A stretch of DNA of 64,000 bases from a virus. The position numbers were made by a program, and so were the translations under genes. The stretch is from the IMG/VR virus record IMGVR_UViG_3300044655_001643; one strand, 5' to 3'. Below, piece after piece: positions 1 through 64,000 of this stretch (positions are counted from its first letter, which is position 1; each line of letters starts with the position of its first letter). A model generated the notes under the pieces. It ran no database searches. It was not told the origin of the DNA and was given only the letters and a program-made list of their open reading frames with translations.

Positions 1-803
1 GTTGTTGCTGCATCGGATGCAAGTGTCACTGTCCACTGTGCGCTGCTTGTATTGCCTTTCACATTGGCAGAAGTTGTGAAATCACCTTGTATACGATAAA
101 CATCAATGTATGCGTTTGGTTGGAAATCATATACTAGTGCTTGTGTTGTAGCGTTAGCCAAAGATGAACCTTGATACACAATCTCATCATTGAGAAATTT
201 GCCTGAACCAGAACCTAATGAAATACGAGTCTTTGGATAATAATTACGAATGTTATTGTCTATATCGGCAATACCAGTCTCGATGATTTCATTTGAGAAT
301 ACATATTGTTTCATTTTTATTGCATATACATAAACATTACCGCCACGACCACGACCCAATGTATAAAACATTGCTTGATCATTTTCGCTTTCAACACTAG
401 TAATCTCAAAGAAACTTGTTGTCATTGGTATATAAATCAAGTCACCTTCACGTGGTCTTGTATAACCATTGACTGTATATCTAAATCTAAGGCGTGACAC
501 TAACATAGTAATTTCGTCACGAATTTCTAAACCAAACTTAGATATAAAGTCTTGATCTCCATCAAAGCCTGTAACATTTTCAAGGTACATTTCAATGGCA
601 TGTGCGGTAAGATATTGTTTTAGTCCATCTTCACCATACAGAAAATCTACTTCATCACGTGTTGTGCGTGGAAGATAATAAAGATCCAAGCCATAGATTT
701 TGAGTGCTTCTATGACCAAATCTTCAACAAGCAGTTGCTCCGGCGTAATAGGAGCATCAGCAAGTCTGCTTGGAAAATTATTGAAGTAGAAATTGGTACT
801 CAT
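1..803 (-). CDS. gp14: Neck protein gp14-like (runs off the left edge)
   Basis: Manual translation from ATG at 803: MSTNFYFNNFP...EQLLVEDLVIEALKIYGLDLYYLPR...FISKFGLEIRDE...RPREGDLIYIP. Start overlaps the gp13 stop; T4 order 13-14. Confidence 0.9.
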   Translation of the reverse strand, partial: MSTNFYFNNFPSRLADAPITPEQLLVEDLVIEALKIYGLDLYYLPRTTRDEVDFLYGEDGLKQYLTAHAIEMYLENVTGFDGDQDFISKFGLEIRDEITMLVSRLRFRYTVNGYTRPREGDLIYIPMTTSFFEITSVESENDQAMFYTLGRGRGGNVYVYAIKMKQYVFSNEIIETGIADIDNNIRNYYPKTRISLGSGSGKFLNDEIVYQGSSLANATTQALVYDFQPNAYIDVYRIQGDFTTSANVKGNTSSAQWTVTLASDAAT

Positions 804-1756
804 TATCCAGTAAATATCTCAGAAGGTAATGAACCCATTTGATAAATCTGTTCTTCCATTTCTTTTATTTCTTCAGACGCTTCATCATAAATCTTCTGAC
901 CATTTAGCGTTACACCACCAGGCATTTGAATGCCCTCAAACTTTTTGAGATTGTTTCCCCATTGTTGTTTGATTTTTGCTGTGGCTAGTTGTTTCAGGAA
1001 ACGATCATTCCACACATCCGTTGTGCCTTCAATCTGAATTGCAGAGTTGTTATGCGTCAGTGTTGGTGGACCAATCAATGTCAAACTTGTTGGCGATTCA
1101 ATATTACCAACTTGTTTTGATTCTGTGCCAATTGTAATAAAATCGTACGGTACAATTTCTTGATCAAATTTTGTACCATAACCTGTGATTGTGTTTGATG
1201 ATGGACTGCCCGTAACTGTGCCAGTCAATGTCACCGTTTCTGGTTGTAGAACTCGATAACACTCAACAATAACCCAATCACCAGGCTGAACATCACGTGT
1301 CCAATCGATGTCAAGTAATATTCTATTTTGACGGCGATTGAAACGGAACTGTGGTGTACCAGAGAACAGTAGATTCAATGTACGTAAGTGCTGCATTGTG
1401 ATTTCATATGACACATACGATACCGATGTGAAGTCATACAAATCATGCAAACGTAACTGATAGCGCAAATCAAACATGTTGATTGACGCATTAGACTGAT
1501 CAAACGGAAAAATACCAGTTACAAACTGCACTGCATCAGGACAATGAATCCATTGGCGATCAATGTCTGCTTGTGTAATCTGATGCTTCATGAAAAGTTT
1601 TTCGGTGCCATCGTAGTGATAGTCACGCCAAAAAGCAAGCGCATCATCAATACGATCATCTACTTGATCATCATCTACGTTGATTTCAATTACTGGCCAC
1701 CCTAGACGGCGTAGGCAGTAATCTTTGAATTGTTGTCTTGTTGAGATTGTTGCCAT
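803..1756 (-). CDS. gp13: Neck protein gp13-like
   Basis: STRQQFKDYCLRRLGWPVIEINVDDDQVDDRIDDAL N-terminus and KQQWGNNLKKFEGIQMPGGVTLNG C-terminus, typical of T4-like gp13. Confidence 0.93.
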   Translation of the reverse strand: MATISTRQQFKDYCLRRLGWPVIEINVDDDQVDDRIDDALAFWRDYHYDGTEKLFMKHQITQADIDRQWIHCPDAVQFVTGIFPFDQSNASINMFDLRYQLRLHDLYDFTSVSYVSYEITMQHLRTLNLLFSGTPQFRFNRRQNRILLDIDWTRDVQPGDWVIVECYRVLQPETVTLTGTVTGSPSSNTITGYGTKFDQEIVPYDFITIGTESKQVGNIESPTSLTLIGPPTLTHNNSAIQIEGTTDVWNDRFLKQLATAKIKQQWGNNLKKFEGIQMPGGVTLNGQKIYDEASEEIKEMEEQIYQMGSLPSEIFTG

Positions 1757-1758
1757 TT

Positions 1759-2538
1759 TTATCCTAAACCGAAAATCGAATTTCCAGTAATTACTGTATA
1801 AGAGTTTGCTGCCGTTTTGAACACAGAATAACTGAACAAGTTTATTTCTTGATTCGTAATAGAAGCACTGCCTGGTCTTGTATTTCCAACATAGTATAAC
1901 GTTTGAAGAGCGCCATCAATATATAGATTTGCCGCATGTCTTGTTGAACCATGTTTCAGCGCAATCGCAACTGTCATTGCTTGACCAATTGTTGTGATTG
2001 AATCAAAAGTATTTTGTGTGTTCGCACGAAAATTAAAAGTCACATTTGCCGTGGTATTTGCATTGAAATAATACAGAGTGTTATTAGCAACGTCTATATT
2101 GACATTACCTCCAATGCCAAGAGTGTTTACATTTGCTTGTTCTAAAACTCTGGAAAGAGAGATGTTTAGATTTGATGCTAATAAGTTCGACGAAACTGAT
2201 GAAACTGCAATCAAGTTGCCCGTGATTTGACCAGCAACAATGTTGTTACCCCTAATGCTATCTGGTGCCATATCATCACCAGTAATAGTTTGATTCGCAA
2301 GTAAATTGCCAGTAATTGTTCCCGCAACAATATTATTACCTCGAATAGCACCTACTGTAATGTTGTTTCCACTAATAGCGGAAGTTGCAAGTAGATTGCC
2401 AGTAATTTGGCCAGCAACAATGTTGTTACCACGAATAGCATCTACTGTAATGTTGTTTCCGCTAATTGCAGAAGTTGCAATCAAATTACCAGTAATATTT
2501 GCTGTACTGATTAGAGGTGAACGAACTCTTTGAATCAT
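1759..2538 (-). CDS. Fibre linker protein: GNNI/GNLI repeat stalk plus C-terminal beta domain
   Basis: About ten IxGNxIxxxx repeats; the C-terminal domain is paralogous to 2871..3425 and 58260..58919. Confidence 0.7.
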   Translation of the reverse strand: MIQRVRSPLISTANITGNLIATSAISGNNITVDAIRGNNIVAGQITGNLLATSAISGNNITVGAIRGNNIVAGTITGNLLANQTITGDDMAPDSIRGNNIVAGQITGNLIAVSSVSSNLLASNLNISLSRVLEQANVNTLGIGGNVNIDVANNTLYYFNANTTANVTFNFRANTQNTFDSITTIGQAMTVAIALKHGSTRHAANLYIDGALQTLYYVGNTRPGSASITNQEINLFSYSVFKTAANSYTVITGNSIFGLG

Positions 2539-2862
2539 TTACATGCCTCCAAATAAAAATACATCATCAAATATGTCTGGAGGAGATACGATGTTATTTC
2601 CAGAAACAGCATTATTTGCAATAAGATCACCCGAAATAGCACCAGTTGCAATCAAATTGCCAGTAATCGTGCCAGCGACAATATTGTTACCACGAATACT
2701 GTTTGGTGCCATGTCGTCACCAGTAACAGTTTGATTTGCAAGTAAATTGCCAGTAATCGTGCCAGCGACAATATTGTTACCACGAATAGCGTTAGTCGCA
2801 ATCTTGTTTCCAATGACTGCACCATTTGCTATACGACCCGATTCGACTTTTTGTTCTGACAT
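2539..2862 (-). CDS. Short fibre linker protein: repeat stalk ending DDVFLFGGM
   Basis: GNNIVAGTITGNLLA repeats; C-terminus nearly identical to that of 20547..21215. Confidence 0.7.
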   Translation of the reverse strand: MSEQKVESGRIANGAVIGNKIATNAIRGNNIVAGTITGNLLANQTVTGDDMAPNSIRGNNIVAGTITGNLIATGAISGDLIANNAVSGNNIVSPPDIFDDVFLFGGM

Positions 2863-2870
2863 TTGCTACC

Positions 2871-3425
2871 TTATGGATTTTGATTTAACGCTCTTTGAAA
2901 ACTAGAGTTTGCTGCTAAAATTGTATATGTATTTGCCGCTGTTTTCATAACTGTAAATGAATAAGCATCAACTGATTCTTGTTGTGATGTTGCAAATCCT
3001 GGTGCTGAATTACCTAACCAAAACGGCGCTTGCAATACACCATCAACATAAACATTCGCACGATATCTTATTGCTCCCTGCTTCAGTAAAATGCCAGTAG
3101 TAACCGACTGACCCACTGACAACTGAGAGTCTAATGTATTTTGTGTATTCGCTCTCAAATTGAAAGTTACATTTGCTGTTGTGTTCGATGAAAAGAAATA
3201 AAGAGTATTATTTTGTAAATCTATGTTTACATTTCCACCAACAGCCGTTGAATACACGTTTGCAGTTTCAAATATTTGCGTCAAAGATATTTGTAAATTT
3301 GCAGCAAAAGTATTTGACGATAACGAACGAGCAACAATGTTGTTACTGCGAACGGAGTTATCTGCAAGTTTTAGACCTGTAATTGCAGTGTTTGCTATTC
3401 TATTTGAACCTACTCTTTGTGTCAT
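2871..3425 (-). CDS. Fibre linker protein (paralogue of 1759..2538)
   Basis: Shares the GGNVNID..NNTLYFF..NTTANVTFN..ANTQNT domain and the YSF.V.KTAANTY motif. Confidence 0.7.
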   Translation of the reverse strand: MTQRVGSNRIANTAITGLKLADNSVRSNNIVARSLSSNTFAANLQISLTQIFETANVYSTAVGGNVNIDLQNNTLYFFSSNTTANVTFNLRANTQNTLDSQLSVGQSVTTGILLKQGAIRYRANVYVDGVLQAPFWLGNSAPGFATSQQESVDAYSFTVMKTAANTYTILAANSSFQRALNQNP

Positions 3426-3447
3426 TTTTTATTCCGTATTTTGTTAG

Positions 3448-3455
3448 TATTTAGA
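3448..3455 (-). promoter_or_regulatory. T4-type late promoter variant TCTAAATA
   Basis: TAAATA core about 20 nt upstream of the 3425 start. Confidence 0.55.
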
Positions 3456-3456
3456 A

Positions 3457-6400
3457 CTAACCTCCAAATACAAGAGCCATCGCAATTGCTTTACCTGTCG
3501 ATGCCGCAGTATTGGCGGCATTAAACGCTGAATTGGCGTGATTATATGCTCCATTGATAGTTGAATTGACACCGGATGATAATTTAGCTGTCGTTACAGA
3601 ACCATCTGGTATGACAATAGTATTTGCTGCTGTGTAAAACGTTGCAACACGAACAAGTTCGCCATTCACTGGTGCTTCTGTAAATGTAATGCTGTTTGCA
3701 CTTGGATTGACGCTGTATGAAGTTAGTGGTTGAACCACACCATCAACCGTAACAAGTAACGTTTCTTTCGCTTGTGGGTTGAATCCTAAGTCAAAGGTTG
3801 TAAAGTTTCCATTTGAAGTTGTCTCAAATACCGAAACTGAAACATTTGAATTTATGTAGATATTTTGAACAAAGTAAGGATTGATTTTTTCAAAACCAAC
3901 CACACGGATGTTTTCACCATCACCAGGAGCTGTGCCAAATGTAACAGTATTCGTTGATGGATTTACAGAGTAAGCACTCTCTGGTTGTAAAATACCACCA
4001 ATCGAAACAAAGATTGCTTTATCAGATTCTGGTCTAAATCCTACATTGAATGCTGTAGATATTCCATCGCCAATATTGTTGTATGTTGAAACAACAGCAC
4101 CAGCAGAGTTGGCAACATCTAAGAAATAAGGAACTACGTTATTGAAACCAGCAACACGAATCTTTTCTCCTGCCGGTGGTGGTTCGTTAAACGAAATAGA
4201 ATTATTCGTTCTTGTTACAACATAATCATCAAATTCAGACTGAACAATACCACCAATCGAAACAATTACAGCACTATTTGATGCTGGCGCAAATCCTAAA
4301 GCAAAAGTTGAAACAGAACCATTTGCCGTTGTGGTAAAGGTAGAAACTTCAGCATTAGCGCCAGTGTTTGCTTTGTCAAACGCCGCATTTGCTTGTATGA
4401 AAGCTGCATTTGCTTGACCACGAACCCAAGGATCAGATGCATTATTTGCTGCATTGAAAGCTGCATTTGCATGAATGAACGACGAATTTGCTTGAATGAA
4501 TGCCGCATTGGCAGTATCAAATGCCGGCTGAACTTGTGGTGCTACATTGTTTGCCGAATTGAATGCTGCATTTGCATGAGCGTATGCTGAGTTTGCTTGA
4601 ATGAATCCACTATTCGCATGAACAAACGCCGAGTTTGCATATTGACTACCAGAATTTGCAGTTGCAAATGCACTGTTTGCATATGTACCACCAGAATTAG
4701 CAGCAGCAAATCCTGCATTAGCAGCGTTATATGCATCATTCGCATGGAAGAATGCTGAGTTTGCTTGAATAAATCCACTATTAGCAACTATAAACGAAGC
4801 ATTCGCATATACTGAAGCAGAGTTAGCATTGTTGTTTGCAATATTTGCTTGAGCAAATGCACCATTGGCATAGATTGCAGCAGAGTTTGCAGTGTAACTT
4901 GGTGTGTTAGCGTAAATCGATACTGTGTTCAGGTCAGCGTATGCAGAGTTTGCATGAATGAATGCGGCATTAGCAGTGTTGAATGCTGGTTGAACTTGCG
5001 GTGCTACATTGTTTGCCGAATTGAATGCGGCGTTAGCGTGATTGTATGCTGCATTAGCATATTGACCAGTTGTGTTCTGTGCATTGAACGCTGACTGTGC
5101 ATGAACTATTGCACCGTTAGCTTGAATGAACGCCGCATTTGCAGTATCAAATGATGGTTGTACTTGTGGTGCTACATTGTTGGCAGCAGCAAAAGCGGCG
5201 TTGGCATGGTTAAATGACGCATTTGCTTGAATGAATGCTGAGTTGCCTGTGTCATATGCACCACGTGTAAATCCAATTACACTTACACCATTAACCGCAA
5301 GAGTACCGAATACATTCGTAGTACCACCAGCATTACCAATATTAACAGTTGTTGCGGCACCACCCATACGAATTGTGGTAGCAGTTGTATTGAATATTAC
5401 GCCAATGAGTGATGCAGCAAGTATAGATGAAGTTGTTACAGATTGACCAAATGATCCTAGTTGAGCAAAAACTGTTTGTAGTCCAGGATGATATGTCAGT
5501 CCTGTGTTAGCACCGATGATAAGATTACCAGTTGTAGCATCAAGCAAAGCAACATTATAACTTCTAGAGCCGGCTTTAGATTCTACTCTCACATAGTTCG
5601 CCACATTGGCAGTTCCTGCTTCCACGCTATTATTAGCAATAGAGTTTGCTAAGTTGTATCCGGTATTTGCTTGAATGAACGCTGCATTTGCATACTGACC
5701 TGTAGCATTCTGAGATTCGTATGCTGAATTGGCGTGTAAGAATGCTGCATTAGCATAAGTGCCGGCAGCAGAATTAGCTGCTATGAAAGCTGCATTAGCA
5801 TGAATAAATGCCGCATTAGCATATTGACCGGTAGCATTCTGCGATTGATAAGCAGCATTAGCGTGAACAAAACCAGAATTGGCATGAATGAATGATGCAT
5901 TCGTCAAATCAAAAATGATATTCGTTCTTGGTAGAATATCAATGTTTTTGATTGTAATGAATGTTGAACGTAAATTGGCGTGTAGTGTATCAGTTATAAA
6001 CGATGGATCATTGATATCAACATTGTTTTCACCACCAATTTCTGGAGTGTAACCTTTAAATAAATGCCATTCTTTTGTTCCTGCATCACGAATTAGACCA
6101 GAGTGTGCATTTGTGCCATCATTATAATGACCAGCAAAACCTAAATCTTTCAGATCAGAAAAATAATTACCAGAACCAAGTATAATGAGAGTATCATTTG
6201 ATACTAATGTGCTTGCATTAATGCTGACAACTTGACCAGTAACAAAAAGGTTACCAACGGAAAGATTCTGAGTAACAGTTAAGTTACCAGTAATTACACC
6301 GCCACCATTGGCATCAATCGAATTATTTGCACGAATGAACGCAGCATTGGCATATTGACCTGTTGCATTCTGGCTTTCATATGCACTGTTAGAATGAATG

Positions 6401-8703
6401 AACGCTGAGTTCGCATGAATGAATGCTGAGTTAGTTGAGTCTCTGGCAACATTATCAATACCATAACCAATAAACGCAGTGTTCTGTTTTGTAGTATCTG
6501 GGAATGTTATCTGACCATCTGTACCAAAATCCCATGTATATGTACCAGCGGCTTGAATATGTGATCCACCTGGATCGGCCCATATAACCGATTGGTCAGC
6601 ATAATTCATTCTTACATAACCAGTGCCACCGTTATTGTTATATAAATCAATACCATTGGGGTAACCACTTCTGCCAATCTGTCCAGATGATCCCGGTAAT
6701 GTTATTGTACCATCATCATCAAAGGTAAAACTTTTTGTTGGTGAATCAAAAAGACCTTGATTTGTCTGAATAAGAACACCAGTTTTACCATATAATACTG
6801 CTTGACCAGCATTGTCCAAATATATTCCAGTATTGCCACTTTGTGCATTTGCTGTTATTGATAATAAACCATCACCCTGATTGGTAATTCTTGCTTTGGA
6901 TGGTTGAAATAATAAATTACCAGGAAGACCGAATACACCGTTTGAATATAACTGTGCAGTATTACCACTGTTGACTAAGTTTGCTTTGTCTGTATTTGCT
7001 TGATTGTACGCAGCATTTGCCCAAATAAATGCAGCATTAGCATATTGACCTGTTGCATTCTGACTTAGATATGCGGCATTTGCATGACCAAAACTTGCAT
7101 TTGCTTGAATAAATCCACTGTTTGCATGAATGTATGCAGCGTTAGCGGCAGCAAAAGCACCATTTGCATTAGCAAAAGCAGAGTTGGCTCCGGCAAAAGC
7201 AGCGTTAGCGTTGGCAAAGGCAGCATTCGCAGCAGCAAGCGCAGCATTCGATTGTGCATATGCAAGTGATGAGTAGATGTATAAATCTACATTACCGTTT
7301 GCTGCAAAAATGTAATTCGTAAAAATAGCATTAGCACCTGTAATGCTACCGTTTGAACCTGTTGTTGTTAGTGTATTTGATGTGACATTACCAACAATAA
7401 CAACATCACCAGTAACTTGACCGCCAACATTCGCATTCAGTGAATTGTTTGCACGAATGAATGCTGCGTTAGCCGTGTTGAACGATACATTCGCCATTGC
7501 AAAAGCGCCATTGGCATTTGCAAAAGCGGCGTTAGCTCTAGCAAAAGCACCGTTAGCATTGGCAAAAGCAGCGTTAGCGGCAGCAAAGGCACCATTGGCA
7601 TTTGCAAAGGCAGCGTTCGCTACATTACCCGTTGCATTCTGTGAACGGTATGCAGCATTTGCTTGAATAAATCCAGAGTTAGCATGAATGAATGCGCCAT
7701 TAGCGACAGTGAACGCAGCATTAGCGTATTCACCACTAGAGTTTTGACTTTCGTATGCTGAGTTAGCTTTGACAAATGCCGCATTAGCATGGTCGAACCC
7801 AGAGTTAGCATGTGCAAAGTTTGCATTTGCTAAGGTGAAGGCAGAATTGGTATACTGACCAGTTGCATTCTGTGAGATATACGCTGCATTTGCATGAGCA
7901 AAACTAGCGTTAGTCTGAATAAATGCGCTATTAGCGTGGATGAATGCAGCATTAGCCGTATCATAAGCTGGCTGAACTTGCGGGAATACATTATTGGCAG
8001 CAGCAAATGCAGCATTAGCGTGAACGAAAGCTGCATTGGCTTGAATGAATCCGGAATTGGCAGTATTGAACGCTGGTTGTATTTGAGGGAATACATTATT
8101 CGCAGCAGCAAAAGACGCATTTGCATGGTCAAAAGATGCATTGGCTTTGATGAATGCCGAGTTTGCATATGATGCTGTTGCTGAACCACCTAAGTCATCA
8201 TAGTTTGTACCATCATTTGTGAACTGCCACTTGTTACCAGTTTCATTCCACAACAAATAAACATTCGGTTGTGCGCCACGGTCAATCTCAATACCAGCAT
8301 TCATTGTCGGCTGTGCAGACTGATTGATTGCCGTATTCAATGAGATAATATTATCACCAATCATTACAACAGGTGTGTTTCCACCAATTGCACCACCAAC
8401 AATATTCAGATTACCTTGAATGGTAATGTCACCCGAAATAACACCACCAGTGTTTACATTCAGTGAGTTATTCGCACGAACGAACGCAGCATTTGCAGTA
8501 TTGAACGCAGAGTTTGTATGATTATATGAAGATGTGCCACGAACATATGAATCATATCCACCAATGGCAATAGCACCATTTTCTGCTGGACTACCAATGA
8601 AAAGTGTATTACTGCTATATGAATACGCTGGTTCACCAATGTTTAGTGCTACTGGTGTATTTGATACTAGCGAACGCTTTATTTGAATTGGTGTATTTGC
8701 CAT
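3457..8703 (-). CDS. Long fibre protein: Mtd-N-like head, ANAAF heptad coiled coil, three Ig-like repeats
   Basis: N-terminal IQIKRS...LNIGEPAYSYSSNTLFIG; dozens of ANAAFxx heptads; three C-terminal (G/N)G..T.F.LGF.P....V...G..Q...Y.V.....I.F...P..GE.IRV repeats; ends GKAIAMALVFGG. Confidence 0.8.
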   Translation of the reverse strand: MANTPIQIKRSLVSNTPVALNIGEPAYSYSSNTLFIGSPAENGAIAIGGYDSYVRGTSSYNHTNSAFNTANAAFVRANNSLNVNTGGVISGDITIQGNLNIVGGAIGGNTPVVMIGDNIISLNTAINQSAQPTMNAGIEIDRGAQPNVYLLWNETGNKWQFTNDGTNYDDLGGSATASYANSAFIKANASFDHANASFAAANNVFPQIQPAFNTANSGFIQANAAFVHANAAFAAANNVFPQVQPAYDTANAAFIHANSAFIQTNASFAHANAAYISQNATGQYTNSAFTLANANFAHANSGFDHANAAFVKANSAYESQNSSGEYANAAFTVANGAFIHANSGFIQANAAYRSQNATGNVANAAFANANGAFAAANAAFANANGAFARANAAFANANGAFAMANVSFNTANAAFIRANNSLNANVGGQVTGDVVIVGNVTSNTLTTTGSNGSITGANAIFTNYIFAANGNVDLYIYSSLAYAQSNAALAAANAAFANANAAFAGANSAFANANGAFAAANAAYIHANSGFIQANASFGHANAAYLSQNATGQYANAAFIWANAAYNQANTDKANLVNSGNTAQLYSNGVFGLPGNLLFQPSKARITNQGDGLLSITANAQSGNTGIYLDNAGQAVLYGKTGVLIQTNQGLFDSPTKSFTFDDDGTITLPGSSGQIGRSGYPNGIDLYNNNGGTGYVRMNYADQSVIWADPGGSHIQAAGTYTWDFGTDGQITFPDTTKQNTAFIGYGIDNVARDSTNSAFIHANSAFIHSNSAYESQNATGQYANAAFIRANNSIDANGGGVITGNLTVTQNLSVGNLFVTGQVVSINASTLVSNDTLIILGSGNYFSDLKDLGFAGHYNDGTNAHSGLIRDAGTKEWHLFKGYTPEIGGENNVDINDPSFITDTLHANLRSTFITIKNIDILPRTNIIFDLTNASFIHANSGFVHANAAYQSQNATGQYANAAFIHANAAFIAANSAAGTYANAAFLHANSAYESQNATGQYANAAFIQANTGYNLANSIANNSVEAGTANVANYVRVESKAGSRSYNVALLDATTGNLIIGANTGLTYHPGLQTVFAQLGSFGQSVTTSSILAASLIGVIFNTTATTIRMGGAATTVNIGNAGGTTNVFGTLAVNGVSVIGFTRGAYDTGNSAFIQANASFNHANAAFAAANNVAPQVQPSFDTANAAFIQANGAIVHAQSAFNAQNTTGQYANAAYNHANAAFNSANNVAPQVQPAFNTANAAFIHANSAYADLNTVSIYANTPSYTANSAAIYANGAFAQANIANNNANSASVYANASFIVANSGFIQANSAFFHANDAYNAANAGFAAANSGGTYANSAFATANSGSQYANSAFVHANSGFIQANSAYAHANAAFNSANNVAPQVQPAFDTANAAFIQANSSFIHANAAFNAANNASDPWVRGQANAAFIQANAAFDKANTGANAEVSTFTTTANGSVSTFALGFAPASNSAVIVSIGGIVQSEFDDYVVTRTNNSISFNEPPPAGEKIRVAGFNNVVPYFLDVANSAGAVVSTYNNIGDGISTAFNVGFRPESDKAIFVSIGGILQPESAYSVNPSTNTVTFGTAPGDGENIRVVGFEKINPYFVQNIYINSNVSVSVFETTSNGNFTTFDLGFNPQAKETLLVTVDGVVQPLTSYSVNPSANSITFTEAPVNGELVRVATFYTAANTIVIPDGSVTTAKLSSGVNSTINGAYNHANSAFNAANTAASTGKAIAMALVFGG

Positions 8704-8712
8704 TTGTAATTC

Positions 8713-8934
8713 TTAGAATATTCCACCGTCTAGTTGATCTAAAACGGAAGTAGCAATTTTTGTCTCGAACCGATTATTTGCAGAACTATACACTAATGAA
8801 AATCCATCTTGCACACCATCAGTATTTACATCATTGATTTCGTTCAATGCCACATTAGGCTTAGGACTATACTTTGGTGATACAACGGTTGTGCGATTTG
8901 GCTGAAATACTGTGACTTTACCTAAATCTGGCAT
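8713..8934 (-). CDS. Small structural linker ending LDGGIF
   Basis: LNEINDV...DGFSLVY motif typical of fibre stalks; lies in a late operon. Confidence 0.55.
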   Translation of the reverse strand: MPDLGKVTVFQPNRTTVVSPKYSPKPNVALNEINDVNTDGVQDGFSLVYSSANNRFETKIATSVLDQLDGGIF

Positions 8935-8937
8935 GAC

Positions 8938-9273
8938 TTACCTCGTAACAGATGGAAGAACTGTAGCAGTACCTTCGACTACACGTGTTACAGAATTATC
9001 GATTGAGTTTGTAATCTTTAGATCATAAACATAACGACCAGGTGTCAAATTACTTGTGTTTGCTGCTGTCATTGAAAGAGTAATTTGACCATTTGCATTT
9101 CCTGTAATGATCGCTGTCAGTGTATTTGCTGATGAAGAGTAATAAGATTTGCGTAGTTGAGCAGATGCCGAATATGTCGCAAGATTGATAGCATCACCTT
9201 GGGTATCATTTACTGTCACAGTGGATGTGAGATTTGCACCTTGCTCAATCGTGATTTCTACATATGCTGCCAA
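8938..9273 (-). CDS. BppU-N-like small virion anchor protein (TTG start)
   Basis: IEQGA...INL..YSASAQLRKSY...ITLSMTAANTSNL.PGRYVYDL...RVVEG...V.PSVTR; AAGGAG SD upstream. Confidence 0.7.
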   Translation of the reverse strand: MAAYVEITIEQGANLTSTVTVNDTQGDAINLATYSASAQLRKSYYSSSANTLTAIITGNANGQITLSMTAANTSNLTPGRYVYDLKITNSIDNSVTRVVEGTATVLPSVTR

Positions 9274-9294
9274 GATTGTCTCCTTCTAATCGTC

Positions 9295-9302
9295 TATTTA
9301 GT
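9295..9302 (-). promoter_or_regulatory. Late promoter variant ACTAAATA
   Basis: TAAATA core directly after a terminator, at the start of an operon. Confidence 0.6.
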
Positions 9303-9317
9303 CAATCTCGGAAGCGT

Positions 9318-9354
9318 AAAAAAAGCCTCCGTGAAAACAGAGGCTTTGATTTTT
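9318..9354 (-). terminator. Intrinsic terminator (possibly bidirectional)
   Basis: AAAGCCTC...GAGGCTTT stem with a T run on the minus strand and a T-rich tail on the plus strand. Confidence 0.75.
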
Positions 9355-9365
9355 GTTTATAAAAA

Positions 9366-9707
9366 TTATGCGTTTAGTGCATCAAGTCTGTTCCAAACCC
9401 AATTTGCTGCGGCTTCTGGATCAAAAGGAACTGTTGCAGTTGGATCTTCTGTATTTGAAAAGTCAGGTTGAGTCCATGAAGAGCCGACACTTGTGAGATA
9501 TGCTTGCAAATCTTCTTTTGTAGCAATAGTTTCAAAATCACCAGTTGCAGTATCTACAGAAATACCAATCATAACAGCATCTCTTGGTGATGGTGTAGAA
9601 GGATCGGCAACGGCATACATGCCGCCAACGCCATCTTCTCCTAGATACAGAAAATCTGGTACAGTTCCTTCTTGAGTGAGTCTATACTTAATGCAAAGAT
9701 GTGCCAT
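9366..9707 (-). CDS. Hypothetical acidic protein, last gene of the propeller cassette
   Basis: 113 aa; overlaps the upstream GT stop; SD GGAG. Confidence 0.6.
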   Translation of the reverse strand: MAHLCIKYRLTQEGTVPDFLYLGEDGVGGMYAVADPSTPSPRDAVMIGISVDTATGDFETIATKEDLQAYLTSVGSSWTQPDFSNTEDPTATVPFDPEAAANWVWNRLDALNA

Positions 9708-10431
9708 TTTTTGCTCCTAATATTTCTTCTTGTTGTGCGTATTGTCCGTTGAAAAGATAAACACCAAAATGTCCTAGTTCACACCATGGTGCTAACCAGA
9801 CTGTTCCGCCATGTTCTCTGTACATATGACAAAAGTTATAATCTTCAGAAAGTAATTCGTTGTCCACATTCTGAACTTTGAAAAAGTCATAAATTTTTTC
9901 TTGACCGATTGATGAACCGCCGTTTGTATACCAACCAACATGTGGCTTCAACTTTTCAAATACATCTCGGCGTATCAACATAAAACCTGTACCGACATGC
10001 TTTACTTGAAACGGCAAATTACGGTCAATCATTTCATGTCCATCAAGTTTATTGATGTTGAAAATACCCGTCAAACTGCTCAGATCAGGATGATTGAGTA
10101 ATGCGCCTTGTCGCACACGATCCCAATCTAAGCCTTTCATCGGCACTGGACCGCCAATAATGCCTTTATCTGCTTTGATCATTTTTGCAATATCATTTGC
10201 AACAAATTTTTGATCAGCATCAATAAACATCAAGTGTGTTGCATCTGGTATTTTCAAAAAATGATGAGCAATAGTATTTCTACCACGCTGTATCAGACTT
10301 TCATTTCCCAGAAAAATGGAAGTCATTTTGATGTTGTACTGAATACATGCCTCTTTCAATGCAAGCAAAGATTGTGTATATTCAGTACACATCATACCAC
10401 CATAACACGGCGTTCCAATCACTAAGTGCAT
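9688..10431 (-). CDS. GT-A-fold glycosyltransferase-like protein
   Basis: IGTPCYGG...NESLIQRGRN...THLMFIDAD (DxD)...VGTGFMLIRRDVF...LSEDYNFC. Confidence 0.78.
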   Translation of the reverse strand: MHLVIGTPCYGGMMCTEYTQSLLALKEACIQYNIKMTSIFLGNESLIQRGRNTIAHHFLKIPDATHLMFIDADQKFVANDIAKMIKADKGIIGGPVPMKGLDWDRVRQGALLNHPDLSSLTGIFNINKLDGHEMIDRNLPFQVKHVGTGFMLIRRDVFEKLKPHVGWYTNGGSSIGQEKIYDFFKVQNVDNELLSEDYNFCHMYREHGGTVWLAPWCELGHFGVYLFNGQYAQQEEILGAKNGTSLH

Positions 10432-10450
10432 AATATTATTCCTTGTTAGT

Positions 10451-11293
10451 TCAGGATTCTTCGGTTTTCTCTGAATCGTCTTTTAGCAAAAGAGTATTTG
10501 TCAATGAAGATTTATCAAATACAGAAAAACCTCTACGTTGTGCAAATGCCTCTGGGTCTTTTTCCCACTTATCTGCACATGCTTCCAACCATTTCATTGT
10601 CATTTCATGTGTTGGTGCAACACCCTTTGAAATCAATTGATTCTCCATATTTAGATACGCAAATACTTCAGCTTGTGCCTGTGCTGCATTGATACCTAAG
10701 TCGAACAGATAAATCAAATTGCCCTCATCAATCATACCATTTCGTGAACGTGCAGCATTCAATGCTTGTTTCATACAAGTCATGATATGGTATCGAGATT
10801 CTTCACGTTCATAATCTTCTTCGGTAATCTCATTCTTACCTACTTTTTCTAACAACTGCTTGTGTTGATTGACCATGAAGTTCATTTTTCGAAGGGCACC
10901 ATTGACATGATTCTGTGTGCCTTCTAGATGAGAGTTCAATTCGAGAATCTCAATCTCTAACATTTCACGGTCAAACTCATCGGTTGCTTTTTCTAACTCA
11001 GCTTGTTTGCGCTTGAGTTCTACTTGCTTCTTACGCATATTGATGTATGCTTCTTGAAGTGCGGAACGTGTTCGGTCTATCTCTGCTAGTGTATGTTTGA
11101 TTGACCGAACTGGTGTAATTGCAGTTACATCCAGTGTTACCTGCATGAACTGTGAATGTGACTTGTGAAAGTTGCTGGTATCTTTGACAACAGCAGGCAT
11201 TCTATCCTGAATATTTTTGAGCATTACATTATATTCAGGTTTTTGCACAGCCAATGCTGTGGACATGTTACTCAAAATCAAATCATTAGACAT
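10451..11293 (-). CDS. Hypothetical coiled-coil protein linked to the propeller genes
   Basis: 280 aa, helical and charged; strong SD AGGAG. Confidence 0.65.
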   Translation of the reverse strand: MSNDLILSNMSTALAVQKPEYNVMLKNIQDRMPAVVKDTSNFHKSHSQFMQVTLDVTAITPVRSIKHTLAEIDRTRSALQEAYINMRKKQVELKRKQAELEKATDEFDREMLEIEILELNSHLEGTQNHVNGALRKMNFMVNQHKQLLEKVGKNEITEEDYEREESRYHIMTCMKQALNAARSRNGMIDEGNLIYLFDLGINAAQAQAEVFAYLNMENQLISKGVAPTHEMTMKWLEACADKWEKDPEAFAQRRGFSVFDKSSLTNTLLLKDDSEKTEES

Positions 11294-11342
11294 CTATTTC
11301 TCCTGTTTCATTGTAAAGTCATGCTATTATATAGTGTGCTGT

Positions 11343-13262
11343 TTATAGACCACCATGGGCGTTTGTACAACCTGGAGCAAATCCTGCTGCTGCTGCCAGG
11401 TCACCAAAATCAATTGAGTTTCCAATAGAAGCAATAGTTATGTATTGAATTACATTTTGATAGCTCCCACCAACCTCTCCGCCTGCCATCAAACCTCTTG
11501 TAGAAGAAGCACCTCCAGCAAGGGTGAAAGCTACAGCCAACAAATCTCCAAAATCTGTAGAATTGCCAGTTGACGCTATGGTGATATATTGAATTACATT
11601 AGTTGCACCGCCAGCAAATATTCCTCGGGTATCATTTGACAAACCACACATGCCATAATTACCAGCAATTAAATCGCCAAAATCTGTAGCATTGCCGACT
11701 GATGCGATTGTAACGTAGTCCATAATATTGACGGCCGTATTTGGACCAACAATATAGCCACCACCCCAAACTCCTCTTGTAGGTGATGACAATGCGGCAA
11801 TTGCATCTCTTGCTTGAGTCAAATCGCCAAAATCTGTAGCGTTCCCTGTTGATGCAATAGTTACATACTGAACCGTATTTTCATCAGCCGATCCATTGTA
11901 CCCACCACCAAACAGACCTCTAGTTGAAGAAGAACAGCCAGCAAGAGAATAATTTCCAGCCAACAAATCACCAAAGTCTGAAACTTTTCCAAATGTAGAA
12001 AATTCAATATATGAAATAACGTTTGATGGAGCAGATCCATCACCAGCAAAAAGACCTCTTGTAGATGATGAACACGCACCCATGTAATTTGTTTTTGTAA
12101 ACAAATCACCAAACTGATAGCCATTACCTAGCGTTGCAATATTGAAATACTGAATTGCTGATGTGCTTATACCAATTGCAACAGCGCCACCTGCCACAAA
12201 CATCATCGCAGCACTTGTTGGTGTAGGTTGGACTGCGCCGGCAGCATTAGAACATCCAGCGTTATAATATGTACTAGCTGAAAGGTCTCCAAAGTCTGTG
12301 GCATTTCCTATAGACGCTATTGTTACATACTCAATCACGTTTCTACTTGTAGCGCCATTGAATCCTCCCGCAAACACCGATCTTACAGCAGAAGCACAAG
12401 AACTTAATGCAAAAAAACCTCCAGATAAATCTCCAAAATCTGTAGCGTTTCCAATTGAAGCGATAGTAACATAATCAATTATATTTAATGCTGAACTTAC
12501 AATTCCACCAGCAAAAAGACTTCTTGTGCTTGAAGCCGACGATGCTCCAGCATATCGAGCTACAGTTAAATCACCAAAATCACTTGAATTTCCAGCCGAG
12601 GCGATTGCTATGTAGTCAATAACATTTGAAACACTTTGCGCTCTATATTGTGTTCCAATCAATCCTCTTGTGTCTGATGCAGAGCTTGATGTTACATACA
12701 TTTTTGCTGAGAGATCACCAAAATCTACAGCGTTTCCTGTTGATGCGATTGTAATGTATTGAATTACGTTTGAACCATTTGCATCAGATCCATTGTAATC
12801 AGCAAAAAATAGTCCTCTTACATGATTTGAACACGCCGAAAGATATCCTCCGGTTGCAATCAAATCACCAAAATCTACAGCGTTCCCAGCCGCAGCAAAA
12901 GTTACATATTCAATCACATTAGCATAACCACCGCCGCCACCAAAAATTCCACGAACTGAAGAGGCGCAACTAGCAAGCTGATATAAACCACTTCCTGCAG
13001 TCAAATCTCCAAAATCAGTAGCATTAGCCGGATTTACAATTGATATTCTATCAATCGTATTGACGCCAACCCCACCAGCTACACCACCACCAAACAAACC
13101 AATCGGTGCTACATTCCCCACAATAGGCCACAATCCTTGTTTGTTCCAATATGCTGCTAACTCTAATGTCCACACACCTGAAGCTGCACTGTCTTGATAA
13201 GGACCAGCAGGAGTAACAGGTGTGCTTCTGATTACACCACCAGGATAACTTTTGATACCCAT
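11343..13262 (-). CDS. Double Kelch-like beta-propeller adhesin (12 DFGDL repeats)
   Basis: Twelve ~45-aa repeats RG.F.GG...NVI.Y.TIAS.GNA.DFGDL. Confidence 0.75.
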   Translation of the reverse strand: MGIKSYPGGVIRSTPVTPAGPYQDSAASGVWTLELAAYWNKQGLWPIVGNVAPIGLFGGGVAGGVGVNTIDRISIVNPANATDFGDLTAGSGLYQLASCASSVRGIFGGGGGYANVIEYVTFAAAGNAVDFGDLIATGGYLSACSNHVRGLFFADYNGSDANGSNVIQYITIASTGNAVDFGDLSAKMYVTSSSASDTRGLIGTQYRAQSVSNVIDYIAIASAGNSSDFGDLTVARYAGASSASSTRSLFAGGIVSSALNIIDYVTIASIGNATDFGDLSGGFFALSSCASAVRSVFAGGFNGATSRNVIEYVTIASIGNATDFGDLSASTYYNAGCSNAAGAVQPTPTSAAMMFVAGGAVAIGISTSAIQYFNIATLGNGYQFGDLFTKTNYMGACSSSTRGLFAGDGSAPSNVISYIEFSTFGKVSDFGDLLAGNYSLAGCSSSTRGLFGGGYNGSADENTVQYVTIASTGNATDFGDLTQARDAIAALSSPTRGVWGGGYIVGPNTAVNIMDYVTIASVGNATDFGDLIAGNYGMCGLSNDTRGIFAGGATNVIQYITIASTGNSTDFGDLLAVAFTLAGGASSTRGLMAGGEVGGSYQNVIQYITIASIGNSIDFGDLAAAAGFAPGCTNAHGGL

Positions 13263-14200
13263 TATTGAAGTCCTCCGTTACCAGATGAAGTTGCAGCACC
13301 TCCACTAGCGACAACAGTTAAGTCACCAAAGTCTATAGCATTTCCTGTTGTGGCAATTGTTACATATTGAATCGTGTTTACTGCAACAGTTGTATATCCT
13401 CCTGCAAAAATTCCTCTTGTTGGGTTAGAGGTAGAAGCCATATATCCAGTTGGGGTCAGCAAATCACCAAAATCAGTAAAGTTTCCAATAGTGGCGATTG
13501 TTACATAATCTATTATATTTGTAAGATCACCGCCAGCCATTAAGCCTCGAACTCCGTTTGAACAGCCCTGTACTCCTTGTTTGGTAGCATTGGTACCAGT
13601 CAAGTTTCCGAATGTTGTACCATTTCCTGTCGTTGCTATAGTCACATATTCACAAGCGACTGTTGGACCACCCGTTGTTGATAAGTTTGCTATTGCCCTA
13701 GTAGAAGAAAAAGTAGAGCCTCCATAGTTCACAGCGGTAGACAAAGTTCCAAAACTAGTCACTGATCCGGTTGTAGCGATGGTGACATATTCAATGAGGT
13801 TATTACTGCCTTCACCGCCGATTATCAAACCACGGGTTGTTGAGTTTGCTCCAGTTGCCCCGTTGTGTTGTTGAGCTGCAAGGGCTCCCCAATCTATTGC
13901 ATTGCCCTGTGTTGCAATGGTGACGTAGCTGACAATCTGTCTAGAATAATAACCACCGGCAAATATGGCACGGGTGCTAGAACCAAATCCAGCAAGTCCC
14001 CAAGTTGCATAAAGAAGGTCACCAAAATCTGTAGCGTTTCCAGTAGATGCCACCGCAACATAACTAATTACATTATTGTCGCCAAGAGTCGATATATTAC
14101 CACCTGCAATAAGCGCACGTGAAGTATCATTGGTCCACTGATTCTGTCCCACTGCTTGAAATACTGCTGGAAGACTCCATACACCAGAATAACTAGGCAT
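13262..14200 (-). CDS. Kelch-like beta-propeller adhesin (6 repeats)
   Basis: Six DFGDL-type repeats; N-terminal SGVWSL motif. Confidence 0.75.
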   Translation of the reverse strand: MPSYSGVWSLPAVFQAVGQNQWTNDTSRALIAGGNISTLGDNNVISYVAVASTGNATDFGDLLYATWGLAGFGSSTRAIFAGGYYSRQIVSYVTIATQGNAIDWGALAAQQHNGATGANSTTRGLIIGGEGSNNLIEYVTIATTGSVTSFGTLSTAVNYGGSTFSSTRAIANLSTTGGPTVACEYVTIATTGNGTTFGNLTGTNATKQGVQGCSNGVRGLMAGGDLTNIIDYVTIATIGNFTDFGDLLTPTGYMASTSNPTRGIFAGGYTTVAVNTIQYVTIATTGNAIDFGDLTVVASGGAATSSGNGGLQ

Positions 14201-15357
14201 TATAGACCTCCGTTAGCGTTGGAACAGCCTGCTATCCCAAAAACGCTGTTAACCAAATCACCAAAATCAGTAGCATTTCCAGTAGACGCTATCGTTACAT
14301 AATCGATGACGTTACCGCCACCAGCCCCTCCAGCAAATACACCTCGTGTTGTGTTTGATGTTGAGCCTATGTAATACCTCCCTACTGTGAGATCGCCAAA
14401 GTCTATGGAATTACCCGTAGAAGCTATGGTGATATACTGTATGGTATTTTGATTCCCTGCGTTGCCTGCCTGTGCGCCAAAAAGTCCACGTGTAGATGAA
14501 CCACATCCAGCTAAACCATAATCAGCACCAAGCAAATCCCCAAAGTCTGTCGCATTTCCCACTGAAGAAATTGTTACATAGTCAATAATATTTGTTAGGG
14601 CTGCTCCTGTTCCGCCTGCAAAAACACCACGTGTAGGTGAAGAGCATGCCGCAAGTGTTGAAGAAGCTCTAGTCATATCTCCAAAATCTGTGGAATTTCC
14701 AATCGATGCATATGTAATGTATTGAATTACGTTGCTGCCAAGTCCTGTACCACCACCAGCAAAAAGGCCTCTAGTTGAAGAACCACATCCAGCTGGACCC
14801 TCTGCACTACCAAGCAAATCTCCAAAATCAGTAGCGTTGCCAACAGATGCAATAGTCACGTAGTCCACAACATTTTGACCAGACCCGCCACCAAAAACTC
14901 CACGGGTAGCGGAGGCGCAGGCAGCAATGTAATTTCTTGAAACTGTTAAATCGCCAAAATCAGTAGCGTTGCTAGTAGATGCTATGGTAATGTATTGAAT
15001 TACGTTCGTACCGCCACCAGCAAACAAACCTCTAATTCCAACAGGAGTTACACTTTCACTCACTTCACTAAAGGGGCTAGGACCATAACTATTTAACGCC
15101 CAAACACGAAACGTATATGGTGTGTCGTTAGTCAGACCTGTAACTGTAATAGGAGAAGAAGAACCAGTCGCTGCTACACCAGTATTTGAAACAGCGTAGT
15201 ATGCAGTAATGGCAGCTCCGCCAATGTTCGATGGTGCAGTAAAAGTGACGGATGCTTCAGCGTCACCACCTGTTGCTGTGCCAATCGTTGGCGCATTAGG
15301 AACCTGTAGTGGATTATAGAAAGCTGATATAAAACCAGCTATGCGACGACCTGGCAT
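14200..15357 (-). CDS. FN3 domain plus Kelch-like propeller adhesin (6 repeats)
   Basis: PNAPTIGTAT...VTFTAP..GG..IT.Y...ITVTGLTN...YTFRVWALN..G (FN3), followed by six DFGDL repeats. Confidence 0.78.
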   Translation of the reverse strand: MPGRRIAGFISAFYNPLQVPNAPTIGTATGGDAEASVTFTAPSNIGGAAITAYYAVSNTGVAATGSSSPITVTGLTNDTPYTFRVWALNSYGPSPFSEVSESVTPVGIRGLFAGGGTNVIQYITIASTSNATDFGDLTVSRNYIAACASATRGVFGGGSGQNVVDYVTIASVGNATDFGDLLGSAEGPAGCGSSTRGLFAGGGTGLGSNVIQYITYASIGNSTDFGDMTRASSTLAACSSPTRGVFAGGTGAALTNIIDYVTISSVGNATDFGDLLGADYGLAGCGSSTRGLFGAQAGNAGNQNTIQYITIASTGNSIDFGDLTVGRYYIGSTSNTTRGVFAGGAGGGNVIDYVTIASTGNATDFGDLVNSVFGIAGCSNANGGL

Positions 15358-15363
15358 TTTATA

Positions 15364-15747
15364 TTAGCTAATCGTTTCGTATGAACAAGTAAATGTCAAA
15401 GAGTTTGCTGAACTACTCTGTACCCATACCATACTTGCTTCACCCGTAACAGTGGTGTCTAACAAATAAAATGATGTACTTTTGTCCAGTAACACTAGCG
15501 TTGCATCAGCAGGAACTGAAATCGTGTTTGCAATCGAACGGTATGTTGTACCGTCTGCAAGACGAAGTTCCACTGTGCAATCGTATGCAGTTGCTGGATC
15601 CAGATTTGCTACAATGATTGTGTTGATTTTATGTGTCGCACCTGATGCAGGCGCTGCAACCAATCCTTGTCGTGCAGTGTTTGCTGGCGTAAGTGTCACT
15701 GTATGTGGTACAATGGTAGTTACGTTTACAATATTAGGTGCGGCCAT
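15364..15747 (-). CDS. Small beta-sandwich adaptor, type C (MAAPNIVNV...)
   Basis: Paralogous pattern I.VAN...ISVPA.ATL...SYETIS. Confidence 0.65.
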   Translation of the reverse strand: MAAPNIVNVTTIVPHTVTLTPANTARQGLVAAPASGATHKINTIIVANLDPATAYDCTVELRLADGTTYRSIANTISVPADATLVLLDKSTSFYLLDTTVTGEASMVWVQSSSANSLTFTCSYETIS

Positions 15748-15750
15748 TTA

Positions 15751-16323
15751 TTATGCTCCAAAAATAATTGATCCTATAAATCCTGAACTTAGGATTTTTG
15801 AGTTTGCTGAAGAAGAAAATTGATTTGCTGAAATTGATGTCTCGGCAATGAGATTACCAGTGATTTGCCCTGCAACGATGTTATTGCCACGAATTGCATT
15901 CGCAACGATGTTGTTACCCGACACAGCATTGTCTGCAATCAAGTTACCCGTAATCGTACCAGCAACGATGTTATTGCCACGAATTGCATTGACTGTGATA
16001 TTGTTACCAGAAACTGCACCACTTGCAAGTTTTACACCCGTAACAGAACCATCTGATGGTACTTGTGTTGTTGTACCATTACCAAGATGATGAATAATGA
16101 CATTGTTTGTACCAGTACCGGGTGCAACTGTAAATGTGATAACAGCACCATTCAACGAATAGTCGAAGCCAGGTCTTTGATATACACCATTGACATACAC
16201 AGCAATAGATGCTGTGCCTGCTGGTGACCTTGCCAATGTGCCAAAAGCAACAGTGCTACCGTCACCGTTGTAAACATCAACGATATAAGGTACTGATGTA
16301 ACTTGATTGCCAATATAAGACAT
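15751..16323 (-). CDS. Fibre linker: MSYIGN start, Ig-like domain, repeat stalk, IIFGA end
   Basis: GDGSTVAF...VYVNGVYQRP...FTVAP domain followed by GNNIVAGTITGNLIA repeats. Confidence 0.7.
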   Translation of the reverse strand: MSYIGNQVTSVPYIVDVYNGDGSTVAFGTLARSPAGTASIAVYVNGVYQRPGFDYSLNGAVITFTVAPGTGTNNVIIHHLGNGTTTQVPSDGSVTGVKLASGAVSGNNITVNAIRGNNIVAGTITGNLIADNAVSGNNIVANAIRGNNIVAGQITGNLIAETSISANQFSSSANSKILSSGFIGSIIFGA

Positions 16324-16342
16324 TTATATTCCTGTTTTTACT

Positions 16343-16762
16343 TTATTTATTTGACCTTGATGGCGGTTCACCATCAGGTGCAGGATATTGTTCGTTCACC
16401 AATTTGATTGTACGATAAAAGTCTGATTCTTTTCCTGGAATCTGCTCTTTATCAATTGCATTCCACAACATATTGAATAATACTGTGATGTCAGGATATG
16501 CTTGATACCGATCATAAAAGTGTTGCCAGTAATCACAAAATCTTTGTTGAAACTCTAATTCTTCTTCTATTTCTTCTTGTGTTGGTGGTGACAATCCTTC
16601 TTCATCTTGCCACTCACCAAAAATATAATTACCATCTTGTTGTGATAAACCATACTTTGCAGTTGGTCTAAGCGCACGAATTGCTGATTGTGGGTTACAT
16701 GAAAACTTTTTATTTTCATGATCAATCAAAAACTGCGAATAAAATATTTCTTCGTTATTCAT
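16343..16762 (-). CDS. Hypothetical acidic protein, possible fibre chaperone
   Basis: ALRP...W......PPTQEEIEEEL...R..AYP pattern seen in fibre-associated small proteins; late promoter AGTAAATA at 16784..16791. Confidence 0.5.
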   Translation of the reverse strand: MNNEEIFYSQFLIDHENKKFSCNPQSAIRALRPTAKYGLSQQDGNYIFGEWQDEEGLSPPTQEEIEEELEFQQRFCDYWQHFYDRYQAYPDITVLFNMLWNAIDKEQIPGKESDFYRTIKLVNEQYPAPDGEPPSRSNK

Positions 16763-16790
16763 TCAATCACCTTTCATTTTATGTATTTAC

Positions 16791-17270
16791 TTATGGCTGT
16801 TCTGGCCACTGAATAGTCCAAGGGAAGCCTTCTTGCTCAGAAATGTCACGCAGTGCTTGACGATATGTAGCCCATGCTGCTTTATCAGCAGTTGAATCTT
16901 CCAATTGTGTCCAATCAGATTGCGACAGTCTTTGATTGCGTGTCTGACGAACAGCACTTGCTTGCTCGGCATCTTTTCTTGCTTTATATTCTGCTTCTTG
17001 TTCAGCAGCAGTTTTTTCTTCATTGTCAGTGAAGATTGGTCCTAGTACATACTTAGTGTACCATTTTCCATCTTCTTGCTGTTCAATGCCAGCAAATTGA
17101 CTGTATTGATAAACTGTGCCACCAGATGCTTGTGGTCCTTCAAATACAGAATCAACGCCATTTGCTTCCATCCATTCAAGAGTAATTGGAAAAGGAGCAT
17201 GTGGCAAAGTGCCACGTAGAGCTTGATCTGTTGCAAAGTATTCGCCTGTTGATTGTAATCTGTATCCCAT
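16791..17270 (-). CDS. Tail fibre assembly chaperone
   Basis: C-terminal RNQRLSQSDWTQLED...WATYRQALRDI..QEGFPWTIQWP. Confidence 0.8.
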   Translation of the reverse strand: MGYRLQSTGEYFATDQALRGTLPHAPFPITLEWMEANGVDSVFEGPQASGGTVYQYSQFAGIEQQEDGKWYTKYVLGPIFTDNEEKTAAEQEAEYKARKDAEQASAVRQTRNQRLSQSDWTQLEDSTADKAAWATYRQALRDISEQEGFPWTIQWPEQP

Positions 17271-17295
17271 GATTGTTTCCTATTGAAAAATTGTT

Positions 17296-20187
17296 TTATG
17301 CGATTGCCATGTAAATAAATTTTGGGTTTGATACGTAGATATCGCCATCACCGTTTCCTAGTATACACATCTCGTTTCCATATGCAACACATAAAAGCGG
17401 CGGAGTGCTGCCGGCGGATCCGCCGGTTGACCAAGTAATTCCGTCAGAGGAATAACCAGTCTCACCTGCCGTGGCGACTGCAACAAATCTATTATCCGTC
17501 CAAACAACGCCTCGGATGTTATTGCCAGACAAGGCGCCAGGGCTTCTGCTTGTCCATGTGATCAAATCTGGTGATGTTCTTGTGACTCCACTATTACCCA
17601 TCGCTACGTAAAGGTTATTTCCATAAGCGATGGCATAATAATCGTCGGTAGCGCCGCCAGTGTTTTGAACTGTAAAGTTAATACCGTCAGCTGAGGAAAC
17701 CAATGCACCGTTGTTACCTGCGAATACAAGAATTCCATTTAATAATTTGACGACATTTAAAGTTTGAGCAGTGCCGATTGATACCGTTGACCAAGTAACA
17801 CCATCGGTCGAAGAAACTACTGTTCCACTTACACCACATGCCCAATATTTACCGAATGCGTAAGCAGCACTCGTCAAATTACTCGCTGTACCACTAGTTC
17901 TTGTAGTCCAAGTCGTTAGGTTGGAGGAGGTGGATATTCTCCCACCGTCACCAACAGCTAAATAAAGGCCATTACCATAGGCCACACCATTGATAGCCGT
18001 GCTGACACCAGTGAGAACTGCGGAGGTTGTAGTCCACGAATACCCGGAAGTAGAGTATCTGATGTTATTACCTGAATCCCCAAACACCCAATAACCATTC
18101 TCGTACATGATGTCTAAAATATCAAGAGTACCTGCAACAGCAGCTTGCACCTCCCAATTATCGGCGTATGACCCATTAAGATTCTCAGGTGCTGTGCTGG
18201 TTATTTCAAACCCTAATGAGTATGGGTCTATGTAATCAGTAGAAGTGTTTTCAGCAGTGTTTGAATTAAGGGCAAACCAAGGATCATTTCCTGCGACGAT
18301 ACCTCTGGCACTATCGTACACATACGTAAGACCACTTGTTAGTAAAGACCTGATTAAAATGAACCGAGCGCCTGATGTAAACCCGCAGTCCACTTGATTT
18401 GTATTACCCGAACCTTTGCCGACGTAATAGGATACTTTTGATACGCCCGGCACTGAGCCAAACAAATATGCTACTAGACTCGCAGCCGAATCGTTAACGC
18501 CCGTCAGTGTGCCAACAGTAAACACTGATGCCGTCGGTGCAGTATTGTTAAATGCGGTGACACCACCCTCAGGTTGACTTTGACTGTTCAAATTTAACCA
18601 AGCAGTCGGCCCAAGTGTGTTGGTGTAAACAATCCAGTCCCGAGTTCCGGTTGATGATTTGATCCACATCATCTGCGGAACCGCACCGAGGTTATGTGGG
18701 ACTGTTCGAGTTACACCACTACCGGTGTAGGTCACAACATCAAAAAATCCTGGCGCACGTGCAAACGCTTCCACTACTTGGTTACTAGCAACAGTGCTTG
18801 CATTCAAATCCGCTATTCCATCATTACCGACACCAAAACCATTCATCGCAGAGAAAGAATTGCCGTATCCTACTGTCGGCGTCATCAAGGAATCTGCGTC
18901 GGTAACACCTGGCGCCGTGGCGCCAGTCTCCAAATATTGGTTTCCTCTTAATCTATCACCCATCACCATGCCCGAGATGCCCGTCGTATCTCTTTGACGA
19001 GCCATAATCATGTCTGTCAAAATGCCAGTAGGAACTAATCTATTATCTACGTTTGTTCCGGTGTATACAAAAGGCTGAAACACTTTACTAGCATCTGTTG
19101 GTGTTCTCATCGGACCACGACGAATGGCGATGTAGGCAAAGTTATATCCAGCAGTTCCACCTCCATTTAATGCACTGGAAACAGTAAATCCAGTGGCAGT
19201 TGGTCGTATCCATGAAGCACCGAAACTTGCTTCTGCGTCAACAGAATTCGCATAGACATATGAATTGTCCGCTAAAGTCATTTCACGTATAACATCAAAT
19301 ATAAATCCACCAGTAACCGCACCTGATGTAGTGCTTCTAACATATATCCATTGTGGCTCATAACCAAGATTTATGTCTTGCGTAGCACCTGTTGTCGAAG
19401 TATAGCTTCCACAACTAATCACATTGTCCGTGCCAGTAAGACCAAAGCCACCTGCATTGTGAGCGAATACGTATGCAACGTATGTGCTTCCTGCCACACC
19501 ACCAAAATTGGACAAATTAAAGTCAAATGATGTGCTGGTAACGTTTTCACACACCGTTCCAGAAATCGCTGCGGCCGTATCATTTAGATAGAAATATTGA
19601 GAAGCTGTACTTCGATGGTAAACCTGCCAGTTCCCAGTACCGTTTGTCCGTTTAATAAAAATACATCCCGGAATGGAACCTAAAGAATGGTTCACTGTTA
19701 GCAATCCAGAAGCAACTCCGGGTTGAGTAAACGTCACAACATCAAAGAAATTTGGCTGCTGGCGGAATGTCCATGATGTATAACGAGCATTGTTTACACC
19801 TATTCCAGTTGCACTATCGACCGTAAATCCATTAGCGTTAAATGCAGTCAGGCTATTGGCAAGAGAAACCTCTGCACCAGTCGTGTCGCTGTTTATCTCA
19901 TCCGTAACGCCTCGTTCTGTATCAAACAAAAAATTACTAGTTGCCGTACTTCTGCCTTTGATCCAAACTAATCCACCTTTACCCAACAAATCAATTTCGT
20001 TAGTAATGTTTTGGGAGGCTCCAGTGCCTGTATACAAGTACGTCGAAAATACTTCTTCGATGTAATTACGAATTGCAGGTGCCGAAGGAAAAGGAAAACG
20101 TCTAAGGCTCAGTCGATTTGAACTGAACTTATATGTTGATAACTTTTTACTCTGAAGAGTACCTACAGTGGCTCTTTTTAGGCTCAT
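17296..20187 (-). CDS. Large receptor-binding/fibre tip protein with inserted BNR-like propeller
   Basis: Repeated YTG.G domains paralogous to 52948..54957, plus S.DG.TW repeats near the C-terminus. Confidence 0.72.
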   Translation of the reverse strand: MSLKRATVGTLQSKKLSTYKFSSNRLSLRRFPFPSAPAIRNYIEEVFSTYLYTGTGASQNITNEIDLLGKGGLVWIKGRSTATSNFLFDTERGVTDEINSDTTGAEVSLANSLTAFNANGFTVDSATGIGVNNARYTSWTFRQQPNFFDVVTFTQPGVASGLLTVNHSLGSIPGCIFIKRTNGTGNWQVYHRSTASQYFYLNDTAAAISGTVCENVTSTSFDFNLSNFGGVAGSTYVAYVFAHNAGGFGLTGTDNVISCGSYTSTTGATQDINLGYEPQWIYVRSTTSGAVTGGFIFDVIREMTLADNSYVYANSVDAEASFGASWIRPTATGFTVSSALNGGGTAGYNFAYIAIRRGPMRTPTDASKVFQPFVYTGTNVDNRLVPTGILTDMIMARQRDTTGISGMVMGDRLRGNQYLETGATAPGVTDADSLMTPTVGYGNSFSAMNGFGVGNDGIADLNASTVASNQVVEAFARAPGFFDVVTYTGSGVTRTVPHNLGAVPQMMWIKSSTGTRDWIVYTNTLGPTAWLNLNSQSQPEGGVTAFNNTAPTASVFTVGTLTGVNDSAASLVAYLFGSVPGVSKVSYYVGKGSGNTNQVDCGFTSGARFILIRSLLTSGLTYVYDSARGIVAGNDPWFALNSNTAENTSTDYIDPYSLGFEITSTAPENLNGSYADNWEVQAAVAGTLDILDIMYENGYWVFGDSGNNIRYSTSGYSWTTTSAVLTGVSTAINGVAYGNGLYLAVGDGGRISTSSNLTTWTTRTSGTASNLTSAAYAFGKYWACGVSGTVVSSTDGVTWSTVSIGTAQTLNVVKLLNGILVFAGNNGALVSSADGINFTVQNTGGATDDYYAIAYGNNLYVAMGNSGVTRTSPDLITWTSRSPGALSGNNIRGVVWTDNRFVAVATAGETGYSSDGITWSTGGSAGSTPPLLCVAYGNEMCILGNGDGDIYVSNPKFIYMAIA

Positions 20188-20189
20188 TC

Positions 20190-20528
20190 TTAGTAGACTT
20201 CAGTGCCAAATGCGGAGAACGATAAGAGTGAACTGTTTGCATTGACAGAAACAATAGAGCCTGCATTGAGAGTAACACCCAAAGTCAGCGTAACTGTATC
20301 TCTTCCTGGCACATTGACACTGTATGCAAGATAGTTTGCATTTGCCACAGCAACACCTGAAGCGTTAGCTGCAATTCTAAATGCACCACCGTTTGCAGCG
20401 CCTTCATCCAGGTTTGCTACAGTGATTGATGAAATGATAGCAGAATTGCCCGCTGGCACTGTGTAAAGAGTGCTGAGTACATTTGCTGTCGGATTTCTTT
20501 GTCCTAAAATTTTATATGCTCTTGCCAT
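20190..20528 (-). CDS. Small beta-sandwich adaptor, type B (MARAYKILGQ...)
   Basis: LYTVPAG..AIISSITVAN...VNVPG...SFSAFGTEVY. Confidence 0.65.
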   Translation of the reverse strand: MARAYKILGQRNPTANVLSTLYTVPAGNSAIISSITVANLDEGAANGGAFRIAANASGVAVANANYLAYSVNVPGRDTVTLTLGVTLNAGSIVSVNANSSLLSFSAFGTEVY

Positions 20529-20546
20529 TTGTTAGTTTTCCTTTGT

Positions 20547-21215
20547 TTACATTCCACCAAATAAAAATGCATCATCAAATATGTCTGGAGGTGATACGAT
20601 GTTATTTCCAGAGATTGCATTATCTGCGATTAGATTACCTGTAATTGTTCCCTCAACAATATTGTTAGCACGAATAATACCTTCAGCCAATTCATTACCA
20701 GTAATTGCACCATCTGCAATTAGATTACCTGTGATTGTACCTGCAACAATATTATTAGCACGAATTGAATTTTCTGTAATGTTATTTCCACTTACCGAAG
20801 TCACACCTAGTTTTACACCCGTAACACTACCATCTGCAATATCTGATGCAATCACTGTTCCTGGTGCAATCTTACTGCTCGTCACAGAGTTATCTGCAAG
20901 TGCTCCTGTAGTAACTGCATTTGCTTGAAGTTGACTTGCAGAAACTTGATTGAACGTCAGTGTAATTGGTGATGTATAGTTCACCAAAATGTTTTCTGTT
21001 CCTAGAGATGGCGCTTCAGTAAATGTAACAATACCTGAAGAAACATTATACGATGCTATTGGTGTTTGTAATACACTGTTGACAACAACTAAAATCGCAT
21101 TGGCATCATCAATAGTTCTTGACAAAGTGAACTGAGTGCAAGCACCTGTACCGCTAAACTTGTCTACTTTAGCAGTAAAAACGTTGACTTCAGGGCTATT
21201 GCCAATATATGCCAT
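20547..21215 (-). CDS. Fibre linker: MAYIGN start, Ig-like domain, repeat stalk, DDAFLFGGM end
   Basis: Same architecture as 15751..16323, with the C-terminus of 2539..2862. Confidence 0.7.
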   Translation of the reverse strand: MAYIGNSPEVNVFTAKVDKFSGTGACTQFTLSRTIDDANAILVVVNSVLQTPIASYNVSSGIVTFTEAPSLGTENILVNYTSPITLTFNQVSASQLQANAVTTGALADNSVTSSKIAPGTVIASDIADGSVTGVKLGVTSVSGNNITENSIRANNIVAGTITGNLIADGAITGNELAEGIIRANNIVEGTITGNLIADNAISGNNIVSPPDIFDDAFLFGGM

Positions 21216-21547
21216 TAGGTAATCTCCAGAATTGAAACAATAACGTCTGCTGATGATGCGATTGAAGTGTTGACTTGTAGATAGTCACCTGATTCAAGCA
21301 CTAGTTTTTGATCGCCGCCGACTGGCACTAAAGCACCACCAGGTGCCACTGTCGCTTCTTTGACCAGATAAACATTACCAGTAATATTGCCTCCACTTAG
21401 AATGACATTTGCAGAAATTGGTGTAGCAGTAATGTTGGCAATTGTCATACCAATTACCGTTGCTTGTACGCCAGCACCAGCTGCATAAGCATTCTGCGCT
21501 GTTGTTCCAGCAGCTTTGAGTGTTTGATTTTTGAAAGTATTAGCCAT
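21215..21547 (-). CDS. Small beta-sandwich adaptor, type A (MANTFKN...)
   Basis: TVIGMTIAN...ATVAPGGAL...QKLVLESGDYLQV...SILEIT. Confidence 0.65.
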   Translation of the reverse strand: MANTFKNQTLKAAGTTAQNAYAAGAGVQATVIGMTIANITATPISANVILSGGNITGNVYLVKEATVAPGGALVPVGGDQKLVLESGDYLQVNTSIASSADVIVSILEIT

Positions 21548-21576
21548 TAAATCCTCTGTTTTTCTTCAGTATTTAT

Positions 21577-21792
21577 TCAACCCAAAGCGATAGCAAAAGC
21601 AAGGGCATCATCAACAATAGAGTTATTTCCAGTTACAGTAAAGTCTCCACCAACAACTAAGTTTGTGTTAGCATAAAACGTGCCACCGACACCGTTTGTC
21701 AGATTATTCGCAACTGCAATCAGGTCTTGTGTTGAAACAAGCCACTGCTGGAAAGTATTTGCGGTAGTTACTTGATTAATATTCGCTGGCAT
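21577..21792 (-). CDS. Minimal fibre root protein ending DDALAFAIALG
   Basis: N-terminal V.TANTFQQW motif of T4-like fibre/whisker attachment segments; only 71 aa. Confidence 0.55.
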   Translation of the reverse strand: MPANINQVTTANTFQQWLVSTQDLIAVANNLTNGVGGTFYANTNLVVGGDFTVTGNNSIVDDALAFAIALG

Positions 21793-21794
21793 TT

Positions 21795-22004
21795 TTATCC
21801 TCTATTTACAATCTGTTGCAACAAAAACTTGATTTCTTGAAAATCATTTTTCAAAGACGCTATCTCTTCATTGAGATGTTGAATCTCATCTTTCACTTTG
21901 TTTTTATTTCTGTGTTCCATCAAAGTTTCCCTGTCAACGCTAATTATTGCATTGTTGAAAGGATCTCTCAAAAGATTTTTATGGTCTTTTACTTTATGCA
22001 TCAT
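21795..22004 (-). CDS. Small coiled-coil protein following the VrlC-like gene
   Basis: KVKDH.NL.RD..NNAII...EI..LKNDFQEIK.LL. Confidence 0.65.
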   Translation of the reverse strand: MMHKVKDHKNLLRDPFNNAIISVDRETLMEHRNKNKVKDEIQHLNEEIASLKNDFQEIKFLLQQIVNRG

Positions 22005-25000
22005 GATAGTGCAATCACTCTCAGGTTCTTGACTGTCGGTGCAGCCGCCGGATTTGTAGAGAAGAACACAATCTTGATTGCAAATGTTCTGAAGTTTGTA
22101 TATGTAACTCCACTTGAAGTGTAAGCAACATTATTCACCTTGTATTCGTAATCATAGTATTCAGAAGCATTTTGATTTACCGAAGATACTCCACTCGGCG
22201 CCATCAATATCCAAGGCTTGTTCTCAATCTTATCCGAGTCGGTTGCCGCTACAGCACGGTAATACACTTGAATTGAAGAACCCTGCGGTAAGTTTTGTTG
22301 CAGATAAACTCTGAGAGCAGTCGCATCAAATCCATCATTCAGTGTAACTTTTCTCAGAAGATATTTTGATGCTGCACCACCACCCGATGACAATGTTTCA
22401 GGATACGATGTTACATTTGCTGATACTGGACTTTCTAACAGATTTTTGATTGCAACATATGTAGAAGTCGAGACATCAACATATGGTGACACATCTGGAT
22501 TCGTCGTAAACATCGATATTCTTACGTTTGCATCTGCTGCTGTGTTCGCAACTTTTCTTTGATCTAAGATAATGTTGGAGTTAGGAATAATTCCAATGTA
22601 ATCGCTTAGAACTGCTGCACCATTATTTTTGGTTGCCAATTCAAAAGAAATATTTGCAGATGTTGCCACAGAATCATAAGGAATAGTGAGTCTTGCTGCA
22701 TCATATTGCTGCTCGTAACCAAATTGTTCAGTATTCAAAACAGCAACTTGAGTTGTATCTGTGGCAAATTCACACTTTTTCAGAATAAAACAAATATCAC
22801 TGTTTTGATCCGCTGTCCAAGTTGAACCATTCTGAGATTTGAAGAATGAGCCAATGTATGGTTGAGAAACAATTGGTCCTGTACCATCAATTCTTTGCTT
22901 CAGAATCGTACCAATGTAAACATTATATTTGTCTGAGTTTGCAGCAACAACAAAAGAATATTCACCAGGCTCTAAGAAAATTGGAGAACTGAATGTGAAT
23001 GTGGTTGCTACCGGTACATTTGCAGTTACTGGCAAGTTTACACTGGATGGATTTAGCGTTACCGTTGATCCTGGTATTACGTAATCCGAATCTGGGAATC
23101 CATTGACTGTTGGTCTAAGTTCAACGGTGACAGGAATTCCAGATGTATCTTTTGTAGCAAAGAAAAGATCGATGCTTGAAACGTAGATACCTTCAGGATT
23201 CGTGAACTCATTTACAAAGAATGTTTGTGCAAGCGGATCGCCAACAGAACATTTTTCTTTTTTAGCTTCGTTCTTGAATGCTTGTTCAACCTTGTCTAAT
23301 GAAGCACCTCCAGCTGCAACAGATACCCAATAATTATAACCATCTTGATCTGGTTTTCTTCCTAATTCCTTTTCATATAACTGTACAATTTTATCAGCGG
23401 CAGCATTAGCATTAGATACCACAGTTGCATAAGAAGGTGGTGTATATGATGAACTTCCTGTCAAATCGTTAACCGCTTTTTGATAGTCGGTGCTTCCACC
23501 ATATCTTCCGCCACCACTTGAAGCAGCAGTAATAGCAACTGAAACACCCGTTGTATATGATGGAGAATTACTATCGATATAAGGACCAGTTAATTCTCCG
23601 CCAACAACTGTTAGGAAAGGCTGTTTAGGTTTCTTCTTCTTTTTCTTCTTTTTCTTCTTACCAGAATAAAAATAAGTTTCCGCAAGGGTGCCTGCTAATT
23701 CCATTCCTAAACGATTATCGCAGAAATATAAATGATTCTCACCAAAAGTAAACTTGAAGGTATCATCATTAGGAATTTTTAGTTGACCTTTAGCATAACC
23801 ATTAGTGTTTGATACCAGTGCTTCCGTTGTGTAAGTATTAGAAACTGTATTATAAGTGTTCAAATAACTACCTAGATGTACAGAATCCAAGTAAACAGTC
23901 AACTCTGTATTAGGTCGCATTCCAAAAAGTTCAAAGTTGATAGTAGTGTTAGCGACATATAAAAGAACTCTATTATCGTTCAGTTTACTATCATTTTCTC
24001 TTACTAGACCACTGGATGTTGTTTGAATTTCTTGTCCGGAAGTTGAATAATATGTGTATACTATATTATTTTCTTCTGAAAAACCTAGTAAAGCCCAGTC
24101 GTTCCATTTTGTCCCTTCAAAGTTGTTTGAATAAACATAGTTATCCAAATCTTTGTCTTTATTCAAAACAACTTTAGCTTTTTTGAAATCTATCCATTTT
24201 GGAGACTCTTTGTCCAGTTTTACGTATCCAATAAAGCCAACCACGTTGAATGGATTTACATTGATTATTCCTGATGCTACATTCTGAGTAATATAAGGAA
24301 CAGAAGTATAAGACAAAGTGAGTAAATTGCCGGTTACTGCCAGTGTGTTACTGGAAATTGATAAGAAAGTGCCATTACTTTCAAACTTAGGTCTCAAAAC
24401 TTCGTTGTCATAATCAATTGAGCATTTATAGTCTGGACTGAAAACATCACCAACGCCATGACCTTTGAACGAATCTACAATAAATCCATTGTTGAATAAT
24501 CTATTGTCTTGATCATCAAAGTAAGTAGTTGTTGCGACATCTTTTTCTAAGAGATTGAGTGCTGTATAATACTCAACTCTTGTCAAACGAGTGTCGAGGG
24601 CACCAATGTCTTTCATTGTATAACGTCTATTGTTTTGAATAGTTATATCAACATTACTTGTACTGTATGTGTAAGGATCAACTTTCAAAGTATAAAGAGT
24701 CATCGCATCGACTTCATCATTTGGAGTCGGTGGATTGTTCAATGCACTTACACCAGAAATAACTTTGAATGTACCATTCTTACGTAGAACAACTTTATCT
24801 GTTCTTGAGAGATAATATTCAACAGTAGTATCAACTGCACCAAGAACCGAATCAACAATCTGTTGAGAACTAAACGATATTGCTAAATTTGAATAAACAT
24901 TCGATGATGCATCCGAAACTCTAATTGGTCTAAAGTCAACGGAATCTCTCAAATCAATAACTGTTCCATCTGTTTTTGTATAAGTTGGAATAGTGTTGTA

Positions 25001-27340
25001 TGTTGGATATGATAGTGTATCAAAGAAGCCTGTACCAGAATGACTATAACGGTCAAAAATAATCAAAACATTACCACTGTTTACAGTAGCGTCATTATTG
25101 ACTTTGATTGTGGCATGATCGTAGAAACCATCTCTTTGACCATAATCAATCGTAAAACTACCAACTACGTTTACGTTTGCGTTGGCATTAGCAGAATTTG
25201 TTGTGCTATCAGAAATATAAATTGCCGAAACATTGACAACATCAGCAAAACCTAAAGACAGTGTATTTGCAGTATATTGATTGATAAACTTTCTTACGCC
25301 AGTTACTAAAGTTTTCGTTCTTCTTGCTGCTGCTGTAATGTCAATCGTTGTCAAAATGTCTGCCGTACCATTGAAACCTGTGTCGGCAAGGTTGATGTTT
25401 AGAGTAGCTGGAGAACCAACAGATGGACTAGGAAGACTAAAATAAGTATTAGAACTCAAGTCTACCCATTGTCCTCTTGAATATGCACTAGCCGGAGTTC
25501 GAATACAAATAGCATAGTTTTCTTGTTTGTTTCCTCCAGTTGCACTTGCAAATCTTTCTGTTCCATCATTTGTTTGTACTGAACCCACACCAGCAGTAAA
25601 TGAAACAGATTTGAATACTCGTTTTGTATAATAATTTACTTGTGAGAACTCTTTGACTACATCGTAAGAGCTTTCAAAAACTGAGGAATCATAGTTAGTA
25701 TCTGTCAAGTATGCTGATCTAAACGAAAGCGTTGCTGCTCCGTTACTTGCAACAGGCGCTTGGCTAATTGTAATTTGATTACCATTGACTGCTGTTACAT
25801 ACGTTGGAAATCTAATTTCGGCAGCGTTAGGATTGCTAACAGCCATACCAACAGTAACACCAGTTGAGCTGGACAAGTTGATAAGAGGATTCGCACTGTT
25901 ATATGCACCAGTGAGAGTTCTTGTAGTAATTGAACTGGAATCAATATTACATGTTCCATTTACAGAAGTTGTATTACCTGCAATAATTGTATTTGCTAAA
26001 TCAATTGGAGTGTTGCTAGTTTTTACAATATTGAACAACTGCAATTTATAAACAGACGCCGAGCCGTTTCCACTTACATATTCAATATTTCTTGGATATG
26101 CTTCGGCTATCTTTGTTGCTGCTCCAAAGTTTCCATTATTGCTGTGTATTTCAAGTTTTGATGCAGTTGAGAAGTTGAAAATTTCACCGTTTGCACTTGT
26201 CACATAAAAGTAGTTACCATAATATGCAGGAACATCATATCCTGAAACTATTTCTGTATCTCTTGATTTTGACAATACAAGTTCTGTTACACCAACAGTT
26301 TCTATTTCATAGCCTCTGACGTATGCTTTTCCGGGACTTATATCTAAAACAAAATTTGTGTTTGCCGCATCTGCAAATTTTTCATCTGGAATTTTAGGAT
26401 CTAATCCTTCAACTTTATAATCTCCAGATTCATCATATGTTCTTCTAGCAAGAGTATCCGCTAAAATAGAATACTCTGAATTCTGAACATTCTTGACTAA
26501 TTGACCTTTTCTATAACGAGCAACTTCAATGTATTTTGAACTTGTCAGACTTGGAATAGATTCATTAGCACTAATTTCTTTTGTGGTTAGTGTAAGTGTA
26601 ATCTTGTATCTGTCTGCGCCCGGTGCAATATAATTTGAAGCACCAACAGCAGGATCAAGCAAAGAAGTATCTGAAGAAGAAGTTACAATAGATTCCTCAA
26701 CGTCAAAGCCGACGGTAACATTCGCATTATCGGAATATTTTGAAACTATTACAGTTTCAGGATTACTTTGTACGAAATTTCCATTGATGAAAAAAACACC
26801 CTCTGATACAGAAAACACTCTTGCTATGGTAGACGATTCTGTTGCCGATACGTTTGCTCTTGCGACAAGATTGGCTGTTGCAAGGTCATCGGTAGAATAA
26901 ATTCTTAAAGTTTCGGAATTAGCAATTGAACCATTCGAATTGAGTGTTGATATACCTGAAGTTTTTATAAAGGTCAGCAATAATGTATTTGGATCAATGT
27001 CATCGGCAACTACTGCTTTTTTGATTTTGTAAACGGCATTACTGCTATTAGCTACTGCAAAATAATTATCATATCCCGAAATACTAATTGCAGTTCCGGC
27101 ATAAGTTGATTGTAGCTTGACTGAAAAAACTTGTTCGTCAAATGTTTCAGCGCCAGTAACTTTTGAGCCTTCTTGAAAAACATGCTTACCAAAACGATCA
27201 ATTTGATTTTGGAGAATAGTCTGTGATTGTGTCAACTCACGTGCTTGAACGGCACGGCCAGGTCTAAACAGAATTCTGTGAAAATTTTTATCTTCATCAA
27301 AATCATCATAATATGGATTCGTATTGAAATTTAATGCCAT
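22001..27340 (-). CDS. VrlC/DUF4815-type large virion structural protein
   Basis: NFNTNPYYDDFDEDKNFHRILFRPGRAVQARELTQSQTILQNQI; APGADRYKI; LARRTYDESGDY; DPLAQTF. Confidence 0.88.
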   Translation of the reverse strand: MALNFNTNPYYDDFDEDKNFHRILFRPGRAVQARELTQSQTILQNQIDRFGKHVFQEGSKVTGAETFDEQVFSVKLQSTYAGTAISISGYDNYFAVANSSNAVYKIKKAVVADDIDPNTLLLTFIKTSGISTLNSNGSIANSETLRIYSTDDLATANLVARANVSATESSTIARVFSVSEGVFFINGNFVQSNPETVIVSKYSDNANVTVGFDVEESIVTSSSDTSLLDPAVGASNYIAPGADRYKITLTLTTKEISANESIPSLTSSKYIEVARYRKGQLVKNVQNSEYSILADTLARRTYDESGDYKVEGLDPKIPDEKFADAANTNFVLDISPGKAYVRGYEIETVGVTELVLSKSRDTEIVSGYDVPAYYGNYFYVTSANGEIFNFSTASKLEIHSNNGNFGAATKIAEAYPRNIEYVSGNGSASVYKLQLFNIVKTSNTPIDLANTIIAGNTTSVNGTCNIDSSSITTRTLTGAYNSANPLINLSSSTGVTVGMAVSNPNAAEIRFPTYVTAVNGNQITISQAPVASNGAATLSFRSAYLTDTNYDSSVFESSYDVVKEFSQVNYYTKRVFKSVSFTAGVGSVQTNDGTERFASATGGNKQENYAICIRTPASAYSRGQWVDLSSNTYFSLPSPSVGSPATLNINLADTGFNGTADILTTIDITAAARRTKTLVTGVRKFINQYTANTLSLGFADVVNVSAIYISDSTTNSANANANVNVVGSFTIDYGQRDGFYDHATIKVNNDATVNSGNVLIIFDRYSHSGTGFFDTLSYPTYNTIPTYTKTDGTVIDLRDSVDFRPIRVSDASSNVYSNLAISFSSQQIVDSVLGAVDTTVEYYLSRTDKVVLRKNGTFKVISGVSALNNPPTPNDEVDAMTLYTLKVDPYTYSTSNVDITIQNNRRYTMKDIGALDTRLTRVEYYTALNLLEKDVATTTYFDDQDNRLFNNGFIVDSFKGHGVGDVFSPDYKCSIDYDNEVLRPKFESNGTFLSISSNTLAVTGNLLTLSYTSVPYITQNVASGIINVNPFNVVGFIGYVKLDKESPKWIDFKKAKVVLNKDKDLDNYVYSNNFEGTKWNDWALLGFSEENNIVYTYYSTSGQEIQTTSSGLVRENDSKLNDNRVLLYVANTTINFELFGMRPNTELTVYLDSVHLGSYLNTYNTVSNTYTTEALVSNTNGYAKGQLKIPNDDTFKFTFGENHLYFCDNRLGMELAGTLAETYFYSGKKKKKKKKKKPKQPFLTVVGGELTGPYIDSNSPSYTTGVSVAITAASSGGGRYGGSTDYQKAVNDLTGSSSYTPPSYATVVSNANAAADKIVQLYEKELGRKPDQDGYNYWVSVAAGGASLDKVEQAFKNEAKKEKCSVGDPLAQTFFVNEFTNPEGIYVSSIDLFFATKDTSGIPVTVELRPTVNGFPDSDYVIPGSTVTLNPSSVNLPVTANVPVATTFTFSSPIFLEPGEYSFVVAANSDKYNVYIGTILKQRIDGTGPIVSQPYIGSFFKSQNGSTWTADQNSDICFILKKCEFATDTTQVAVLNTEQFGYEQQYDAARLTIPYDSVATSANISFELATKNNGAAVLSDYIGIIPNSNIILDQRKVANTAADANVRISMFTTNPDVSPYVDVSTSTYVAIKNLLESPVSANVTSYPETLSSGGGAASKYLLRKVTLNDGFDATALRVYLQQNLPQGSSIQVYYRAVAATDSDKIENKPWILMAPSGVSSVNQNASEYYDYEYKVNNVAYTSSGVTYTNFRTFAIKIVFFSTNPAAAPTVKNLRVIALS

Positions 27341-27349
27341 GTTTAACCT

Positions 27350-28906
27350 TTAAAATTGTATAATAAATCTAACATTCTCAGCTTGACCATCTTCTCTTTC
27401 TATTTTTTCGATGTTTTCGACGTATAGTACATCACCAGAATATGGTTCAAATTCAGGATTAGTTGATGCTACAACCGTTCTTGATGCACCTGAAGTTGCT
27501 CCAGTTAGTGAAAGACCTACAACAAAAGTTCCTTGAACTTGAGTAATTTTTACAGCACTTGCAGTTTGCGAATAAACAAAACCATAAGCTACAGTGTTAT
27601 TAGCAGTTACTTGAGACACATACTCATTCAGTGTATAAGACGGACCTGGTGTCAGGGTCAATGTTCTTGCTTGAGATATAACTGAATTTGCTGTTGAGTT
27701 ATTTGCTTTTGCTGCTTGACCATATTTATGTGGGTTTCTAAGTAATCCAAATTGTCTGAAAGAAGTATCTACGGAAATCAAACCATTTTCAGTAGAGTCT
27801 ACCTCTCCAATTTTAGCTGTAACTTCAACGTTCTTTGCCAACAAATCTTTTGCTGGGCTCTTAGCATGACCATACTTGGGTGCGATAATCGCTCTTGCAT
27901 TAGCTCCTGTGCCAGAGCCAAATATCAAAACATTTGCTCTTGAATAACCGATGCCAATTGTTGTCAATGTAATTTTAGTTATTGCTCCATTGGCCAAAGT
28001 TGCCGATGCAGCAGCACTTGTTCCATCGCCATCAAAATAAATTCGTGTTGCGAAAGACAAGTTATTACCAGTTCCACCACCGTTTGCTGTTGCGGGTGAA
28101 GATAGTGTTATTTTATTATTTGGTGTGTCGAGAACGGAAACAACTGTTCCTGTTGGAATACCTGTTCCAGAAACGGTCATATTTGCAGCAACGTTTGTCG
28201 TATTAGCGACTGTCAGAATTGAACAACCAGTAATAAATGAAGTGACATTTACAGTTGAGTTGTAATAACCTGTACCACCGTTACTGATTACTACAGTAGT
28301 CAGCTCACCCTCTACGACACCAGTATCATCTAAGTTGAAGTCCGATAGCGTACTTGCTTGCGTATTTCGGGTTGGAGTTGGTATCCAGTCCGTATTCAAG
28401 AATTTGTTCGATGATTTCACATTGAACATGTACTTCCAAATATAGCCATCAGCCGTTGAAATGGCACCGTTTGATGTTGAATAATCGCCTATTGGCTCTA
28501 CTGTAGAGTTTGCAGAGAAGTTATTAGACAGACACTTGTAAACGTTTTTAGCCGATGTAATAATATAGAATGGCTTTAGATTCTGAGATGTGTTGCCAGT
28601 AATCAAATCTGACAAAGCAATTGTATCATCATATTGACGATACTTTGTATTTGCCGTCCAGTTGACTCTCGGAATTACAAGCTCAACATCGTTTGCTGTA
28701 ACTCTCTTTGCAGCAAACATATTGTCCCAAACTAACTTTTCACTTGAGATTGTTTCTACAATGCTTGGCGGTGAAGATTCATTAGCATATGGAGTATGAT
28801 TTCCAATGAAAACATACTGAATAGATGGATCCGAGTCGCTAAAAGAGTTTTTGAATCTCTCAGCATTTTCTAAAGCAAGTTTTTCGGATGTGTAATTTAG
28901 AGCCAT
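27350..28906 (-). CDS. gp8: Baseplate wedge subunit gp8-like
   Basis: VIPRVNW...VYKCLSN...TADGYIWKYMF...FRQFGLLRNP...SGDVLYVEN...R...Q.E. Confidence 0.88.
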   Translation of the reverse strand: MALNYTSEKLALENAERFKNSFSDSDPSIQYVFIGNHTPYANESSPPSIVETISSEKLVWDNMFAAKRVTANDVELVIPRVNWTANTKYRQYDDTIALSDLITGNTSQNLKPFYIITSAKNVYKCLSNNFSANSTVEPIGDYSTSNGAISTADGYIWKYMFNVKSSNKFLNTDWIPTPTRNTQASTLSDFNLDDTGVVEGELTTVVISNGGTGYYNSTVNVTSFITGCSILTVANTTNVAANMTVSGTGIPTGTVVSVLDTPNNKITLSSPATANGGGTGNNLSFATRIYFDGDGTSAAASATLANGAITKITLTTIGIGYSRANVLIFGSGTGANARAIIAPKYGHAKSPAKDLLAKNVEVTAKIGEVDSTENGLISVDTSFRQFGLLRNPHKYGQAAKANNSTANSVISQARTLTLTPGPSYTLNEYVSQVTANNTVAYGFVYSQTASAVKITQVQGTFVVGLSLTGATSGASRTVVASTNPEFEPYSGDVLYVENIEKIEREDGQAENVRFIIQF

Positions 28907-28915
28907 AAGTTTTGT

Positions 28916-31411
28916 TTAGGTAATAATTATCAATGTCTGTGCAGAGGCATTGCTTGTAAATGCACTTGAAACTGTCAATGATGTGTTGCTGACAATTGCA
29001 TTGATTGTTCGAATCTGATTATTTATAGCGATTTGTGTGCCAATCGAAATGATGCCTAAAGTATTTGCTATATTGAATTTGGTATTAGTACCAGTCACAA
29101 TAATAGAGCCATTTGTTGTGGACACTAAACCAGAAATCGTTTCTGAAACCGATGAATCAACCGTAGCTTCTGAATCTATAGAACGTGATATTGGATATTC
29201 AGCAAAGTTTCTGAAACCAGCAGGATGAAGCAGATTCTTCAAAATAGCTGCATACTTTGAGAATTCGGTGGCAACTGAAGTCACATAAGTGAAGTCAATA
29301 TAGTAATCTAAGCCCTCAATCTTTCTATCTAAAGAAGATAGAATACCATCAGAACCTACCCATTTTCCTGGGAAAGAAATATACGATCTTTCAATCTGTG
29401 CATTGGCTGTTGCAGTTCCATCTCCAAAGTTTCCTAAATCAATTGTAGGAATGAACTGATAACCAGCACCAGGATTTGTTATTTTGATTCGTGTGATTTG
29501 TCCAGAAACTCCAGAACCTGTAATTCCAAGTCTTTCACCATCACCCATCAGAGATGTGATTCGTAAATTCGCTGCCGAACCTGTAGCAGAAGAAACTGAA
29601 ACTGTTGGAAAGTTATTTTGTTCGTAGCCTTGACCACCGATCAAGTAACGATCAAAAGCTCCAATTCTTCTTTCTGTAGTTGTTCTTGTAAATGCAACAT
29701 TCACATTTAGTGATGTTGATGAAAGAATTGAGTTGACATATCTAGCTTCGGAGTTGATCATGATGCGGTCACCAACTGCCAACTCATTGACAAAATCTGT
29801 TCCTGTTCCGACAACAACAACATTACCCGCTGTCGTATTAGCGTTACCAGTAATTCTTGTTGGTTGAATTTCTATTCTAGTAATTGCACCAGATGCATTG
29901 GTATTTGTAACTGCTGCTGCAAATCCTCTTCCATAAGTTCCAGAAGGATTTGCACCTATTACAATCTCATCACCTATTCTATAACCAGTGCCACCAGATA
30001 TAATATCAATTCTACCAATAGAGCCGAAAGATTTTATATCAAAAGTATTTGCATACTTGGCGCCATCTGCATCGATTGTAAGATTCGAAGTGTCTGTTCC
30101 CGAATAAAGAATTATAACATTAGTCATTGGACCAATATCAGTAATCGTTGCTTTTGAAAAAGCATCAACAAGACGAGTTGCTATATTTTCGCCTGTAGGA
30201 ATCACACTTGATGGAAAGCCATAATTTGTATTTGATAATACTATATTTGCATATGTGTTGATCGTATCAGTAAAAATTGTATATGAGTTAGCAGAATTTG
30301 CGCCCGATGTATCGATTGCCTGTGACGCTAATGTAATCGTACCATCATCGTTGAATGCTGTTATGATGCCACCAAGTGCAAAACCTGCACCACCATAACC
30401 AACAGTTGCAGCATCGGCAAAACCAACAGACACTTCATCAACAATCGCTTCGGCAGGAATTTGTGGAGCGCCACCAATAATTGTTACTGGATCACCAACA
30501 TTATAACTAGTACCAGCATTTATTATTGTAATTGAACTGAGTGTAGCGACGGTATCTGACCGTATTGTAATAAGAGTTACACCATCATCGGCAAAAACAT
30601 CTGATGTGATTGTTTCGGCGTTGAGAAATGAACCTAACAAAGTAGATTCATCAACATATAACTCAATTGAAGTTTGTTGAGTGATCAATCTTGGCGCTGC
30701 ACGTTCAACAATTGCAGTAGCACCAGAAGTCAGACCTGTGATTTTTCTGTTTGCAAATAATGTTTCATCAAAATTGTCATATACAACTCTTATTTTAGCA
30801 TTGCTGGCTGGCGCAGAATTGAATACTATCTTCTTTGCTTCTTTGAGAATATAAAAGCCGCTCGTAATTACAACATTGTTTACATAAACTGTAACGTCTG
30901 AATCGGCAACTTCTTGTGGAAGAATAAAGATTTTTGTTGTGCCATCACCTTCATAATAAGAGTAAACATCATTGTCAATACGAACGACATTTTCTACTGT
31001 CCACTTGCCGTCCGATGCACGAAGAATATTATCTTTAGGATATGTAATCGTAACTTCTTGACCATAAAGAAGTCTGAACAATAATTCAAATGACTTTACA
31101 CTACCTTTTGTTAGGTATAAAGGTAATGCTTTTTTGATGAGAAGTGCTTTATCAGCAGCAGTATCTAATGGAAATAATGGTGCATAGTTATTGATAAAGT
31201 TTTTCTCAAATTGCTCTATTGAATCATCGACATCTGAAACGTGACGCAGATTTTTAGCTTGCGTAATCAGATCATTGATTTTTGTTCCTTGTTTTTGCTC
31301 AAGGAACTCATAGTACGCCTCAAGAAAAGTGACGAAAAGAGGATATTCGTCCCGAACAAACTCAGGAACTTGACGATTGACAAGTATGGATGTTCTCAGA
31401 TCAGTAGTCAT
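28916..31411 (-). CDS. gp7: Baseplate wedge subunit gp7-like
   Basis: QVPEFVRDEYPLFVTFLEAYYEFLE; KGS..SFELLFRLLY; LLHPAGF; lies between gp6 and gp8. Confidence 0.82.
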   Translation of the reverse strand: MTTDLRTSILVNRQVPEFVRDEYPLFVTFLEAYYEFLEQKQGTKINDLITQAKNLRHVSDVDDSIEQFEKNFINNYAPLFPLDTAADKALLIKKALPLYLTKGSVKSFELLFRLLYGQEVTITYPKDNILRASDGKWTVENVVRIDNDVYSYYEGDGTTKIFILPQEVADSDVTVYVNNVVITSGFYILKEAKKIVFNSAPASNAKIRVVYDNFDETLFANRKITGLTSGATAIVERAAPRLITQQTSIELYVDESTLLGSFLNAETITSDVFADDGVTLITIRSDTVATLSSITIINAGTSYNVGDPVTIIGGAPQIPAEAIVDEVSVGFADAATVGYGGAGFALGGIITAFNDDGTITLASQAIDTSGANSANSYTIFTDTINTYANIVLSNTNYGFPSSVIPTGENIATRLVDAFSKATITDIGPMTNVIILYSGTDTSNLTIDADGAKYANTFDIKSFGSIGRIDIISGGTGYRIGDEIVIGANPSGTYGRGFAAAVTNTNASGAITRIEIQPTRITGNANTTAGNVVVVGTGTDFVNELAVGDRIMINSEARYVNSILSSTSLNVNVAFTRTTTERRIGAFDRYLIGGQGYEQNNFPTVSVSSATGSAANLRITSLMGDGERLGITGSGVSGQITRIKITNPGAGYQFIPTIDLGNFGDGTATANAQIERSYISFPGKWVGSDGILSSLDRKIEGLDYYIDFTYVTSVATEFSKYAAILKNLLHPAGFRNFAEYPISRSIDSEATVDSSVSETISGLVSTTNGSIIVTGTNTKFNIANTLGIISIGTQIAINNQIRTINAIVSNTSLTVSSAFTSNASAQTLIIIT

Positions 31412-33474
31412 TATGATGCCATTTTTTCAAGCGTTGTTACAATTGAAGTTGCATCAGCGTCATCTATGGTAATGATTGAGTTTCTGGTAGATTCAATCAC
31501 ACCTTCTTCCGAAACGGCAGTAAATCTCAACAAGCCATCACTTGAAGATACCGAAAGAACTCTCAAATCGTTTAGAGTAATGATACCAGTATCATAGTTG
31601 ATTTCGCCAACATTTTCATCGATGATTTGTCGATTAGCGTTGGCATCATAATAAATGACTCTCAGTGTGCCAATTTTCGAATCAATCACTGCTGTTGCTG
31701 ATCCACTGAAACCACCTCCACCAGTAATACTCACAGTCGCCCGTGTGTAATCTGTGCCACGATTTACCATGCGAATTTGTGTAATTGCACCACCCTCAAT
31801 AATTGCTTCGGCAATTGCACCAGTTCCATCACCAGAAATTGTTACAGTTGGTGTTGAAGTGTAACCGTAACCAGGATTTATGATTTCAATCGATGAAACA
31901 CCAGTAAATGATTGTGGTATTTCTTCAATAATTGCTGTTCTTGCCACACCAGTGGCATCGAAAACAGAAAATTCTGTTGTTGTCAGTCTATCTGCAAGTG
32001 TTCCTCTCTTGATTGGAACGCCAAATGTTATAGTGTAATTAGAACTTTGATTGAGTTCTGGCACAATTCTTTTTTGGAGTTTGACTGTTGTTTCCGAACC
32101 AATAATAGCATTTGTATCTACACCATCAATTTGATCTTGCACTTTTGAAAGAGCAAATATGGCATTGAACTTATTCAAATAAGTTTGTTTGTATCCAACA
32201 ATTGCATTTCTAATTTGTGTAGTAAGTTGTGTTTCAGTGAAAGTCGTTTTCTTTGAATCATACTTGACTTGATTATTGAGCAGTATATACAGATAATCAG
32301 GATCTCTAATCTCCGCACTTACCGAAATAATTGATTTTGGTCCAACAATCTCATCAAGAATTCGTTGCTTCTCTGCTTCACTCAGATAATAGTTATCTTT
32401 TGGTTTTAGAGAAATAAAAACTTTACCGTACACTCTAGGTATCTCATCTTCACCGCCCCAAACTGATAATGAATCAATTGATGGATAATTTTTCTTGATA
32501 TACGACTCGTAATCTTTTACTGTAACAAGACGGTTCTGTGTCGTATACTGAAGGGGTGCTGAAAACTTTATTTCATCTACACTTTCACGTTCGGCACCAC
32601 CAGCAGCAGCACTTATAGGTGTGATAATAAAATCACTTTGAGAATTTCCAAGAGAGTCTGCTAAGGATGAAGTTGCAACAAAGTTATTTGCTTTGTTTGC
32701 AGCATCAGCATTTGTAACAAGATACGAAATATTGACAACTGCGCCATCAGGTAATTTTTTACCAATTATACCACCACCAAAATATATTTGATACTGCTGA
32801 TTTCTATTCTCTTGTAAATAGAAAACTTCAGATTGCGTTGATGTATTGCTTGCATCTAGGGCCAGCGTATAAACTGAAATTTGTGTATTTGTTGAAGATG
32901 GCTGAACAGTTACAGCAATTGTGGATGTGTCTACACTTGTATCGGGCAATGTAAAAATTTGTTTAGGATTTGTTGCTTCATTATGATTGAATGAATATGA
33001 TGCTAACTGTCCTTCGTAAATTGGCAAATTGGCAAAAGTGAAATCATTGTTGGCTTTTGTCACTGTTGTTTCCGATAAAGTAACAAAACCATAACTAACG
33101 CCGTCTATTTCATTGGATAAAAATCTAAATCCTTTAGGTATAGTTAGAGTTGCCGCAGCATTTGAACTCGTATTTGCCGTGAAGTTGATTGTTGCAATCG
33201 GTGCTTTACGTGAGTATGGAACATAACCCAAAACTTTGGCATGAGAGACTACCGAGTCTCTAAGCAATGCGGTGTCCATGAATGCTTCGTTGGCAATCAT
33301 GTTCAAATAATATGCTTGATAGTGGGTGTTGTAAGCTAAAATATCGAGCAAAACAGACAGACCTGATCCTTCAAAATCATAGTCCGTAAATTCAGTTTGT
33401 TGATTTAGAAATGTCTTTAGATTTTGTTTGATTGTGTCAAAATCTAATTCAGTTACTCTTAGTCTATCTGCCAT
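31411..33474 (-). CDS. gp6: Baseplate wedge subunit gp6
   Basis: ELDFDTIKQNLK...FTDYDFEGSGLSVLLDILAYNTHY; QNRLVTVKDY. Confidence 0.93.
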   Translation of the reverse strand: MADRLRVTELDFDTIKQNLKTFLNQQTEFTDYDFEGSGLSVLLDILAYNTHYQAYYLNMIANEAFMDTALLRDSVVSHAKVLGYVPYSRKAPIATINFTANTSSNAAATLTIPKGFRFLSNEIDGVSYGFVTLSETTVTKANNDFTFANLPIYEGQLASYSFNHNEATNPKQIFTLPDTSVDTSTIAVTVQPSSTNTQISVYTLALDASNTSTQSEVFYLQENRNQQYQIYFGGGIIGKKLPDGAVVNISYLVTNADAANKANNFVATSSLADSLGNSQSDFIITPISAAAGGAERESVDEIKFSAPLQYTTQNRLVTVKDYESYIKKNYPSIDSLSVWGGEDEIPRVYGKVFISLKPKDNYYLSEAEKQRILDEIVGPKSIISVSAEIRDPDYLYILLNNQVKYDSKKTTFTETQLTTQIRNAIVGYKQTYLNKFNAIFALSKVQDQIDGVDTNAIIGSETTVKLQKRIVPELNQSSNYTITFGVPIKRGTLADRLTTTEFSVFDATGVARTAIIEEIPQSFTGVSSIEIINPGYGYTSTPTVTISGDGTGAIAEAIIEGGAITQIRMVNRGTDYTRATVSITGGGGFSGSATAVIDSKIGTLRVIYYDANANRQIIDENVGEINYDTGIITLNDLRVLSVSSSDGLLRFTAVSEEGVIESTRNSIITIDDADATSIVTTLEKMAS

Positions 33475-33476
33475 TT

Positions 33477-33899
33477 TTATCTAATTCTCTCTAAGAAGAA
33501 ATCAATGGTAATTGGTATTGGATTATTTACTATTACAAAAGTAAGCGTTATCGCATATGCGTTTTCGTCAGGAGATGCTTGCGCTCTAATGTTTGTTACC
33601 GTAACTCTTGGCTCATAATTTGAGATTGTCTCTGCAATTGCTCTTTCAAGCCTTGACGCTACTAAAGGATCGACGTTTTCAAATAAAAGATTACGAACCG
33701 ATGAGCCTATTTCGGGTCTAAAAGGCTTTTCATAAAAATTGGTCGAAACCAGATTCTTGACTGAATTTATAATCGCATACTCGTTGATGTGCTTTGACAC
33801 ATCTTTTTTTACTGGATGCAAAGTAAAATTCAAGTCTAAATCTTTGAATATCCTTTCAGAAGATATTCTTGGATTATTGGAAGTTATTGTGCTTGACAT
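33477..33899 (-). CDS. gp25: Baseplate wedge subunit gp25
   Basis: FKDLDLNF..HP...AI.NSVKNLV.T...EKPF.P..GS...I.NYEPRV. Confidence 0.92.
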   Translation of the reverse strand: MSSTITSNNPRISSERIFKDLDLNFTLHPVKKDVSKHINEYAIINSVKNLVSTNFYEKPFRPEIGSSVRNLLFENVDPLVASRLERAIAETISNYEPRVTVTNIRAQASPDENAYAITLTFVIVNNPIPITIDFFLERIR

Positions 33900-33910
33900 C
33901 TTCTATTTAT

Positions 33911-34840
33911 TCAGTCTCCGATAAACACTGTTCCCGAACCAGTCTGAATTGTTCCAGTGTCTGGTCCATTTGTTTCAGTATCATTATCTCTTGTAGTATC
34001 ACCAATTCTGGCGGCTCCATTATTACCATCATTGAGATTGATTGTTTTACCATTTATTCTTATATCGCCAGTAACATTCAAGTCGTAGTCTCCATCAACA
34101 TATATCTTTACATCACCTTTGATATAAACTTCTTCATCTCCAATTACGACAGTGTACTTGTTTCTTTGTATTCTTTCTGCTCTGTCACCCTCTGGTCCCC
34201 ATTCAACATAAGAGCCCGAACGATGATATAAATGAACTCGTTCTGAACCTTTTGTGTCATCAAACTCTAGTGCATGGCCCGATTCTGATTCATATACATT
34301 ATTATATGGATACTTGGCATTGTAATATGGATTAGGCTCAACTTTACTTGCCTTCTTCGATCTTTTTGCCGCTACAATTTCTGATGGATAGTCGGCATCA
34401 TTTCTTGCAAGTCTTGATGTTGTTGGCTCATCTAACTTACGTGGATAATTAGTTGCAGATTCGTATGGCTTTACTGGAGCATCAGAAAGTTCAGCAGAAG
34501 TTCTTGGATCTGTAAACGGCTCCTGATTGTTTGCTGCTCTTAGTGGTATGCCAGGAAAAGAACCAAGCATCACAGGCTCTTGAGCATTTTCTCCATCAAC
34601 AAAGAAACCAAACACCATATCTCCTTCTTTGGGAGTATATACAACATTGGTGTTTACTGGTATGTTTGGTATAGCCCAAGGTAACATATCCGTAGCAAGT
34701 TGCATTTTATTTGCAGAATGCCAACCAACACAACGAACACGGCAACGACCTAACTTGAGTGGATCTTTTCTGTCCTCTACGACACCAACCCACCAAATAA
34801 AGTTTGCTCTGCCAGCAAAATCGTATGCGCTTGAATTCAT
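33911..34840 (-). CDS. gp5: Baseplate central spike gp5 (no lysozyme domain)
   Basis: OB fold WWVGVVEDRKDPLKLGRCRVR; YPYNNVYESESGH..EFDDT...ERVHLYHRSG; short beta-helix. Confidence 0.9.
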   Translation of the reverse strand: MNSSAYDFAGRANFIWWVGVVEDRKDPLKLGRCRVRCVGWHSANKMQLATDMLPWAIPNIPVNTNVVYTPKEGDMVFGFFVDGENAQEPVMLGSFPGIPLRAANNQEPFTDPRTSAELSDAPVKPYESATNYPRKLDEPTTSRLARNDADYPSEIVAAKRSKKASKVEPNPYYNAKYPYNNVYESESGHALEFDDTKGSERVHLYHRSGSYVEWGPEGDRAERIQRNKYTVVIGDEEVYIKGDVKIYVDGDYDLNVTGDIRINGKTINLNDGNNGAARIGDTTRDNDTETNGPDTGTIQTGSGTVFIGD

Positions 34841-36166
34841 TTACGTGCTTTTGAGTAATTCATTTTGTTGAGGATTGCTTGTGTAGATTTCTGGATTATT
34901 TGTTGAATCGGTAGCAATCTCAATCAAAGTTTCATGCTTATTGGTTGTTATAGTATGTCTTGCTGCTATAATCAGATATTTTCCATTCAAAGAAAGATCA
35001 TCGTTTGTCGAATCTTTAGTTTTTCTATTGAAGCCGGATGTCAACACATCTACATTGAATCCAGAAGTTAGTTGAAAATTACCAGGTAAAACTACTTTCA
35101 ATCTTTTTGCGGTTAGATTTTTGAAAATTGCTTTTCTCTGAAAAAGAAAACTTTCATAATTCTCCACTTTAGAGATTGAATCTGGATCATATTTTTTGAT
35201 ATATGAACTGTTCTTTCTGTTTGCACCAAAAATACTCAATACTTTTCTTGAATCTACTGATGTCAAATTAGTCGTGTTATCTTTATTGAATATCTCTGCT
35301 ATATTTGGAGTTTTATTCAAATGTTCGACAAGATTATAATGTTCATCGAATGAAACATTTTTCTCAGCAAAACTTTTGGTCAGAGGATCGAAACCAATAA
35401 ATTTACCAGCATTTACGCCACTTTTGATTTTGTCAATAGAATCATTTTGCATTACAACTTCAAATGCTCTAGCACTGCTCATCTCAACCAAAGCATCATT
35501 TTGAGATAAATTTTTAGGGTCAAAGTTGACTTTCAAAATTGAGTCTTTATTCAAAAGAGATGATAAAGAAACATAATTGTAGCCAAAAATATTAGAAAAG
35601 AAAATAAAGCTAGGAGCATTTCTATTATCCAATGAACGTTTAGCACACCACTCTATTGCCTCGATAGGAGATAAATTCGGTATTACGACTTTTCTGATGC
35701 CAAAAGAATTCTCGATTATACCTTTGTCCCTATTTTCCAGCTTCAAATAAGATGATAAAATTTTCTGTACAATATCCGAATATGTTGATTGGTAACTTTG
35801 ATTTATCTTTTGTTGTAGAGAAAAAACAAATTCATCGGCAACAAAATGTAGAATATATTTTTCAGCAGATTGATTTACGTTTTTACGATCGGTCTGCTTG
35901 TATATTCTAAATGATTTTGTAAACGATAAAAAGTTAGAACTCTTTTCAATATCAAACAAAATAACTTCTGAACCATCAAAACTCAAAGATTTGGAAAGTC
36001 CAACTGCATCTGTTATCAGAATATTTCCAGTCATCATTGGCATGAACAATGAATCGTAAATGTTGATCTCATCATATACAGCAGAAACGTCAATCGATCC
36101 ACCTTTAGACATAATGGAAATCTTTTTTACTTTGAACTGCGTTGAATCTTGTAAAGTTGTAGTCAT
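34841..36166 (-). CDS. Probable baseplate hub protein (gp27-like)
   Basis: 441 aa between gp53 and gp5; IYDSLF...G.ILI.D; PGNF.L..G..V...LNGKYLI...RH hub-type motifs. Confidence 0.6.
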   Translation of the reverse strand: MTTTLQDSTQFKVKKISIMSKGGSIDVSAVYDEINIYDSLFMPMMTGNILITDAVGLSKSLSFDGSEVILFDIEKSSNFLSFTKSFRIYKQTDRKNVNQSAEKYILHFVADEFVFSLQQKINQSYQSTYSDIVQKILSSYLKLENRDKGIIENSFGIRKVVIPNLSPIEAIEWCAKRSLDNRNAPSFIFFSNIFGYNYVSLSSLLNKDSILKVNFDPKNLSQNDALVEMSSARAFEVVMQNDSIDKIKSGVNAGKFIGFDPLTKSFAEKNVSFDEHYNLVEHLNKTPNIAEIFNKDNTTNLTSVDSRKVLSIFGANRKNSSYIKKYDPDSISKVENYESFLFQRKAIFKNLTAKRLKVVLPGNFQLTSGFNVDVLTSGFNRKTKDSTNDDLSLNGKYLIIAARHTITTNKHETLIEIATDSTNNPEIYTSNPQQNELLKST

Positions 36167-36825
36167 TCTCTAATAATCTGTTTGAATTCTTCGAAAACAT
36201 CAGATGCAAATTCTGGTTTCAATAATCTGATCTTTCTCTTATCTTCATTCACTTGCATTTCATATTCATAATATGTCAACTTTTCTTTTGCAACAGCTTC
36301 AGTTATTGTCTTTCCATTTTGAAGAGTATATGTGACTGAACCGACAATTACATTAGCATAATTGTTTGCTGTTATTTGAACCTTTTCTTTGATTGTCTTG
36401 GTATCAAATGTCTGAGAAACAGAACTTCTTGTGTTTACCTGATAATAAGAATGGATGTTATTTTCGCTTTTTGCCCACTGTAGTCCAGTTTGAACTGTGG
36501 TATTTGCTGCTCCATTTGCCGAATATTTTTCATTTACATAGTCTATGAAATTGGAATAATTCATTGGCCAATCATACTGAGGATCAATAATATTATTGAA
36601 TATCAAAACTACCCAATGTCTTTCAGAACTTCCATAAAGTTTGTATGCGATTGATTCTGGAGTGTCTGAGTCTTTTATTTCGTATGGATAGAAAACATTA
36701 GAGTTTTCTTTGAGTGAAGATTCAAATGCAAATCTTGAAGTGATGTTTGTTACAACATCAAGTGCATTGACACTTTCATCAACCTTATAAAATGTTGCTG
36801 GAAAAAAATTGAAATAGTTTGCCAT
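36163..36825 (-). CDS. gp53: Baseplate wedge protein gp53
   Basis: YFNFFP...Y.IKDSDTPESIAYKLYG....HWVVLIFN.IIDP..DWP...YEYE...NE.KR.I.LLKP. Confidence 0.9.
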   Translation of the reverse strand: MANYFNFFPATFYKVDESVNALDVVTNITSRFAFESSLKENSNVFYPYEIKDSDTPESIAYKLYGSSERHWVVLIFNNIIDPQYDWPMNYSNFIDYVNEKYSANGAANTTVQTGLQWAKSENNIHSYYQVNTRSSVSQTFDTKTIKEKVQITANNYANVIVGSVTYTLQNGKTITEAVAKEKLTYYEYEMQVNEDKRKIRLLKPEFASDVFEEFKQIIRE

Positions 36826-36831
36826 TTTTTA

Positions 36832-38166
36832 TTATTTTCTAGAAAAAATTCCTCCGTTTTGGGTTTTCAATTGTTCAACATCTACTTTTGTTGAACCGTA
36901 ACCTTGAGCGGAAGTAAAATCTTCTTTGGTAACATAAGTTGTTTCTCTGAACTGAAGAGTCAATTGAATACCGACTGGCATACCTGTGCGACCTATATCA
37001 GGATTATTTTCACCAGGAACTTCATATGCTGCCCATCCTCTTGGTGTGTAGTTCACTTGAATGTTTTCTAACACACACGAAGCAATCGGAGGAATGTTTG
37101 GATTCTGGCGTCCTGCATAGAAAAACTGAATGTCGAACTCTGATGGTGGTATCAAAAGACCAGATTGTTTGCCTGAAATCTTTTCTAGCTCTGGCGCCTG
37201 ATGAAAACGAAAACGTTCAATAATCTTTTGAACTTCCAGTGCTTCTCTCTCATCACGTGGCCAAAAGAAAAACTCAAATTGAAATTGACGAAAATCTGGT
37301 GAGTTGTAAATCAATTCCAACATTGGGTTGACTACTCGACCTGTTACACCAAAAACACCTAGACGAGTTGTATCTGTAGCACCAGTTGTTCCACCAATAA
37401 CTCTTTCACCAAGTGCTTGCAATGCACCTGTTTTTTTGATTGCTTCAAGTGCTGCTTTGCCACCACCTGATTTATAAGTATCAACTAAACCGGGTAAAGC
37501 AACAAGTGCTTGTCCCAAAAGTTCTTTGCCCGGAGATAAACCATCATAAGACTGCCGACTATCAAACTGAATTGTGTCGGGCATGTACAGTGCAATAGAA
37601 TCAGTTGTCAACTGTGTTTTATTGATAAATGCAAAAGGTGTTTTATCTGTAATTCTTTTGACTGAACTTGTAATATTGTCGTTTATTTTTTGTTCACTGC
37701 CATATAAAGGAACTGAAGCTGACGTTGTATTTGTTCCTATCCATCCCTCAATACCAGAACGAACTTTCTGTCCTACATTTCCTCCATACTGGCCAATTTT
37801 TTGCGCTACACCAGAAATCCCATTTTGAACTTCTCTGTTTATTTTATCAGCAAAAGAATTGACTACTTTGCTTGGATTTGTTGCACGTGCAACAGAAACT
37901 CCTCTGGACAATTGATCCTGAATAGCACTTTCAGCGTTTGAATCAAAGACTTGACCGCCACGATATGCAGAAGAAAACTGTGTCTCTTTTTGTTGACGTA
38001 CAAAAAAGATCATATAATGACCTTTGTCAGCACTGCCTACATCTAGAGGATACTTCAGAGCGTTTTGTTTGAATCCTCCGCTTGTGGCATCTAATACGGA
38101 AAGAGGACCAAAAGAACGAGTTTCATCGTAGTTGAATCTTATTTCTGAAAGACCGAAAAATGCCAT
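36832..38166 (-). CDS. gp48: Baseplate tail-tube cap gp48
   Basis: IALYMP...NP.LEL.Y..PDFR.F.F.F.F.PR...EA...I...F. Confidence 0.85.
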   Translation of the reverse strand: MAFFGLSEIRFNYDETRSFGPLSVLDATSGGFKQNALKYPLDVGSADKGHYMIFFVRQQKETQFSSAYRGGQVFDSNAESAIQDQLSRGVSVARATNPSKVVNSFADKINREVQNGISGVAQKIGQYGGNVGQKVRSGIEGWIGTNTTSASVPLYGSEQKINDNITSSVKRITDKTPFAFINKTQLTTDSIALYMPDTIQFDSRQSYDGLSPGKELLGQALVALPGLVDTYKSGGGKAALEAIKKTGALQALGERVIGGTTGATDTTRLGVFGVTGRVVNPMLELIYNSPDFRQFQFEFFFWPRDEREALEVQKIIERFRFHQAPELEKISGKQSGLLIPPSEFDIQFFYAGRQNPNIPPIASCVLENIQVNYTPRGWAAYEVPGENNPDIGRTGMPVGIQLTLQFRETTYVTKEDFTSAQGYGSTKVDVEQLKTQNGGIFSRK

Positions 38167-38184
38167 GAGAATTCCTGTGAGTTG

Positions 38185-38201
38185 ACTAGATAGTATTTAT
38201 G
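38185..38201. promoter_or_regulatory. Back-to-back late promoters (CATAAATA on minus for gp48; ACTAGATA on plus for gp4)
   Basis: Lies in the 32-bp divergent gap between gp48 and gp4. Confidence 0.55.
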
Positions 38202-38630
38202 TCAAATAAAGGAAGATTTAGACCGAAAAACCCGCAGAAATACAAGGGTGATGCCGCCAATATTATCTACAGATCCACGTGGGAAATAAAGGTGATGAGA
38301 TATTTGGATGAGAATCCAAACATCATTTGGTGGGGTTCCGAAGAGTTGCCTATACCGTATCTTAGTCCAATCGACAAGAAAAAGCACCGATATTTCCCAG
38401 ACTTCATTGCCAAAATCCGTAAAAATGATGGCAAAGTGATGACTTACATTATTGAAGTCAAGCCAGAAAAACAAACAAAACCTCCAACACAGAAACGCAA
38501 AACAAAGACGTTCATTCAAGAATCAATGACGTATGAAGTCAACAAAGCCAAGTGGTATGCTGCCGAAGAGTTCTGCAAAGATCATGGCTGGCAGTTTCTT
38601 ATACTGACAGAAAAACATCTGGGTATCTAA
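38199..38630 (+). CDS. gp4: Head completion nuclease gp4
   Basis: KGRFRPKNPQKYKGD...IYRSTWE...WGSEEL.IPY...RYFPDF...IEVKP. Confidence 0.93.
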   Translation: MSNKGRFRPKNPQKYKGDAANIIYRSTWEIKVMRYLDENPNIIWWGSEELPIPYLSPIDKKKHRYFPDFIAKIRKNDGKVMTYIIEVKPEKQTKPPTQKRKTKTFIQESMTYEVNKAKWYAAEEFCKDHGWQFLILTEKHLGI

Positions 38631-38642
38631 GATAAATACTCG

Positions 38643-39227
38643 ATGGCTAAAAAACTAATAGACAGAGTAAAAGAGTCGCTGGCAAAATCTGGTTATGAAC
38701 CACGCACACGTGACGCTCGTAGATGGCTAAGAACAAAGATACCAAGTCTTAGACCAACAAAGGGTGAACTGATGCGTGATCGTCAGAGACTCCGAGACAA
38801 GTCTTTTATTGGCCGAATGTATTTTTATTACTATGATCCTAAAACAAAGGACACGCTGCCATATTACGACAAGTTCCCATTGGTCATACCAATAGAACGA
38901 TACTCAGACGGTTTTCTAGGGTTGAATTTACATTACATTCACCCAAAGCAGCGTATAGTCCTATTAGATAAACTTAGTACCATATTGAATAATCATAGCT
39001 ATGATGAGACAACAAAACTGAGAATAAGTTATGATTATTTGGCAAGAGCAACAAAAGTTTTTTCTCAAGCCAAACCCTGCATCAAGCGATATTTGTTTAG
39101 TCATATACAATCTCGATTTTTAGAAATTACAGCAGATGAGTGGGACATTGCCGTCATGTTACCAGTAGAGTCATTTGCCAAAGCAAGTGCCAGCCAAGTC
39201 TGGTCAGAATCAAAGGACAAATACTAA
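38643..39227 (+). CDS. gp2: DNA end protector gp2
   Basis: GRMYFYYYDPKTKDTLPYYDKFPLV...GFLGLNLHY; late promoter GATAAATA at 38631..38638. Confidence 0.92.
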   Translation: MAKKLIDRVKESLAKSGYEPRTRDARRWLRTKIPSLRPTKGELMRDRQRLRDKSFIGRMYFYYYDPKTKDTLPYYDKFPLVIPIERYSDGFLGLNLHYIHPKQRIVLLDKLSTILNNHSYDETTKLRISYDYLARATKVFSQAKPCIKRYLFSHIQSRFLEITADEWDIAVMLPVESFAKASASQVWSESKDKY

Positions 39228-39955
39228 TGTCGTTTTCACCAAATTTATTCTTATCGAACATCAAAGGCAAAGATGGTCTAGCTCGTCCATGTCGATATGA
39301 AGTAATACTTCCTGTTCCTGATTATATTGGTAAATATGTAAAAAATTCTGTCATTGAAAGAATTCTAAACTTACCTAACTCTGCTTTTTCTGAAATATCA
39401 GAAGCAATAGGAAATGCTCTAGGTCAAAAAAATGATGCACAGAAAAGTGCCAATCCTGGAATGACAAGATATCTTGCTTTGCAGTGTGAAACTGCTGAAC
39501 TGCCAGGCAAAACACTTCAAACTGAAGATGTGAAGATATATGGTCCTACTTTCAAAGTTCCTTATCAGACCCAATATGCTGAAACATCTTTGACGTTTTT
39601 ATGCACAAATGAATTTTACGAACGTAAATTGTTTGATCGTTGGATGGAAGCAATCATGCCAACAGATACAAACAACTTACGCTTTCCGAAAGGCAGCAAT
39701 TCAAGATACTTGACACAAATTACAATAACACAATTTGATGATCTTATCAAGCAAATATATGCAGTGAATCTAATTGACGCATTTCCAATAGGTGTTGCAG
39801 CACAGCCTCTCAGTTGGGGAGAAGAAGGCTTTCATCGTTTGACTATTCAGTTTGCATATCAAAGATACGAAACGATTTATGAAGGAAAATACAATCTTGG
39901 CGCCACAGCAGCATCTCTACTCGGAATAGGTACTGCAAGGGCTCTATCACTATAA
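39227..39955 (+). CDS. gp54: Baseplate tail-tube initiator gp54-like (gp19 fold)
   Basis: Start at ATG 39227 overlaps the gp2 stop; GLARP.RY...CETAELPG...YGP...L.DAFP. Confidence 0.75.
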   Translation: MSFSPNLFLSNIKGKDGLARPCRYEVILPVPDYIGKYVKNSVIERILNLPNSAFSEISEAIGNALGQKNDAQKSANPGMTRYLALQCETAELPGKTLQTEDVKIYGPTFKVPYQTQYAETSLTFLCTNEFYERKLFDRWMEAIMPTDTNNLRFPKGSNSRYLTQITITQFDDLIKQIYAVNLIDAFPIGVAAQPLSWGEEGFHRLTIQFAYQRYETIYEGKYNLGATAASLLGIGTARALSL

Positions 39956-39973
39956 TCTTACCGTGAGGATATT

Positions 39974-40708
39974 ATGTTACCAAAAATAGATGTACCGATT
40001 TATGAACTAGCTTTACCTTTGACAAAGAAAGTAATTCAATTTCGACCGTTTCTTGTCAAAGAAGAGAAAATTCTGTTGATGGCAATGGAATCAAATGAAG
40101 CAGATTCTATTCTGTTAGCAGTGAAACAGATACTAACAAATTGCTGTTTATCTGATTTGAATATTGATGACTTACCAATTACTGATATAGAGTTTTTGTT
40201 TCTGAATCTTCGTGCCCGGTCAGTCAACGAAGTTGTTGAATTGCCTTATCGCTGTAACAACAAAGTCAGCGCTGATGGTGAAGAAAAAGAGTGTGGAAAT
40301 ATTGTTACACTTGAGATGAATTTGCTCGATATTCATCCAGAAGTACATAAAGAAAAAATCGATCAAATTCCACTCAGCGCAACGATGGGTCTGCTAATCA
40401 AGTATCCGTCGTTCAAGATGGTAGAAGAAGCACAGAAACAAGAGGGTTCAGAAGTTGATAAACTTATGAATATTCTGATAGCTTGTATTGATGGGGTTTA
40501 TACAGAAGAAACTATCTTTTATTCCAAAGATGTTCCTAAGAAAGAACTTGTTGAATTTGTTGAGAACTTGACACGTGAACAGTTCAGCAAAATACAAGAG
40601 TTTTTTGAGACAATGCCTAAAATCAAAAAAGATGTAGACTTCCATTGTTCAAAATGTGGATATGATGAAAAGATTACGATAGAGGGCCTACAAAGTTTTT
40701 TCGTATAA
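39974..40708 (+). CDS. gp26: Baseplate hub assembly protein gp26
   Basis: LPKI..P.YEL.LP...FRPFLVKEEKILLMA...DIEFLFL.LRARSV.E...IEGLQSFF. Confidence 0.9.
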   Translation: MLPKIDVPIYELALPLTKKVIQFRPFLVKEEKILLMAMESNEADSILLAVKQILTNCCLSDLNIDDLPITDIEFLFLNLRARSVNEVVELPYRCNNKVSADGEEKECGNIVTLEMNLLDIHPEVHKEKIDQIPLSATMGLLIKYPSFKMVEEAQKQEGSEVDKLMNILIACIDGVYTEETIFYSKDVPKKELVEFVENLTREQFSKIQEFFETMPKIKKDVDFHCSKCGYDEKITIEGLQSFFV

Positions 40709-40899
40709 TGTTTTGTTATGATAATTTGAAAAACTATTTTGATACCAACTTTGCTCTGATGCAGCATCACAAATATAGTCTTTATGATATTGAGCAGATG
40801 TTGCCTTGGGAAAAAAGTGTTTATGTAACGATGTTAGTAAACTTCATAAAAGAAGAAAACGAAAAATTGCAACAAGAAAAGATTTCAAATAAGAGATAA
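40708..40899 (+). CDS. gp51: Baseplate hub assembly catalyst gp51-like
   Basis: NYF.TNFALMQHHKYSL.DIE.MLPWE..VYV. Confidence 0.85.
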   Translation: MFCYDNLKNYFDTNFALMQHHKYSLYDIEQMLPWEKSVYVTMLVNFIKEENEKLQQEKISNKR

Positions 40900-40902
40900 A
40901 AA

Positions 40903-43047
40903 ATGGCTTCATTTACAGACTTAGTTCGTGCCCAAAGACAATCAGGTAAAAGTGTAGTTACTTCATTGTCTGGCGCATACAATCAAATGAATATGCAAAA
41001 ATATGATCCTCGAAATGCTTTGTTTAGCAGAGGAGGACTTATGACTGCTTTATTTCCCGAACTAAAAGGATATCAAGCCACGGCATCAAATCGTTCACCA
41101 TCTTCATTGATGGCGCAGCAAGCAGGATCTTCACCGACAGCATTGAGTTCTATAGCACGTGATGCAAGAATTAGCGCCAGAAATTCTATGGCTTTACCAT
41201 CAATCGCCCGTAACATGGCACAACTGGTTCGTATATGGGGCGGAACACCAGCAAAGTATTTTGAAAGAGCAGGACAAAGAGAAGCAGCATATGAATCAAA
41301 GTATAGCACTGGAAGAAAAGGTATGCCTGGTTTAGGCAAATCTTCTGCTGGTGGTGGTTTCAACTTACTTGGTATGTTAGGTGGTATTGGAAGTGCTGCG
41401 GGAAGTTTACTTGGTAGCGCAGGAAGTATTATTGGGTCCATACTCGGTGGAATTGGAAGTTTAGTTGGAGGTGCATTTCGTGGCATATTTGGTGTATTAG
41501 GGGGTGCATTAGGTAATATGGGTTTCATGGGAGTAGTTCTTGCTGGTGTTGTTGGATTTGCCCTCTACTCTCTTTATAAGTCACTTGATTTCTCAAAATT
41601 AGGAGGCGGCATAGGTGAATCTTTGAGTGCAATCAAAGAAACTCTATCTGGTTTGTCTAAAGAACTTGGATTGAATACATTTATTGAGAATGCTCAAAAG
41701 ATATTCAAAAGCACGACCGATAAAATCGTGGCAGCATTAGAAACTTCTCTAAGTCTTTTTCGAGATTTAGGAACAGCAGTCATGAAAGATATGTATGGCT
41801 TCATGATAAATTTATTTCAAGAAAATAAAGGTAAAATTCTTGGAATGATTGCGATTGGTGCGATGGGTGCGTTAGGAGGATTTAGTACACTTTCTGGCGC
41901 CGCAGTTTCTATGGCAATTGCAGCAGCAATGGCAGCATATGGTAAAATGACAGGAGAGAAATCTATTGAAGAAGCTCGGTCAGAAAATGAAGCCTTGAAA
42001 CTTGAATTGCAAAAAACAATGAAAGAGGGTAAACAAGTTCCAACTTATGATGCTTTGGGAAATGTAACAGGATATACAACAGCAGGTCAGAGAGCAAGTG
42101 ATATAGAAAGTAAAATAAGAGAAAATGAAGAATTTATCAGACAGAAAGAATTGAGAACAAGTAACACACAAGGTGTAATAAATCGAATGACATCTGCTGA
42201 CATCGGATTAGAATATGATAGAAGATTGGCCGAAAGACAAGCACAAGGTTCACCAACTCCTGCAGGAGCAGCATCATACAGTTACGATAAGAAAATTACT
42301 TTCAATAGTCTGACTAGAGCGCAACAAAATCAACTAATGGAAGAACAAGCAAAACGAGAAGGCTCAACTAAACCTGGTACGGTTGGTTTCAGACATAATA
42401 ATCCTGGTAATATTATAGCAAAAAGTCGCACTGAAGTTTATCCAGAACAAGCAAAGTTTGGAGGTGTTCCTGGTGAAACAATTACGCATGAAGGTGTTAC
42501 AAGAACTTTTGTGAGATTTCCTAATTGGCAAGCTGGTTGGGAAGCACAGAGAGATTTGTGGTCCAGAAAATATGGAAATATGGACTTACAACTAGCAATC
42601 AAGAAATGGGTAAATCCATCTGCATCTGAAATGGCTTCTGGCGCATATGGAAACTATGAACGTTCTTTGATGAAAGTTGCTGGCGCCACTGGAACGCCAG
42701 AACAACCAATCGCATCGGCAGAAAAACCAAAACCAAGTCCAGCACCCGGTGCGCCAGCAGCTAAAACGAGTATGTCAGATGGTGTTGCTTCGCTTGCATA
42801 CGAACAAATAACTGCATTGGATAGAATGATGGGTGGAAAATTGATGCAAGGTTCAACAGCACTTGCAGATATGTTGAGAGATATAACAAGAGAGTTTATG
42901 AACAATCCTACTCTTGTTGATAACTCACAAACTATAAACAATAACTCACAATCAGCATCAGGTTCAAGTTATCACATTCCATCAGCATATAACTCTGACG
43001 CTACAAATCTTTTAGTGGATAGAGCAACATCTAGTTATTATGGTTGA
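40903..43047 (+). CDS. Tape-measure-like protein (gp29 position) with lysozyme-like domain
   Basis: Gly-rich hydrophobic helices and coiled coil; RHNNPGNI...F.....G motif; follows gp26-gp51. Confidence 0.6.
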   Translation: MASFTDLVRAQRQSGKSVVTSLSGAYNQMNMQKYDPRNALFSRGGLMTALFPELKGYQATASNRSPSSLMAQQAGSSPTALSSIARDARISARNSMALPSIARNMAQLVRIWGGTPAKYFERAGQREAAYESKYSTGRKGMPGLGKSSAGGGFNLLGMLGGIGSAAGSLLGSAGSIIGSILGGIGSLVGGAFRGIFGVLGGALGNMGFMGVVLAGVVGFALYSLYKSLDFSKLGGGIGESLSAIKETLSGLSKELGLNTFIENAQKIFKSTTDKIVAALETSLSLFRDLGTAVMKDMYGFMINLFQENKGKILGMIAIGAMGALGGFSTLSGAAVSMAIAAAMAAYGKMTGEKSIEEARSENEALKLELQKTMKEGKQVPTYDALGNVTGYTTAGQRASDIESKIRENEEFIRQKELRTSNTQGVINRMTSADIGLEYDRRLAERQAQGSPTPAGAASYSYDKKITFNSLTRAQQNQLMEEQAKREGSTKPGTVGFRHNNPGNIIAKSRTEVYPEQAKFGGVPGETITHEGVTRTFVRFPNWQAGWEAQRDLWSRKYGNMDLQLAIKKWVNPSASEMASGAYGNYERSLMKVAGATGTPEQPIASAEKPKPSPAPGAPAAKTSMSDGVASLAYEQITALDRMMGGKLMQGSTALADMLRDITREFMNNPTLVDNSQTINNNSQSASGSSYHIPSAYNSDATNLLVDRATSSYYG

Positions 43048-43048
43048 C

Positions 43049-43076
43049 AAAAAAACGCCACCCGAAGGTGGCGTCA
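43049..43076 (-). terminator. Intrinsic terminator with cUUCGg tetraloop after gp32
   Basis: Minus strand GACGCCACC-TTCG-GGTGGCGT followed by a T run, at a convergent junction. Confidence 0.9.
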
Positions 43077-43082
43077 CAATCA

Positions 43083-43946
43083 TCAATCTTCTGCTAGAGA
43101 CTTGAAGTAATCAAGTTCTTCATCATCAATATCTGCTGATGGTTTAGGAACAAAGTTCTCATCAATAGCCTTAGTCTTTGATACTGGTGCTGCACCATCA
43201 AGACCTAAGACTTTATCAAGTTTTGCTTTCAACACATCATAAGATTTGAAGTTCTTTGGATCAAGAAACTCTTTGAGTGAGTGTTGCTTTTTCCACAGTG
43301 CTTCAAGTTTTGCATCATCACCATCAAGCAATGCTGAAGGAGAATCAAACTCAGACTTGTCATAGTTGCGATAACCTTCAACTTGACGAATCTTGATTTT
43401 GAAGTTAGCACCTTCCCAGAAATCAAAAGGATTGATTGCCTTTTCATCTTCGAATTCTGGATTCATTGCTTCTGTAATCTTATCAAAGATTTTCTTGCCA
43501 AACTTGTAAAGACGAATCTGTCCTTCATTATCTGGATTCTTTGGATCAGAAACAATGTAAACATTAGTCACATAATGTAAACGGCGTTTTTGTTTACGTG
43601 CAATCTCTTTGTTTGCTTCAATGCCTGAGTTCCACAAAACAGAGTTATGCTCCGAAACTGGATCTTTTTGATTGAGTGTTGTCAAAGAGTTTTCAATGTA
43701 CCAACCACCGGGACCTTGAAAGCCATGATCAAAGATACGTACCCAAGGAAGTCCATCATCACCATCTACTGCTGGAGCAGGAAGGAAACGAACAACAGCC
43801 ATGCCGTTACCTGCTTTGTCAACCTCTGGTGTCCAGAAACGATCATCGCCTCTTGAACCAGATTCTGTGTTTGTATTGATTGATTCAACCGCTTTGGTGA
43901 GTTTCTCGAATGAGTTGCGGTTATTGCGTAGTTTAGAAAAGTCCAT
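43083..43946 (-). CDS. gp32: Single-stranded DNA-binding protein gp32
   Basis: DDRFW.P.VDKAGNG.AVVRFLPAP...HGFQGPGGWYIENSLTT; acidic tail YFKSLAED. Confidence 0.96.
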   Translation of the reverse strand: MDFSKLRNNRNSFEKLTKAVESINTNTESGSRGDDRFWTPEVDKAGNGMAVVRFLPAPAVDGDDGLPWVRIFDHGFQGPGGWYIENSLTTLNQKDPVSEHNSVLWNSGIEANKEIARKQKRRLHYVTNVYIVSDPKNPDNEGQIRLYKFGKKIFDKITEAMNPEFEDEKAINPFDFWEGANFKIKIRQVEGYRNYDKSEFDSPSALLDGDDAKLEALWKKQHSLKEFLDPKNFKSYDVLKAKLDKVLGLDGAAPVSKTKAIDENFVPKPSADIDDEELDYFKSLAED

Positions 43947-43969
43947 ATATTACCTCGTATGTAAAAGTG

Positions 43970-44515
43970 TTAGATTGTATGTGCATCTTGTCCACATGAT
44001 TCATTATATACACTTATATATGTATCGTCAAGAACCGATTGCACAATTTTTATCGTTTCTGCGGTATCTCTGTGAAGAATACCAATACCACCGGCATGAT
44101 TGAAGTCATCGATTACATCCGTTGTATCATCAATCAGAATTACATCAGACTTTGCGTAGTCTGCTTTGAGATGACGACCGGGCACGATATTAGCCTTGAA
44201 GTCAATGTTATGTTGTTTCAGCCAAACTTTCTTTTGCTTCTTTACTTCTTCGTGATGCATTTTACCACCAGACGATGAAAGAATCTCAATCGGTATATCA
44301 AGTGAGAGAACAAACTTCAACAACTCTTTACCACCAGGATACCAATCAAGTGTTTCAAAGTTTTTACCGTCCACAAATCGATTCCAATTGTCATCGTGTT
44401 TTTCACCTCGTTCACGGCTGCTTGATGCTGCTCGTTTGAACATCTCTTTGTATCGTTTATTGAAATCAGACAACACACCATCCATGTCAAGATAAATTTT
44501 CTGTATTCGCATCAT
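43970..44515 (-). CDS. HAD-family 5'(3')-deoxyribonucleotidase-like
   Basis: IYLDMDGVL motif I; ILSS; K...A; LIDD motif IV. Confidence 0.85.
   Translation of the reverse strand: MMRIQKIYLDMDGVLSDFNKRYKEMFKRAASSSRERGEKHDDNWNRFVDGKNFETLDWYPGGKELLKFVLSLDIPIEILSSSGGKMHHEEVKKQKKVWLKQHNIDFKANIVPGRHLKADYAKSDVILIDDTTDVIDDFNHAGGIGILHRDTAETIKIVQSVLDDTYISVYNESCGQDAHTI
44003..44031 (-). promoter_or_regulatory. Sigma70 promoter for gp32 (TTGACG-17-TATAAT)
   Basis: Near-consensus hexamers with a 17-nt spacer inside the 3' end of the HAD gene. Confidence 0.75.
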
Positions 44516-45098
44516 ATTCCTTTTTCAGTATAAGTTTATATTTCGTTGGTTCGAAATTTATGAACGGAGTGTACTTCTTTATTGTTCGGCTGATCTTTGG
44601 AAAATGAATCGTATCTTCAATCTTCACATCCCATTTGGGCAAAAAGTTCAGTATGCTATTCAATACACAAATCGTTTCAATTGATACATCACCATGCAAC
44701 ATATTGTGTAGTAACTTAGGATACTGAGTATCTACCACTGTCAGATTATCATTTGGATTACCATCAAATAAAAAATCTTTGACTTCATTAGTAAAATGAT
44801 ATGTCAGTGCTTGGATTATTTTTTGTCTTTTCCGATACTGAATGTCTGATTCTTCTGTCAATAGATGTCCAATCCAAACATTAGAATCATGCACAAGATT
44901 AGCAACGATAAAATCACGACCTTGTTCAGCATTTGAGAATCGCCGACTCAATTTGTAAAAATGATATTTGTCTTTTCGATTCTCAAAGGCATCTATGCTC
45001 GTACTAGTCTTACCATTATATCGAAAGTAATCGTAAGAATCGGAATTGAAGTGAAGTTTGAGAGAATGAAATAAACAGAATGCTTCATATCCAGTCAT
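44487..45098 (-). CDS. gp59: Helicase loader gp59
   Basis: LKLHF....YDYF.Y.GK......F..RKDKY.F.KLS; order 33-59-32. Confidence 0.9.
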   Translation of the reverse strand: MTGYEAFCLFHSLKLHFNSDSYDYFRYNGKTSTSIDAFENRKDKYHFYKLSRRFSNAEQGRDFIVANLVHDSNVWIGHLLTEESDIQYRKRQKIIQALTYHFTNEVKDFLFDGNPNDNLTVVDTQYPKLLHNMLHGDVSIETICVLNSILNFLPKWDVKIEDTIHFPKISRTIKKYTPFINFEPTKYKLILKKEYDANTENLS

Positions 45099-45319
45099 AT
45101 GGGTAAACGATTACCTTTTCCTTTTAGCATGTTCAAACTTTCTGCTTGTTCTTGAATTTTTGCTTTGAGATTTGGCGTAATCAAAGTAGCAGCAACTTCA
45201 ACCTCCAAACCAGTTTCTTTGCAGTGTTCACCAATAGCCTCAAGATATGTGTAATCTGTATTGGCTACCAGTTGTTCAATGCCCAAAGAAAACTTTAGCA
45301 TTTCCTCTTTAGTCGGCAT
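45095..45319 (-). CDS. gp33: Late transcription coactivator gp33
   Basis: FS..IE.LV.....YLEAI..HC...GLE.E..A.LI..NLK.KI..QA..LNML. Confidence 0.88.
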   Translation of the reverse strand: MPTKEEMLKFSLGIEQLVANTDYTYLEAIGEHCKETGLEVEVAATLITPNLKAKIQEQAESLNMLKGKGNRLPI

Positions 45320-45714
45320 TACGCACCATTTGGGCTACCAAAGCGCAAGTCATAAGTAGCACCGCCGACTGTGCCTGGCATTGCAAATGTCACAGGTTCT
45401 TTTGCTTGCGGTGGAATTGTATCATTCACTGTTGCACTGAATGGCCAGTTGTTGTTTGGAATATTTTCGAAACTAAAATCTGGTGCATCATCTAATACCA
45501 AATAGTCATCTGTTCCCACATATACATCTTCGTGTTCAGAAGGCACAACTTGAATCTGTCCATCGATTTCGTAACCACAACCTCTTAGAAAGTCTCTCAT
45601 TTGATTGAGAATGTCATCAAGAAATAATTCATTAAAGTTCATTTCAAGACTTCTATTGCCATCATTTGAATCGAATCGAATTGTAAAGTTATGAGTGTCG
45701 TTATCAAAATCCAT
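45319..45714 (-). CDS. Hypothetical acidic protein
   Basis: 131 aa, SD GGAG; L.DIL....DFLRGCGY motif. Confidence 0.6.
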   Translation of the reverse strand: MDFDNDTHNFTIRFDSNDGNRSLEMNFNELFLDDILNQMRDFLRGCGYEIDGQIQVVPSEHEDVYVGTDDYLVLDDAPDFSFENIPNNNWPFSATVNDTIPPQAKEPVTFAMPGTVGGATYDLRFGSPNGA

Positions 45715-45730
45715 AATATATCTCCCGTTT

Positions 45731-45988
45731 TTATTTGCGTGTTGAGGCGTGTGCTACACAAACGATATCATCACTGTGAGCATAAGAACATCTTACTGAC
45801 AATGGATCAATACCTTTTGCAATAGCGTTTTCAATATTTGCTGCCATAAGTTTTCGGTCATTCAAACCATAGATACAAATCGCAACAATGACTGAAAGTA
45901 AAATCACTGTGATTGATATTGTGACTGTACTATTCAATCCCTTTTCCATAACAATCTCCCTTTCTTTTTTGCTTGATAAAATACTCAT
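45731..45988 (-). CDS. Small membrane protein downstream of SleB
   Basis: One TM segment; AIAKGIDPL.VRC. Confidence 0.6.
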   Translation of the reverse strand: MSILSSKKEREIVMEKGLNSTVTISITVILLSVIVAICIYGLNDRKLMAANIENAIAKGIDPLSVRCSYAHSDDIVCVAHASTRK

Positions 45989-46539
45989 GATGCCTTTCTA
46001 CTTACCTTGTTGTAAAATAAATGTCTACCTATTTGTGCTGTATACTTCATATTATTCCAACCAGGTTTCACATAATCTGCATGAAAGAATAAAGCACCTC
46101 TAGTTGGATCTTTGAACTTTTCAGTATAAAGATAGAACGACAACGCTAGTTCAGTTACTTTATTATATAACGAATTGTTCTCAATTGTCAAGAGTCCTTT
46201 TCTCATCATATCCTTTGGACGATTTTCACATACCCATGAGAACTGACAAACTGTGCCGACTTTTTGTTTTACTACACCACAATATGTGTCTGGAAAAACT
46301 CCAGATTGCATTCTATTGTGTGTAACAAATGCTACGGCAATTTGGCCGAGTCTTGGTTCTAGACCGGCTTCGAAATACATGTTCTGTGCAAGACATTCAA
46401 CTTCCGATCTTGCTTGTGGTGATAAATCTTCTAGTTGAATTTTCGGTTCAACTGGTATGTTTATTTGTGCTGCTGCATGACCAACATAAACAACAAATGC
46501 TGCAAATATACTACAAAGTAATAGTGTGATGTAACGCAT
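45985..46539 (-). CDS. SleB/Hydrolase_2 cell-wall hydrolase with N-terminal signal
   Basis: CLAQNMYFEA..EP..GQIAVA.V..NR...CQFSW...DPT.GALFFHADYV.P.W...IGRH.FY. Confidence 0.92.
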   Translation of the reverse strand: MRYITLLLCSIFAAFVVYVGHAAAQINIPVEPKIQLEDLSPQARSEVECLAQNMYFEAGLEPRLGQIAVAFVTHNRMQSGVFPDTYCGVVKQKVGTVCQFSWVCENRPKDMMRKGLLTIENNSLYNKVTELALSFYLYTEKFKDPTRGALFFHADYVKPGWNNMKYTAQIGRHLFYNKVSRKAS

Positions 46540-46585
46540 AGTTTCTCCTATAAGTTAGGAGTGTGCCGAAGCACACTCGGTCCCA

Positions 46586-46858
46586 TCAGGCAGATTTTTT
46601 GCTCTGTGATTTTTCTGCTGTAATGTTTGAAACGAATCCATTCAAGGACTGTGCCTTGGTAATGATGTCGCTTTCTGAGGGATAAGTTGGAAAGGCTGGA
46701 TGTTCAGGTATTGCTTGTCCGTTTAGTTTAGCGGACTCTACCTTTACGTGCCATTCATTGGTTAGGCGATCTTTGTTAGAGTGATACTCTTCTAACAATA
46801 ATTCTTTCGCCATTTTTAGAAGTTCAAGACGAATCTCAAACGGTGTCAGATTACTCAT
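46586..46858 (-). CDS. Conserved small phage protein (PFEIRLELLKMAK)
   Basis: Strong SD and late promoter ACTAAATA at 46916..46923. Confidence 0.7.
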   Translation of the reverse strand: MSNLTPFEIRLELLKMAKELLLEEYHSNKDRLTNEWHVKVESAKLNGQAIPEHPAFPTYPSESDIITKAQSLNGFVSNITAEKSQSKKSA

Positions 46859-46935
46859 TTACTTCTCCTGTGTTGTGTGTGTTTACTGGCGAAGTGTGTG
46901 TGATGCCAGTACATATATTTAGTGATTTTATTTGT

Positions 46936-47604
46936 TCAATCCCACAAGTTCCTGTAGTATTTGCCAAACAAACGTAGACCATTATCTATACGCTCATATA
47001 CCTTGCGTAAACCGTCATAGTCACAAACATATGTGTGATTAGGTCCATATTCCATGGCAGACAAGTGTGGATTATCTTCATTCTTGACAAACTTATAATC
47101 TATTTCACCCGAACTATATTCTTGCTCCCATGAATCATCAACAAGATGCTCAAAGGCAAAAATCATTTCATCAAGTACCCAATTCCAACGAGCATGAATA
47201 TCTGCTTCACCTTCTTTGATTTCATGTTTATGGTAAAAATCAAATGTGGATTGTGAATCATAATCTTCGGTTGTTGTGTAACGAAGGTGTTCTGGTACAT
47301 CTTCTAAATCAACAAAGCCAGAACCGTGTTTTGTTTCCCTAAGTTTCTTCAACATCGGAAGAATGATTGGTGAGAGTGTGTGATCCATATTCCACACATC
47401 CCAATAATCAATCTTGACATATTGAATTCGTGGATGAACAAAGTCAAGAAACTTCATCCATGCACTAGAAAACGGATGAAGAATATCTGAGAGTTTTTTG
47501 ATGATAGGTTCATCATAATCAATTTCACGCCAAAAGAAAACTTTCTCCAGTATTGTATATGGTGAGAGCCAATGATTACGATACTTTGACGAATAAACTT
47601 TCAT
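46936..47604 (-). CDS. Hypothetical protein (start corrected to MKVYSSK)
   Basis: SD AGGA before ATG 47604; DVWNMDHTL..II.PML...W.WVLDEMIFAF...GL.LFGKYYRNLWD. Confidence 0.7.
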   Translation of the reverse strand: MKVYSSKYRNHWLSPYTILEKVFFWREIDYDEPIIKKLSDILHPFSSAWMKFLDFVHPRIQYVKIDYWDVWNMDHTLSPIILPMLKKLRETKHGSGFVDLEDVPEHLRYTTTEDYDSQSTFDFYHKHEIKEGEADIHARWNWVLDEMIFAFEHLVDDSWEQEYSSGEIDYKFVKNEDNPHLSAMEYGPNHTYVCDYDGLRKVYERIDNGLRLFGKYYRNLWD

Positions 47605-47621
47605 AATATATTCCTGAATAA

Positions 47622-47990
47622 GTGGTGGTTTTTTGGCACTAGTCCGGGTGATGCCACCAAACCCACAATTGGTGCCGACTGATTGGATAATAAGGACAGT
47701 CGGCGAAACCTCATCTAGCAATTTAGGCTGCTAGAGCGTAACTTTCATCGTTTGCAGTTACTATTTTTGCTCGGATTACGTCCGTCGCCTTTCGTGTTGC
47801 CTTCTCCACTATCTCATCCTGTCGAAACCATGTCTGGCCCATCAGAAGTGTCCTGCTGTTCACAGGTCGGGAATTCCAATCCTCAGAGTCTTGTTAAACT
47901 CTTACATATCACCCTAAACAACACTTCTGGTGGACCAGGTGGGAGTCGAACCCACGTCCAGAATGCCTTCACTTTGAAGGGATTACAACA
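47622..47990 (-). ncRNA. ssrA: Circularly permuted (two-piece) tmRNA, tag ANDESYALAA
   Basis: Minus strand: acceptor piece ...CATTCTG-GAC-GTGGG-TTCGACT-CCCAC-CTGGTCC-ACCA ending at 47928; 87-nt intervening segment; coding piece starting GGGCCAG-ACATGGTTTCGAC at 47840; tag frame GCA AAC GAT GAA AGT TAC GCT CTA GCA GCC TAA at 47755..47723. Outer ends are approximate. Confidence 0.93.
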
Positions 47991-48139
47991 ATTCCTTCCT
48001 CTTTCATTATTGCATTGAACTCATTTCTTTTGTGGGCATACCAGCCCCATGAACCAAAAAATGTAGTGCCTGGATTCGGACCACATTCTCTCAAATAATT
48101 ATCGAGTCTTTTGTAATATTCTTTTTCACTTATTTCCAT
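47969..48139 (-). CDS. Small 56-aa hypothetical protein overlapping the tmRNA acceptor piece
   Basis: Manual translation MEISEKEYYKRLDNYLRECGPNPGTTFFGSWGWYAHKRNEFNAIMKEEGIVVIPSK; GGAG SD at the upstream gene's stop. Confidence 0.6.
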   Translation of the reverse strand: MEISEKEYYKRLDNYLRECGPNPGTTFFGSWGWYAHKRNEFNAIMKEEGIVVIPSK

Positions 48140-48141
48140 TA

Positions 48142-48672
48142 TCACTCCGTCGTAAATCTAGATGAACTCTTAGTTGTTCTTCCGGGTTTCAACGGCTTGT
48201 CTGACTTCGGTTTCATTTCTGTTTGAAATGGTGCATGTGCTTTATTGAAAGCCATTTTACCTACGTTCTCTGTCTTGCCGTGTCCTGGAAAACCTGTTTT
48301 GTTTGTTCCATGTAAGGTTGCTGTTTTTCCATCATGATGTAAGATTGAGTCTTGGTTATAATGTTCTCCATGTTTTTTAATATCATGGAGGAGTTGTTTG
48401 CCGTGTTCATCTCCTTTTCCTTTAGCATGTACCAATATAGACTTTTCTTTGCCACCTTCCCAATGACCTTCTACTTCTTTATGGGCATAACCCTGCGCCG
48501 TTAGTTTCTTTTTCAACTCTTCGTGATGCTTTTTATTTTCTTCTGGAGACACCTCACTATGTGGTCGTTGTGAGGAAAGAACTGCATAATGTCTACCTTC
48601 TTCGGCATGTTTTTGCAGTCTGGCAAGAGGATTACCCTCATCTAATTGTTTGTGTTGTTTGAATGATAGCAT
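48142..48672 (-). CDS. His/Lys-rich late protein, probable internal head protein
   Basis: N-terminal MLSFKQHKQLDE resembles T4-like capsid-targeting leaders; late promoter GATAAATA at 48695..48702. Confidence 0.6.
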   Translation of the reverse strand: MLSFKQHKQLDEGNPLARLQKHAEEGRHYAVLSSQRPHSEVSPEENKKHHEELKKKLTAQGYAHKEVEGHWEGGKEKSILVHAKGKGDEHGKQLLHDIKKHGEHYNQDSILHHDGKTATLHGTNKTGFPGHGKTENVGKMAFNKAHAPFQTEMKPKSDKPLKPGRTTKSSSRFTTE

Positions 48673-48687
48673 GACGCCTCCAAATTG

Positions 48688-49353
48688 TCAAGCATATTTA
48701 TCAACATAAACTAATAATGGTTGCCGATAATCATGTATCTGTTTTTCAAAAATTTGTGCTGGACCTTCTTCAGTAGCAATCACCACCACAATATCATCAA
48801 TCCAAATGCCAGTTCGTTCAGCAAACATCAAAGCATATGCTGTACACTGCATAAAGTAGTTCTGAATATCTTCTTCATCTTTTTGTTTGGTCGATGTTTT
48901 GAAATCAATGACTGATAACTTACCATCCCATTCAGCAATCAAGTCAACTCGACCAGCGATTCTGTATTTGTCAGAATATAGGGCTTGCTCTTGTGCATAG
49001 ACTTTGCCAACGCATTCATCAATATCTGGCTTGATTTTGAAGAATAGTTCCTTCATATCAGGCATCAACATTTGCATCTTCATTTCGGATATCTCATTGT
49101 TGATGTAATCTTCACAAATCTTATGCACTTTCGTACCACGACTTGCTGCCTTACGTGACACTTTGTTGGCCTGTTCTTCACCAACAGCCTGGCGCCATTC
49201 ATAGATGGCTTTCTTATTATAATTTGAAAGTACCGTAGTGATAGACTTATACTTATTGCCTTCTGGTGTAGTATAGAGTCTACCACTATCGGTAGTTTCG
49301 GCGTTTAGATCGAATTGGAGTTGCGGCAAATTTACATGTTCAAATATTCGCAT
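48688..49353 (-). CDS. PD-(D/E)XK exonuclease
   Basis: Y.SITTVL...RGT.VH..CE...AGRVDLIAE....SVIDFKTS...YFMQ..AYA.MF.E. Confidence 0.88.
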   Translation of the reverse strand: MRIFEHVNLPQLQFDLNAETTDSGRLYTTPEGNKYKSITTVLSNYNKKAIYEWRQAVGEEQANKVSRKAASRGTKVHKICEDYINNEISEMKMQMLMPDMKELFFKIKPDIDECVGKVYAQEQALYSDKYRIAGRVDLIAEWDGKLSVIDFKTSTKQKDEEDIQNYFMQCTAYALMFAERTGIWIDDIVVVIATEEGPAQIFEKQIHDYRQPLLVYVDKYA

Positions 49354-49355
49354 TA

Positions 49356-50117
49356 TTATGTTTTCTCTGAGATATCCTCAAACTTCAATTTAGCCAAAAT
49401 GTAATCTTTGACCAGGCTTGAACGAACAATATCATCTGGCGTAAATTCTATTCTTGTAAAAGCATCCATATGGTATGCAATATCAAAAAACTTCAACAAG
49501 CCAGATACATCGTTTTTCTTTTTGTTTAAGTCGGTTTGTCTGTAGTCACCACACCAAATGATCTTTGATCGATGGCCTACACGTGTCATCACCGTATCTA
49601 TTTCTTCAAAAGTCATATTCTGCATTTCATCAACGATGATAATTGCATCATCAAATGACATACCACGAATAAACGATGTTGAAATAAATTCAATGTGACC
49701 TTGTTCTTCTAGTCTATCCCATGCATCTTTGCGACCAAAAAGTGTTTCGCATATTTGACGATATGGTTGCTGATAGATTTCCATCTTCTCATCTACACTT
49801 CCAGGCAGATGTCCGATTTCTCTAGATTGTACTGCGGAACGAACAACAACAATTTTTTCAAAAGGATTACTTTTATCTAATACTTCTTCAATTGCTTTAT
49901 ATAATGCTGAAAACGTTTTACCTGTTCCAGCAACACCATGTAACGCTATAAAATAATCTTGCCTCTTATATGCATCAAAAAATGTTTTTTGATTTTCAGT
50001 TAGTGGTTGAAACGTTTTCATATCATCCAACCTTAGTCTTAATCTATTGGTTGGTTTTGGATAATCAGTTACTTCTTCACTGCTATAAACTTGCTTTAGT
50101 GCTGCTCTCCTTGCCAT
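49356..50117 (-). CDS. phoH: PhoH-family ATPase
   Basis: GVAGTGKT; IGHLPG; FIRGMSF; IIVDEMQN; GDYRQTD; DIVRS. Confidence 0.95.
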   Translation of the reverse strand: MARRAALKQVYSSEEVTDYPKPTNRLRLRLDDMKTFQPLTENQKTFFDAYKRQDYFIALHGVAGTGKTFSALYKAIEEVLDKSNPFEKIVVVRSAVQSREIGHLPGSVDEKMEIYQQPYRQICETLFGRKDAWDRLEEQGHIEFISTSFIRGMSFDDAIIIVDEMQNMTFEEIDTVMTRVGHRSKIIWCGDYRQTDLNKKKNDVSGLLKFFDIAYHMDAFTRIEFTPDDIVRSSLVKDYILAKLKFEDISEKT

Positions 50118-50158
50118 AAATGTTCCTTATATACGGACTACAGGTTAGCATAATACAA

Positions 50159-50461
50159 TTACTGCCCAAATTTTCCTAAATGTTTATCAACAATTTTTTG
50201 TGTTTGTGATTCTTTGATAGACTTCTTGCCGTGACGATTTGCCACAGAAGATTGTTTATGATTCTCGGAAACTTTTGATAGAACTTCTTTGAAACCGTCT
50301 GGTATTTTACCAGTGATTGATACGCCACTGACTGTAGCAGTGGCTCCTATGACTTGTTGGATGTGGGGATTTGCTTTCAGAAATTCTCCACGCTCAGATA
50401 TTTTCATCAGCGCAGAGAATTCTTCACCCGTTTCTGTATTATAAAAATCGTATGTCGGCAT
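50159..50461 (-). CDS. FmdB-like small protein (start corrected to MPTYDF)
   Basis: MPTYDF.N.ETGEEF...M.ISE...FL..NPH...PDGFKEVL.K. Confidence 0.75.
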   Translation of the reverse strand: MPTYDFYNTETGEEFSALMKISERGEFLKANPHIQQVIGATATVSGVSITGKIPDGFKEVLSKVSENHKQSSVANRHGKKSIKESQTQKIVDKHLGKFGQ

Positions 50462-50466
50462 TATTC

Positions 50467-51006
50467 TTATATAGTCAAGTACCAATCTGGGACTGGTCGT
50501 TTTTTCCATTTAGCCAGATGAATTTTATTCTTAGTATAATAATTTCGATAGGATTTTAGTGAATCATCTAACACTTTTACATCATCAGGCATTGCTGGCG
50601 TTGGTTCAGTAAAGAAACCAGTTTTGATGTTTTTAGGCACCACACTCAAAGCATTTATGAGTCTTTCACATGCATGATTCTTTTCATAGCGATAAGTGTA
50701 CTCGGTCAACAGACACCGCCACATATTGTACAACCAAATGTAATTCAAGTCCGATGCTCTGGCCCATACCGCAGATGGATGATTGATATGTGATGCTTTC
50801 ATGAGTTCTTGCTCACGTTCATCAGGCAAACGCCAACGCTTGATCTTTCGACCATTTGCAGTCAAATCAGTATATTCATCACCATCTAAGATACGATGCG
50901 CCGTTGACAAGAGTTGTGCATACTCAATAATCATTTTTACCACATGTTTATCATTGTGGTATTCGGCACAAATCTTAGGATCAGAATGAAGATAAAAGAC
51001 GTTCAT
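50467..51006 (-). CDS. Pyrimidine-dimer DNA glycosylase (DenV)-like family protein
   Basis: MNVFYL..DP..CA..H.DKHVVKM..E.AQLLSTAH...H.NHPSAVW...EY..RY.K.H. Confidence 0.75.
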   Translation of the reverse strand: MNVFYLHSDPKICAEYHNDKHVVKMIIEYAQLLSTAHRILDGDEYTDLTANGRKIKRWRLPDEREQELMKASHINHPSAVWARASDLNYIWLYNMWRCLLTEYTYRYEKNHACERLINALSVVPKNIKTGFFTEPTPAMPDDVKVLDDSLKSYRNYYTKNKIHLAKWKKRPVPDWYLTI

Positions 51007-51275
51007 TAGAAGCAAAGAAAACGGCAGTTTGTATTCACCGTCTGTGCTGCTGACGATTTATTCTGTAATTGAGTCTGGTGCAACTCTTTTAGATGTTGCA
51101 TTTTCAATTCTTGCTCACGTTTGTCCATGTCACGCTGCAATGCTTCGATCTTAGCAATTTGCGTTTTGATCAAATCATCATTGTTCAAACTTTGCGGATT
51201 ATGAATAGGATCTTTGTAAGTCGAACACGCTGTCAACGCTACAAAGGGTAAAATAAAAATAAGTTTAGTTTTCAT
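51006..51275 (-). CDS. Small lipoprotein
   Basis: MKTK, hydrophobic stretch, lipobox LTAC, then coiled coil. Confidence 0.7.
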   Translation of the reverse strand: MKTKLIFILPFVALTACSTYKDPIHNPQSLNNDDLIKTQIAKIEALQRDMDKREQELKMQHLKELHQTQLQNKSSAAQTVNTNCRFLCF

Positions 51276-51501
51276 CTTTGTCCTCAGGTGTCAATTTGCC
51301 CATGATATAAACGAGACCAATAAAGTGAACTGCTCCATACACGCCTGCCATAGCAAAGAGTGCCATGAATGTAGCAGCAATATAAAACTTTTGGCGCTCT
51401 GTGAATAAATTACCATAGAAATTAGCCGTTTCAATTGCTTGAACGGCTTGTGCTTCGAAATTTAAATACTTTGTTACAACCCAGTCTTTGAGTTTTGACA
51501 T
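51265..51501 (-). CDS. Small membrane protein (start corrected to MSKLKDW)
   Basis: SD GAGGTG; long C-terminal hydrophobic segment. Confidence 0.6.
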   Translation of the reverse strand: MSKLKDWVVTKYLNFEAQAVQAIETANFYGNLFTERQKFYIAATFMALFAMAGVYGAVHFIGLVYIMGKLTPEDKDEN

Positions 51502-51603
51502 TTTCACCTCATAAAAAGGAGGGGCACGTGGATGTCTCCCGACATTCATTGTTGTTTAATGATAAGCCTATTGTACCGCTGACGGCTATCACCCCGAAAC
51601 TGT

Positions 51604-52038
51604 TTAGTCGGTGAGTTCAGTCACCTCGATATCTTCTTCAACCTTTGCTTTTTTAGTTTTTGTTGCTTTTGGTTGAACGTCCGTGGTTAGATCGGACAGT
51701 TTTTCAATCTTGTTGGCATCACGACCAACGATAGACACAACATCAAAGCCACGTGGTGTCAGAAACTTTGCAACCATTTCTTGTGCATTGATGAGTTCGT
51801 AACCAATTACATTACGACCATTTTTGTTTGCACGAACAACACCGCCATTGTATTTGAGTGTGAGAATCTCAGCACCAATACGATACATATTATCATACTG
51901 CATTGTATCTTGAATCTCTTGCAAAGTAACAACACCGCCGTTACCAAGAACAGTCAAAAGACGTTCCCAACGAACAAGTTTGCCATTTTGTTTTGCTTTA
52001 CGCTGTGACCAATAATTGGCCGATTTAGTTTGAGCCAT
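51604..52038 (-). CDS. Hypothetical early protein (start corrected to MAQTKS)
   Basis: SD GGAG and a sigma70 promoter upstream. Confidence 0.65.
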   Translation of the reverse strand: MAQTKSANYWSQRKAKQNGKLVRWERLLTVLGNGGVVTLQEIQDTMQYDNMYRIGAEILTLKYNGGVVRANKNGRNVIGYELINAQEMVAKFLTPRGFDVVSIVGRDANKIEKLSDLTTDVQPKATKTKKAKVEEDIEVTELTD

Positions 52039-52069
52039 AATGAAACTCCATATCAACAGAAGAAATAAT

Positions 52070-52098
52070 AGTATAGCAAAGCCTGGACACTTTGTCAA
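52070..52098 (-). promoter_or_regulatory. Sigma70 promoter TTGACA-17-TATACT
   Basis: Read directly from the sequence. Confidence 0.85.
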
Positions 52099-52101
52099 GC
52101 A

Positions 52102-52494
52102 TTACAATACTTCGTTTTTCCGACCAAGACCTGCCGGATTCATGCCAGGAGTAACGTAAACATAGTTACCCTTGTGCATCGGAGCCGTACAGGATGCTAC
52201 ATCAGCCACAATCTCACGGTCGGTAGGTGAGAGTTTGTGATAATCTTTCATAATGCCAGTTTTAGTCAACGCACCTAAATGTGTATCTGGTAGTGATGGT
52301 ATGTGCTTTACCTCACGGATAACACGCCGAGGCATCACTGACTTTTCTTTTGTAACTTTGGGTGCAGCAGCCGGGAAACGACCACCAGACGGCAGTGGAA
52401 TACGATTGACAGAAGCAATGAAGTCTTGCTGATCTTGCAATTGCTTTTTAGTCAACTTGCGTTTCTTTGACTTGCTGTATATACGTATCATCAT
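52102..52494 (-). CDS. Basic hypothetical early protein
   Basis: Lys-rich N-terminus; APMHKGNYVYV motif. Confidence 0.7.
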   Translation of the reverse strand: MMIRIYSKSKKRKLTKKQLQDQQDFIASVNRIPLPSGGRFPAAAPKVTKEKSVMPRRVIREVKHIPSLPDTHLGALTKTGIMKDYHKLSPTDREIVADVASCTAPMHKGNYVYVTPGMNPAGLGRKNEVL

Positions 52495-52503
52495 AACAAT
52501 ACC

Positions 52504-52532
52504 ATTATATCAAGGGTTGAGCCACGTGTCAA
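52504..52532 (-). promoter_or_regulatory. Perfect sigma70 promoter TTGACA-17-TATAAT
   Basis: Read directly from the sequence. Confidence 0.9.
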
Positions 52533-52885
52533 GAGGTAACTTTCTCTTTTACCTTTGTGATATGCTTACATTTGTTGTGATATTTGAAACCAATGCAGGA
52601 ACAAGAATAATGCTTTCCTGACAACGTTACAATATAGTCACCTTTTGAGCCAGAAACTTTAAACTTACGGGTATTTGTTGTCGAACCTTTAAGTATTTTC
52701 AAATCGACAACATTTGCTAAATTGATAACAGAAACTGGAAAGTCTGGATTGCCAGTTTGTAAACAGAATTCGTCAGCGGAGAGCCAACGATAAGGATTGA
52801 CGACCACGCCGTTGAAACTGGCACGACCAGTGTAATATTGACAATTTATGGATACTGTCGAACCAATACTAGGCAGACTTTTCAT
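52529..52885 (-). CDS. SWIM zinc-finger protein (start corrected to MKSLPS)
   Basis: V.GSKG.Y.V......YSCSC.GF.Y...CKH. Confidence 0.8.
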   Translation of the reverse strand: MKSLPSIGSTVSINCQYYTGRASFNGVVVNPYRWLSADEFCLQTGNPDFPVSVINLANVVDLKILKGSTTNTRKFKVSGSKGDYIVTLSGKHYSCSCIGFKYHNKCKHITKVKEKVTS

Positions 52886-52894
52886 AGTATTACC

Positions 52895-52923
52895 ATTATA
52901 GTATGGTAACAATACTTTGTCAA
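52895..52923 (-). promoter_or_regulatory. Perfect sigma70 promoter TTGACA-17-TATAAT
   Basis: Read directly from the sequence. Confidence 0.9.
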
Positions 52924-52947
52924 GTCTGCCGTTGTATTTTTACAACG

Positions 52948-54957
52948 TTATGAAATTGCTAAGAAAAGAAATAAACCACCACTGCCATTGATTGCTGCTG
53001 GCGCTGTGCTACTAATTTCAAATCCTGAATTGAATGCATCAATATAGTCTGTGTTAGTAACTTCAGCCGCAGTTGAATTGATTATGAGGTATGGATCGTT
53101 ACCTGCCACAATACCTCTTGTGCTATCCCAAACATACCAAGCACCAGGATCTACATCATCATAACGTTTTATCATTACAAATCTTGCACCAGTAGTAAAG
53201 CCACAATCGATTTGTTTAGTTGTTCCGGAACCAACATAGCTGCCCACTTTAGACACTCCAGGACATGATGCAAATAGATAAGCAATAAAGGATCCTGCGT
53301 TTATATTTACATCGTTTGCATTATCAAGAGAAAATACAGAACTTGTGGGTGCTGTTGAATTCCATTTATTAGGCGTGGCAGGATCAGCATTGCCATTTGA
53401 ATTGAGAAATGCAGTTTCCGTTGGACCATATGCGGAATGATAAACAGGCCAGCTGGCTGATGAGTCACGCCTTTTGATAATCATCATCTCAGGCGCTACA
53501 CCCAAGTTATGTGCTATGGTTCTTGCTGAACCTGTTCCTGTATAAGCAACGATATCAAAGAAACCAGGAGCACGACGGAAAAACCAATTGATGTATGTTT
53601 TACCTGACGCATTTGTGCGTTCAGACGCCGATGAACCGAACCTTACTCCATCCATGGTGTCAAATCCAGCCATATCATCGGCTCCACCGGCTTCAGCATT
53701 TGTTGTAGTTGAAGTTAAAAAACGTGTTCCTCTTAAACGATCCCACCAGTATTTAAAAGGTTCTGGAGTTGTTGACGTCCTATTATCATCAAAAAGCAAA
53801 TCCGGAGTAAAGCCCACACCTGTAAGTGTGACTGCTGTGCTTGTGCCTGTTCTTGCGATTGCGTTATACACACTCGTTCCACTCGTCGGCGTTTTCATCG
53901 GTCGACGAATGGCTATGTAGATGTAGGTTTCATCTGCCCCAGCAAATTGACCGGCAGGCATACTGAATCCGTTTGCTCTTAACTGAACGCTGTAATCGCC
54001 TTCTGCGTTTGATAAATTTGGAAAAAGAACTCTTGACGTTGGATCGTTTGATGACTCGCCGTTTACCGCAGGCAAACCTCTCATGTTATCAACCACATAC
54101 CATTGAGATGTTGAATTGGAGCGTTTTATCAAAACCCACTGAGGCTCGTATCCAAGGTTAATATCAAGTCGAGTAGCACCAGTGCTAGTAAACGATCCAC
54201 AGCTAATCACATTGTCAGTATCAGTCAAGCCAAACCCGCCCGCATTGTGAGCGAATATGTATGCAATGTAAGACTCACCATTTGTATTTACTGTATCGGC
54301 AGTTCCTACTGTTATATGAGTGCTTGTCGGATTGGTGAAATAAAGTGCGTCGGAGTTGACTCCAAATGCATTTGTGCCGTTCAAAAGACCAAATGATCCA
54401 CTTGGACTTGATACTCCTCTGTTCCAAACTATCCAATCACCATTACTGCCAGTATTTAAACTTGTTTTTTTAATCATAACACAACCTGGCGTAGATTGGA
54501 GATTGTGTGGTATTTGTCGATTCGTAACACCATTACCTGTATATGTTACTATGTCAAAGAACTTAGGCTGCTTGCGGAATGTCCATGAAACGTATCTGTT
54601 TGAAGCTGTGTTAACGAAAGCTGCATCACCGATAGTAAAACCGTTTGAATTAAACGCTGTTAGTGAATTGCCGTTTTGCCCCTGAACATCTGTGCCATTG
54701 GATCGAAGAAAATTCGTAGCACCTCTAGCAGTGTCATAAAGAGAGTGAAAATTGGCTGCACTCCTATCTTTCAGCCAAACTAAACCGCCCTTTGTTGACA
54801 GGTCTATTCCATTGTTAACGGAAAAACCACTTCCATCCCCCGTATACACATATGTCGAGAATACATCTTCAACATAGACTTTTTCAGGAACAACAGCATT
54901 CCTAAAGCGCACATACGCTCCAATTGCACCTACACCCAATGTCGCTAAGAATGGCAT
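52948..54957 (-). CDS. Receptor-binding/fibre tip protein (paralogue of 17296..20187)
   Basis: EDVFSTYVYTG...KGGLVW; FAHNAGGFGLTDTDNVISCGS; RGIVAGNDP. Confidence 0.72.
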   Translation of the reverse strand: MPFLATLGVGAIGAYVRFRNAVVPEKVYVEDVFSTYVYTGDGSGFSVNNGIDLSTKGGLVWLKDRSAANFHSLYDTARGATNFLRSNGTDVQGQNGNSLTAFNSNGFTIGDAAFVNTASNRYVSWTFRKQPKFFDIVTYTGNGVTNRQIPHNLQSTPGCVMIKKTSLNTGSNGDWIVWNRGVSSPSGSFGLLNGTNAFGVNSDALYFTNPTSTHITVGTADTVNTNGESYIAYIFAHNAGGFGLTDTDNVISCGSFTSTGATRLDINLGYEPQWVLIKRSNSTSQWYVVDNMRGLPAVNGESSNDPTSRVLFPNLSNAEGDYSVQLRANGFSMPAGQFAGADETYIYIAIRRPMKTPTSGTSVYNAIARTGTSTAVTLTGVGFTPDLLFDDNRTSTTPEPFKYWWDRLRGTRFLTSTTTNAEAGGADDMAGFDTMDGVRFGSSASERTNASGKTYINWFFRRAPGFFDIVAYTGTGSARTIAHNLGVAPEMMIIKRRDSSASWPVYHSAYGPTETAFLNSNGNADPATPNKWNSTAPTSSVFSLDNANDVNINAGSFIAYLFASCPGVSKVGSYVGSGTTKQIDCGFTTGARFVMIKRYDDVDPGAWYVWDSTRGIVAGNDPYLIINSTAAEVTNTDYIDAFNSGFEISSTAPAAINGSGGLFLFLAIS

Positions 54958-54981
54958 TTTTTACCTCTGTTTTATTTTTGA

Positions 54982-55365
54982 TTATATGTTATGTATATTG
55001 GAATCAATCTCATCCCATTTATATTCTTCTTCATTCCATCGATATATCTTTTCATTATCTGGAGAATTGAAAGGTGGATTCCATAAACAAGTTTCTTCGT
55101 TCAATTGCCAAGACGGAAAAGGTTTAGGTGGTATGAAAGCATCTCTATCACTATCATAGTAATATCCTACGCCCGCATAATTTTTTCTAAAATTACTATT
55201 ATAGCTTGTTTGTTTCCACTGAGCATGGCCACCCGACCAATTGACCAAAAAGGATATACCAACTTCTTCTCTTTCAGTTCCGTTAGTGTCTAACAATTCA
55301 TTGTTATGAATCACTATTACGTCTATAACATTATTGTTATCATCTAGTTTTGCAAAATGTGCCAT
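54982..55365 (-). CDS. Accessory protein of Gly-rich fibre tips
   Basis: MAHFAKLD.NN.V..VIV...WKQTSYN..FRKNYAG.GY.YD..RDAFIPPKPFPSW. Confidence 0.65.
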   Translation of the reverse strand: MAHFAKLDDNNNVIDVIVIHNNELLDTNGTEREEVGISFLVNWSGGHAQWKQTSYNSNFRKNYAGVGYYYDSDRDAFIPPKPFPSWQLNEETCLWNPPFNSPDNEKIYRWNEEEYKWDEIDSNIHNI

Positions 55366-55368
55366 ATT

Positions 55369-58257
55369 TTAGAATGTAATTGTTCCTGAACCAGTCCAAG
55401 TATAAGTTTTGAAGCCACCAGAATTAGTGTAAGTTGGTGTTCCTGTAGTTGAATTGGCGTCAGCAAAAGTATCAGCATAACGAATGATTACAATTCCTGA
55501 ACCTCCTGAGCCTCCACCGCCTGGAGTGCCACCATCAACTCGACGGGAACCGCCTCCGCCACCGCCACCAGAATTTGTATTAGCGTTATTAGCAGAAGTA
55601 GTATAGTTGCCCAACACTCCCGAACCATTTCCTCCACCGCCTTGTCCACCGGAACCGCCTCGACCATCATATCCACTAGTGCCTAATCCACCTGCTCCAC
55701 CACCACCTGCATATGCAGTGTTCGAGCCGCTAATTGACGAGAATATTCCTATTCCACCATTTCCTCCTGTATACTGAGCAGGAGTTGCACTACCATTTAC
55801 TCCAACAGCGCCAGCGCCACCACCGCCACCCGAACCTTCTTCACCTGAACCAGCGGAACCACCATTTCTGCCTTGTCCAGCTGTACCAAGTCCAGCAAAT
55901 GTTGCTCTGTATCCTGAACCACCACCACTACCGCCACTAAATCCATAAGCACCTGTACCACCAACATAAGCACCACCACCGATGCCGCCACCACCGCCAC
56001 CTAAACTTGTAATTGATGCGAAAACTGAACTTGTACCATTAGATCCAAATCCATTTGTTCCACCTGCACCGCCACCAGCGCCTACAGTTACAGTAATGGG
56101 TACACCATTTACGGGTACTATTCTTCCTCTTTGTAAACCGCCAGCACCACCACCACCGCCGCCTGTATAGCCACCTGTAACTGAACCTCCGCCACCGCCG
56201 CCACCACCGCCGACAACAAGATATTCGACGGACGTAGGTGGTCCAGAAGCACTTGCTGATTTTGGAAATGCAGCAGTTGGTGCAGTAAAGTTAGATGTAT
56301 AACGAGCAATTCCTTTAGTGATACGTAGATCGTCGATATAACCATTCAATCCCTGCGTGGTGTTGAATGCGTTAATACCAATCCAAGGTCTTCCAGAAGC
56401 ATTGAGATAAGATGTCGAGTCTGTATAAGTAGAACCAGACTGTGTTCCGTTAATAAATAATCTCGTAGAGGTTCCAGAACGACTAACTGCTACATGATAC
56501 CATGTGCTTGAAGATAAAACAGAAGATGTGATTCTATCCGCACTGTCTACCCATAATCTAATTGTTCCGTCAGAATTTAAGTAGATAAGCGGATAATTAC
56601 CTTGAGTAGAAGCGGGACGTGAATCATAAACACATTGTATCGTATTTACGACATTAAAATAAATCCACATCTCAATCGTAAAATCTCCACCACCGAACGC
56701 ATACAAATCAGTTGCAGTAGGACTGCTTACAAGATAATCTCCCGTCCCATCAAATGCGATACTCGATCCACCAAACTTGCTTTGTGCCGTGCTTATTTTA
56801 GCATCACCTAAAGTTTCAAGAACGTTCTTTGCTGTAGCGTCTGTGATGCCGCCGTTGGTGAAGTTGCAAAGCAGTTGTGTGTTGGTGATTGCGGTAAGTG
56901 GTGCAGTTGGTGGGGTGAAGTTGGCGGTGTAAACGGCTGTGCCTACGACAATCCGGACGCTAGATAGGTAGCCGTTTGTAGAAATAGATTGTGATGGCCT
57001 ACCACCGACAACCATTGATGTTGTGGTTGCAGTTGACAAAGCTGATGATGATGAACCTACTTGTGTTCCATTGTAAAACAATCTTACCGTTGATCCAGAC
57101 CTTGTTCCCGCAATATGTGTCCAAGTCCCTGTTGGTGGAGGTGACACAGCAATAATATCAATAGATGCATCTCCAAGATAAACAGTACCACCATTGTTGT
57201 TAATATAAAAATTTGAACCAGAAACTAATGCCCAGTTTCCAGAAATTGAATATAGCCAACCTTCAACTGTCCAGTCACCGGTACCGGGAGTAAAGTTCTG
57301 TGAACCAGCTAGAGTAAGCCAATCTCCCGTTCCATCAAAGTATGCACTACCACCAACTGTTGCAGAAGTATATTCGGTTATAGGTGGAAACGGACTGAAG
57401 GCTTGAACGCTCACATTGCCGTTGCGGGTCAGAGTATAGTTATTGGTACTAGCATCAAAAAAACGATTGCTTCCACATGTCAACAGAACTGTATTGGTTA
57501 CAGCAGTAAGCGGCTCAGTGGATGGAGTAAAGCTGTTACCAGTGTAAAGAACTGAACCCTTCACCAACCGCAAGTTTGAAATATGGCCGTTGATGGCATA
57601 TGTTGATACGCCGCCATTCCAAGTGCCGATATCAAGAAGGTCGGCGTTGTCTGTCGGAATTGTCAAAGACGCAGACGCTTCCAACACTCCGCTTACATAT
57701 AGACTTACTGTACCGCTGGAAATTGTCACTGCAATGTGATACCAAACTCCAACAACAGGAACTGTCGTGGAAGAAATCGAGTTCCAAGAACCACTGTAAG
57801 TGGAAAAGCCGAATCTGCCAGAACCAACTCCCGTATCTGTCAATGAACGACTCAACCACCAACGGCTGTTGCTGCCACAGATAATATCTTGTCCACTAAG
57901 ATCAGAAAAATTGACCCACGCCTCTATTGTGTATGACGAGCCAAGAACCCAGTTGCTATTATTCGGCGCAGTAAGGTAACCAGTGGAGCCGTTAAAATAA
58001 TTACTCCATCCTGTCTGACTGAATGGACTAAAAGTTCCTTGTGTCGCATTACCATTACGAGTAATACTAAAATTATTCGTTGAAGAATCTACGAATACAT
58101 TATTGTTTGAATTATTTGTACCATCGCCAGACAGAAGCAAACTAACATATCCAAAAGGGGAATCTGAAGGTCCTGCTGCGGCAGAACCAAAACTCACTCT
58201 ACGAAATAGACCAAGCCCTCTTGCTGAACCAGCCGCAAACGAACCAATCGCTGGCAT
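55369..58257 (-). CDS. Adhesin with three LamG/ConA-like domains and a C-terminal Gly-rich domain
   Basis: Three (F/Y/W)T(I/V)E.W...W.H(I/V)A.....L(Y/F)..G...GY(I/L)...R units; VEYLVVGGGGGGG...GSGIVIIRY. Confidence 0.82.
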   Translation of the reverse strand: MPAIGSFAAGSARGLGLFRRVSFGSAAAGPSDSPFGYVSLLLSGDGTNNSNNNVFVDSSTNNFSITRNGNATQGTFSPFSQTGWSNYFNGSTGYLTAPNNSNWVLGSSYTIEAWVNFSDLSGQDIICGSNSRWWLSRSLTDTGVGSGRFGFSTYSGSWNSISSTTVPVVGVWYHIAVTISSGTVSLYVSGVLEASASLTIPTDNADLLDIGTWNGGVSTYAINGHISNLRLVKGSVLYTGNSFTPSTEPLTAVTNTVLLTCGSNRFFDASTNNYTLTRNGNVSVQAFSPFPPITEYTSATVGGSAYFDGTGDWLTLAGSQNFTPGTGDWTVEGWLYSISGNWALVSGSNFYINNNGGTVYLGDASIDIIAVSPPPTGTWTHIAGTRSGSTVRLFYNGTQVGSSSSALSTATTTSMVVGGRPSQSISTNGYLSSVRIVVGTAVYTANFTPPTAPLTAITNTQLLCNFTNGGITDATAKNVLETLGDAKISTAQSKFGGSSIAFDGTGDYLVSSPTATDLYAFGGGDFTIEMWIYFNVVNTIQCVYDSRPASTQGNYPLIYLNSDGTIRLWVDSADRITSSVLSSSTWYHVAVSRSGTSTRLFINGTQSGSTYTDSTSYLNASGRPWIGINAFNTTQGLNGYIDDLRITKGIARYTSNFTAPTAAFPKSASASGPPTSVEYLVVGGGGGGGGGSVTGGYTGGGGGGAGGLQRGRIVPVNGVPITVTVGAGGGAGGTNGFGSNGTSSVFASITSLGGGGGGIGGGAYVGGTGAYGFSGGSGGGSGYRATFAGLGTAGQGRNGGSAGSGEEGSGGGGGAGAVGVNGSATPAQYTGGNGGIGIFSSISGSNTAYAGGGGAGGLGTSGYDGRGGSGGQGGGGNGSGVLGNYTTSANNANTNSGGGGGGGSRRVDGGTPGGGGSGGSGIVIIRYADTFADANSTTGTPTYTNSGGFKTYTWTGSGTITF

Positions 58258-58259
58258 TT

Positions 58260-58919
58260 TTATCCTAGAGCAAAAAGAGTATTAGATGTGATAACGACAT
58301 AAGAATTTGATGCAGTTTTGAATATCGAGTAATTGAAAAGATTTATTTCAGAACTCGAAATTGAAACATTCGATGGCTTTGTGTTTCCTGCATAATACAA
58401 TGTTTGTTGCACACCATCGATTGAGAGATTCGCTTCATGACGCACCGTGCCATGTTTGACCGCTATTGCAATTGAAGTTGCACCAATTGAAGCAATATTG
58501 TCAAAAGTTGTACTATTATTTCCACGAATATTGAACGTTACATTGGCCGTTGTGTTCGCATTGAAGAAAAATACACTATTGTTAGATATATCGATATTGA
58601 CATTGCCACCAACAGCGATTGAGTTGATGTTTGCTTCTTCAAGAACTCTTGAGAGAGAAAGAGTAAGATTACTGGAAAGTGTGTTGCTTGAGATTGAACC
58701 AGCAACGATGTTGTTGGCACGAATTGAATTTGATGTGATGTTATTGCCAGATATAGCACCGGCAGAAAGATTATTACCTGATACGGCACCAGGACCTAGT
58801 TTTGAACCGATAACTGCTTGATCAGCAAGGTCAACCGATACAATCGTACCATTGGCAATTCCAACGTTTGTGACAGCATTTGCAGAGATGCTGTCAACGG
58901 TAATTTTGTCTAAAGGCAT
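58260..58919 (-). CDS. Fibre linker protein (paralogue of 1759..2538)
   Basis: GNNI repeats; LSRVLEEAN...NANTTANVTFN...KHG..RH.ANL.IDG..QTLYY.GNT.P. Confidence 0.75.
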   Translation of the reverse strand: MPLDKITVDSISANAVTNVGIANGTIVSVDLADQAVIGSKLGPGAVSGNNLSAGAISGNNITSNSIRANNIVAGSISSNTLSSNLTLSLSRVLEEANINSIAVGGNVNIDISNNSVFFFNANTTANVTFNIRGNNSTTFDNIASIGATSIAIAVKHGTVRHEANLSIDGVQQTLYYAGNTKPSNVSISSSEINLFNYSIFKTASNSYVVITSNTLFALG

Positions 58920-58937
58920 AGTAGTCTCCTATTCGCT

Positions 58938-58945
58938 TATTTATA
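58938..58945 (-). promoter_or_regulatory. Consensus T4 late promoter TATAAATA
   Basis: Exact consensus at the head of the second fibre island, followed by SD AGGAG. Confidence 0.8.
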
Positions 58946-58963
58946 CGAACAAGAGACTTGACT

Positions 58964-59140
58964 TTATCCTTTGAGAAGTTGCTGGCTTCCTTCGGTGCGT
59001 AAATCTTCTTCAAAATCCTGCATATTCAGCCGAGCCAGTTCAGACCTCAGACTGTCTAGCTGAACTCTGTCAATGTTGGACTCAGCAATCTTATCCTCAA
59101 GTTCACGTATGCGTTTTCTGATTTGTTCTTTATACGACAT
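58964..59140 (-). CDS. Small coiled-coil protein (start corrected to MSYKEQ)
   Basis: SD AGGA; ends QQLLKG. Confidence 0.6.
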   Translation of the reverse strand: MSYKEQIRKRIRELEDKIAESNIDRVQLDSLRSELARLNMQDFEEDLRTEGSQQLLKG

Positions 59141-59282
59141 AATCTTTTTCCTGCTTGAGTAAGCGATACAGAGACTTGTCATGATGCTTTTGATTCTTCA
59201 ATTGTTGACTCTCATACTGCTCACGATTTTTGTGGAATTTAGTTTTCTTTGGCTTTTGAAATTTCTTACCGCCAGACAACAT
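59130..59282 (-). CDS. Small basic protein (start corrected to MLSGGKK)
   Basis: SD AGGAG; Lys-rich. Confidence 0.55.
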   Translation of the reverse strand: MLSGGKKFQKPKKTKFHKNREQYESQQLKNQKHHDKSLYRLLKQEKDYVV

Positions 59283-59293
59283 ATTTATTGCTC

Positions 59294-59830
59294 CTAAAAG
59301 ATAATATCTGCTACACCATATTCTACCAAGTCCTCTGCGGTCAACCAAACATCGGTTTGTCGCAGAAACTTGGATTTGACATCCTTGACTGACAGTTTTG
59401 AGCAGTCAGAAAGAATCTTTGCCATTTTGTGATGATACCTATCACACTCTTTGGCATAAGCCCGCATATCATGATACTTACCGCCCATTTCATCATTGAA
59501 TTGATGAATCATAATTGTCGTGTTCTTACCAACAGCACGATAACCTTTTTCACCAGCAGCAAATATCACAAATGCAGCACTCATTAGATTGCCATATGCA
59601 AGTGTACGAACAGGCACACCCACGCCTAGCATTAGATCAGTAAGCCCTATTGCATCACCTAAATTGCCACCTTCAGAGTTGATGTGCAGTGTTAGTGGCT
59701 TCTCAATCTTATTGAATTTGGCATAAAGCAACCAACGTGATGCTGCCTCAATAACTGTTGGCTCAATGCTGCCAGACAAAAAATGAGCATAGTGTTCAAA
59801 TTGTATTTCGTTCTCTTTGTTGTCGCTCAT
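59294..59830 (-). CDS. clpP: ClpP-family protease subunit
   Basis: LHINSEGG; catalytic Ser in LMSAA; IMIHQ His; D.WLTAE...YG.AD.I. Confidence 0.88.
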   Translation of the reverse strand: MSDNKENEIQFEHYAHFLSGSIEPTVIEAASRWLLYAKFNKIEKPLTLHINSEGGNLGDAIGLTDLMLGVGVPVRTLAYGNLMSAAFVIFAAGEKGYRAVGKNTTIMIHQFNDEMGGKYHDMRAYAKECDRYHHKMAKILSDCSKLSVKDVKSKFLRQTDVWLTAEDLVEYGVADIIF

Positions 59831-60767
59831 ACCAATTATATGCCGTTCTCAAAATAGATTTCAAGTTGTGTTTGGGTTTGAATTTCAGATATTCTTTAGC
59901 CGAGTCAATATTGGCTACAAGTTTTGATGGGTCGCCTTCTCTTCTTTTGCCAAATTCGTAGTCAATATCAAGTTGAAGTTCAGACTTTGCGGTGTTGATA
60001 ACCTGCAAGATAGAATAACCCTTTCCTATTCCTAAATTGAATAGTGTGGGTTGATTGTCGTATTTTGTTTGAAGATAGTTGTCTGCTAACACATGAGCAT
60101 CTGCTACATCGGAAACATGCACAAAATCACGAATACATGTACCATCAGGTGTATTATAATCGTTACCATTTACAATAAACTCCTTTTTATTATTTAGACT
60201 TTCGAACATTAGCGGAATCAAATGTGTTTCTGGTTCGTGCATCTCACCCATCTCACCATCTGGATCAGCACCAGCAAGATTGAAGAATCTAAAAATAATA
60301 TGATTTACTTTTGAATCACGAATGGCACACTCAGCAGCATACTTACTGTTTGCATAAGGATTGTTGTTACCTACTTGAGCTTTCTCAGAGAGTGTGGTAA
60401 GTTGAGGACTATAAAGACCGGCAGTAGAAGAATAAACAATATTCCTAACATTATACATCCTCATAAAATATAATAAATTGCAAGTGCCTCCTACATTGAC
60501 ATCCCAAAACACTTCAGGGAATTCAACTGATTCACCAACTTCAATTCGACCTGCAAGATGAAAAACGATATCAGGTGTCCAGTTTACAAAAACTCTGGAC
60601 AAGTCTTGATAAGAACGAATATCACCAGGACAATAAACATCCCAGTAAACATCACTCTGTGGTGTTTTGATATCAAAACAGACTGTGTAATAGCCTGCTT
60701 TCTTTAGTGCTTTTGCTAAATGTGAACCAAGATAACCCGAACCGCCAGTTACCAGTGCTTTTCTCAT
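59796..60767 (-). CDS. galE: UDP-glucose 4-epimerase
   Basis: LVTGGSGYLGSH; SSTA; YANSK; ETHLIP; TPDGTCIRDFVHV.D; RREGDP..L.A. Confidence 0.92.
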   Translation of the reverse strand: MRKALVTGGSGYLGSHLAKALKKAGYYTVCFDIKTPQSDVYWDVYCPGDIRSYQDLSRVFVNWTPDIVFHLAGRIEVGESVEFPEVFWDVNVGGTCNLLYFMRMYNVRNIVYSSTAGLYSPQLTTLSEKAQVGNNNPYANSKYAAECAIRDSKVNHIIFRFFNLAGADPDGEMGEMHEPETHLIPLMFESLNNKKEFIVNGNDYNTPDGTCIRDFVHVSDVADAHVLADNYLQTKYDNQPTLFNLGIGKGYSILQVINTAKSELQLDIDYEFGKRREGDPSKLVANIDSAKEYLKFKPKHNLKSILRTAYNWYERQQRERNTI

Positions 60768-61258
60768 CTATCTCTTTCAGATAAAATAGGATTCTTGATT
60801 GGCCAAAAGAAGTTGTGCATCGGGTCATTCCACTTGATTGTGAATTGTGACTCACGATCATAAAATTCACTTAGTTTGTAACTGAATACCGCTTCATCAG
60901 ACATAACCAAGTGGCCATTACCAAACTTTGGCGGTATCAGCAATTGATGCTTGTTACGATCCGATAGCGTGATAGTGAACCATTGATTGTATTGTTCATG
61001 CTCAGGATCACGATTGATGATGACCATGTGAATGGTGCCATACAAACATGATACCAGTTTGGTCGTTTTATTATCTCCATGAATGCCACGCAGAGTATGT
61101 TTGCGTGATGTGGAAATACTATCTACAACAAACGGATAAGATATCTCATCACGATATTTCGTATCATTGTAAGATTCAAAGTTTGTGCCACGAAAATCTT
61201 CATACACCGTTGGCTTGATTAACCTTACGCCTTCAAGTTCGGTATTTTCAACTATCAT
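60764..61258 (-). CDS. rmlC: dTDP-4-dehydrorhamnose 3,5-epimerase-like
   Basis: EDFRG.NFESY...S.K.TLRGIH...KLV.C..G...LIPP.FG.GH...YK...I.WNDP...WP...ILSE.D. Confidence 0.88.
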   Translation of the reverse strand: MIVENTELEGVRLIKPTVYEDFRGTNFESYNDTKYRDEISYPFVVDSISTSRKHTLRGIHGDNKTTKLVSCLYGTIHMVIINRDPEHEQYNQWFTITLSDRNKHQLLIPPKFGNGHLVMSDEAVFSYKLSEFYDRESQFTIKWNDPMHNFFWPIKNPILSERDR

Positions 61259-62013
61259 TATCCACTCACAATCGTTATGCCGGGTCCAACGGTGTATTCT
61301 TCCTTATACTGTTGTTTCCATGGGAAGCCATTTGGATATTGTTTTTCGTTTTCTGCATTGCCCTTTTCAAAGAATTCTGCATTTACAGAGTTTTCGTTGC
61401 CATCTAAACGATAGCACAGTGAATATTCTTTTGAACAAGAGAAGTTTGGAAAGTATTGTTTGAGTGCATTGAAGAATTGACGATCTGCGCCCCACTGTCC
61501 ATACCATGCTCCGCCGAGTTTTCGTGCAATGTCTGCTTTCACCATGAACGATGAAGTGTCAATGTGATACGCATCTTTGTTGAAATAGATTGGCCATTGA
61601 CCTAAAGATTCACAGTTATCTTCACAGACAAAGCTACCTTCTTTGTCGTGAACCTTTCTTAGTGAGTATGTCCAATCAACACCCTTTTTGATTCTCTCCA
61701 CAAGTTTCTCAACATGATTAGGCTCGAACCAATTATCTTCGTCAAGATAACATATGAGGTCAGCATTGACAAGATAGCCACATGCAGCATATACACGATG
61801 ACCATACCAGCCTTTGCCGATATTTTCTTGCAGACGGATTGTTTTGACTTTTGAAGCACCCTGAAGTTGATTCCAAATTTTGTCGCCATGCTCTTCCTCA
61901 CCATCAAGAAAAATATAATGCGTCAAATTTTCATATGTTTGTGCTTCAACAGACTGAATACATTTACTTAGAGTTTTTGCTCCGATTGTTGGAGTTACTA
62001 CTGCTACTTTCAT
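61258..62013 (-). CDS. GT2-family glycosyltransferase
   Basis: VAVVTPT...SV..QTY.N...DG...ICYLDEDNW..P.H. Confidence 0.85.
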   Translation of the reverse strand: MKVAVVTPTIGAKTLSKCIQSVEAQTYENLTHYIFLDGEEEHGDKIWNQLQGASKVKTIRLQENIGKGWYGHRVYAACGYLVNADLICYLDEDNWFEPNHVEKLVERIKKGVDWTYSLRKVHDKEGSFVCEDNCESLGQWPIYFNKDAYHIDTSSFMVKADIARKLGGAWYGQWGADRQFFNALKQYFPNFSCSKEYSLCYRLDGNENSVNAEFFEKGNAENEKQYPNGFPWKQQYKEEYTVGPGITIVSG

Positions 62014-62113
62014 TTTTCACCTTTTTACTAAAAATTTTATCCCAGTTGTCATTGAATTTTTCACGTGGTATTTCAATAGGTCTTGGCTTTGAGCCTTTTC
62101 CACCGTCACTCAT
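61964..62113 (-). CDS. Small conserved phage protein (49 aa)
   Basis: Manual translation MSDGGKGSKPRPIEIPREKFNDNWDKIFSKK...; the GKGS.PRP...NWD.IF motif is familiar from phage micro-ORFs. Confidence 0.6.
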   Translation of the reverse strand: MSDGGKGSKPRPIEIPREKFNDNWDKIFSKKVKNESSSSNSNNRSKNSK

Positions 62114-62546
62114 TCCAGTTCCTCAATATCCAAGATGATGAATTTCTTTTATCACTACCACCTACACCATAGGCAAAATTAATGCCCGGCACATTTACTT
62201 CTGCATTGTTTGATTCGTTTCTATCACCACCATTTGCAAACCAAATTTGAAAGTTAGACAATACCGGAAGTATTTGAGAATGATGTTCACGCACACGATA
62301 AAGTAAGTCACATGCTGTGCCATCCGAATCGTCGAACTCCCATACTTCATCAACCCAACGAATTGATCCGAGTATTGCTTTACGTTCACGAATGTCCATA
62401 AATGGCTTACCTTTTTTACGTGTAAGCCATGCATCAGAGTTTACGCCAACAATGAGTTTGTCACCCATAGCAGATGCATCACGCAACAGTGCAAGGTGAC
62501 CCGAATGAATGGGATCAAATCCACCAGAGACAACGACTATTTTCAT
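62106..62546 (-). CDS. Cytidylyltransferase-family nucleotidyltransferase
   Basis: SGGFDPIHSGH (HxGH); GVNSD.WL.RKKG; FANGGDR; K.NSSSWIL. Confidence 0.88.
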   Translation of the reverse strand: MKIVVVSGGFDPIHSGHLALLRDASAMGDKLIVGVNSDAWLTRKKGKPFMDIRERKAILGSIRWVDEVWEFDDSDGTACDLLYRVREHHSQILPVLSNFQIWFANGGDRNESNNAEVNVPGINFAYGVGGSDKRNSSSWILRNWNE

Positions 62547-62974
62547 ATGACCAAATCAGGAAATGCTTCTTTTACCAAATTAGCAGTTAGTTGTTTTACT
62601 TTGAAATCTTTTTGGAATACTTTGATGAGAATTGCTGCTTCATCTCTATGTAATGATTCTAGCATAACCAAAATCATTTGTGTAGTCTTTTCTGCGGTAA
62701 ACTCTGGTGGTCGCAAAGGATGATTTTTGATAAACCGGTACATGCGTGGCATTTCGGTATCAAGATATGCAAAATTCAAACCAGCAGGTTCTTTTGCTGG
62801 CCGATAGATATGCGGCATTATAATATCAAACTCAATTGCAGGATTGAATACTAATTGAAGAAAAAAACGAAAACGTTCATCACCCTCACGGCGTAGAATG
62901 TTTATTCGTTCCTGTTTTGTCGTTGCTTTTTCAAATTCCTCAAATATTTCGGAATATAATTTTTCAGAACTCAT
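62543..62974 (-). CDS. Conserved T4-like hypothetical protein next to rnh
   Basis: LE.LH..EA..LI....K......LT..LVKEAFP. Confidence 0.7.
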   Translation of the reverse strand: MSSEKLYSEIFEEFEKATTKQERINILRREGDERFRFFLQLVFNPAIEFDIIMPHIYRPAKEPAGLNFAYLDTEMPRMYRFIKNHPLRPPEFTAEKTTQMILVMLESLHRDEAAILIKVFQKDFKVKQLTANLVKEAFPDLVI

Positions 62975-62982
62975 AATTTCCT

Positions 62983-63831
62983 TTAAAATTCGTCAATGAC
63001 TTCAAGTAGATTTTTTAGTTTGTTTGCAATCATATAATTCATGAACTTCTGCTTGTTGTTGCCAGCAGCAGCATCATATGTATCTATGATGCCTTTTTGA
63101 AGAGTTTCTGGAATTTTTGTCAAGTCAATCAACAATTCATTTCGCTTATAATTACGCAACATTTCATCAGTACAAAATTCTTCTGGCTTTTGATTGAGCC
63201 AGTTGATAATTTTGGCTTCAGTGATAGGCTTTTGACGACCACCTTCAATGAACACATTGTCTTGTGTCAGAATGTTAGGTACGCCATCACCCTTATCACC
63301 ACGAATGATCATCTGCTTCAACTGAACTGCCGGAAGCGGTTCGTTGATGAACTTCTTCAATATAGGCGAATACTGTTGCACATTAGGATATTTCTGTAAC
63401 TGTGCAAAGTCTTTGTCGGATGATAGAATCATCACTTTTTCACTAGCAGACTTGAGTATCGCCAATGTAGCAATAATATCATCAGCCTCAGCCGTATCAA
63501 CATCAATCACTTTGTAAGGTGAGTAATTTTTCAACTCTTCTTTGATTTTATGCAAACATTCAAAGATAGAATTCCAGTCATGCCCAGAAGAATCTCTGGC
63601 TTTCTTACGGCTGGCTTTGTATTGTGGAAAATACTCACGGCGCCAGTAATTGCGATTATCACATGCAATCACAACTTCTGGTCCGTGTGTTTCCTTGAAC
63701 TTTTTGACATATGTTCTTATGACATTCAATATCATATGTCGAACAAGATTTTCTTCAACCGGTTTTTTAGATGAACCGATCTGCTCCATAAGTGACGATA
63801 TCGCCACTTGATTGTAATCAAAGATTATCAT
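62983..63831 (-). CDS. rnh: T4-type RNase H / 5'-3' flap nuclease
   Basis: D.RNYWRR..FP.YKA.R; EADDII; ILSSDKDF.QL; GDKGDGVPN. Confidence 0.95.
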   Translation of the reverse strand: MIIFDYNQVAISSLMEQIGSSKKPVEENLVRHMILNVIRTYVKKFKETHGPEVVIACDNRNYWRREYFPQYKASRKKARDSSGHDWNSIFECLHKIKEELKNYSPYKVIDVDTAEADDIIATLAILKSASEKVMILSSDKDFAQLQKYPNVQQYSPILKKFINEPLPAVQLKQMIIRGDKGDGVPNILTQDNVFIEGGRQKPITEAKIINWLNQKPEEFCTDEMLRNYKRNELLIDLTKIPETLQKGIIDTYDAAAGNNKQKFMNYMIANKLKNLLEVIDEF

Positions 63832-63929
63832 TTTACGTGTTTTCCTAGAATCACACCTTTGAACAAAGTCAAAAGTGCGACTCGTAAATGGAATTTAAAT
63901 TTACGGTAGTAATAACCACGCATGGTCAT
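63828..63929 (-). CDS. Possible 33-aa basic peptide
   Basis: MTMRGYYYRKFKFHLRVALLTLFKGVILGKHVK; fills the gap exactly, and its stop overlaps the rnh start. Confidence 0.4.
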   Translation of the reverse strand: MTMRGYYYRKFKFHLRVALLTLFKGVILGKHVK

Positions 63930-64000
63930 TTAGTCACCCTCAGTAGAATTGTATCAACATTGATTCGTCCTGTCAATGCTTTTTCAGCGGCACGAATATC
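63930..64000 (-). CDS. 3' end of a conserved hypothetical protein (truncated by the window)
   Basis: ...ALTGRINVDTILLRVTK*. Confidence 0.6.

Follow-up and report, generated by a model that had tools for sequence, protein, structure and literature searches.

A putative tag-coded, three-part joint between separately encoded tail-fibre pieces of a tailed phage and its relatives

The long tail fibre of phage T4 (gp34-gp35-gp36-gp37) is made of separately encoded segments with small joint proteins, and the order of its genes is the order of assembly. A second strategy uses T4gp10-like domains inside a large anchor protein as docking sites; examples are the gp37 adaptor of SP6/K1-5, the anchor and second receptor-binding protein (RBP) of the KP32 type in Klebsiella phages, gp63.1/gp66 of G7C and TSP1-4 of CBA120. 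In these anchor-branch systems, exchangeable RBPs dock on the anchor by short conserved N-terminal peptides or domains (PMC6872550, PMC8262889). The locus described here, which belongs to a marine T4-like phage, has features of both: as in T4, a fibre appears to be divided among separately encoded segments with small dedicated joint proteins, and as in the anchor-branch systems, conserved N-terminal peptides would permit modular swapping and branching. However, the putative connector is of another kind. Unlike the T4 joints, it is a jelly roll of ~110 aa that comes in three paralogous, apparently orthogonal classes with terminal peptide tags and also occurs in podo- and siphophages; unlike the anchor-branch systems, it is free-standing, interposed between the hydrophobic tag that ends one protein and the protein that follows. 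No gene of 1759-21792 has a Pfam, PHROG or NCBIfam match to T4 gp35/gp36, and Pfam and PHROG searches detected no gp10-like domain in the module.

Layout of the fibre module

The ORF list of the window (the whole stretch of 64,000 nucleotides that was analysed) holds 23 fibre-type genes between gp8/DUF4815 and the neck gene gp13, and every gene of the module lies on the minus strand (Table 1). The initial annotation had counted about 20 genes in place of T4 gp9-12/wac, which fits these boundaries, and a check of ORFs and translations agreed with the termini it had described. Specifically, three proteins ending in a short hydrophobic motif are each followed at once by a small adaptor (A1, A2 or A3; 110-127 aa), with gaps of 29, 18 and 3 nt in pairs 1, 2 and 3, and two further proteins carry such tags with no adaptor gene after them.

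Table 1. Genes of the fibre module and its borders
Feature	Position	Strand	Description
gp8	27350-28906
DUF4815	22001-27340
Root stalk protein	21577-21792	minus	71 aa; class-1 tag DDALAFAIALG at end
Class-1 adaptor (A1)	21215-21547	minus	110 aa; MANTFKN..
Extension piece	20547-21215	minus	222 aa; MAYIGN class-1 N-terminal domain, stalk repeats, class-2 tag DDAFLFGGM; PHROG tail-fibre matches
Class-2 adaptor (A2)	20190-20528	minus	112 aa; MARAYKILGQ..
Distal fibre or adhesin	17296-20187	minus	963 aa; class-2 leader MSLKRATV.., DUF7483 domain (Pfam E 1.8e-63)
Tail-fibre assembly chaperone (Phage_tail_APC)	16791-17270	minus	Pfam PF16778 E 3.5e-22
Second extension piece	15751-16323	minus	190 aa; MSYIGN N-terminus, stalk repeats, class-3-type tag GFIGSIIFGA
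Class-3 adaptor (A3)	15364-15747	minus	127 aa; MAAPNIVNV..
Distal module	14200-15357	minus	385 aa; class-3 leader MPGRRIAGFISAFY, fn3 domain (Pfam), DFGDL repeats
DFGDL-repeat protein	13262-14200	minus	begins SGVWSL
DFGDL-repeat protein	11343-13262	minus	N3-like leader, then SGVWTL
Second-chain anchor	8938-9273	minus	111 aa; phrog_1084 / phrog_3304 (E 1.2e-23) 'L-shaped tail fiber protein assembly'
Linker	8713-8934	minus	73 aa; ends ..LDGGIF
Fibre	3457-8703	minus	1748 aa; N-terminus MANTPIQIKRS, canonical class-3 tag GKAIAMALVFGG; no adaptor gene after it
Stalk	2539-2862	minus	107 aa; class-2 tag DDVFLFGGM at end; no adaptor gene after it
Stalk-plus-knob proteins	1759-2538 and 2871-3425	minus	MxQRV N-termini; flank 2539-2862
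gp13-like	803-1756
Paralogue of stalk-plus-knob proteins	58260-58919

Position-specific scoring matrices (PSSMs) for the tags (C1-C3) and leaders (N1-N3) separate these proteins. The C1 matrix gives 29.9 to the root stalk protein and -3.6 or less to every other window protein; C2 gives 30.1 to the first extension piece and 26.5 to the stalk at 2539; C3 gives 27.6 to the 1748-aa fibre and 15.8 to the second extension piece, whose tag also precedes A3 in close relatives (L059-L063). Likewise, N1 scores 41.3 on the first extension piece, N2 scores 25.3 on the 963-aa protein (next best among window proteins, 2.5), and N3 has its top score in the window on the distal module at 14200. Of the proposed N-terminal classes, M(A/S)YIGN begins both extension pieces and stalk genes starting MxQ(R/K)V / MPLDKI are present (1759, 2871, 2539, 58260), but SGVW(S/T)L, found at 13262 and 11343, is absent from 14200. 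None of the four MxQ(R/K)V stalk genes scores as a class-2 leader with the N2 matrix. The inventory has two C2 tags, two C3 tags, two N1 leaders and two to three N3 leaders against one adaptor per class, and the presence of orphan tags at 2539 (C2) and 3457 (C3) beside single-copy adaptors makes it plausible that the adaptors are reused in trans.

A second chain of anchor, linker and fibre (8938, 8713, 3457) is present as first described and is conserved in relatives. The anchor occurs in 121 phage records, mostly of cyanomyophages, and the linker ending ..(D/N)GGx(F/Y) is kept in relatives down to 44% anchor identity. The arrangement resembles T5 p132/pb1, in which a beta-rich protein of ~110 aa also lies just before a long fibre gene, and PHROG and RefSeq name the anchor family 'L-shaped tail fiber protein assembly', although here the additional 73-aa linker (..DGGxF) intervenes; phmmer against PDB chains, those of T5 included, returned nothing relevant for the anchor, and we treat the relation to p132 as a lead. 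The 1748-aa fibre also has an internal T7-fibre-N-like domain at aa 1621-1705 (Pfam Phage_T7_tail, PF03906, 28 bits against a cut-off of 25.2). The two extension pieces match this region by BLAST (20547, E 4e-6; 15751, E 3e-7) and have no Pfam match even at E<=1.

Class specificity across relatives

Among IMG/VR relatives the same elements recur as three sets. Class 1 combines a tag ..AFAIALG, an adaptor MANTFKN and a next protein M(A/S)YIGN; class 2, a tag ..FLFGGM or PFLLxGM, an adaptor MAxxYK(I/V)LGQ and a next protein MxLKR; class 3, a tag ..GKAIAMAxVFG(G), an adaptor MAAPNIVNV and a next protein Mx(K/R)xxGGFI. A count of motif-class and adaptor-class adjacency across phage metagenome loci, which the initial annotation had suggested as a check, came out in favour of selective pairing: the ORF directly upstream carries the cognate tag in 54/56, 23/40 and 61/65 distinct cases for classes 1, 2 and 3, the same tags are found on 1/2094, 8/1653 and 4/2440 of all other ORFs (at most 0.5%). 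These counts use tag regexes defined post hoc after inspection of the data, and common descent with retained gene order makes them too high, with fewer independent origins than the numbers suggest. No adaptor has a tag of another class as its neighbour, even though 20 loci of each set contain both C1 and C2 ORFs. In the remaining 17 of the 40 A2 loci the directly upstream gene lacks a C2 tag, and in four more A2 loci a C2 protein lies ~2 kb upstream. Tag-adaptor adjacency is far beyond chance, with the caveat that the loci are related and that the regexes were set after viewing the data.

The gene after the adaptor also follows its class. A1 precedes an M(A/S)YIGN leader in 45/57 loci, A2 an MxLKR-type leader in 20/41, and A3 an Mx(K/R)xxGGFI leader in about 34-35 of 65 distinct loci and an N1-like leader in five. 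This link between leader class and adaptor class had not been part of the initial annotation.

It is informative to consider where conservation lies within these proteins. In the upstream proteins (47 to 968 aa) it is confined to the last ~10 aa, as the alignment of homologues of the class-1 tag protein (21577) illustrates, and in the downstream proteins (131 to 964 aa) to the first 15-70 aa. One could argue that tag, small gene and leader are simply a co-inherited cassette for recombination or translation coupling, with no specific docking and with classes that reflect ancestry only. Many of the loci are indeed close relatives, most upstream bodies are BLAST-linked through fibre repeats, and in the window itself the last 60 nt of 2539-2862 match the 3′ end of 20547-21215 with 93% identity. 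However, the amino-acid sequence of the tags persists in cases where adaptor identity has fallen to 40-47% and the neighbouring bodies vary in both length and N-terminus, podo-, sipho- and myophages all show the arrangement, and in natural fusions a covalent link takes the place of tag or leader; we regard this explanation as very improbable. The initial reading of motifs and adaptors as orthogonal connectors is supported in part: by sequence comparison, each adaptor class keeps to its own tag class, also within two-class loci, so that the two kinds of element fall into three orthogonal sets.

The adaptor family in cultured phages

The three adaptors are paralogous, as had been claimed, but only distantly: pairwise BLAST among them does not reveal the relationship and profile methods are needed. 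hhalign relates class 1 to class 2 (96.7%, E 3.6e-10), class 3 to class 2 (83.5%, E 8e-6) and class 3 to class 1 (83%), and hmmsearch gives cross-class matches among the adaptors, including one of the class-3 HMM to A1. Profile matches over the full ~110 aa place them among small jelly-roll proteins of the unnamed phrog_1276 type, which itself matches A1 (E 3.4e-9) and A2 (E 1.9e-7); A3 has no PHROG match. Profile and structure searches found no Pfam or NCBIfam family and no solved (PDB) homologue for the adaptors. As candidate Phage_tail_APC/Tfa proteins, A1, A2 and A3 were rejected, with no match to PF16778 or to a PHROG for tail-fibre assembly. Relatives in IMG/VR number 261 for A1 and at least 567 for A3, and A2 alone matches 1393 representative clusters (50% identity; E<=1e-3), a large protein family without a name, to which a grammar of such joints would give one. 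No publication describing such a joint was found either, in line with the earlier view that the code is undescribed; the absence of a paper is unprovable.

The AlphaFold2 model of A2, the one adaptor folded, is an eight-strand jelly roll (pLDDT 94.9), and homology suggests the same fold for A1. Its BFVD matches (TM 0.8-0.94) are phage proteins of ~110 aa, and its PDB matches are generic jelly rolls only (Z 8-10). In each class, the invariant or nearly invariant residues include clusters at the first ~10 and at several of the last ~8-10 positions, which form neighbouring strands in the class-2 model. Jelly rolls commonly bind carbohydrate, the fold matches of A2 include CBM and TNF/C1q-like domains, and one adaptor homologue is annotated 'putative lectin'; in phiPsal1 the small protein is the last tail gene. 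These facts would suit a lectin-like adhesin that caps the tagged end, terminally or laterally, much as gp38 sits on gp37 in T2-type phages, with the next gene an independent fibre. Set against this, few proteins of the module are as conserved as the adaptors, which far exceed the variable distal proteins in this respect, and they are so in phages whose hosts are unrelated (SAR11, Synechococcus, Roseobacter, Rhizobium, Actinobacteria). This is the opposite of what is expected of a receptor-binding tip, and the class-specific downstream leaders, like the fusions of the domain to the N-terminus of variable RBP-like bodies, are in keeping with a linker. We think an adhesin role unlikely.

The tag/adaptor arrangement is present in cultured podo-, sipho- and myophages (HTVC010P, HTVC033P, CRP-9, S-SKS1, Melnitz and phiPsal1). 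Full three-gene triads are found in HTVC033P (gp66/65/64), CRP-9 (gp47/46/45), S-SKS1, RHph_I1_18 and, twice, Melnitz; HTVC010P has the gp23/gp24 pair and, two genes on, the MAYIGR protein gp27; phiPsal1 has only a tag and an adaptor, with no obvious distal partner; and the protein preceding the HMO-2011 homologue lacks a hydrophobic tag. In the podophages the tag-bearing protein is the annotated tail fibre, and the adaptor and next protein are encoded downstream of it, an order that suggests a proximal-to-distal polarity of the joint. Furthermore, natural fusions tie the adaptor domain to either neighbour: it forms the N-terminus of long leaderless RBP-like proteins (P0201, P0202, P0234, P0241), and it lies at the C-terminus of other proteins or after a hydrophobic motif plus linker (P0213, P0208).

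A small protein encoded directly after a fibre gene and expected on its C-terminal end recalls Tfa of lambda, Mu and P2 and gp38 of the T2 type, assembly proteins and adhesins that remain at the tip of the fibre, and invites the idea that the adaptors are assembly chaperones, which would bind the tag during folding or trimerisation and not be kept in the virion. A hydrophobic C-terminal peptide would need shielding, and the lack of a distal partner in phiPsal1 is what a chaperone would lead one to expect. Yet, unlike Tfa/gp38, the small protein here precedes another fibre gene whose product has a matching, class-specific leader, and elsewhere it makes up the N-terminal part of long RBP-like proteins; many of the proteins that bear a tag are very short stalks (47-99 aa) without a head that would have to fold; and the module has a separate canonical Phage_tail_APC after the terminal adhesin. 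In some relatives (HTVC010P gp24; BFVD matches) the product is also named 'virion structural protein', which is annotation only. On balance, we give a chaperone role little credence.

The proposed joint and its implications

Our preferred reading, which we consider reasonably probable, is that this set of genes specifies tail fibres in several pieces, held together non-covalently by a tag-coded, three-part joint. Its parts would be a hydrophobic tag of ~10 residues at the C-terminus of the proximal piece, the separately encoded jelly-roll protein of ~110 aa, and, at the N-terminus of the distal piece, a leader or domain specific to the class; these would dock physically, perhaps as trimers, and be incorporated into the virion. 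Three paralogous and mutually orthogonal versions would coexist in this phage and set the order of assembly. One chain would run from 21577 (C1) through A1 to 20547 (N1..C2) and through A2 to the adhesin 17296 (N2); another from 15751 (N1..C3) through A3 to the DFGDL-repeat proteins 14200 and 11343 (N3). Tags and leaders outnumber the adaptor genes, and the adaptors must, if the code holds, also serve 2539 and the fibre 3457 in trans, and this would give alternative or branched ends. Tentatively, one can go further and imagine a portable orthogonal tag code of at least three classes that programs how multi-segment, alternative or branched fibres self-assemble in a large proportion of tailed phages from aquatic habitats, with one adaptor gene serving several stalks and adhesins in trans; this broader proposal is possible, though we would not call it probable.

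Little is understood of how abundant ocean phages (HTVC010P-type pelagiphages, roseophages, cyanophages, Melnitz-type myophages) recognise their hosts, and many genes of their fibre regions, as in the window, belong to no curated family or are called 'hypothetical'. A simple grammar of tags and leaders would make fibre architecture, that is, which piece sits on which, readable from sequence; it would also locate the exchange of receptor-binding modules and explain orphan tags and orphan leaders. The joint may explain how aquatic phages chain and swap their host-binding parts. If true, the tag code would account for rapid natural swapping of tips and, if its classes are truly orthogonal, supply ready-made natural connectors for engineering chimeric fibres in model phages.

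Tag, adaptor and leader classes

Each of the three small adaptor proteins of the fibre module (A1, A2 and A3, of classes 1, 2 and 3) is encoded directly after a gene whose product ends in a short hydrophobic tag (C1, C2 or C3), the gaps being 29, 18 and 3 nt. The initial annotation had proposed that such tags and adaptors pair as connectors, and their co-occurrence and adjacency were examined in IMG/VR by fetching adaptor relatives with 3-kb flanks and reading the neighbouring ORFs; three triads were found. In class 1, the upstream protein ends ..(A/S)(L/I/V)AF(A/S)IALG, the adaptor starts MAN(T/N/S)FKN and the downstream protein starts M(A/S)YIGN or MQFTYIGN. The corresponding elements are DDAFLFGGM or PFLL(S/A/M)G(M/A), MAxxYK(I/V)LGQ and M(S/A/T)(L/I)(K/R/N)R in class 2, and TGKAIAMA(I/L/M)(V/I)FG(G/F) or GF(V/I)GSIIFGA, MAAPNIVNV and Mx(K/R)(R)xxGG(F/I)I in class 3.

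Counted over distinct adaptor sequences, the ORF directly upstream carries the cognate tag in 54/56, 23/40 and 61/65 cases (classes 1, 2 and 3), and the same tags occur on 1/2094, 8/1653 and 4/2440 of all other ORFs of those loci, which are mutually related and were scored with regular expressions composed after inspection of the data. Cross-class adjacency of tag and adaptor was absent from these loci, despite the co-occurrence of C1 and C2 ORFs in 20 loci of each set. At another four A2 loci the C2 protein lies ~2 kb upstream, with an inserted gene between. A limit on these counts is that fibre repeats link nearly all of the upstream and downstream bodies by BLAST, so that clustering them does not yield a number of independent acquisitions. 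It would be possible to regard tag, adaptor and leader as a mere inherited cassette, which we consider quite improbable. The upstream proteins (47 to 968 aa) are alignable over their last ~10 residues only. The downstream proteins (131 to 964 aa) have in common only a 15-aa leader in classes 2 and 3 and only a ~70-aa N-terminal domain in class 1.

One metagenomic contig (L304:3657-4426) carries two divergent adaptor-like genes in tandem, the second with a hydrophobic motif and Gly8 linker of its own. The pair precedes a 413-aa protein similar to a 'virion structural protein' of HMO-2011, where that protein lies upstream of the adaptor; the order is reversed, and gene order is therefore not universal.

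The small adaptor proteins, their fusions and their carriers

The three small proteins had been described as paralogues, a relation to which pairwise BLAST is blind (nothing useful among A1, A2 and A3) but which profile and HMM matches bear out. Both A1 and A2 match phrog_1276, A3 as a single sequence gives a weak profile match, and profiles built from relatives connect class 1 with class 2 (96.7%, E 3.6e-10), class 3 with class 2 (83.5%, E 8e-6, 98 columns) and class 3 with class 1 (83%). Inside the window, adaptor HMMs give cross-class matches and find no fourth adaptor copy. No homologue of any class was found in Pfam, NCBIfam or PDB sequences, the last searched with all three class profiles; a Tako8 match in the PDB search was discarded as a compositional artefact.

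A2 is predicted to fold as an eight-strand jelly roll (pLDDT 94.9). Its best matches among solved structures (Z 8-10) are generic small oligomeric jelly rolls, namely nucleoplasmin cores, the trimeric cement protein of phage KHP40, the HFTV1 turret and Ena pilus subunits. In the predicted viral structures, numerous uncharacterised phage proteins of ~110 aa resemble it (TM 0.8-0.94). Capping adhesins of such a fold would be another reading of the small proteins, an unlikely one in our judgement. Within each class, near- or fully invariant residues include clusters at both ends, one in the opening ~10 residues and another made up of several of the final ~8-10. Two family members (P0133 and P0171) have signal-peptide-like N-terminal leaders, a hydrophobic stretch ending ..AAE, which hints that some adaptor relatives may be exported.

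Natural fusions are found in class 2, which alone comprises 1393 representative clusters in an exhaustive search. The adaptor domain is N-terminal on long, leaderless RBP-like proteins (P0201, P0202, P0234, P0241, P0183), C-terminal on other proteins (P0252, P0238) or doubled in tandem, and hydrophobic segments are tethered to the adaptor N-terminus in P0213 (DDAFQFA plus a 20-aa linker) and P0208 (VLAAIIAGG plus a Gly8 linker). In these architectures the tag would lie close to the N-terminus of the adaptor and the distal fibre would join its C-terminus; a covalent link in place of tag or leader is also to be expected if the adaptor serves in docking. That the small proteins are instead assembly chaperones has, we think, a low probability; the product of HTVC010P gp24 is named 'virion structural protein', by annotation only.

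The same arrangement occurs across morphotypes and hosts. In podophage HTVC010P, gp23 ends ..PTALAIALG, gp24 starts MANTFK and gp27 starts MAYIGR; in podophage HTVC033P, gp66 ends ..GKAIAMAIVFG and is followed by gp65 and gp64. It is also present in roseophage CRP-9 (gp47, gp46, gp45), cyanosiphophage S-SKS1, Rhizobium myophage RHph_I1_18 and actinobacterial siphophage phiPsal1 (an 86-aa protein ending ..ALMLMGG, then the adaptor), and twice in series in Melnitz, which has in addition an orphan 71-aa C1 protein ahead of a neck gene. The annotated tail fibre gene of the podophages encodes the tagged protein, with the adaptor and the next protein encoded after it, an order that we read as proximal-to-distal polarity. 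Virion proteomes exist for cyanophages such as S-PM2; class-1 adaptors are absent from S-PM2, S-RSM4 and HTVC008M.

Fibre module and chains in the window

The window is from a marine T4-like myophage. Comparison of the region with phage genomes by megablast gave no match, and the window has no near relative among deposited phages; its gp6 is 42% identical to that of Methylophilales phage Melnitz and 40% to that of pelagiphage HTVC008M. About 20 genes had been said to stand in place of gp9-12/wac, a frame that is correct because fibre-type ORFs occupy the stretch from the DUF4815 protein to the gp13/gp14-like genes; the termini and coordinates quoted for them also agreed with ORF inspection.

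Coordinates of the fibre genes, their neighbours and adjoining features (genes in the text are named by start coordinate)
Feature	Coordinates	Strand	Remark
gp5, gp25, gp6, baseplate wedge protein, gp8, then DUF4815 protein		minus	upstream neighbours of the module
DUF4815 protein	22001-27340	minus	1779 aa
Fibre-type ORFs	21792 down to 1759	minus	23 ORFs; after DUF4815 gene, before neck genes
A1	21215-21547		class 1 adaptor
A2	20190-20528		class 2 adaptor
A3	15364-15747		class 3 adaptor
Acidic protein	16343-16762		139 aa; phrog_20715/9114
phrog_1574 protein	9688-10431		inside fibre module
phrog_1574 gene with flanking genes	9366-11293		between DFGDL-repeat proteins and second fibre chain
Anchor, second chain	8938-9273		phrog_1084/3304
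Linker, second chain	8713-8934		ends ..DGGxF
gp13-like and gp14-like neck genes	after 1759	minus
Second fibre cluster	52948-58919	minus	~30 kb from main module
Stalk-plus-knob paralogue	58260-58919	minus
LamG protein	55369-58257	minus	962 aa; three LamG, one Gly_rich_2 domain
MAHFAKL.. protein	54982-55365	minus	127 aa; resembles small post-fibre genes of HTVC033P, Melnitz
DUF7483 paralogue of 17296	52948-54957	minus	669 aa
Sugar-nucleotide epimerase-like	59796-60767		adjoins second cluster; by N-terminal sequence only
dTDP-4-dehydrorhamnose epimerase-like	60764-61258		as above
Glycosyltransferase-like	61258-62013		as above

When window proteins were scored with PSSMs, C1 was found on 21577 (a 71-aa root stalk) only, C2 on 20547 and 2539 (an extension piece and a 107-aa stalk), and C3 on 3457 and 15751 (a 1748-aa fibre and a second extension piece). 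The matching leaders fell on 20547 and, scoring lower, 15751 (class 1), on the adhesin 17296 only (class 2) and on 14200 (class 3), a DFGDL-repeat protein, another of which, 11343, is similar by eye. We infer one chain running 21577, A1, 20547, A2 and 17296, the last with its own Tfa chaperone (16791), and another running 15751, A3 and then 14200 or 11343; 15751, also bearing the class 1 leader, would be a rival of 20547 at the A1 site. Both 3457 and 2539 have tags and no adaptor gene of their own. The orphan tags and shared leader are compatible with adaptors acting in trans and with fibre ends that are alternative or branched, and do not distinguish branching from the alternative filling of symmetric sites. 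Four stalk-plus-knob genes starting MxQ(R/K)V or MPLDKI were rejected as carriers of class-2 leaders (PSSM ~2 or lower, vs 25 for 17296). The 3' ends of 2539 and 20547 (2539-2600 and 20547-20610) share 93% identity across their final 60 nt and less further upstream, a pattern suggestive of a recent exchange or of gene conversion at the tag.

The second chain (8938, 8713, 3457) had also been proposed, and is a conserved triad in Melnitz and in IMG/VR, where it persists with anchors only 44% identical. Its fibre starts MANT(P/V)IQ(I/L)K. The anchor family, named 'L-shaped tail fiber protein assembly', is represented in 121 phage records, mostly from cyanomyophages; a relation to T5 p132 is a lead only. 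Directly before its C3 tag, 3457 has a T7-fibre-N-like domain (aa 1621-1705) that resembles the MAYIGN domains of 20547 and 15751, and no T7-fibre Pfam match was obtained on MAYIGN proteins or podophage fibres. No member of the second fibre cluster has a class 1-3 tag or leader.

The acidic protein, encoded after the Tfa chaperone, may be a second assembly factor. The phrog_1574 protein, labelled a GT-A glycosyltransferase in the initial annotation, has no Pfam match and is flanked by a 280-aa gene (there a putative coiled coil) and a 113-aa gene; modification of a fibre is conceivable if it is truly a glycosyltransferase.

A putative non-covalent joint

We think it probable, with some reserve, that tag, jelly-roll adaptor and leader form a structural joint, in which a C-terminal tag and an N-terminal leader would be held non-covalently with the adaptor, gene order would give the polarity, and the order of assembly would depend on three orthogonal classes. 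In the tags, small and large hydrophobic residues alternate, with a polar cap before and a terminal Gly after, a pattern as compatible with an added strand as with a short buried helix. The predicted fold of P0208, confident in its adaptor part, tentatively suggests the helix (aa 15-25 of the N-terminal extension, pLDDT only 58-72). A complex prediction of three copies each of 21577 and A1, with alignments for both, gave a median score of 0.30 against a mark of 0.32, which speaks neither for nor against the joint.

Literature searches found no published description of this joint; the 'chain-like fibre' of A1002 was considered and rejected, as its mechanism is different. Segmented fibres with dedicated joint proteins are a known kind, as in T4 gp35/36. 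Tag-docked exchangeable RBPs are likewise known from SP6/K1-5, KP32-type phages, G7C and CBA120 (PMC6872550). In contrast to all of these, the joint in the window would use a different, unnamed protein family in a different architecture, and it apparently differs from them also by its three-class code.

Follow-up and report, generated by a model that had tools for sequence, protein, structure and literature searches.

A predicted beta-like, two-piece tmRNA gene with a structured intervening segment in an uncultured aquatic T4-like myophage

Introduction

Circularly permuted, two-piece tmRNA genes are already known from phages. Buchholz et al. 2022 described one in the T4-like phage Melnitz, reported that 53 of 133 unique phage tmRNA structures are permuted (50 of these from aquatic phages), and found a permuted tmRNA in 17 of the 47 contigs that cluster with Melnitz (PMC9004378). 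An earlier, sequence-only reading of the locus described here had stated that phage tmRNAs are usually reported as one-piece, which these counts show to be out of date. A tmRNA database of 2025 holds 79 bacteriophage sequences, and the accompanying paper mentions only isolated cargo in the spacer between the two pieces, namely a tRNA-Ala and a repeat element.

Several described systems come close to the present locus. In the bacterial beta type (RF01850; Azonexus, Dechloromonas, Thauera, Cupriavidus), the two pieces are separated by a spacer of about 23-46 nt (29 and 32 nt in two genes read directly), which is essentially one hairpin. Melnitz and the pelagimyophage HTVC008M carry alpha-type permuted tmRNAs with a non-canonical T-loop. 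A beta-like permuted tmRNA lies near the PhoH gene of SM1 (Samunavirus; KU245542.1, 54071-54370, locus L207), a Pseudomonas phage from soil that is of siphovirus type and not T4-like. One-piece tmRNAs, represented by E. coli SsrA (RF00023), the mycobacteriophage Bxz1 group and Bacillus phage G, are single continuous RNAs with four pseudoknots. The tag of E. coli tmRNA is ANDENYALAA.

Here, a tmRNA gene is analysed in a stretch of 64,000 nucleotides from the IMG/VR virus record IMGVR_UViG_3300044655_001643, referred to as the window. The gene is one more example of the phage two-piece tmRNA; a further uncultured T4-like carrier, beside the many aquatic phages known to have such an RNA, matters little as such, and most of what follows concerns the type of the gene, its relatives and the segment between its two pieces.

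Results and discussion

Identity of the gene and of the phage

ARAGORN called a permuted tmRNA (tmRNA*) at 47632-48020 on the minus strand with the tag ANDESYALAA, and two Rfam covariance models matched far above their thresholds: beta_tmRNA (RF01850) with 152.4 bits against a threshold of 84 (E 7e-47, model positions 1-331) and tmRNA_permuted (RF04321) with 150.9 bits against a threshold of 47 (E 6e-30, model positions 1-213 of 213). The extent given by Rfam is about 47992-47649 on the minus strand, and beta_tmRNA is the top model of its clan for this gene, ahead of the alpha and cyano models. A phage-encoded permuted two-piece tmRNA had been proposed from the sequence alone, with ARAGORN and Rfam models suggested as checks, and both bear it out, ARAGORN returning the same tag as was read before. 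It is thus nearly certain that the locus is a permuted tmRNA gene. Its predicted product is a phage-borne, circularly permuted two-piece tmRNA, and the earlier comparison of its tag with beta and gamma tags was correct.

The phage genes of the window include gp32, a gp59-like helicase loader, PhoH, a PD-(D/E)XK exonuclease, baseplate wedge and tail genes and genes for large fibre proteins, at a GC content of about 38%. Its nearest cultured kin are Methylophilales phage Melnitz and the pelagimyophages Mosig and HTVC008M, followed by the cyanomyophages; gp32 is 55-57% identical to that of Melnitz and HTVC008M, and identity to gp6 of the nearest cultured kin is 40-42%. By its gene content and kinship, the window comes from an uncultured aquatic T4-like myophage. 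ARAGORN also called a tRNA-Ala(GGC) of 91 nt at 29935-30025 on the minus strand, inside an 831-aa baseplate ORF (28916-31411); Rfam, at its gathering score, returned none in the window, and the call is probably a false positive.

Anatomy of the two pieces

All elements lie on the minus strand. The acceptor (3') piece (47928..47992), delimited by Rfam alignments and by the covariation of its T-arm and acceptor stem, comes first, and in the alignment of viral relatives the invariant columns start at ATTG (47992). This piece holds the distal helix-2 strand TGTTGT (47990-47985), the helix-2 strand CATTCTG (47965-47959), the T-arm GTGGG/TTCGACT/CCCAC (47955-47939), the acceptor 3' strand CTGGTCC (47938-47932), the discriminator A (47931) and an encoded CCA (47930-47928). 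It is followed by an intervening segment (IVS-A) of exactly 87 nt (47927-47841), closed by a 9-bp helix of CAGAAGTGT (47929-47921) with ACACTTCTG (47851-47843) that includes the CA of CCA.

The coding (5') piece (47649..47840), supported by ARAGORN, the Rfam beta_tmRNA model and pair counts, opens with the acceptor 5' strand GGGCCAG (47840-47834). This strand provides G3, so that the acceptor stem holds G3:U70, the alanine identity pair. Further along are pk1, an H-type pseudoknot recognised by covariation (47769..47794), the resume codon GCA (47755) and the ten tag codons GCA..GCC (47755-47726), whose TAA stop (47725-47723) lies within the loop of helix 5 (CTAGCA/TGCTAG). Pair counts then support a 3' pseudoknot, in which ATGAGG (47714-47709) pairs with the loop CCTTAT (47695-47690) of the stem GCCGACTG/CAGTCGGC (47704-47674), and the piece ends with a terminal hairpin (47673-47654). 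The main features of this layout had been read correctly from the letters: the T-arm/CCA piece precedes the GGGCCAG piece (CCA at 47930-47928 before G1 at 47840), the acceptor stem GGGCCAG/CTGGTCC is present with 7 bp, the ANDESYALAA codons are where they had been placed, and the length and the closing strands of the intervening segment are exact.

Viral relatives and covariation

A single pattern scan found at least 119 IMG/VR viral contigs with the permuted layout, and ARAGORN called a permuted tmRNA in 115 of the 119 contigs listed. Identity of the listed relatives to the window's gene ranges from 96% down to about 70%. For the structural analysis, the window and 21 viral relatives (22 genes) were aligned with MAFFT (alignment A1) and compared with a proposed structure of 66 pairs. 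Across these 22 genes pairing is kept in 90% of cells, as compared with about 42% in slid controls, compensatory double changes occur in 32/66 pairs, and none of 500 shuffles matched the observed values of pairing and compensation.

The signal extends over both pieces. The acceptor stem pairs in 100% of cells, with compensatory changes in three of its seven pairs and an invariant G3:U70 (22/22); in the T-stem, which is likewise paired in 100% of cells, one pair covaries. The helix that closes the spacer covaries in 5/9 pairs, and together with the acceptor stem it is paired in 97.7% of cells. Six of the eight pairs of the 3' hairpin GCCGACTG/CAGTCGGC covary, and the 3' pseudoknot between its loop CCUUAU and the upstream AUGAGG is paired in 81% of cells. 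In the case of pk1, a simple hairpin (CGGA-CGTAA-TCCG) had been thought to take its place, which does not hold: this hairpin is the lower part of S2 in a covarying pk1 pseudoknot. S2 (GC..CGG / CCG.GC) shows double changes in 5/5 pairs and is paired in 100% of cells, and S1 (CGAA/GACG, the hairpin of the Rfam model) shows them in 3/4 pairs, with only two standard pairs in the window and four in most relatives.

Helix 2 had been read as three successive parts, the outer two of which, CAGGATG/CATTCTG and GCAACA/TGTTGT, are present as described: the proximal 7 bp (three covarying pairs) and the distal 5 bp are both paired in 100% of cells. The middle part, TGGAG/CTTCA, can form in the window and loses one pair in relatives (14/22); it is paired in 78% of cells. 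The same value is reached in the Rfam register, in which CCTTC pairs with GAAGG of the coding piece, and a local hairpin CCTTC/GAAGG of the acceptor piece reaches 85.5% with two double changes. These two registers do as well as TGGAG/CTTCA or better, none of the three being decisive.

Comparison with described tmRNAs

With the bacterial beta type, the window's gene has in common the permuted order, the break point and the layout of helix 2, a near-identical pk1 (CGAAAGGCGACGGACGTAATCCG; compared with Azonexus), a stem-closed spacer, an ANDExFAxAA-style tag and a 3' pseudoknot hairpin with a CCUUxUUACC loop. It differs in the spacer, which at 87 nt contains an extra structured domain, in the CCA, which is fully encoded here and not in Azonexus, and in its place in a phage genome and in a separate, much more diverse viral clade. 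Melnitz and HTVC008M resemble the window's phage as aquatic, T4-like and Kyanoviridae-like phages with a permuted form in a comparable neighbourhood upstream of gp59/gp32, whereas their tmRNAs are alpha-type and that of the window is beta-like with a canonical T-loop. In addition, Melnitz has a glutamine riboswitch (52.8 bits) after its tmRNA; no match to one was found near the window's gene even at E up to 1, and a Melnitz-like riboswitch is therefore rejected.

SM1 scores 118.6 bits with RF04321 and 111 bits with RF01850, and its T-arm and acceptor region is about 79% identical to that of the window; it sits on a long branch of the tree. Beta-like permuted tmRNAs near PhoH also occur in the Pseudomonas phages UF_RH6, PA_L9, PaMx31 and FBPa45 (soil/clinical). 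The tmRNA is unannotated in records of the SM1 group, the match falling, in those records that have any annotation, under no feature or under a 'hypothetical protein'. Finally, the G3:U70 tRNA-like domain, the position of pk1 before the resume codon, the tag ending in YALAA and the presumed dependence on SmpB agree with one-piece tmRNAs, from which the window's tmRNA differs in consisting of two pieces, in having pk1 and one 3' pseudoknot, and in a spacer that would have to be cut out.

Genomic neighbourhood

Among the viral relatives a recurrent gene order is seen: PhoH, PD-(D/E)XK, (variable genes), tmRNA, (variable genes), orf90, cell-wall hydrolase, orf85, gp59, gp32. The tmRNA keeps this place in dozens of viral contigs, at a protein identity to the window of only 40-60%. 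Synteny conserved at such protein identity indicates that the tmRNA is a long-standing and vertically kept trait of the phage clade.

The neighbouring genes all lie on the same strand as the tmRNA. The upstream neighbour encodes a SAM-lyase-like protein (48142..48672, minus strand; Pfam PF23780, E 1.8e-12). Coupled to it by a GTGA overlap is a 58-codon ORF (47969..48145, minus strand) with no PHROG or Pfam match, which runs 22 nt (seven codons and the stop) into the 5' end of the acceptor piece; a homologue was found only in L084, the closest syntenic contig, at 73% over 56 aa and with the same overlap of the tmRNA. The downstream neighbour (46936..47604, minus strand) encodes a 222-aa protein of phrog_11543, function unknown, and its presence and position vary among relatives. 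A role of this protein as a homing endonuclease driving cassette exchange was considered and rejected, as it matches a PHROG of unknown function only and no Pfam domain.

No dedicated promoter or terminator was found for the tmRNA, consensus scans giving hits at chance level. An 11/12 match to a sigma-70 promoter (48691-48663) runs across the start codon of the SAM-lyase gene; it was discarded, since such hits are as numerous as expected by chance. A late-promoter-like GATAAATA with one mismatch is located at about 48703-48696, upstream of the SAM-lyase gene, and an exact TATAAATA is absent near the tmRNA locus.

Judged by identity to single relatives, the window's locus at 46900-50500 is a mosaic. 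Between the window and L084, PhoH, the nuclease and the SAM lyase are 87-97% identical in amino acids, while the pk1 and tag parts of the tmRNA reach 63% and 52%. Between the window and L061, the tmRNA is 96% and the downstream genes are 85-94% identical, while the nuclease reaches only 57%; no PhoH or SAM-lyase match was present in the stretch of the L061 contig compared.

Type and origin

The highest beta_tmRNA scores in Rfam are those of the bacterial genes (Azonexus 313 bits, Cupriavidus locus L145 281 bits), and the window with its viral relatives (127-161 bits) and Pseudomonas phage SM1 (111 bits) match the same model; for Melnitz (106.7 bits) and HTVC008M (84 bits) the model is alpha_tmRNA. 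The window's score is about half that of the bacterial members (281-313 bits), and in BLAST its best bacterial match reaches about 98 bits and its viral relatives 160-476 bits.

Bacterial genes were sampled with a spacer-independent pattern of the coding piece, which gave 84 stretches in bacterial genomes, most of them from Rhodocyclaceae (Azonexus, Dechloromonas, Thauera, Propionivibrio, Accumulibacter) and some from Cupriavidus. A maximum-likelihood tree was built from 213 rows and 194 columns, that is, from samples drawn by sequence patterns and a short alignment with long outgroup branches. The bacterial sequences group together in a single clade of this tree (SH-aLRT 99). The window falls outside this betaproteobacterial (Rhodocyclaceae) clade and within a clade of 74 rows (SH-aLRT 96) that is viral except for six Cupriavidus rows and one MAG contig. 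On the best reading, the window's tmRNA would be beta-like and belong to a viral clade that is sister to the bacterial beta-type clade. The occurrence of a large and diverse viral beta-like clade beside a rather uniform bacterial one bears on the origin of the bacterial permuted gene.

With the alpha-type phage genes taken as the outgroup, viral rows come out below both clades, and the deep nodes have 40-61% support. A descent of the bacterial beta type from phage was nevertheless rejected, given these weak deep nodes and the higher likelihood of a tree in which all viral rows are held together (p-AU 0.96). Two origins had been suggested from the sequence alone, capture from a two-piece host lineage or an independent permutation in phage. 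The latter finds no support, because the break point, helix 2, pk1, the style of the tag and the 3' pseudoknot loop are common to the bacterial beta type and are therefore homologous. Capture is contradicted as a recent event by the large viral clade, the conserved synteny and the BLAST scores, and for an ancient transfer between phage and bacteria the sequences hold no evidence of direction.

The Cupriavidus genes form a case of their own. In a quick tree, six of seven permuted tmRNAs from this genus (loci L145, L158, L162, L166, L172, L190) fell inside the viral clade and not with Rhodocyclaceae. They have the viral CCAGAAG...CTTCTGAT spacer-closing helix, and in C. consociatus copies are found on two contigs. 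The possibility that these copies are prophage-borne was rejected from the one locus inspected (L172), which adjoins a chromosomal-looking RecD2-like helicase and a LysR regulator.

The intervening segment

The window's spacer is predicted to fold into the 9-bp closing helix and an inner Y-shaped domain with two hairpins (MFE -31.1 kcal/mol, z -2.5). Among ten distinct copies of the same spacer type, the inner fold has four pairs with double changes, and nearly every substitution keeps the pairing. Coding capacity is ruled out for the window's own spacer, which contains no ORF of at least 15 codons. An exact 23-mer of this spacer occurs in 22 IMG/VR contigs, each time inside a permuted tmRNA gene.

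The distribution of spacer types does not follow that of the mature RNA. Among the 21 relatives, spacer identity to the window is all-or-none (90-100% in eight, 34-45% in 13) and unrelated to the likeness of the mature parts. The same is seen in 103 unique viral genes sampled irrespective of spacer type, where pairwise spacer identity is bimodal and correlates with mature-part identity at only r = 0.10. Within this set, 30 of the 50 pairs with spacers at least 90% identical have a mature identity below 80%, and conversely 21 of the 50 pairs with mature identity of at least 90% have unrelated spacers. One of the 22 contigs with the 23-mer (locus L215, 9150-9600, minus strand) even has a spacer 98% identical to the window's type in a very divergent tmRNA. 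By these comparisons, the spacer acts like a discrete cassette with a structure of its own, reassorting without regard to the mature RNA around it; such a cassette is not described in the searchable literature beyond isolated notes of spacer cargo.

The tmRNA of L215, which ARAGORN missed, shares with that of Melnitz (L208, MZ577097.1, 46013-46345) the non-canonical T-loop GGCAGTA in place of TTCGAnT. The Melnitz spacer of 142 nt contains a Shine-Dalgarno (SD) sequence and an ATG-started reading frame. Similarly, 11 of 112 unique viral permuted tmRNA genes (L068, L115, L099, L050, L035, L026, L092, L022, L113, L038, L006) have a spacer with SD, ATG and a hydrophobic ORF of 22-24 codons, with the consensus M(N)DD..TM..VFA(L/I)VLL. 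Its TGA ends one base before G1 of the coding piece, and its SD sits in the 5' strand of the spacer-closing helix.

Perhaps, though we hold this to be rather doubtful, the 87-nt segment is a functional structured RNA module, such as a guide for processing or a small RNA that RNase P and 3' trimming set free. It would move as a cassette between divergent phage tmRNA genes, while in sister phages this stem-closed slot holds genes for membrane peptides of 22-24 codons. If this were true, the permuted gene would have a second use as a vehicle for RNA or peptide cargo that can be exchanged.

Proposed function

The locus is very probably a functional beta-like two-piece tmRNA gene that would use host RNase P, AlaRS and SmpB and is inherited within a clade of aquatic T4-like myophages. 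This reading follows from the signs of purifying selection and compensation seen in each functional element and from the conserved tag ends. By analogy with the two-piece tmRNA of Caulobacter and with E. coli SsrA, the gene would be transcribed along with its same-strand neighbours and then processed. The two pieces are predicted to pair through the 7-bp acceptor stem (G3:U70) and helix 2, host RNase P would cut 5' of G47840, and 3' trimming would halt at the encoded CCA, so that the spacer is released. Host AlaRS could then charge the RNA and host SmpB bring it to ribosomes stalled on broken mRNAs. A phage-encoded SmpB is rejected, as no such gene was found in the contigs of five relatives, two of them 100% complete (214 kb and 166 kb), which implies that the RNA needs the SmpB of the host. 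Ribosomes would be freed and truncated proteins tagged for ClpXP-type degradation through the signal ALAA. The likely benefit to the phage would be a supply of ribosomes, and perhaps of recycled amino acids, while host and phage mRNAs degrade.

This lack of an own SmpB would also be compatible with an RNA that acts mainly as a decoy, its tRNA-like domain titrating host SmpB or blocking host trans-translation, as has been proposed for the tag-less RNA of mycobacteriophage DS6A, which consists of the tRNA-like domain only (PMC4131195, PMC11915505). The window's gene, however, keeps a full mRNA-like domain with resume codon, in-frame ten-codon tag, helix-5 stop and covarying pk1. In more than 100 viral relatives, the tags vary in the middle yet keep an AN(D/A) start and an (L/I/V)AA end, and such variation around a retained degradation signal is not a pattern expected of a decoy. 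As the covariation shows that the phage RNAs keep a true pk1 and 3' pseudoknot, they look built for full trans-translation, and a decoy role is very unlikely. The idea that the gene is a non-functional relic, a fragment left at a bacterial att site or bacterial DNA mis-assembled into a phage contig can draw on the tmRNA fragments that temperate phages often carry from integration sites (discussed in PMC9004378). It is effectively refuted: the gene is complete at both ends and has T4-like phage genes on either side, its closest relatives are viral and not bacterial, and both the synteny in dozens of viral contigs and the compensatory substitutions speak for a maintained gene.

The cassette-like spacer raises another alternative, namely that the locus is kept chiefly as a carrier of the intervening segment, a structured RNA here and a micro-gene in relatives, which tRNA-type processing would release, with ribosome rescue being secondary. 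Such a role would fit a spacer that is 90-100% identical in 8/21 relatives and unalignable in the others whatever the likeness of the mature parts, its conserved fold with compensatory changes, the 98% identical copy in the divergent L215, and the hydrophobic spacer ORFs (22-24 codons, with SD and ATG) of 11/112 relatives. Across the clade, however, the mature parts of the tmRNA are under clear structural and coding constraint, and a role of the spacer does not exclude one in rescue; we regard the carrier as the chief reason for the gene's retention as unlikely and favour a functional tmRNA for rescue with host factors.

Two further observations concern the relatives. The locus L175 (CALMJT010000228.1), on a 46-kb contig of an 'uncultured Alteromonadales' MAG, has a viral-type permuted tmRNA with the tag ANDSTYALAA, a spacer of about 147 nt and an acceptor piece 90% identical to that of the window. 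A tRNA lies close to it, and the contig is probably of phage origin, having entered the bacterial MAG through binning. In a subset of the viral permuted tmRNAs (L046, L064, L042, L096, L092, L085, L050 and others) the tag is unusually long, with 23-31 residues instead of the usual 10; one example is ANADTFDFSAMSFTGNTV...ALAA.
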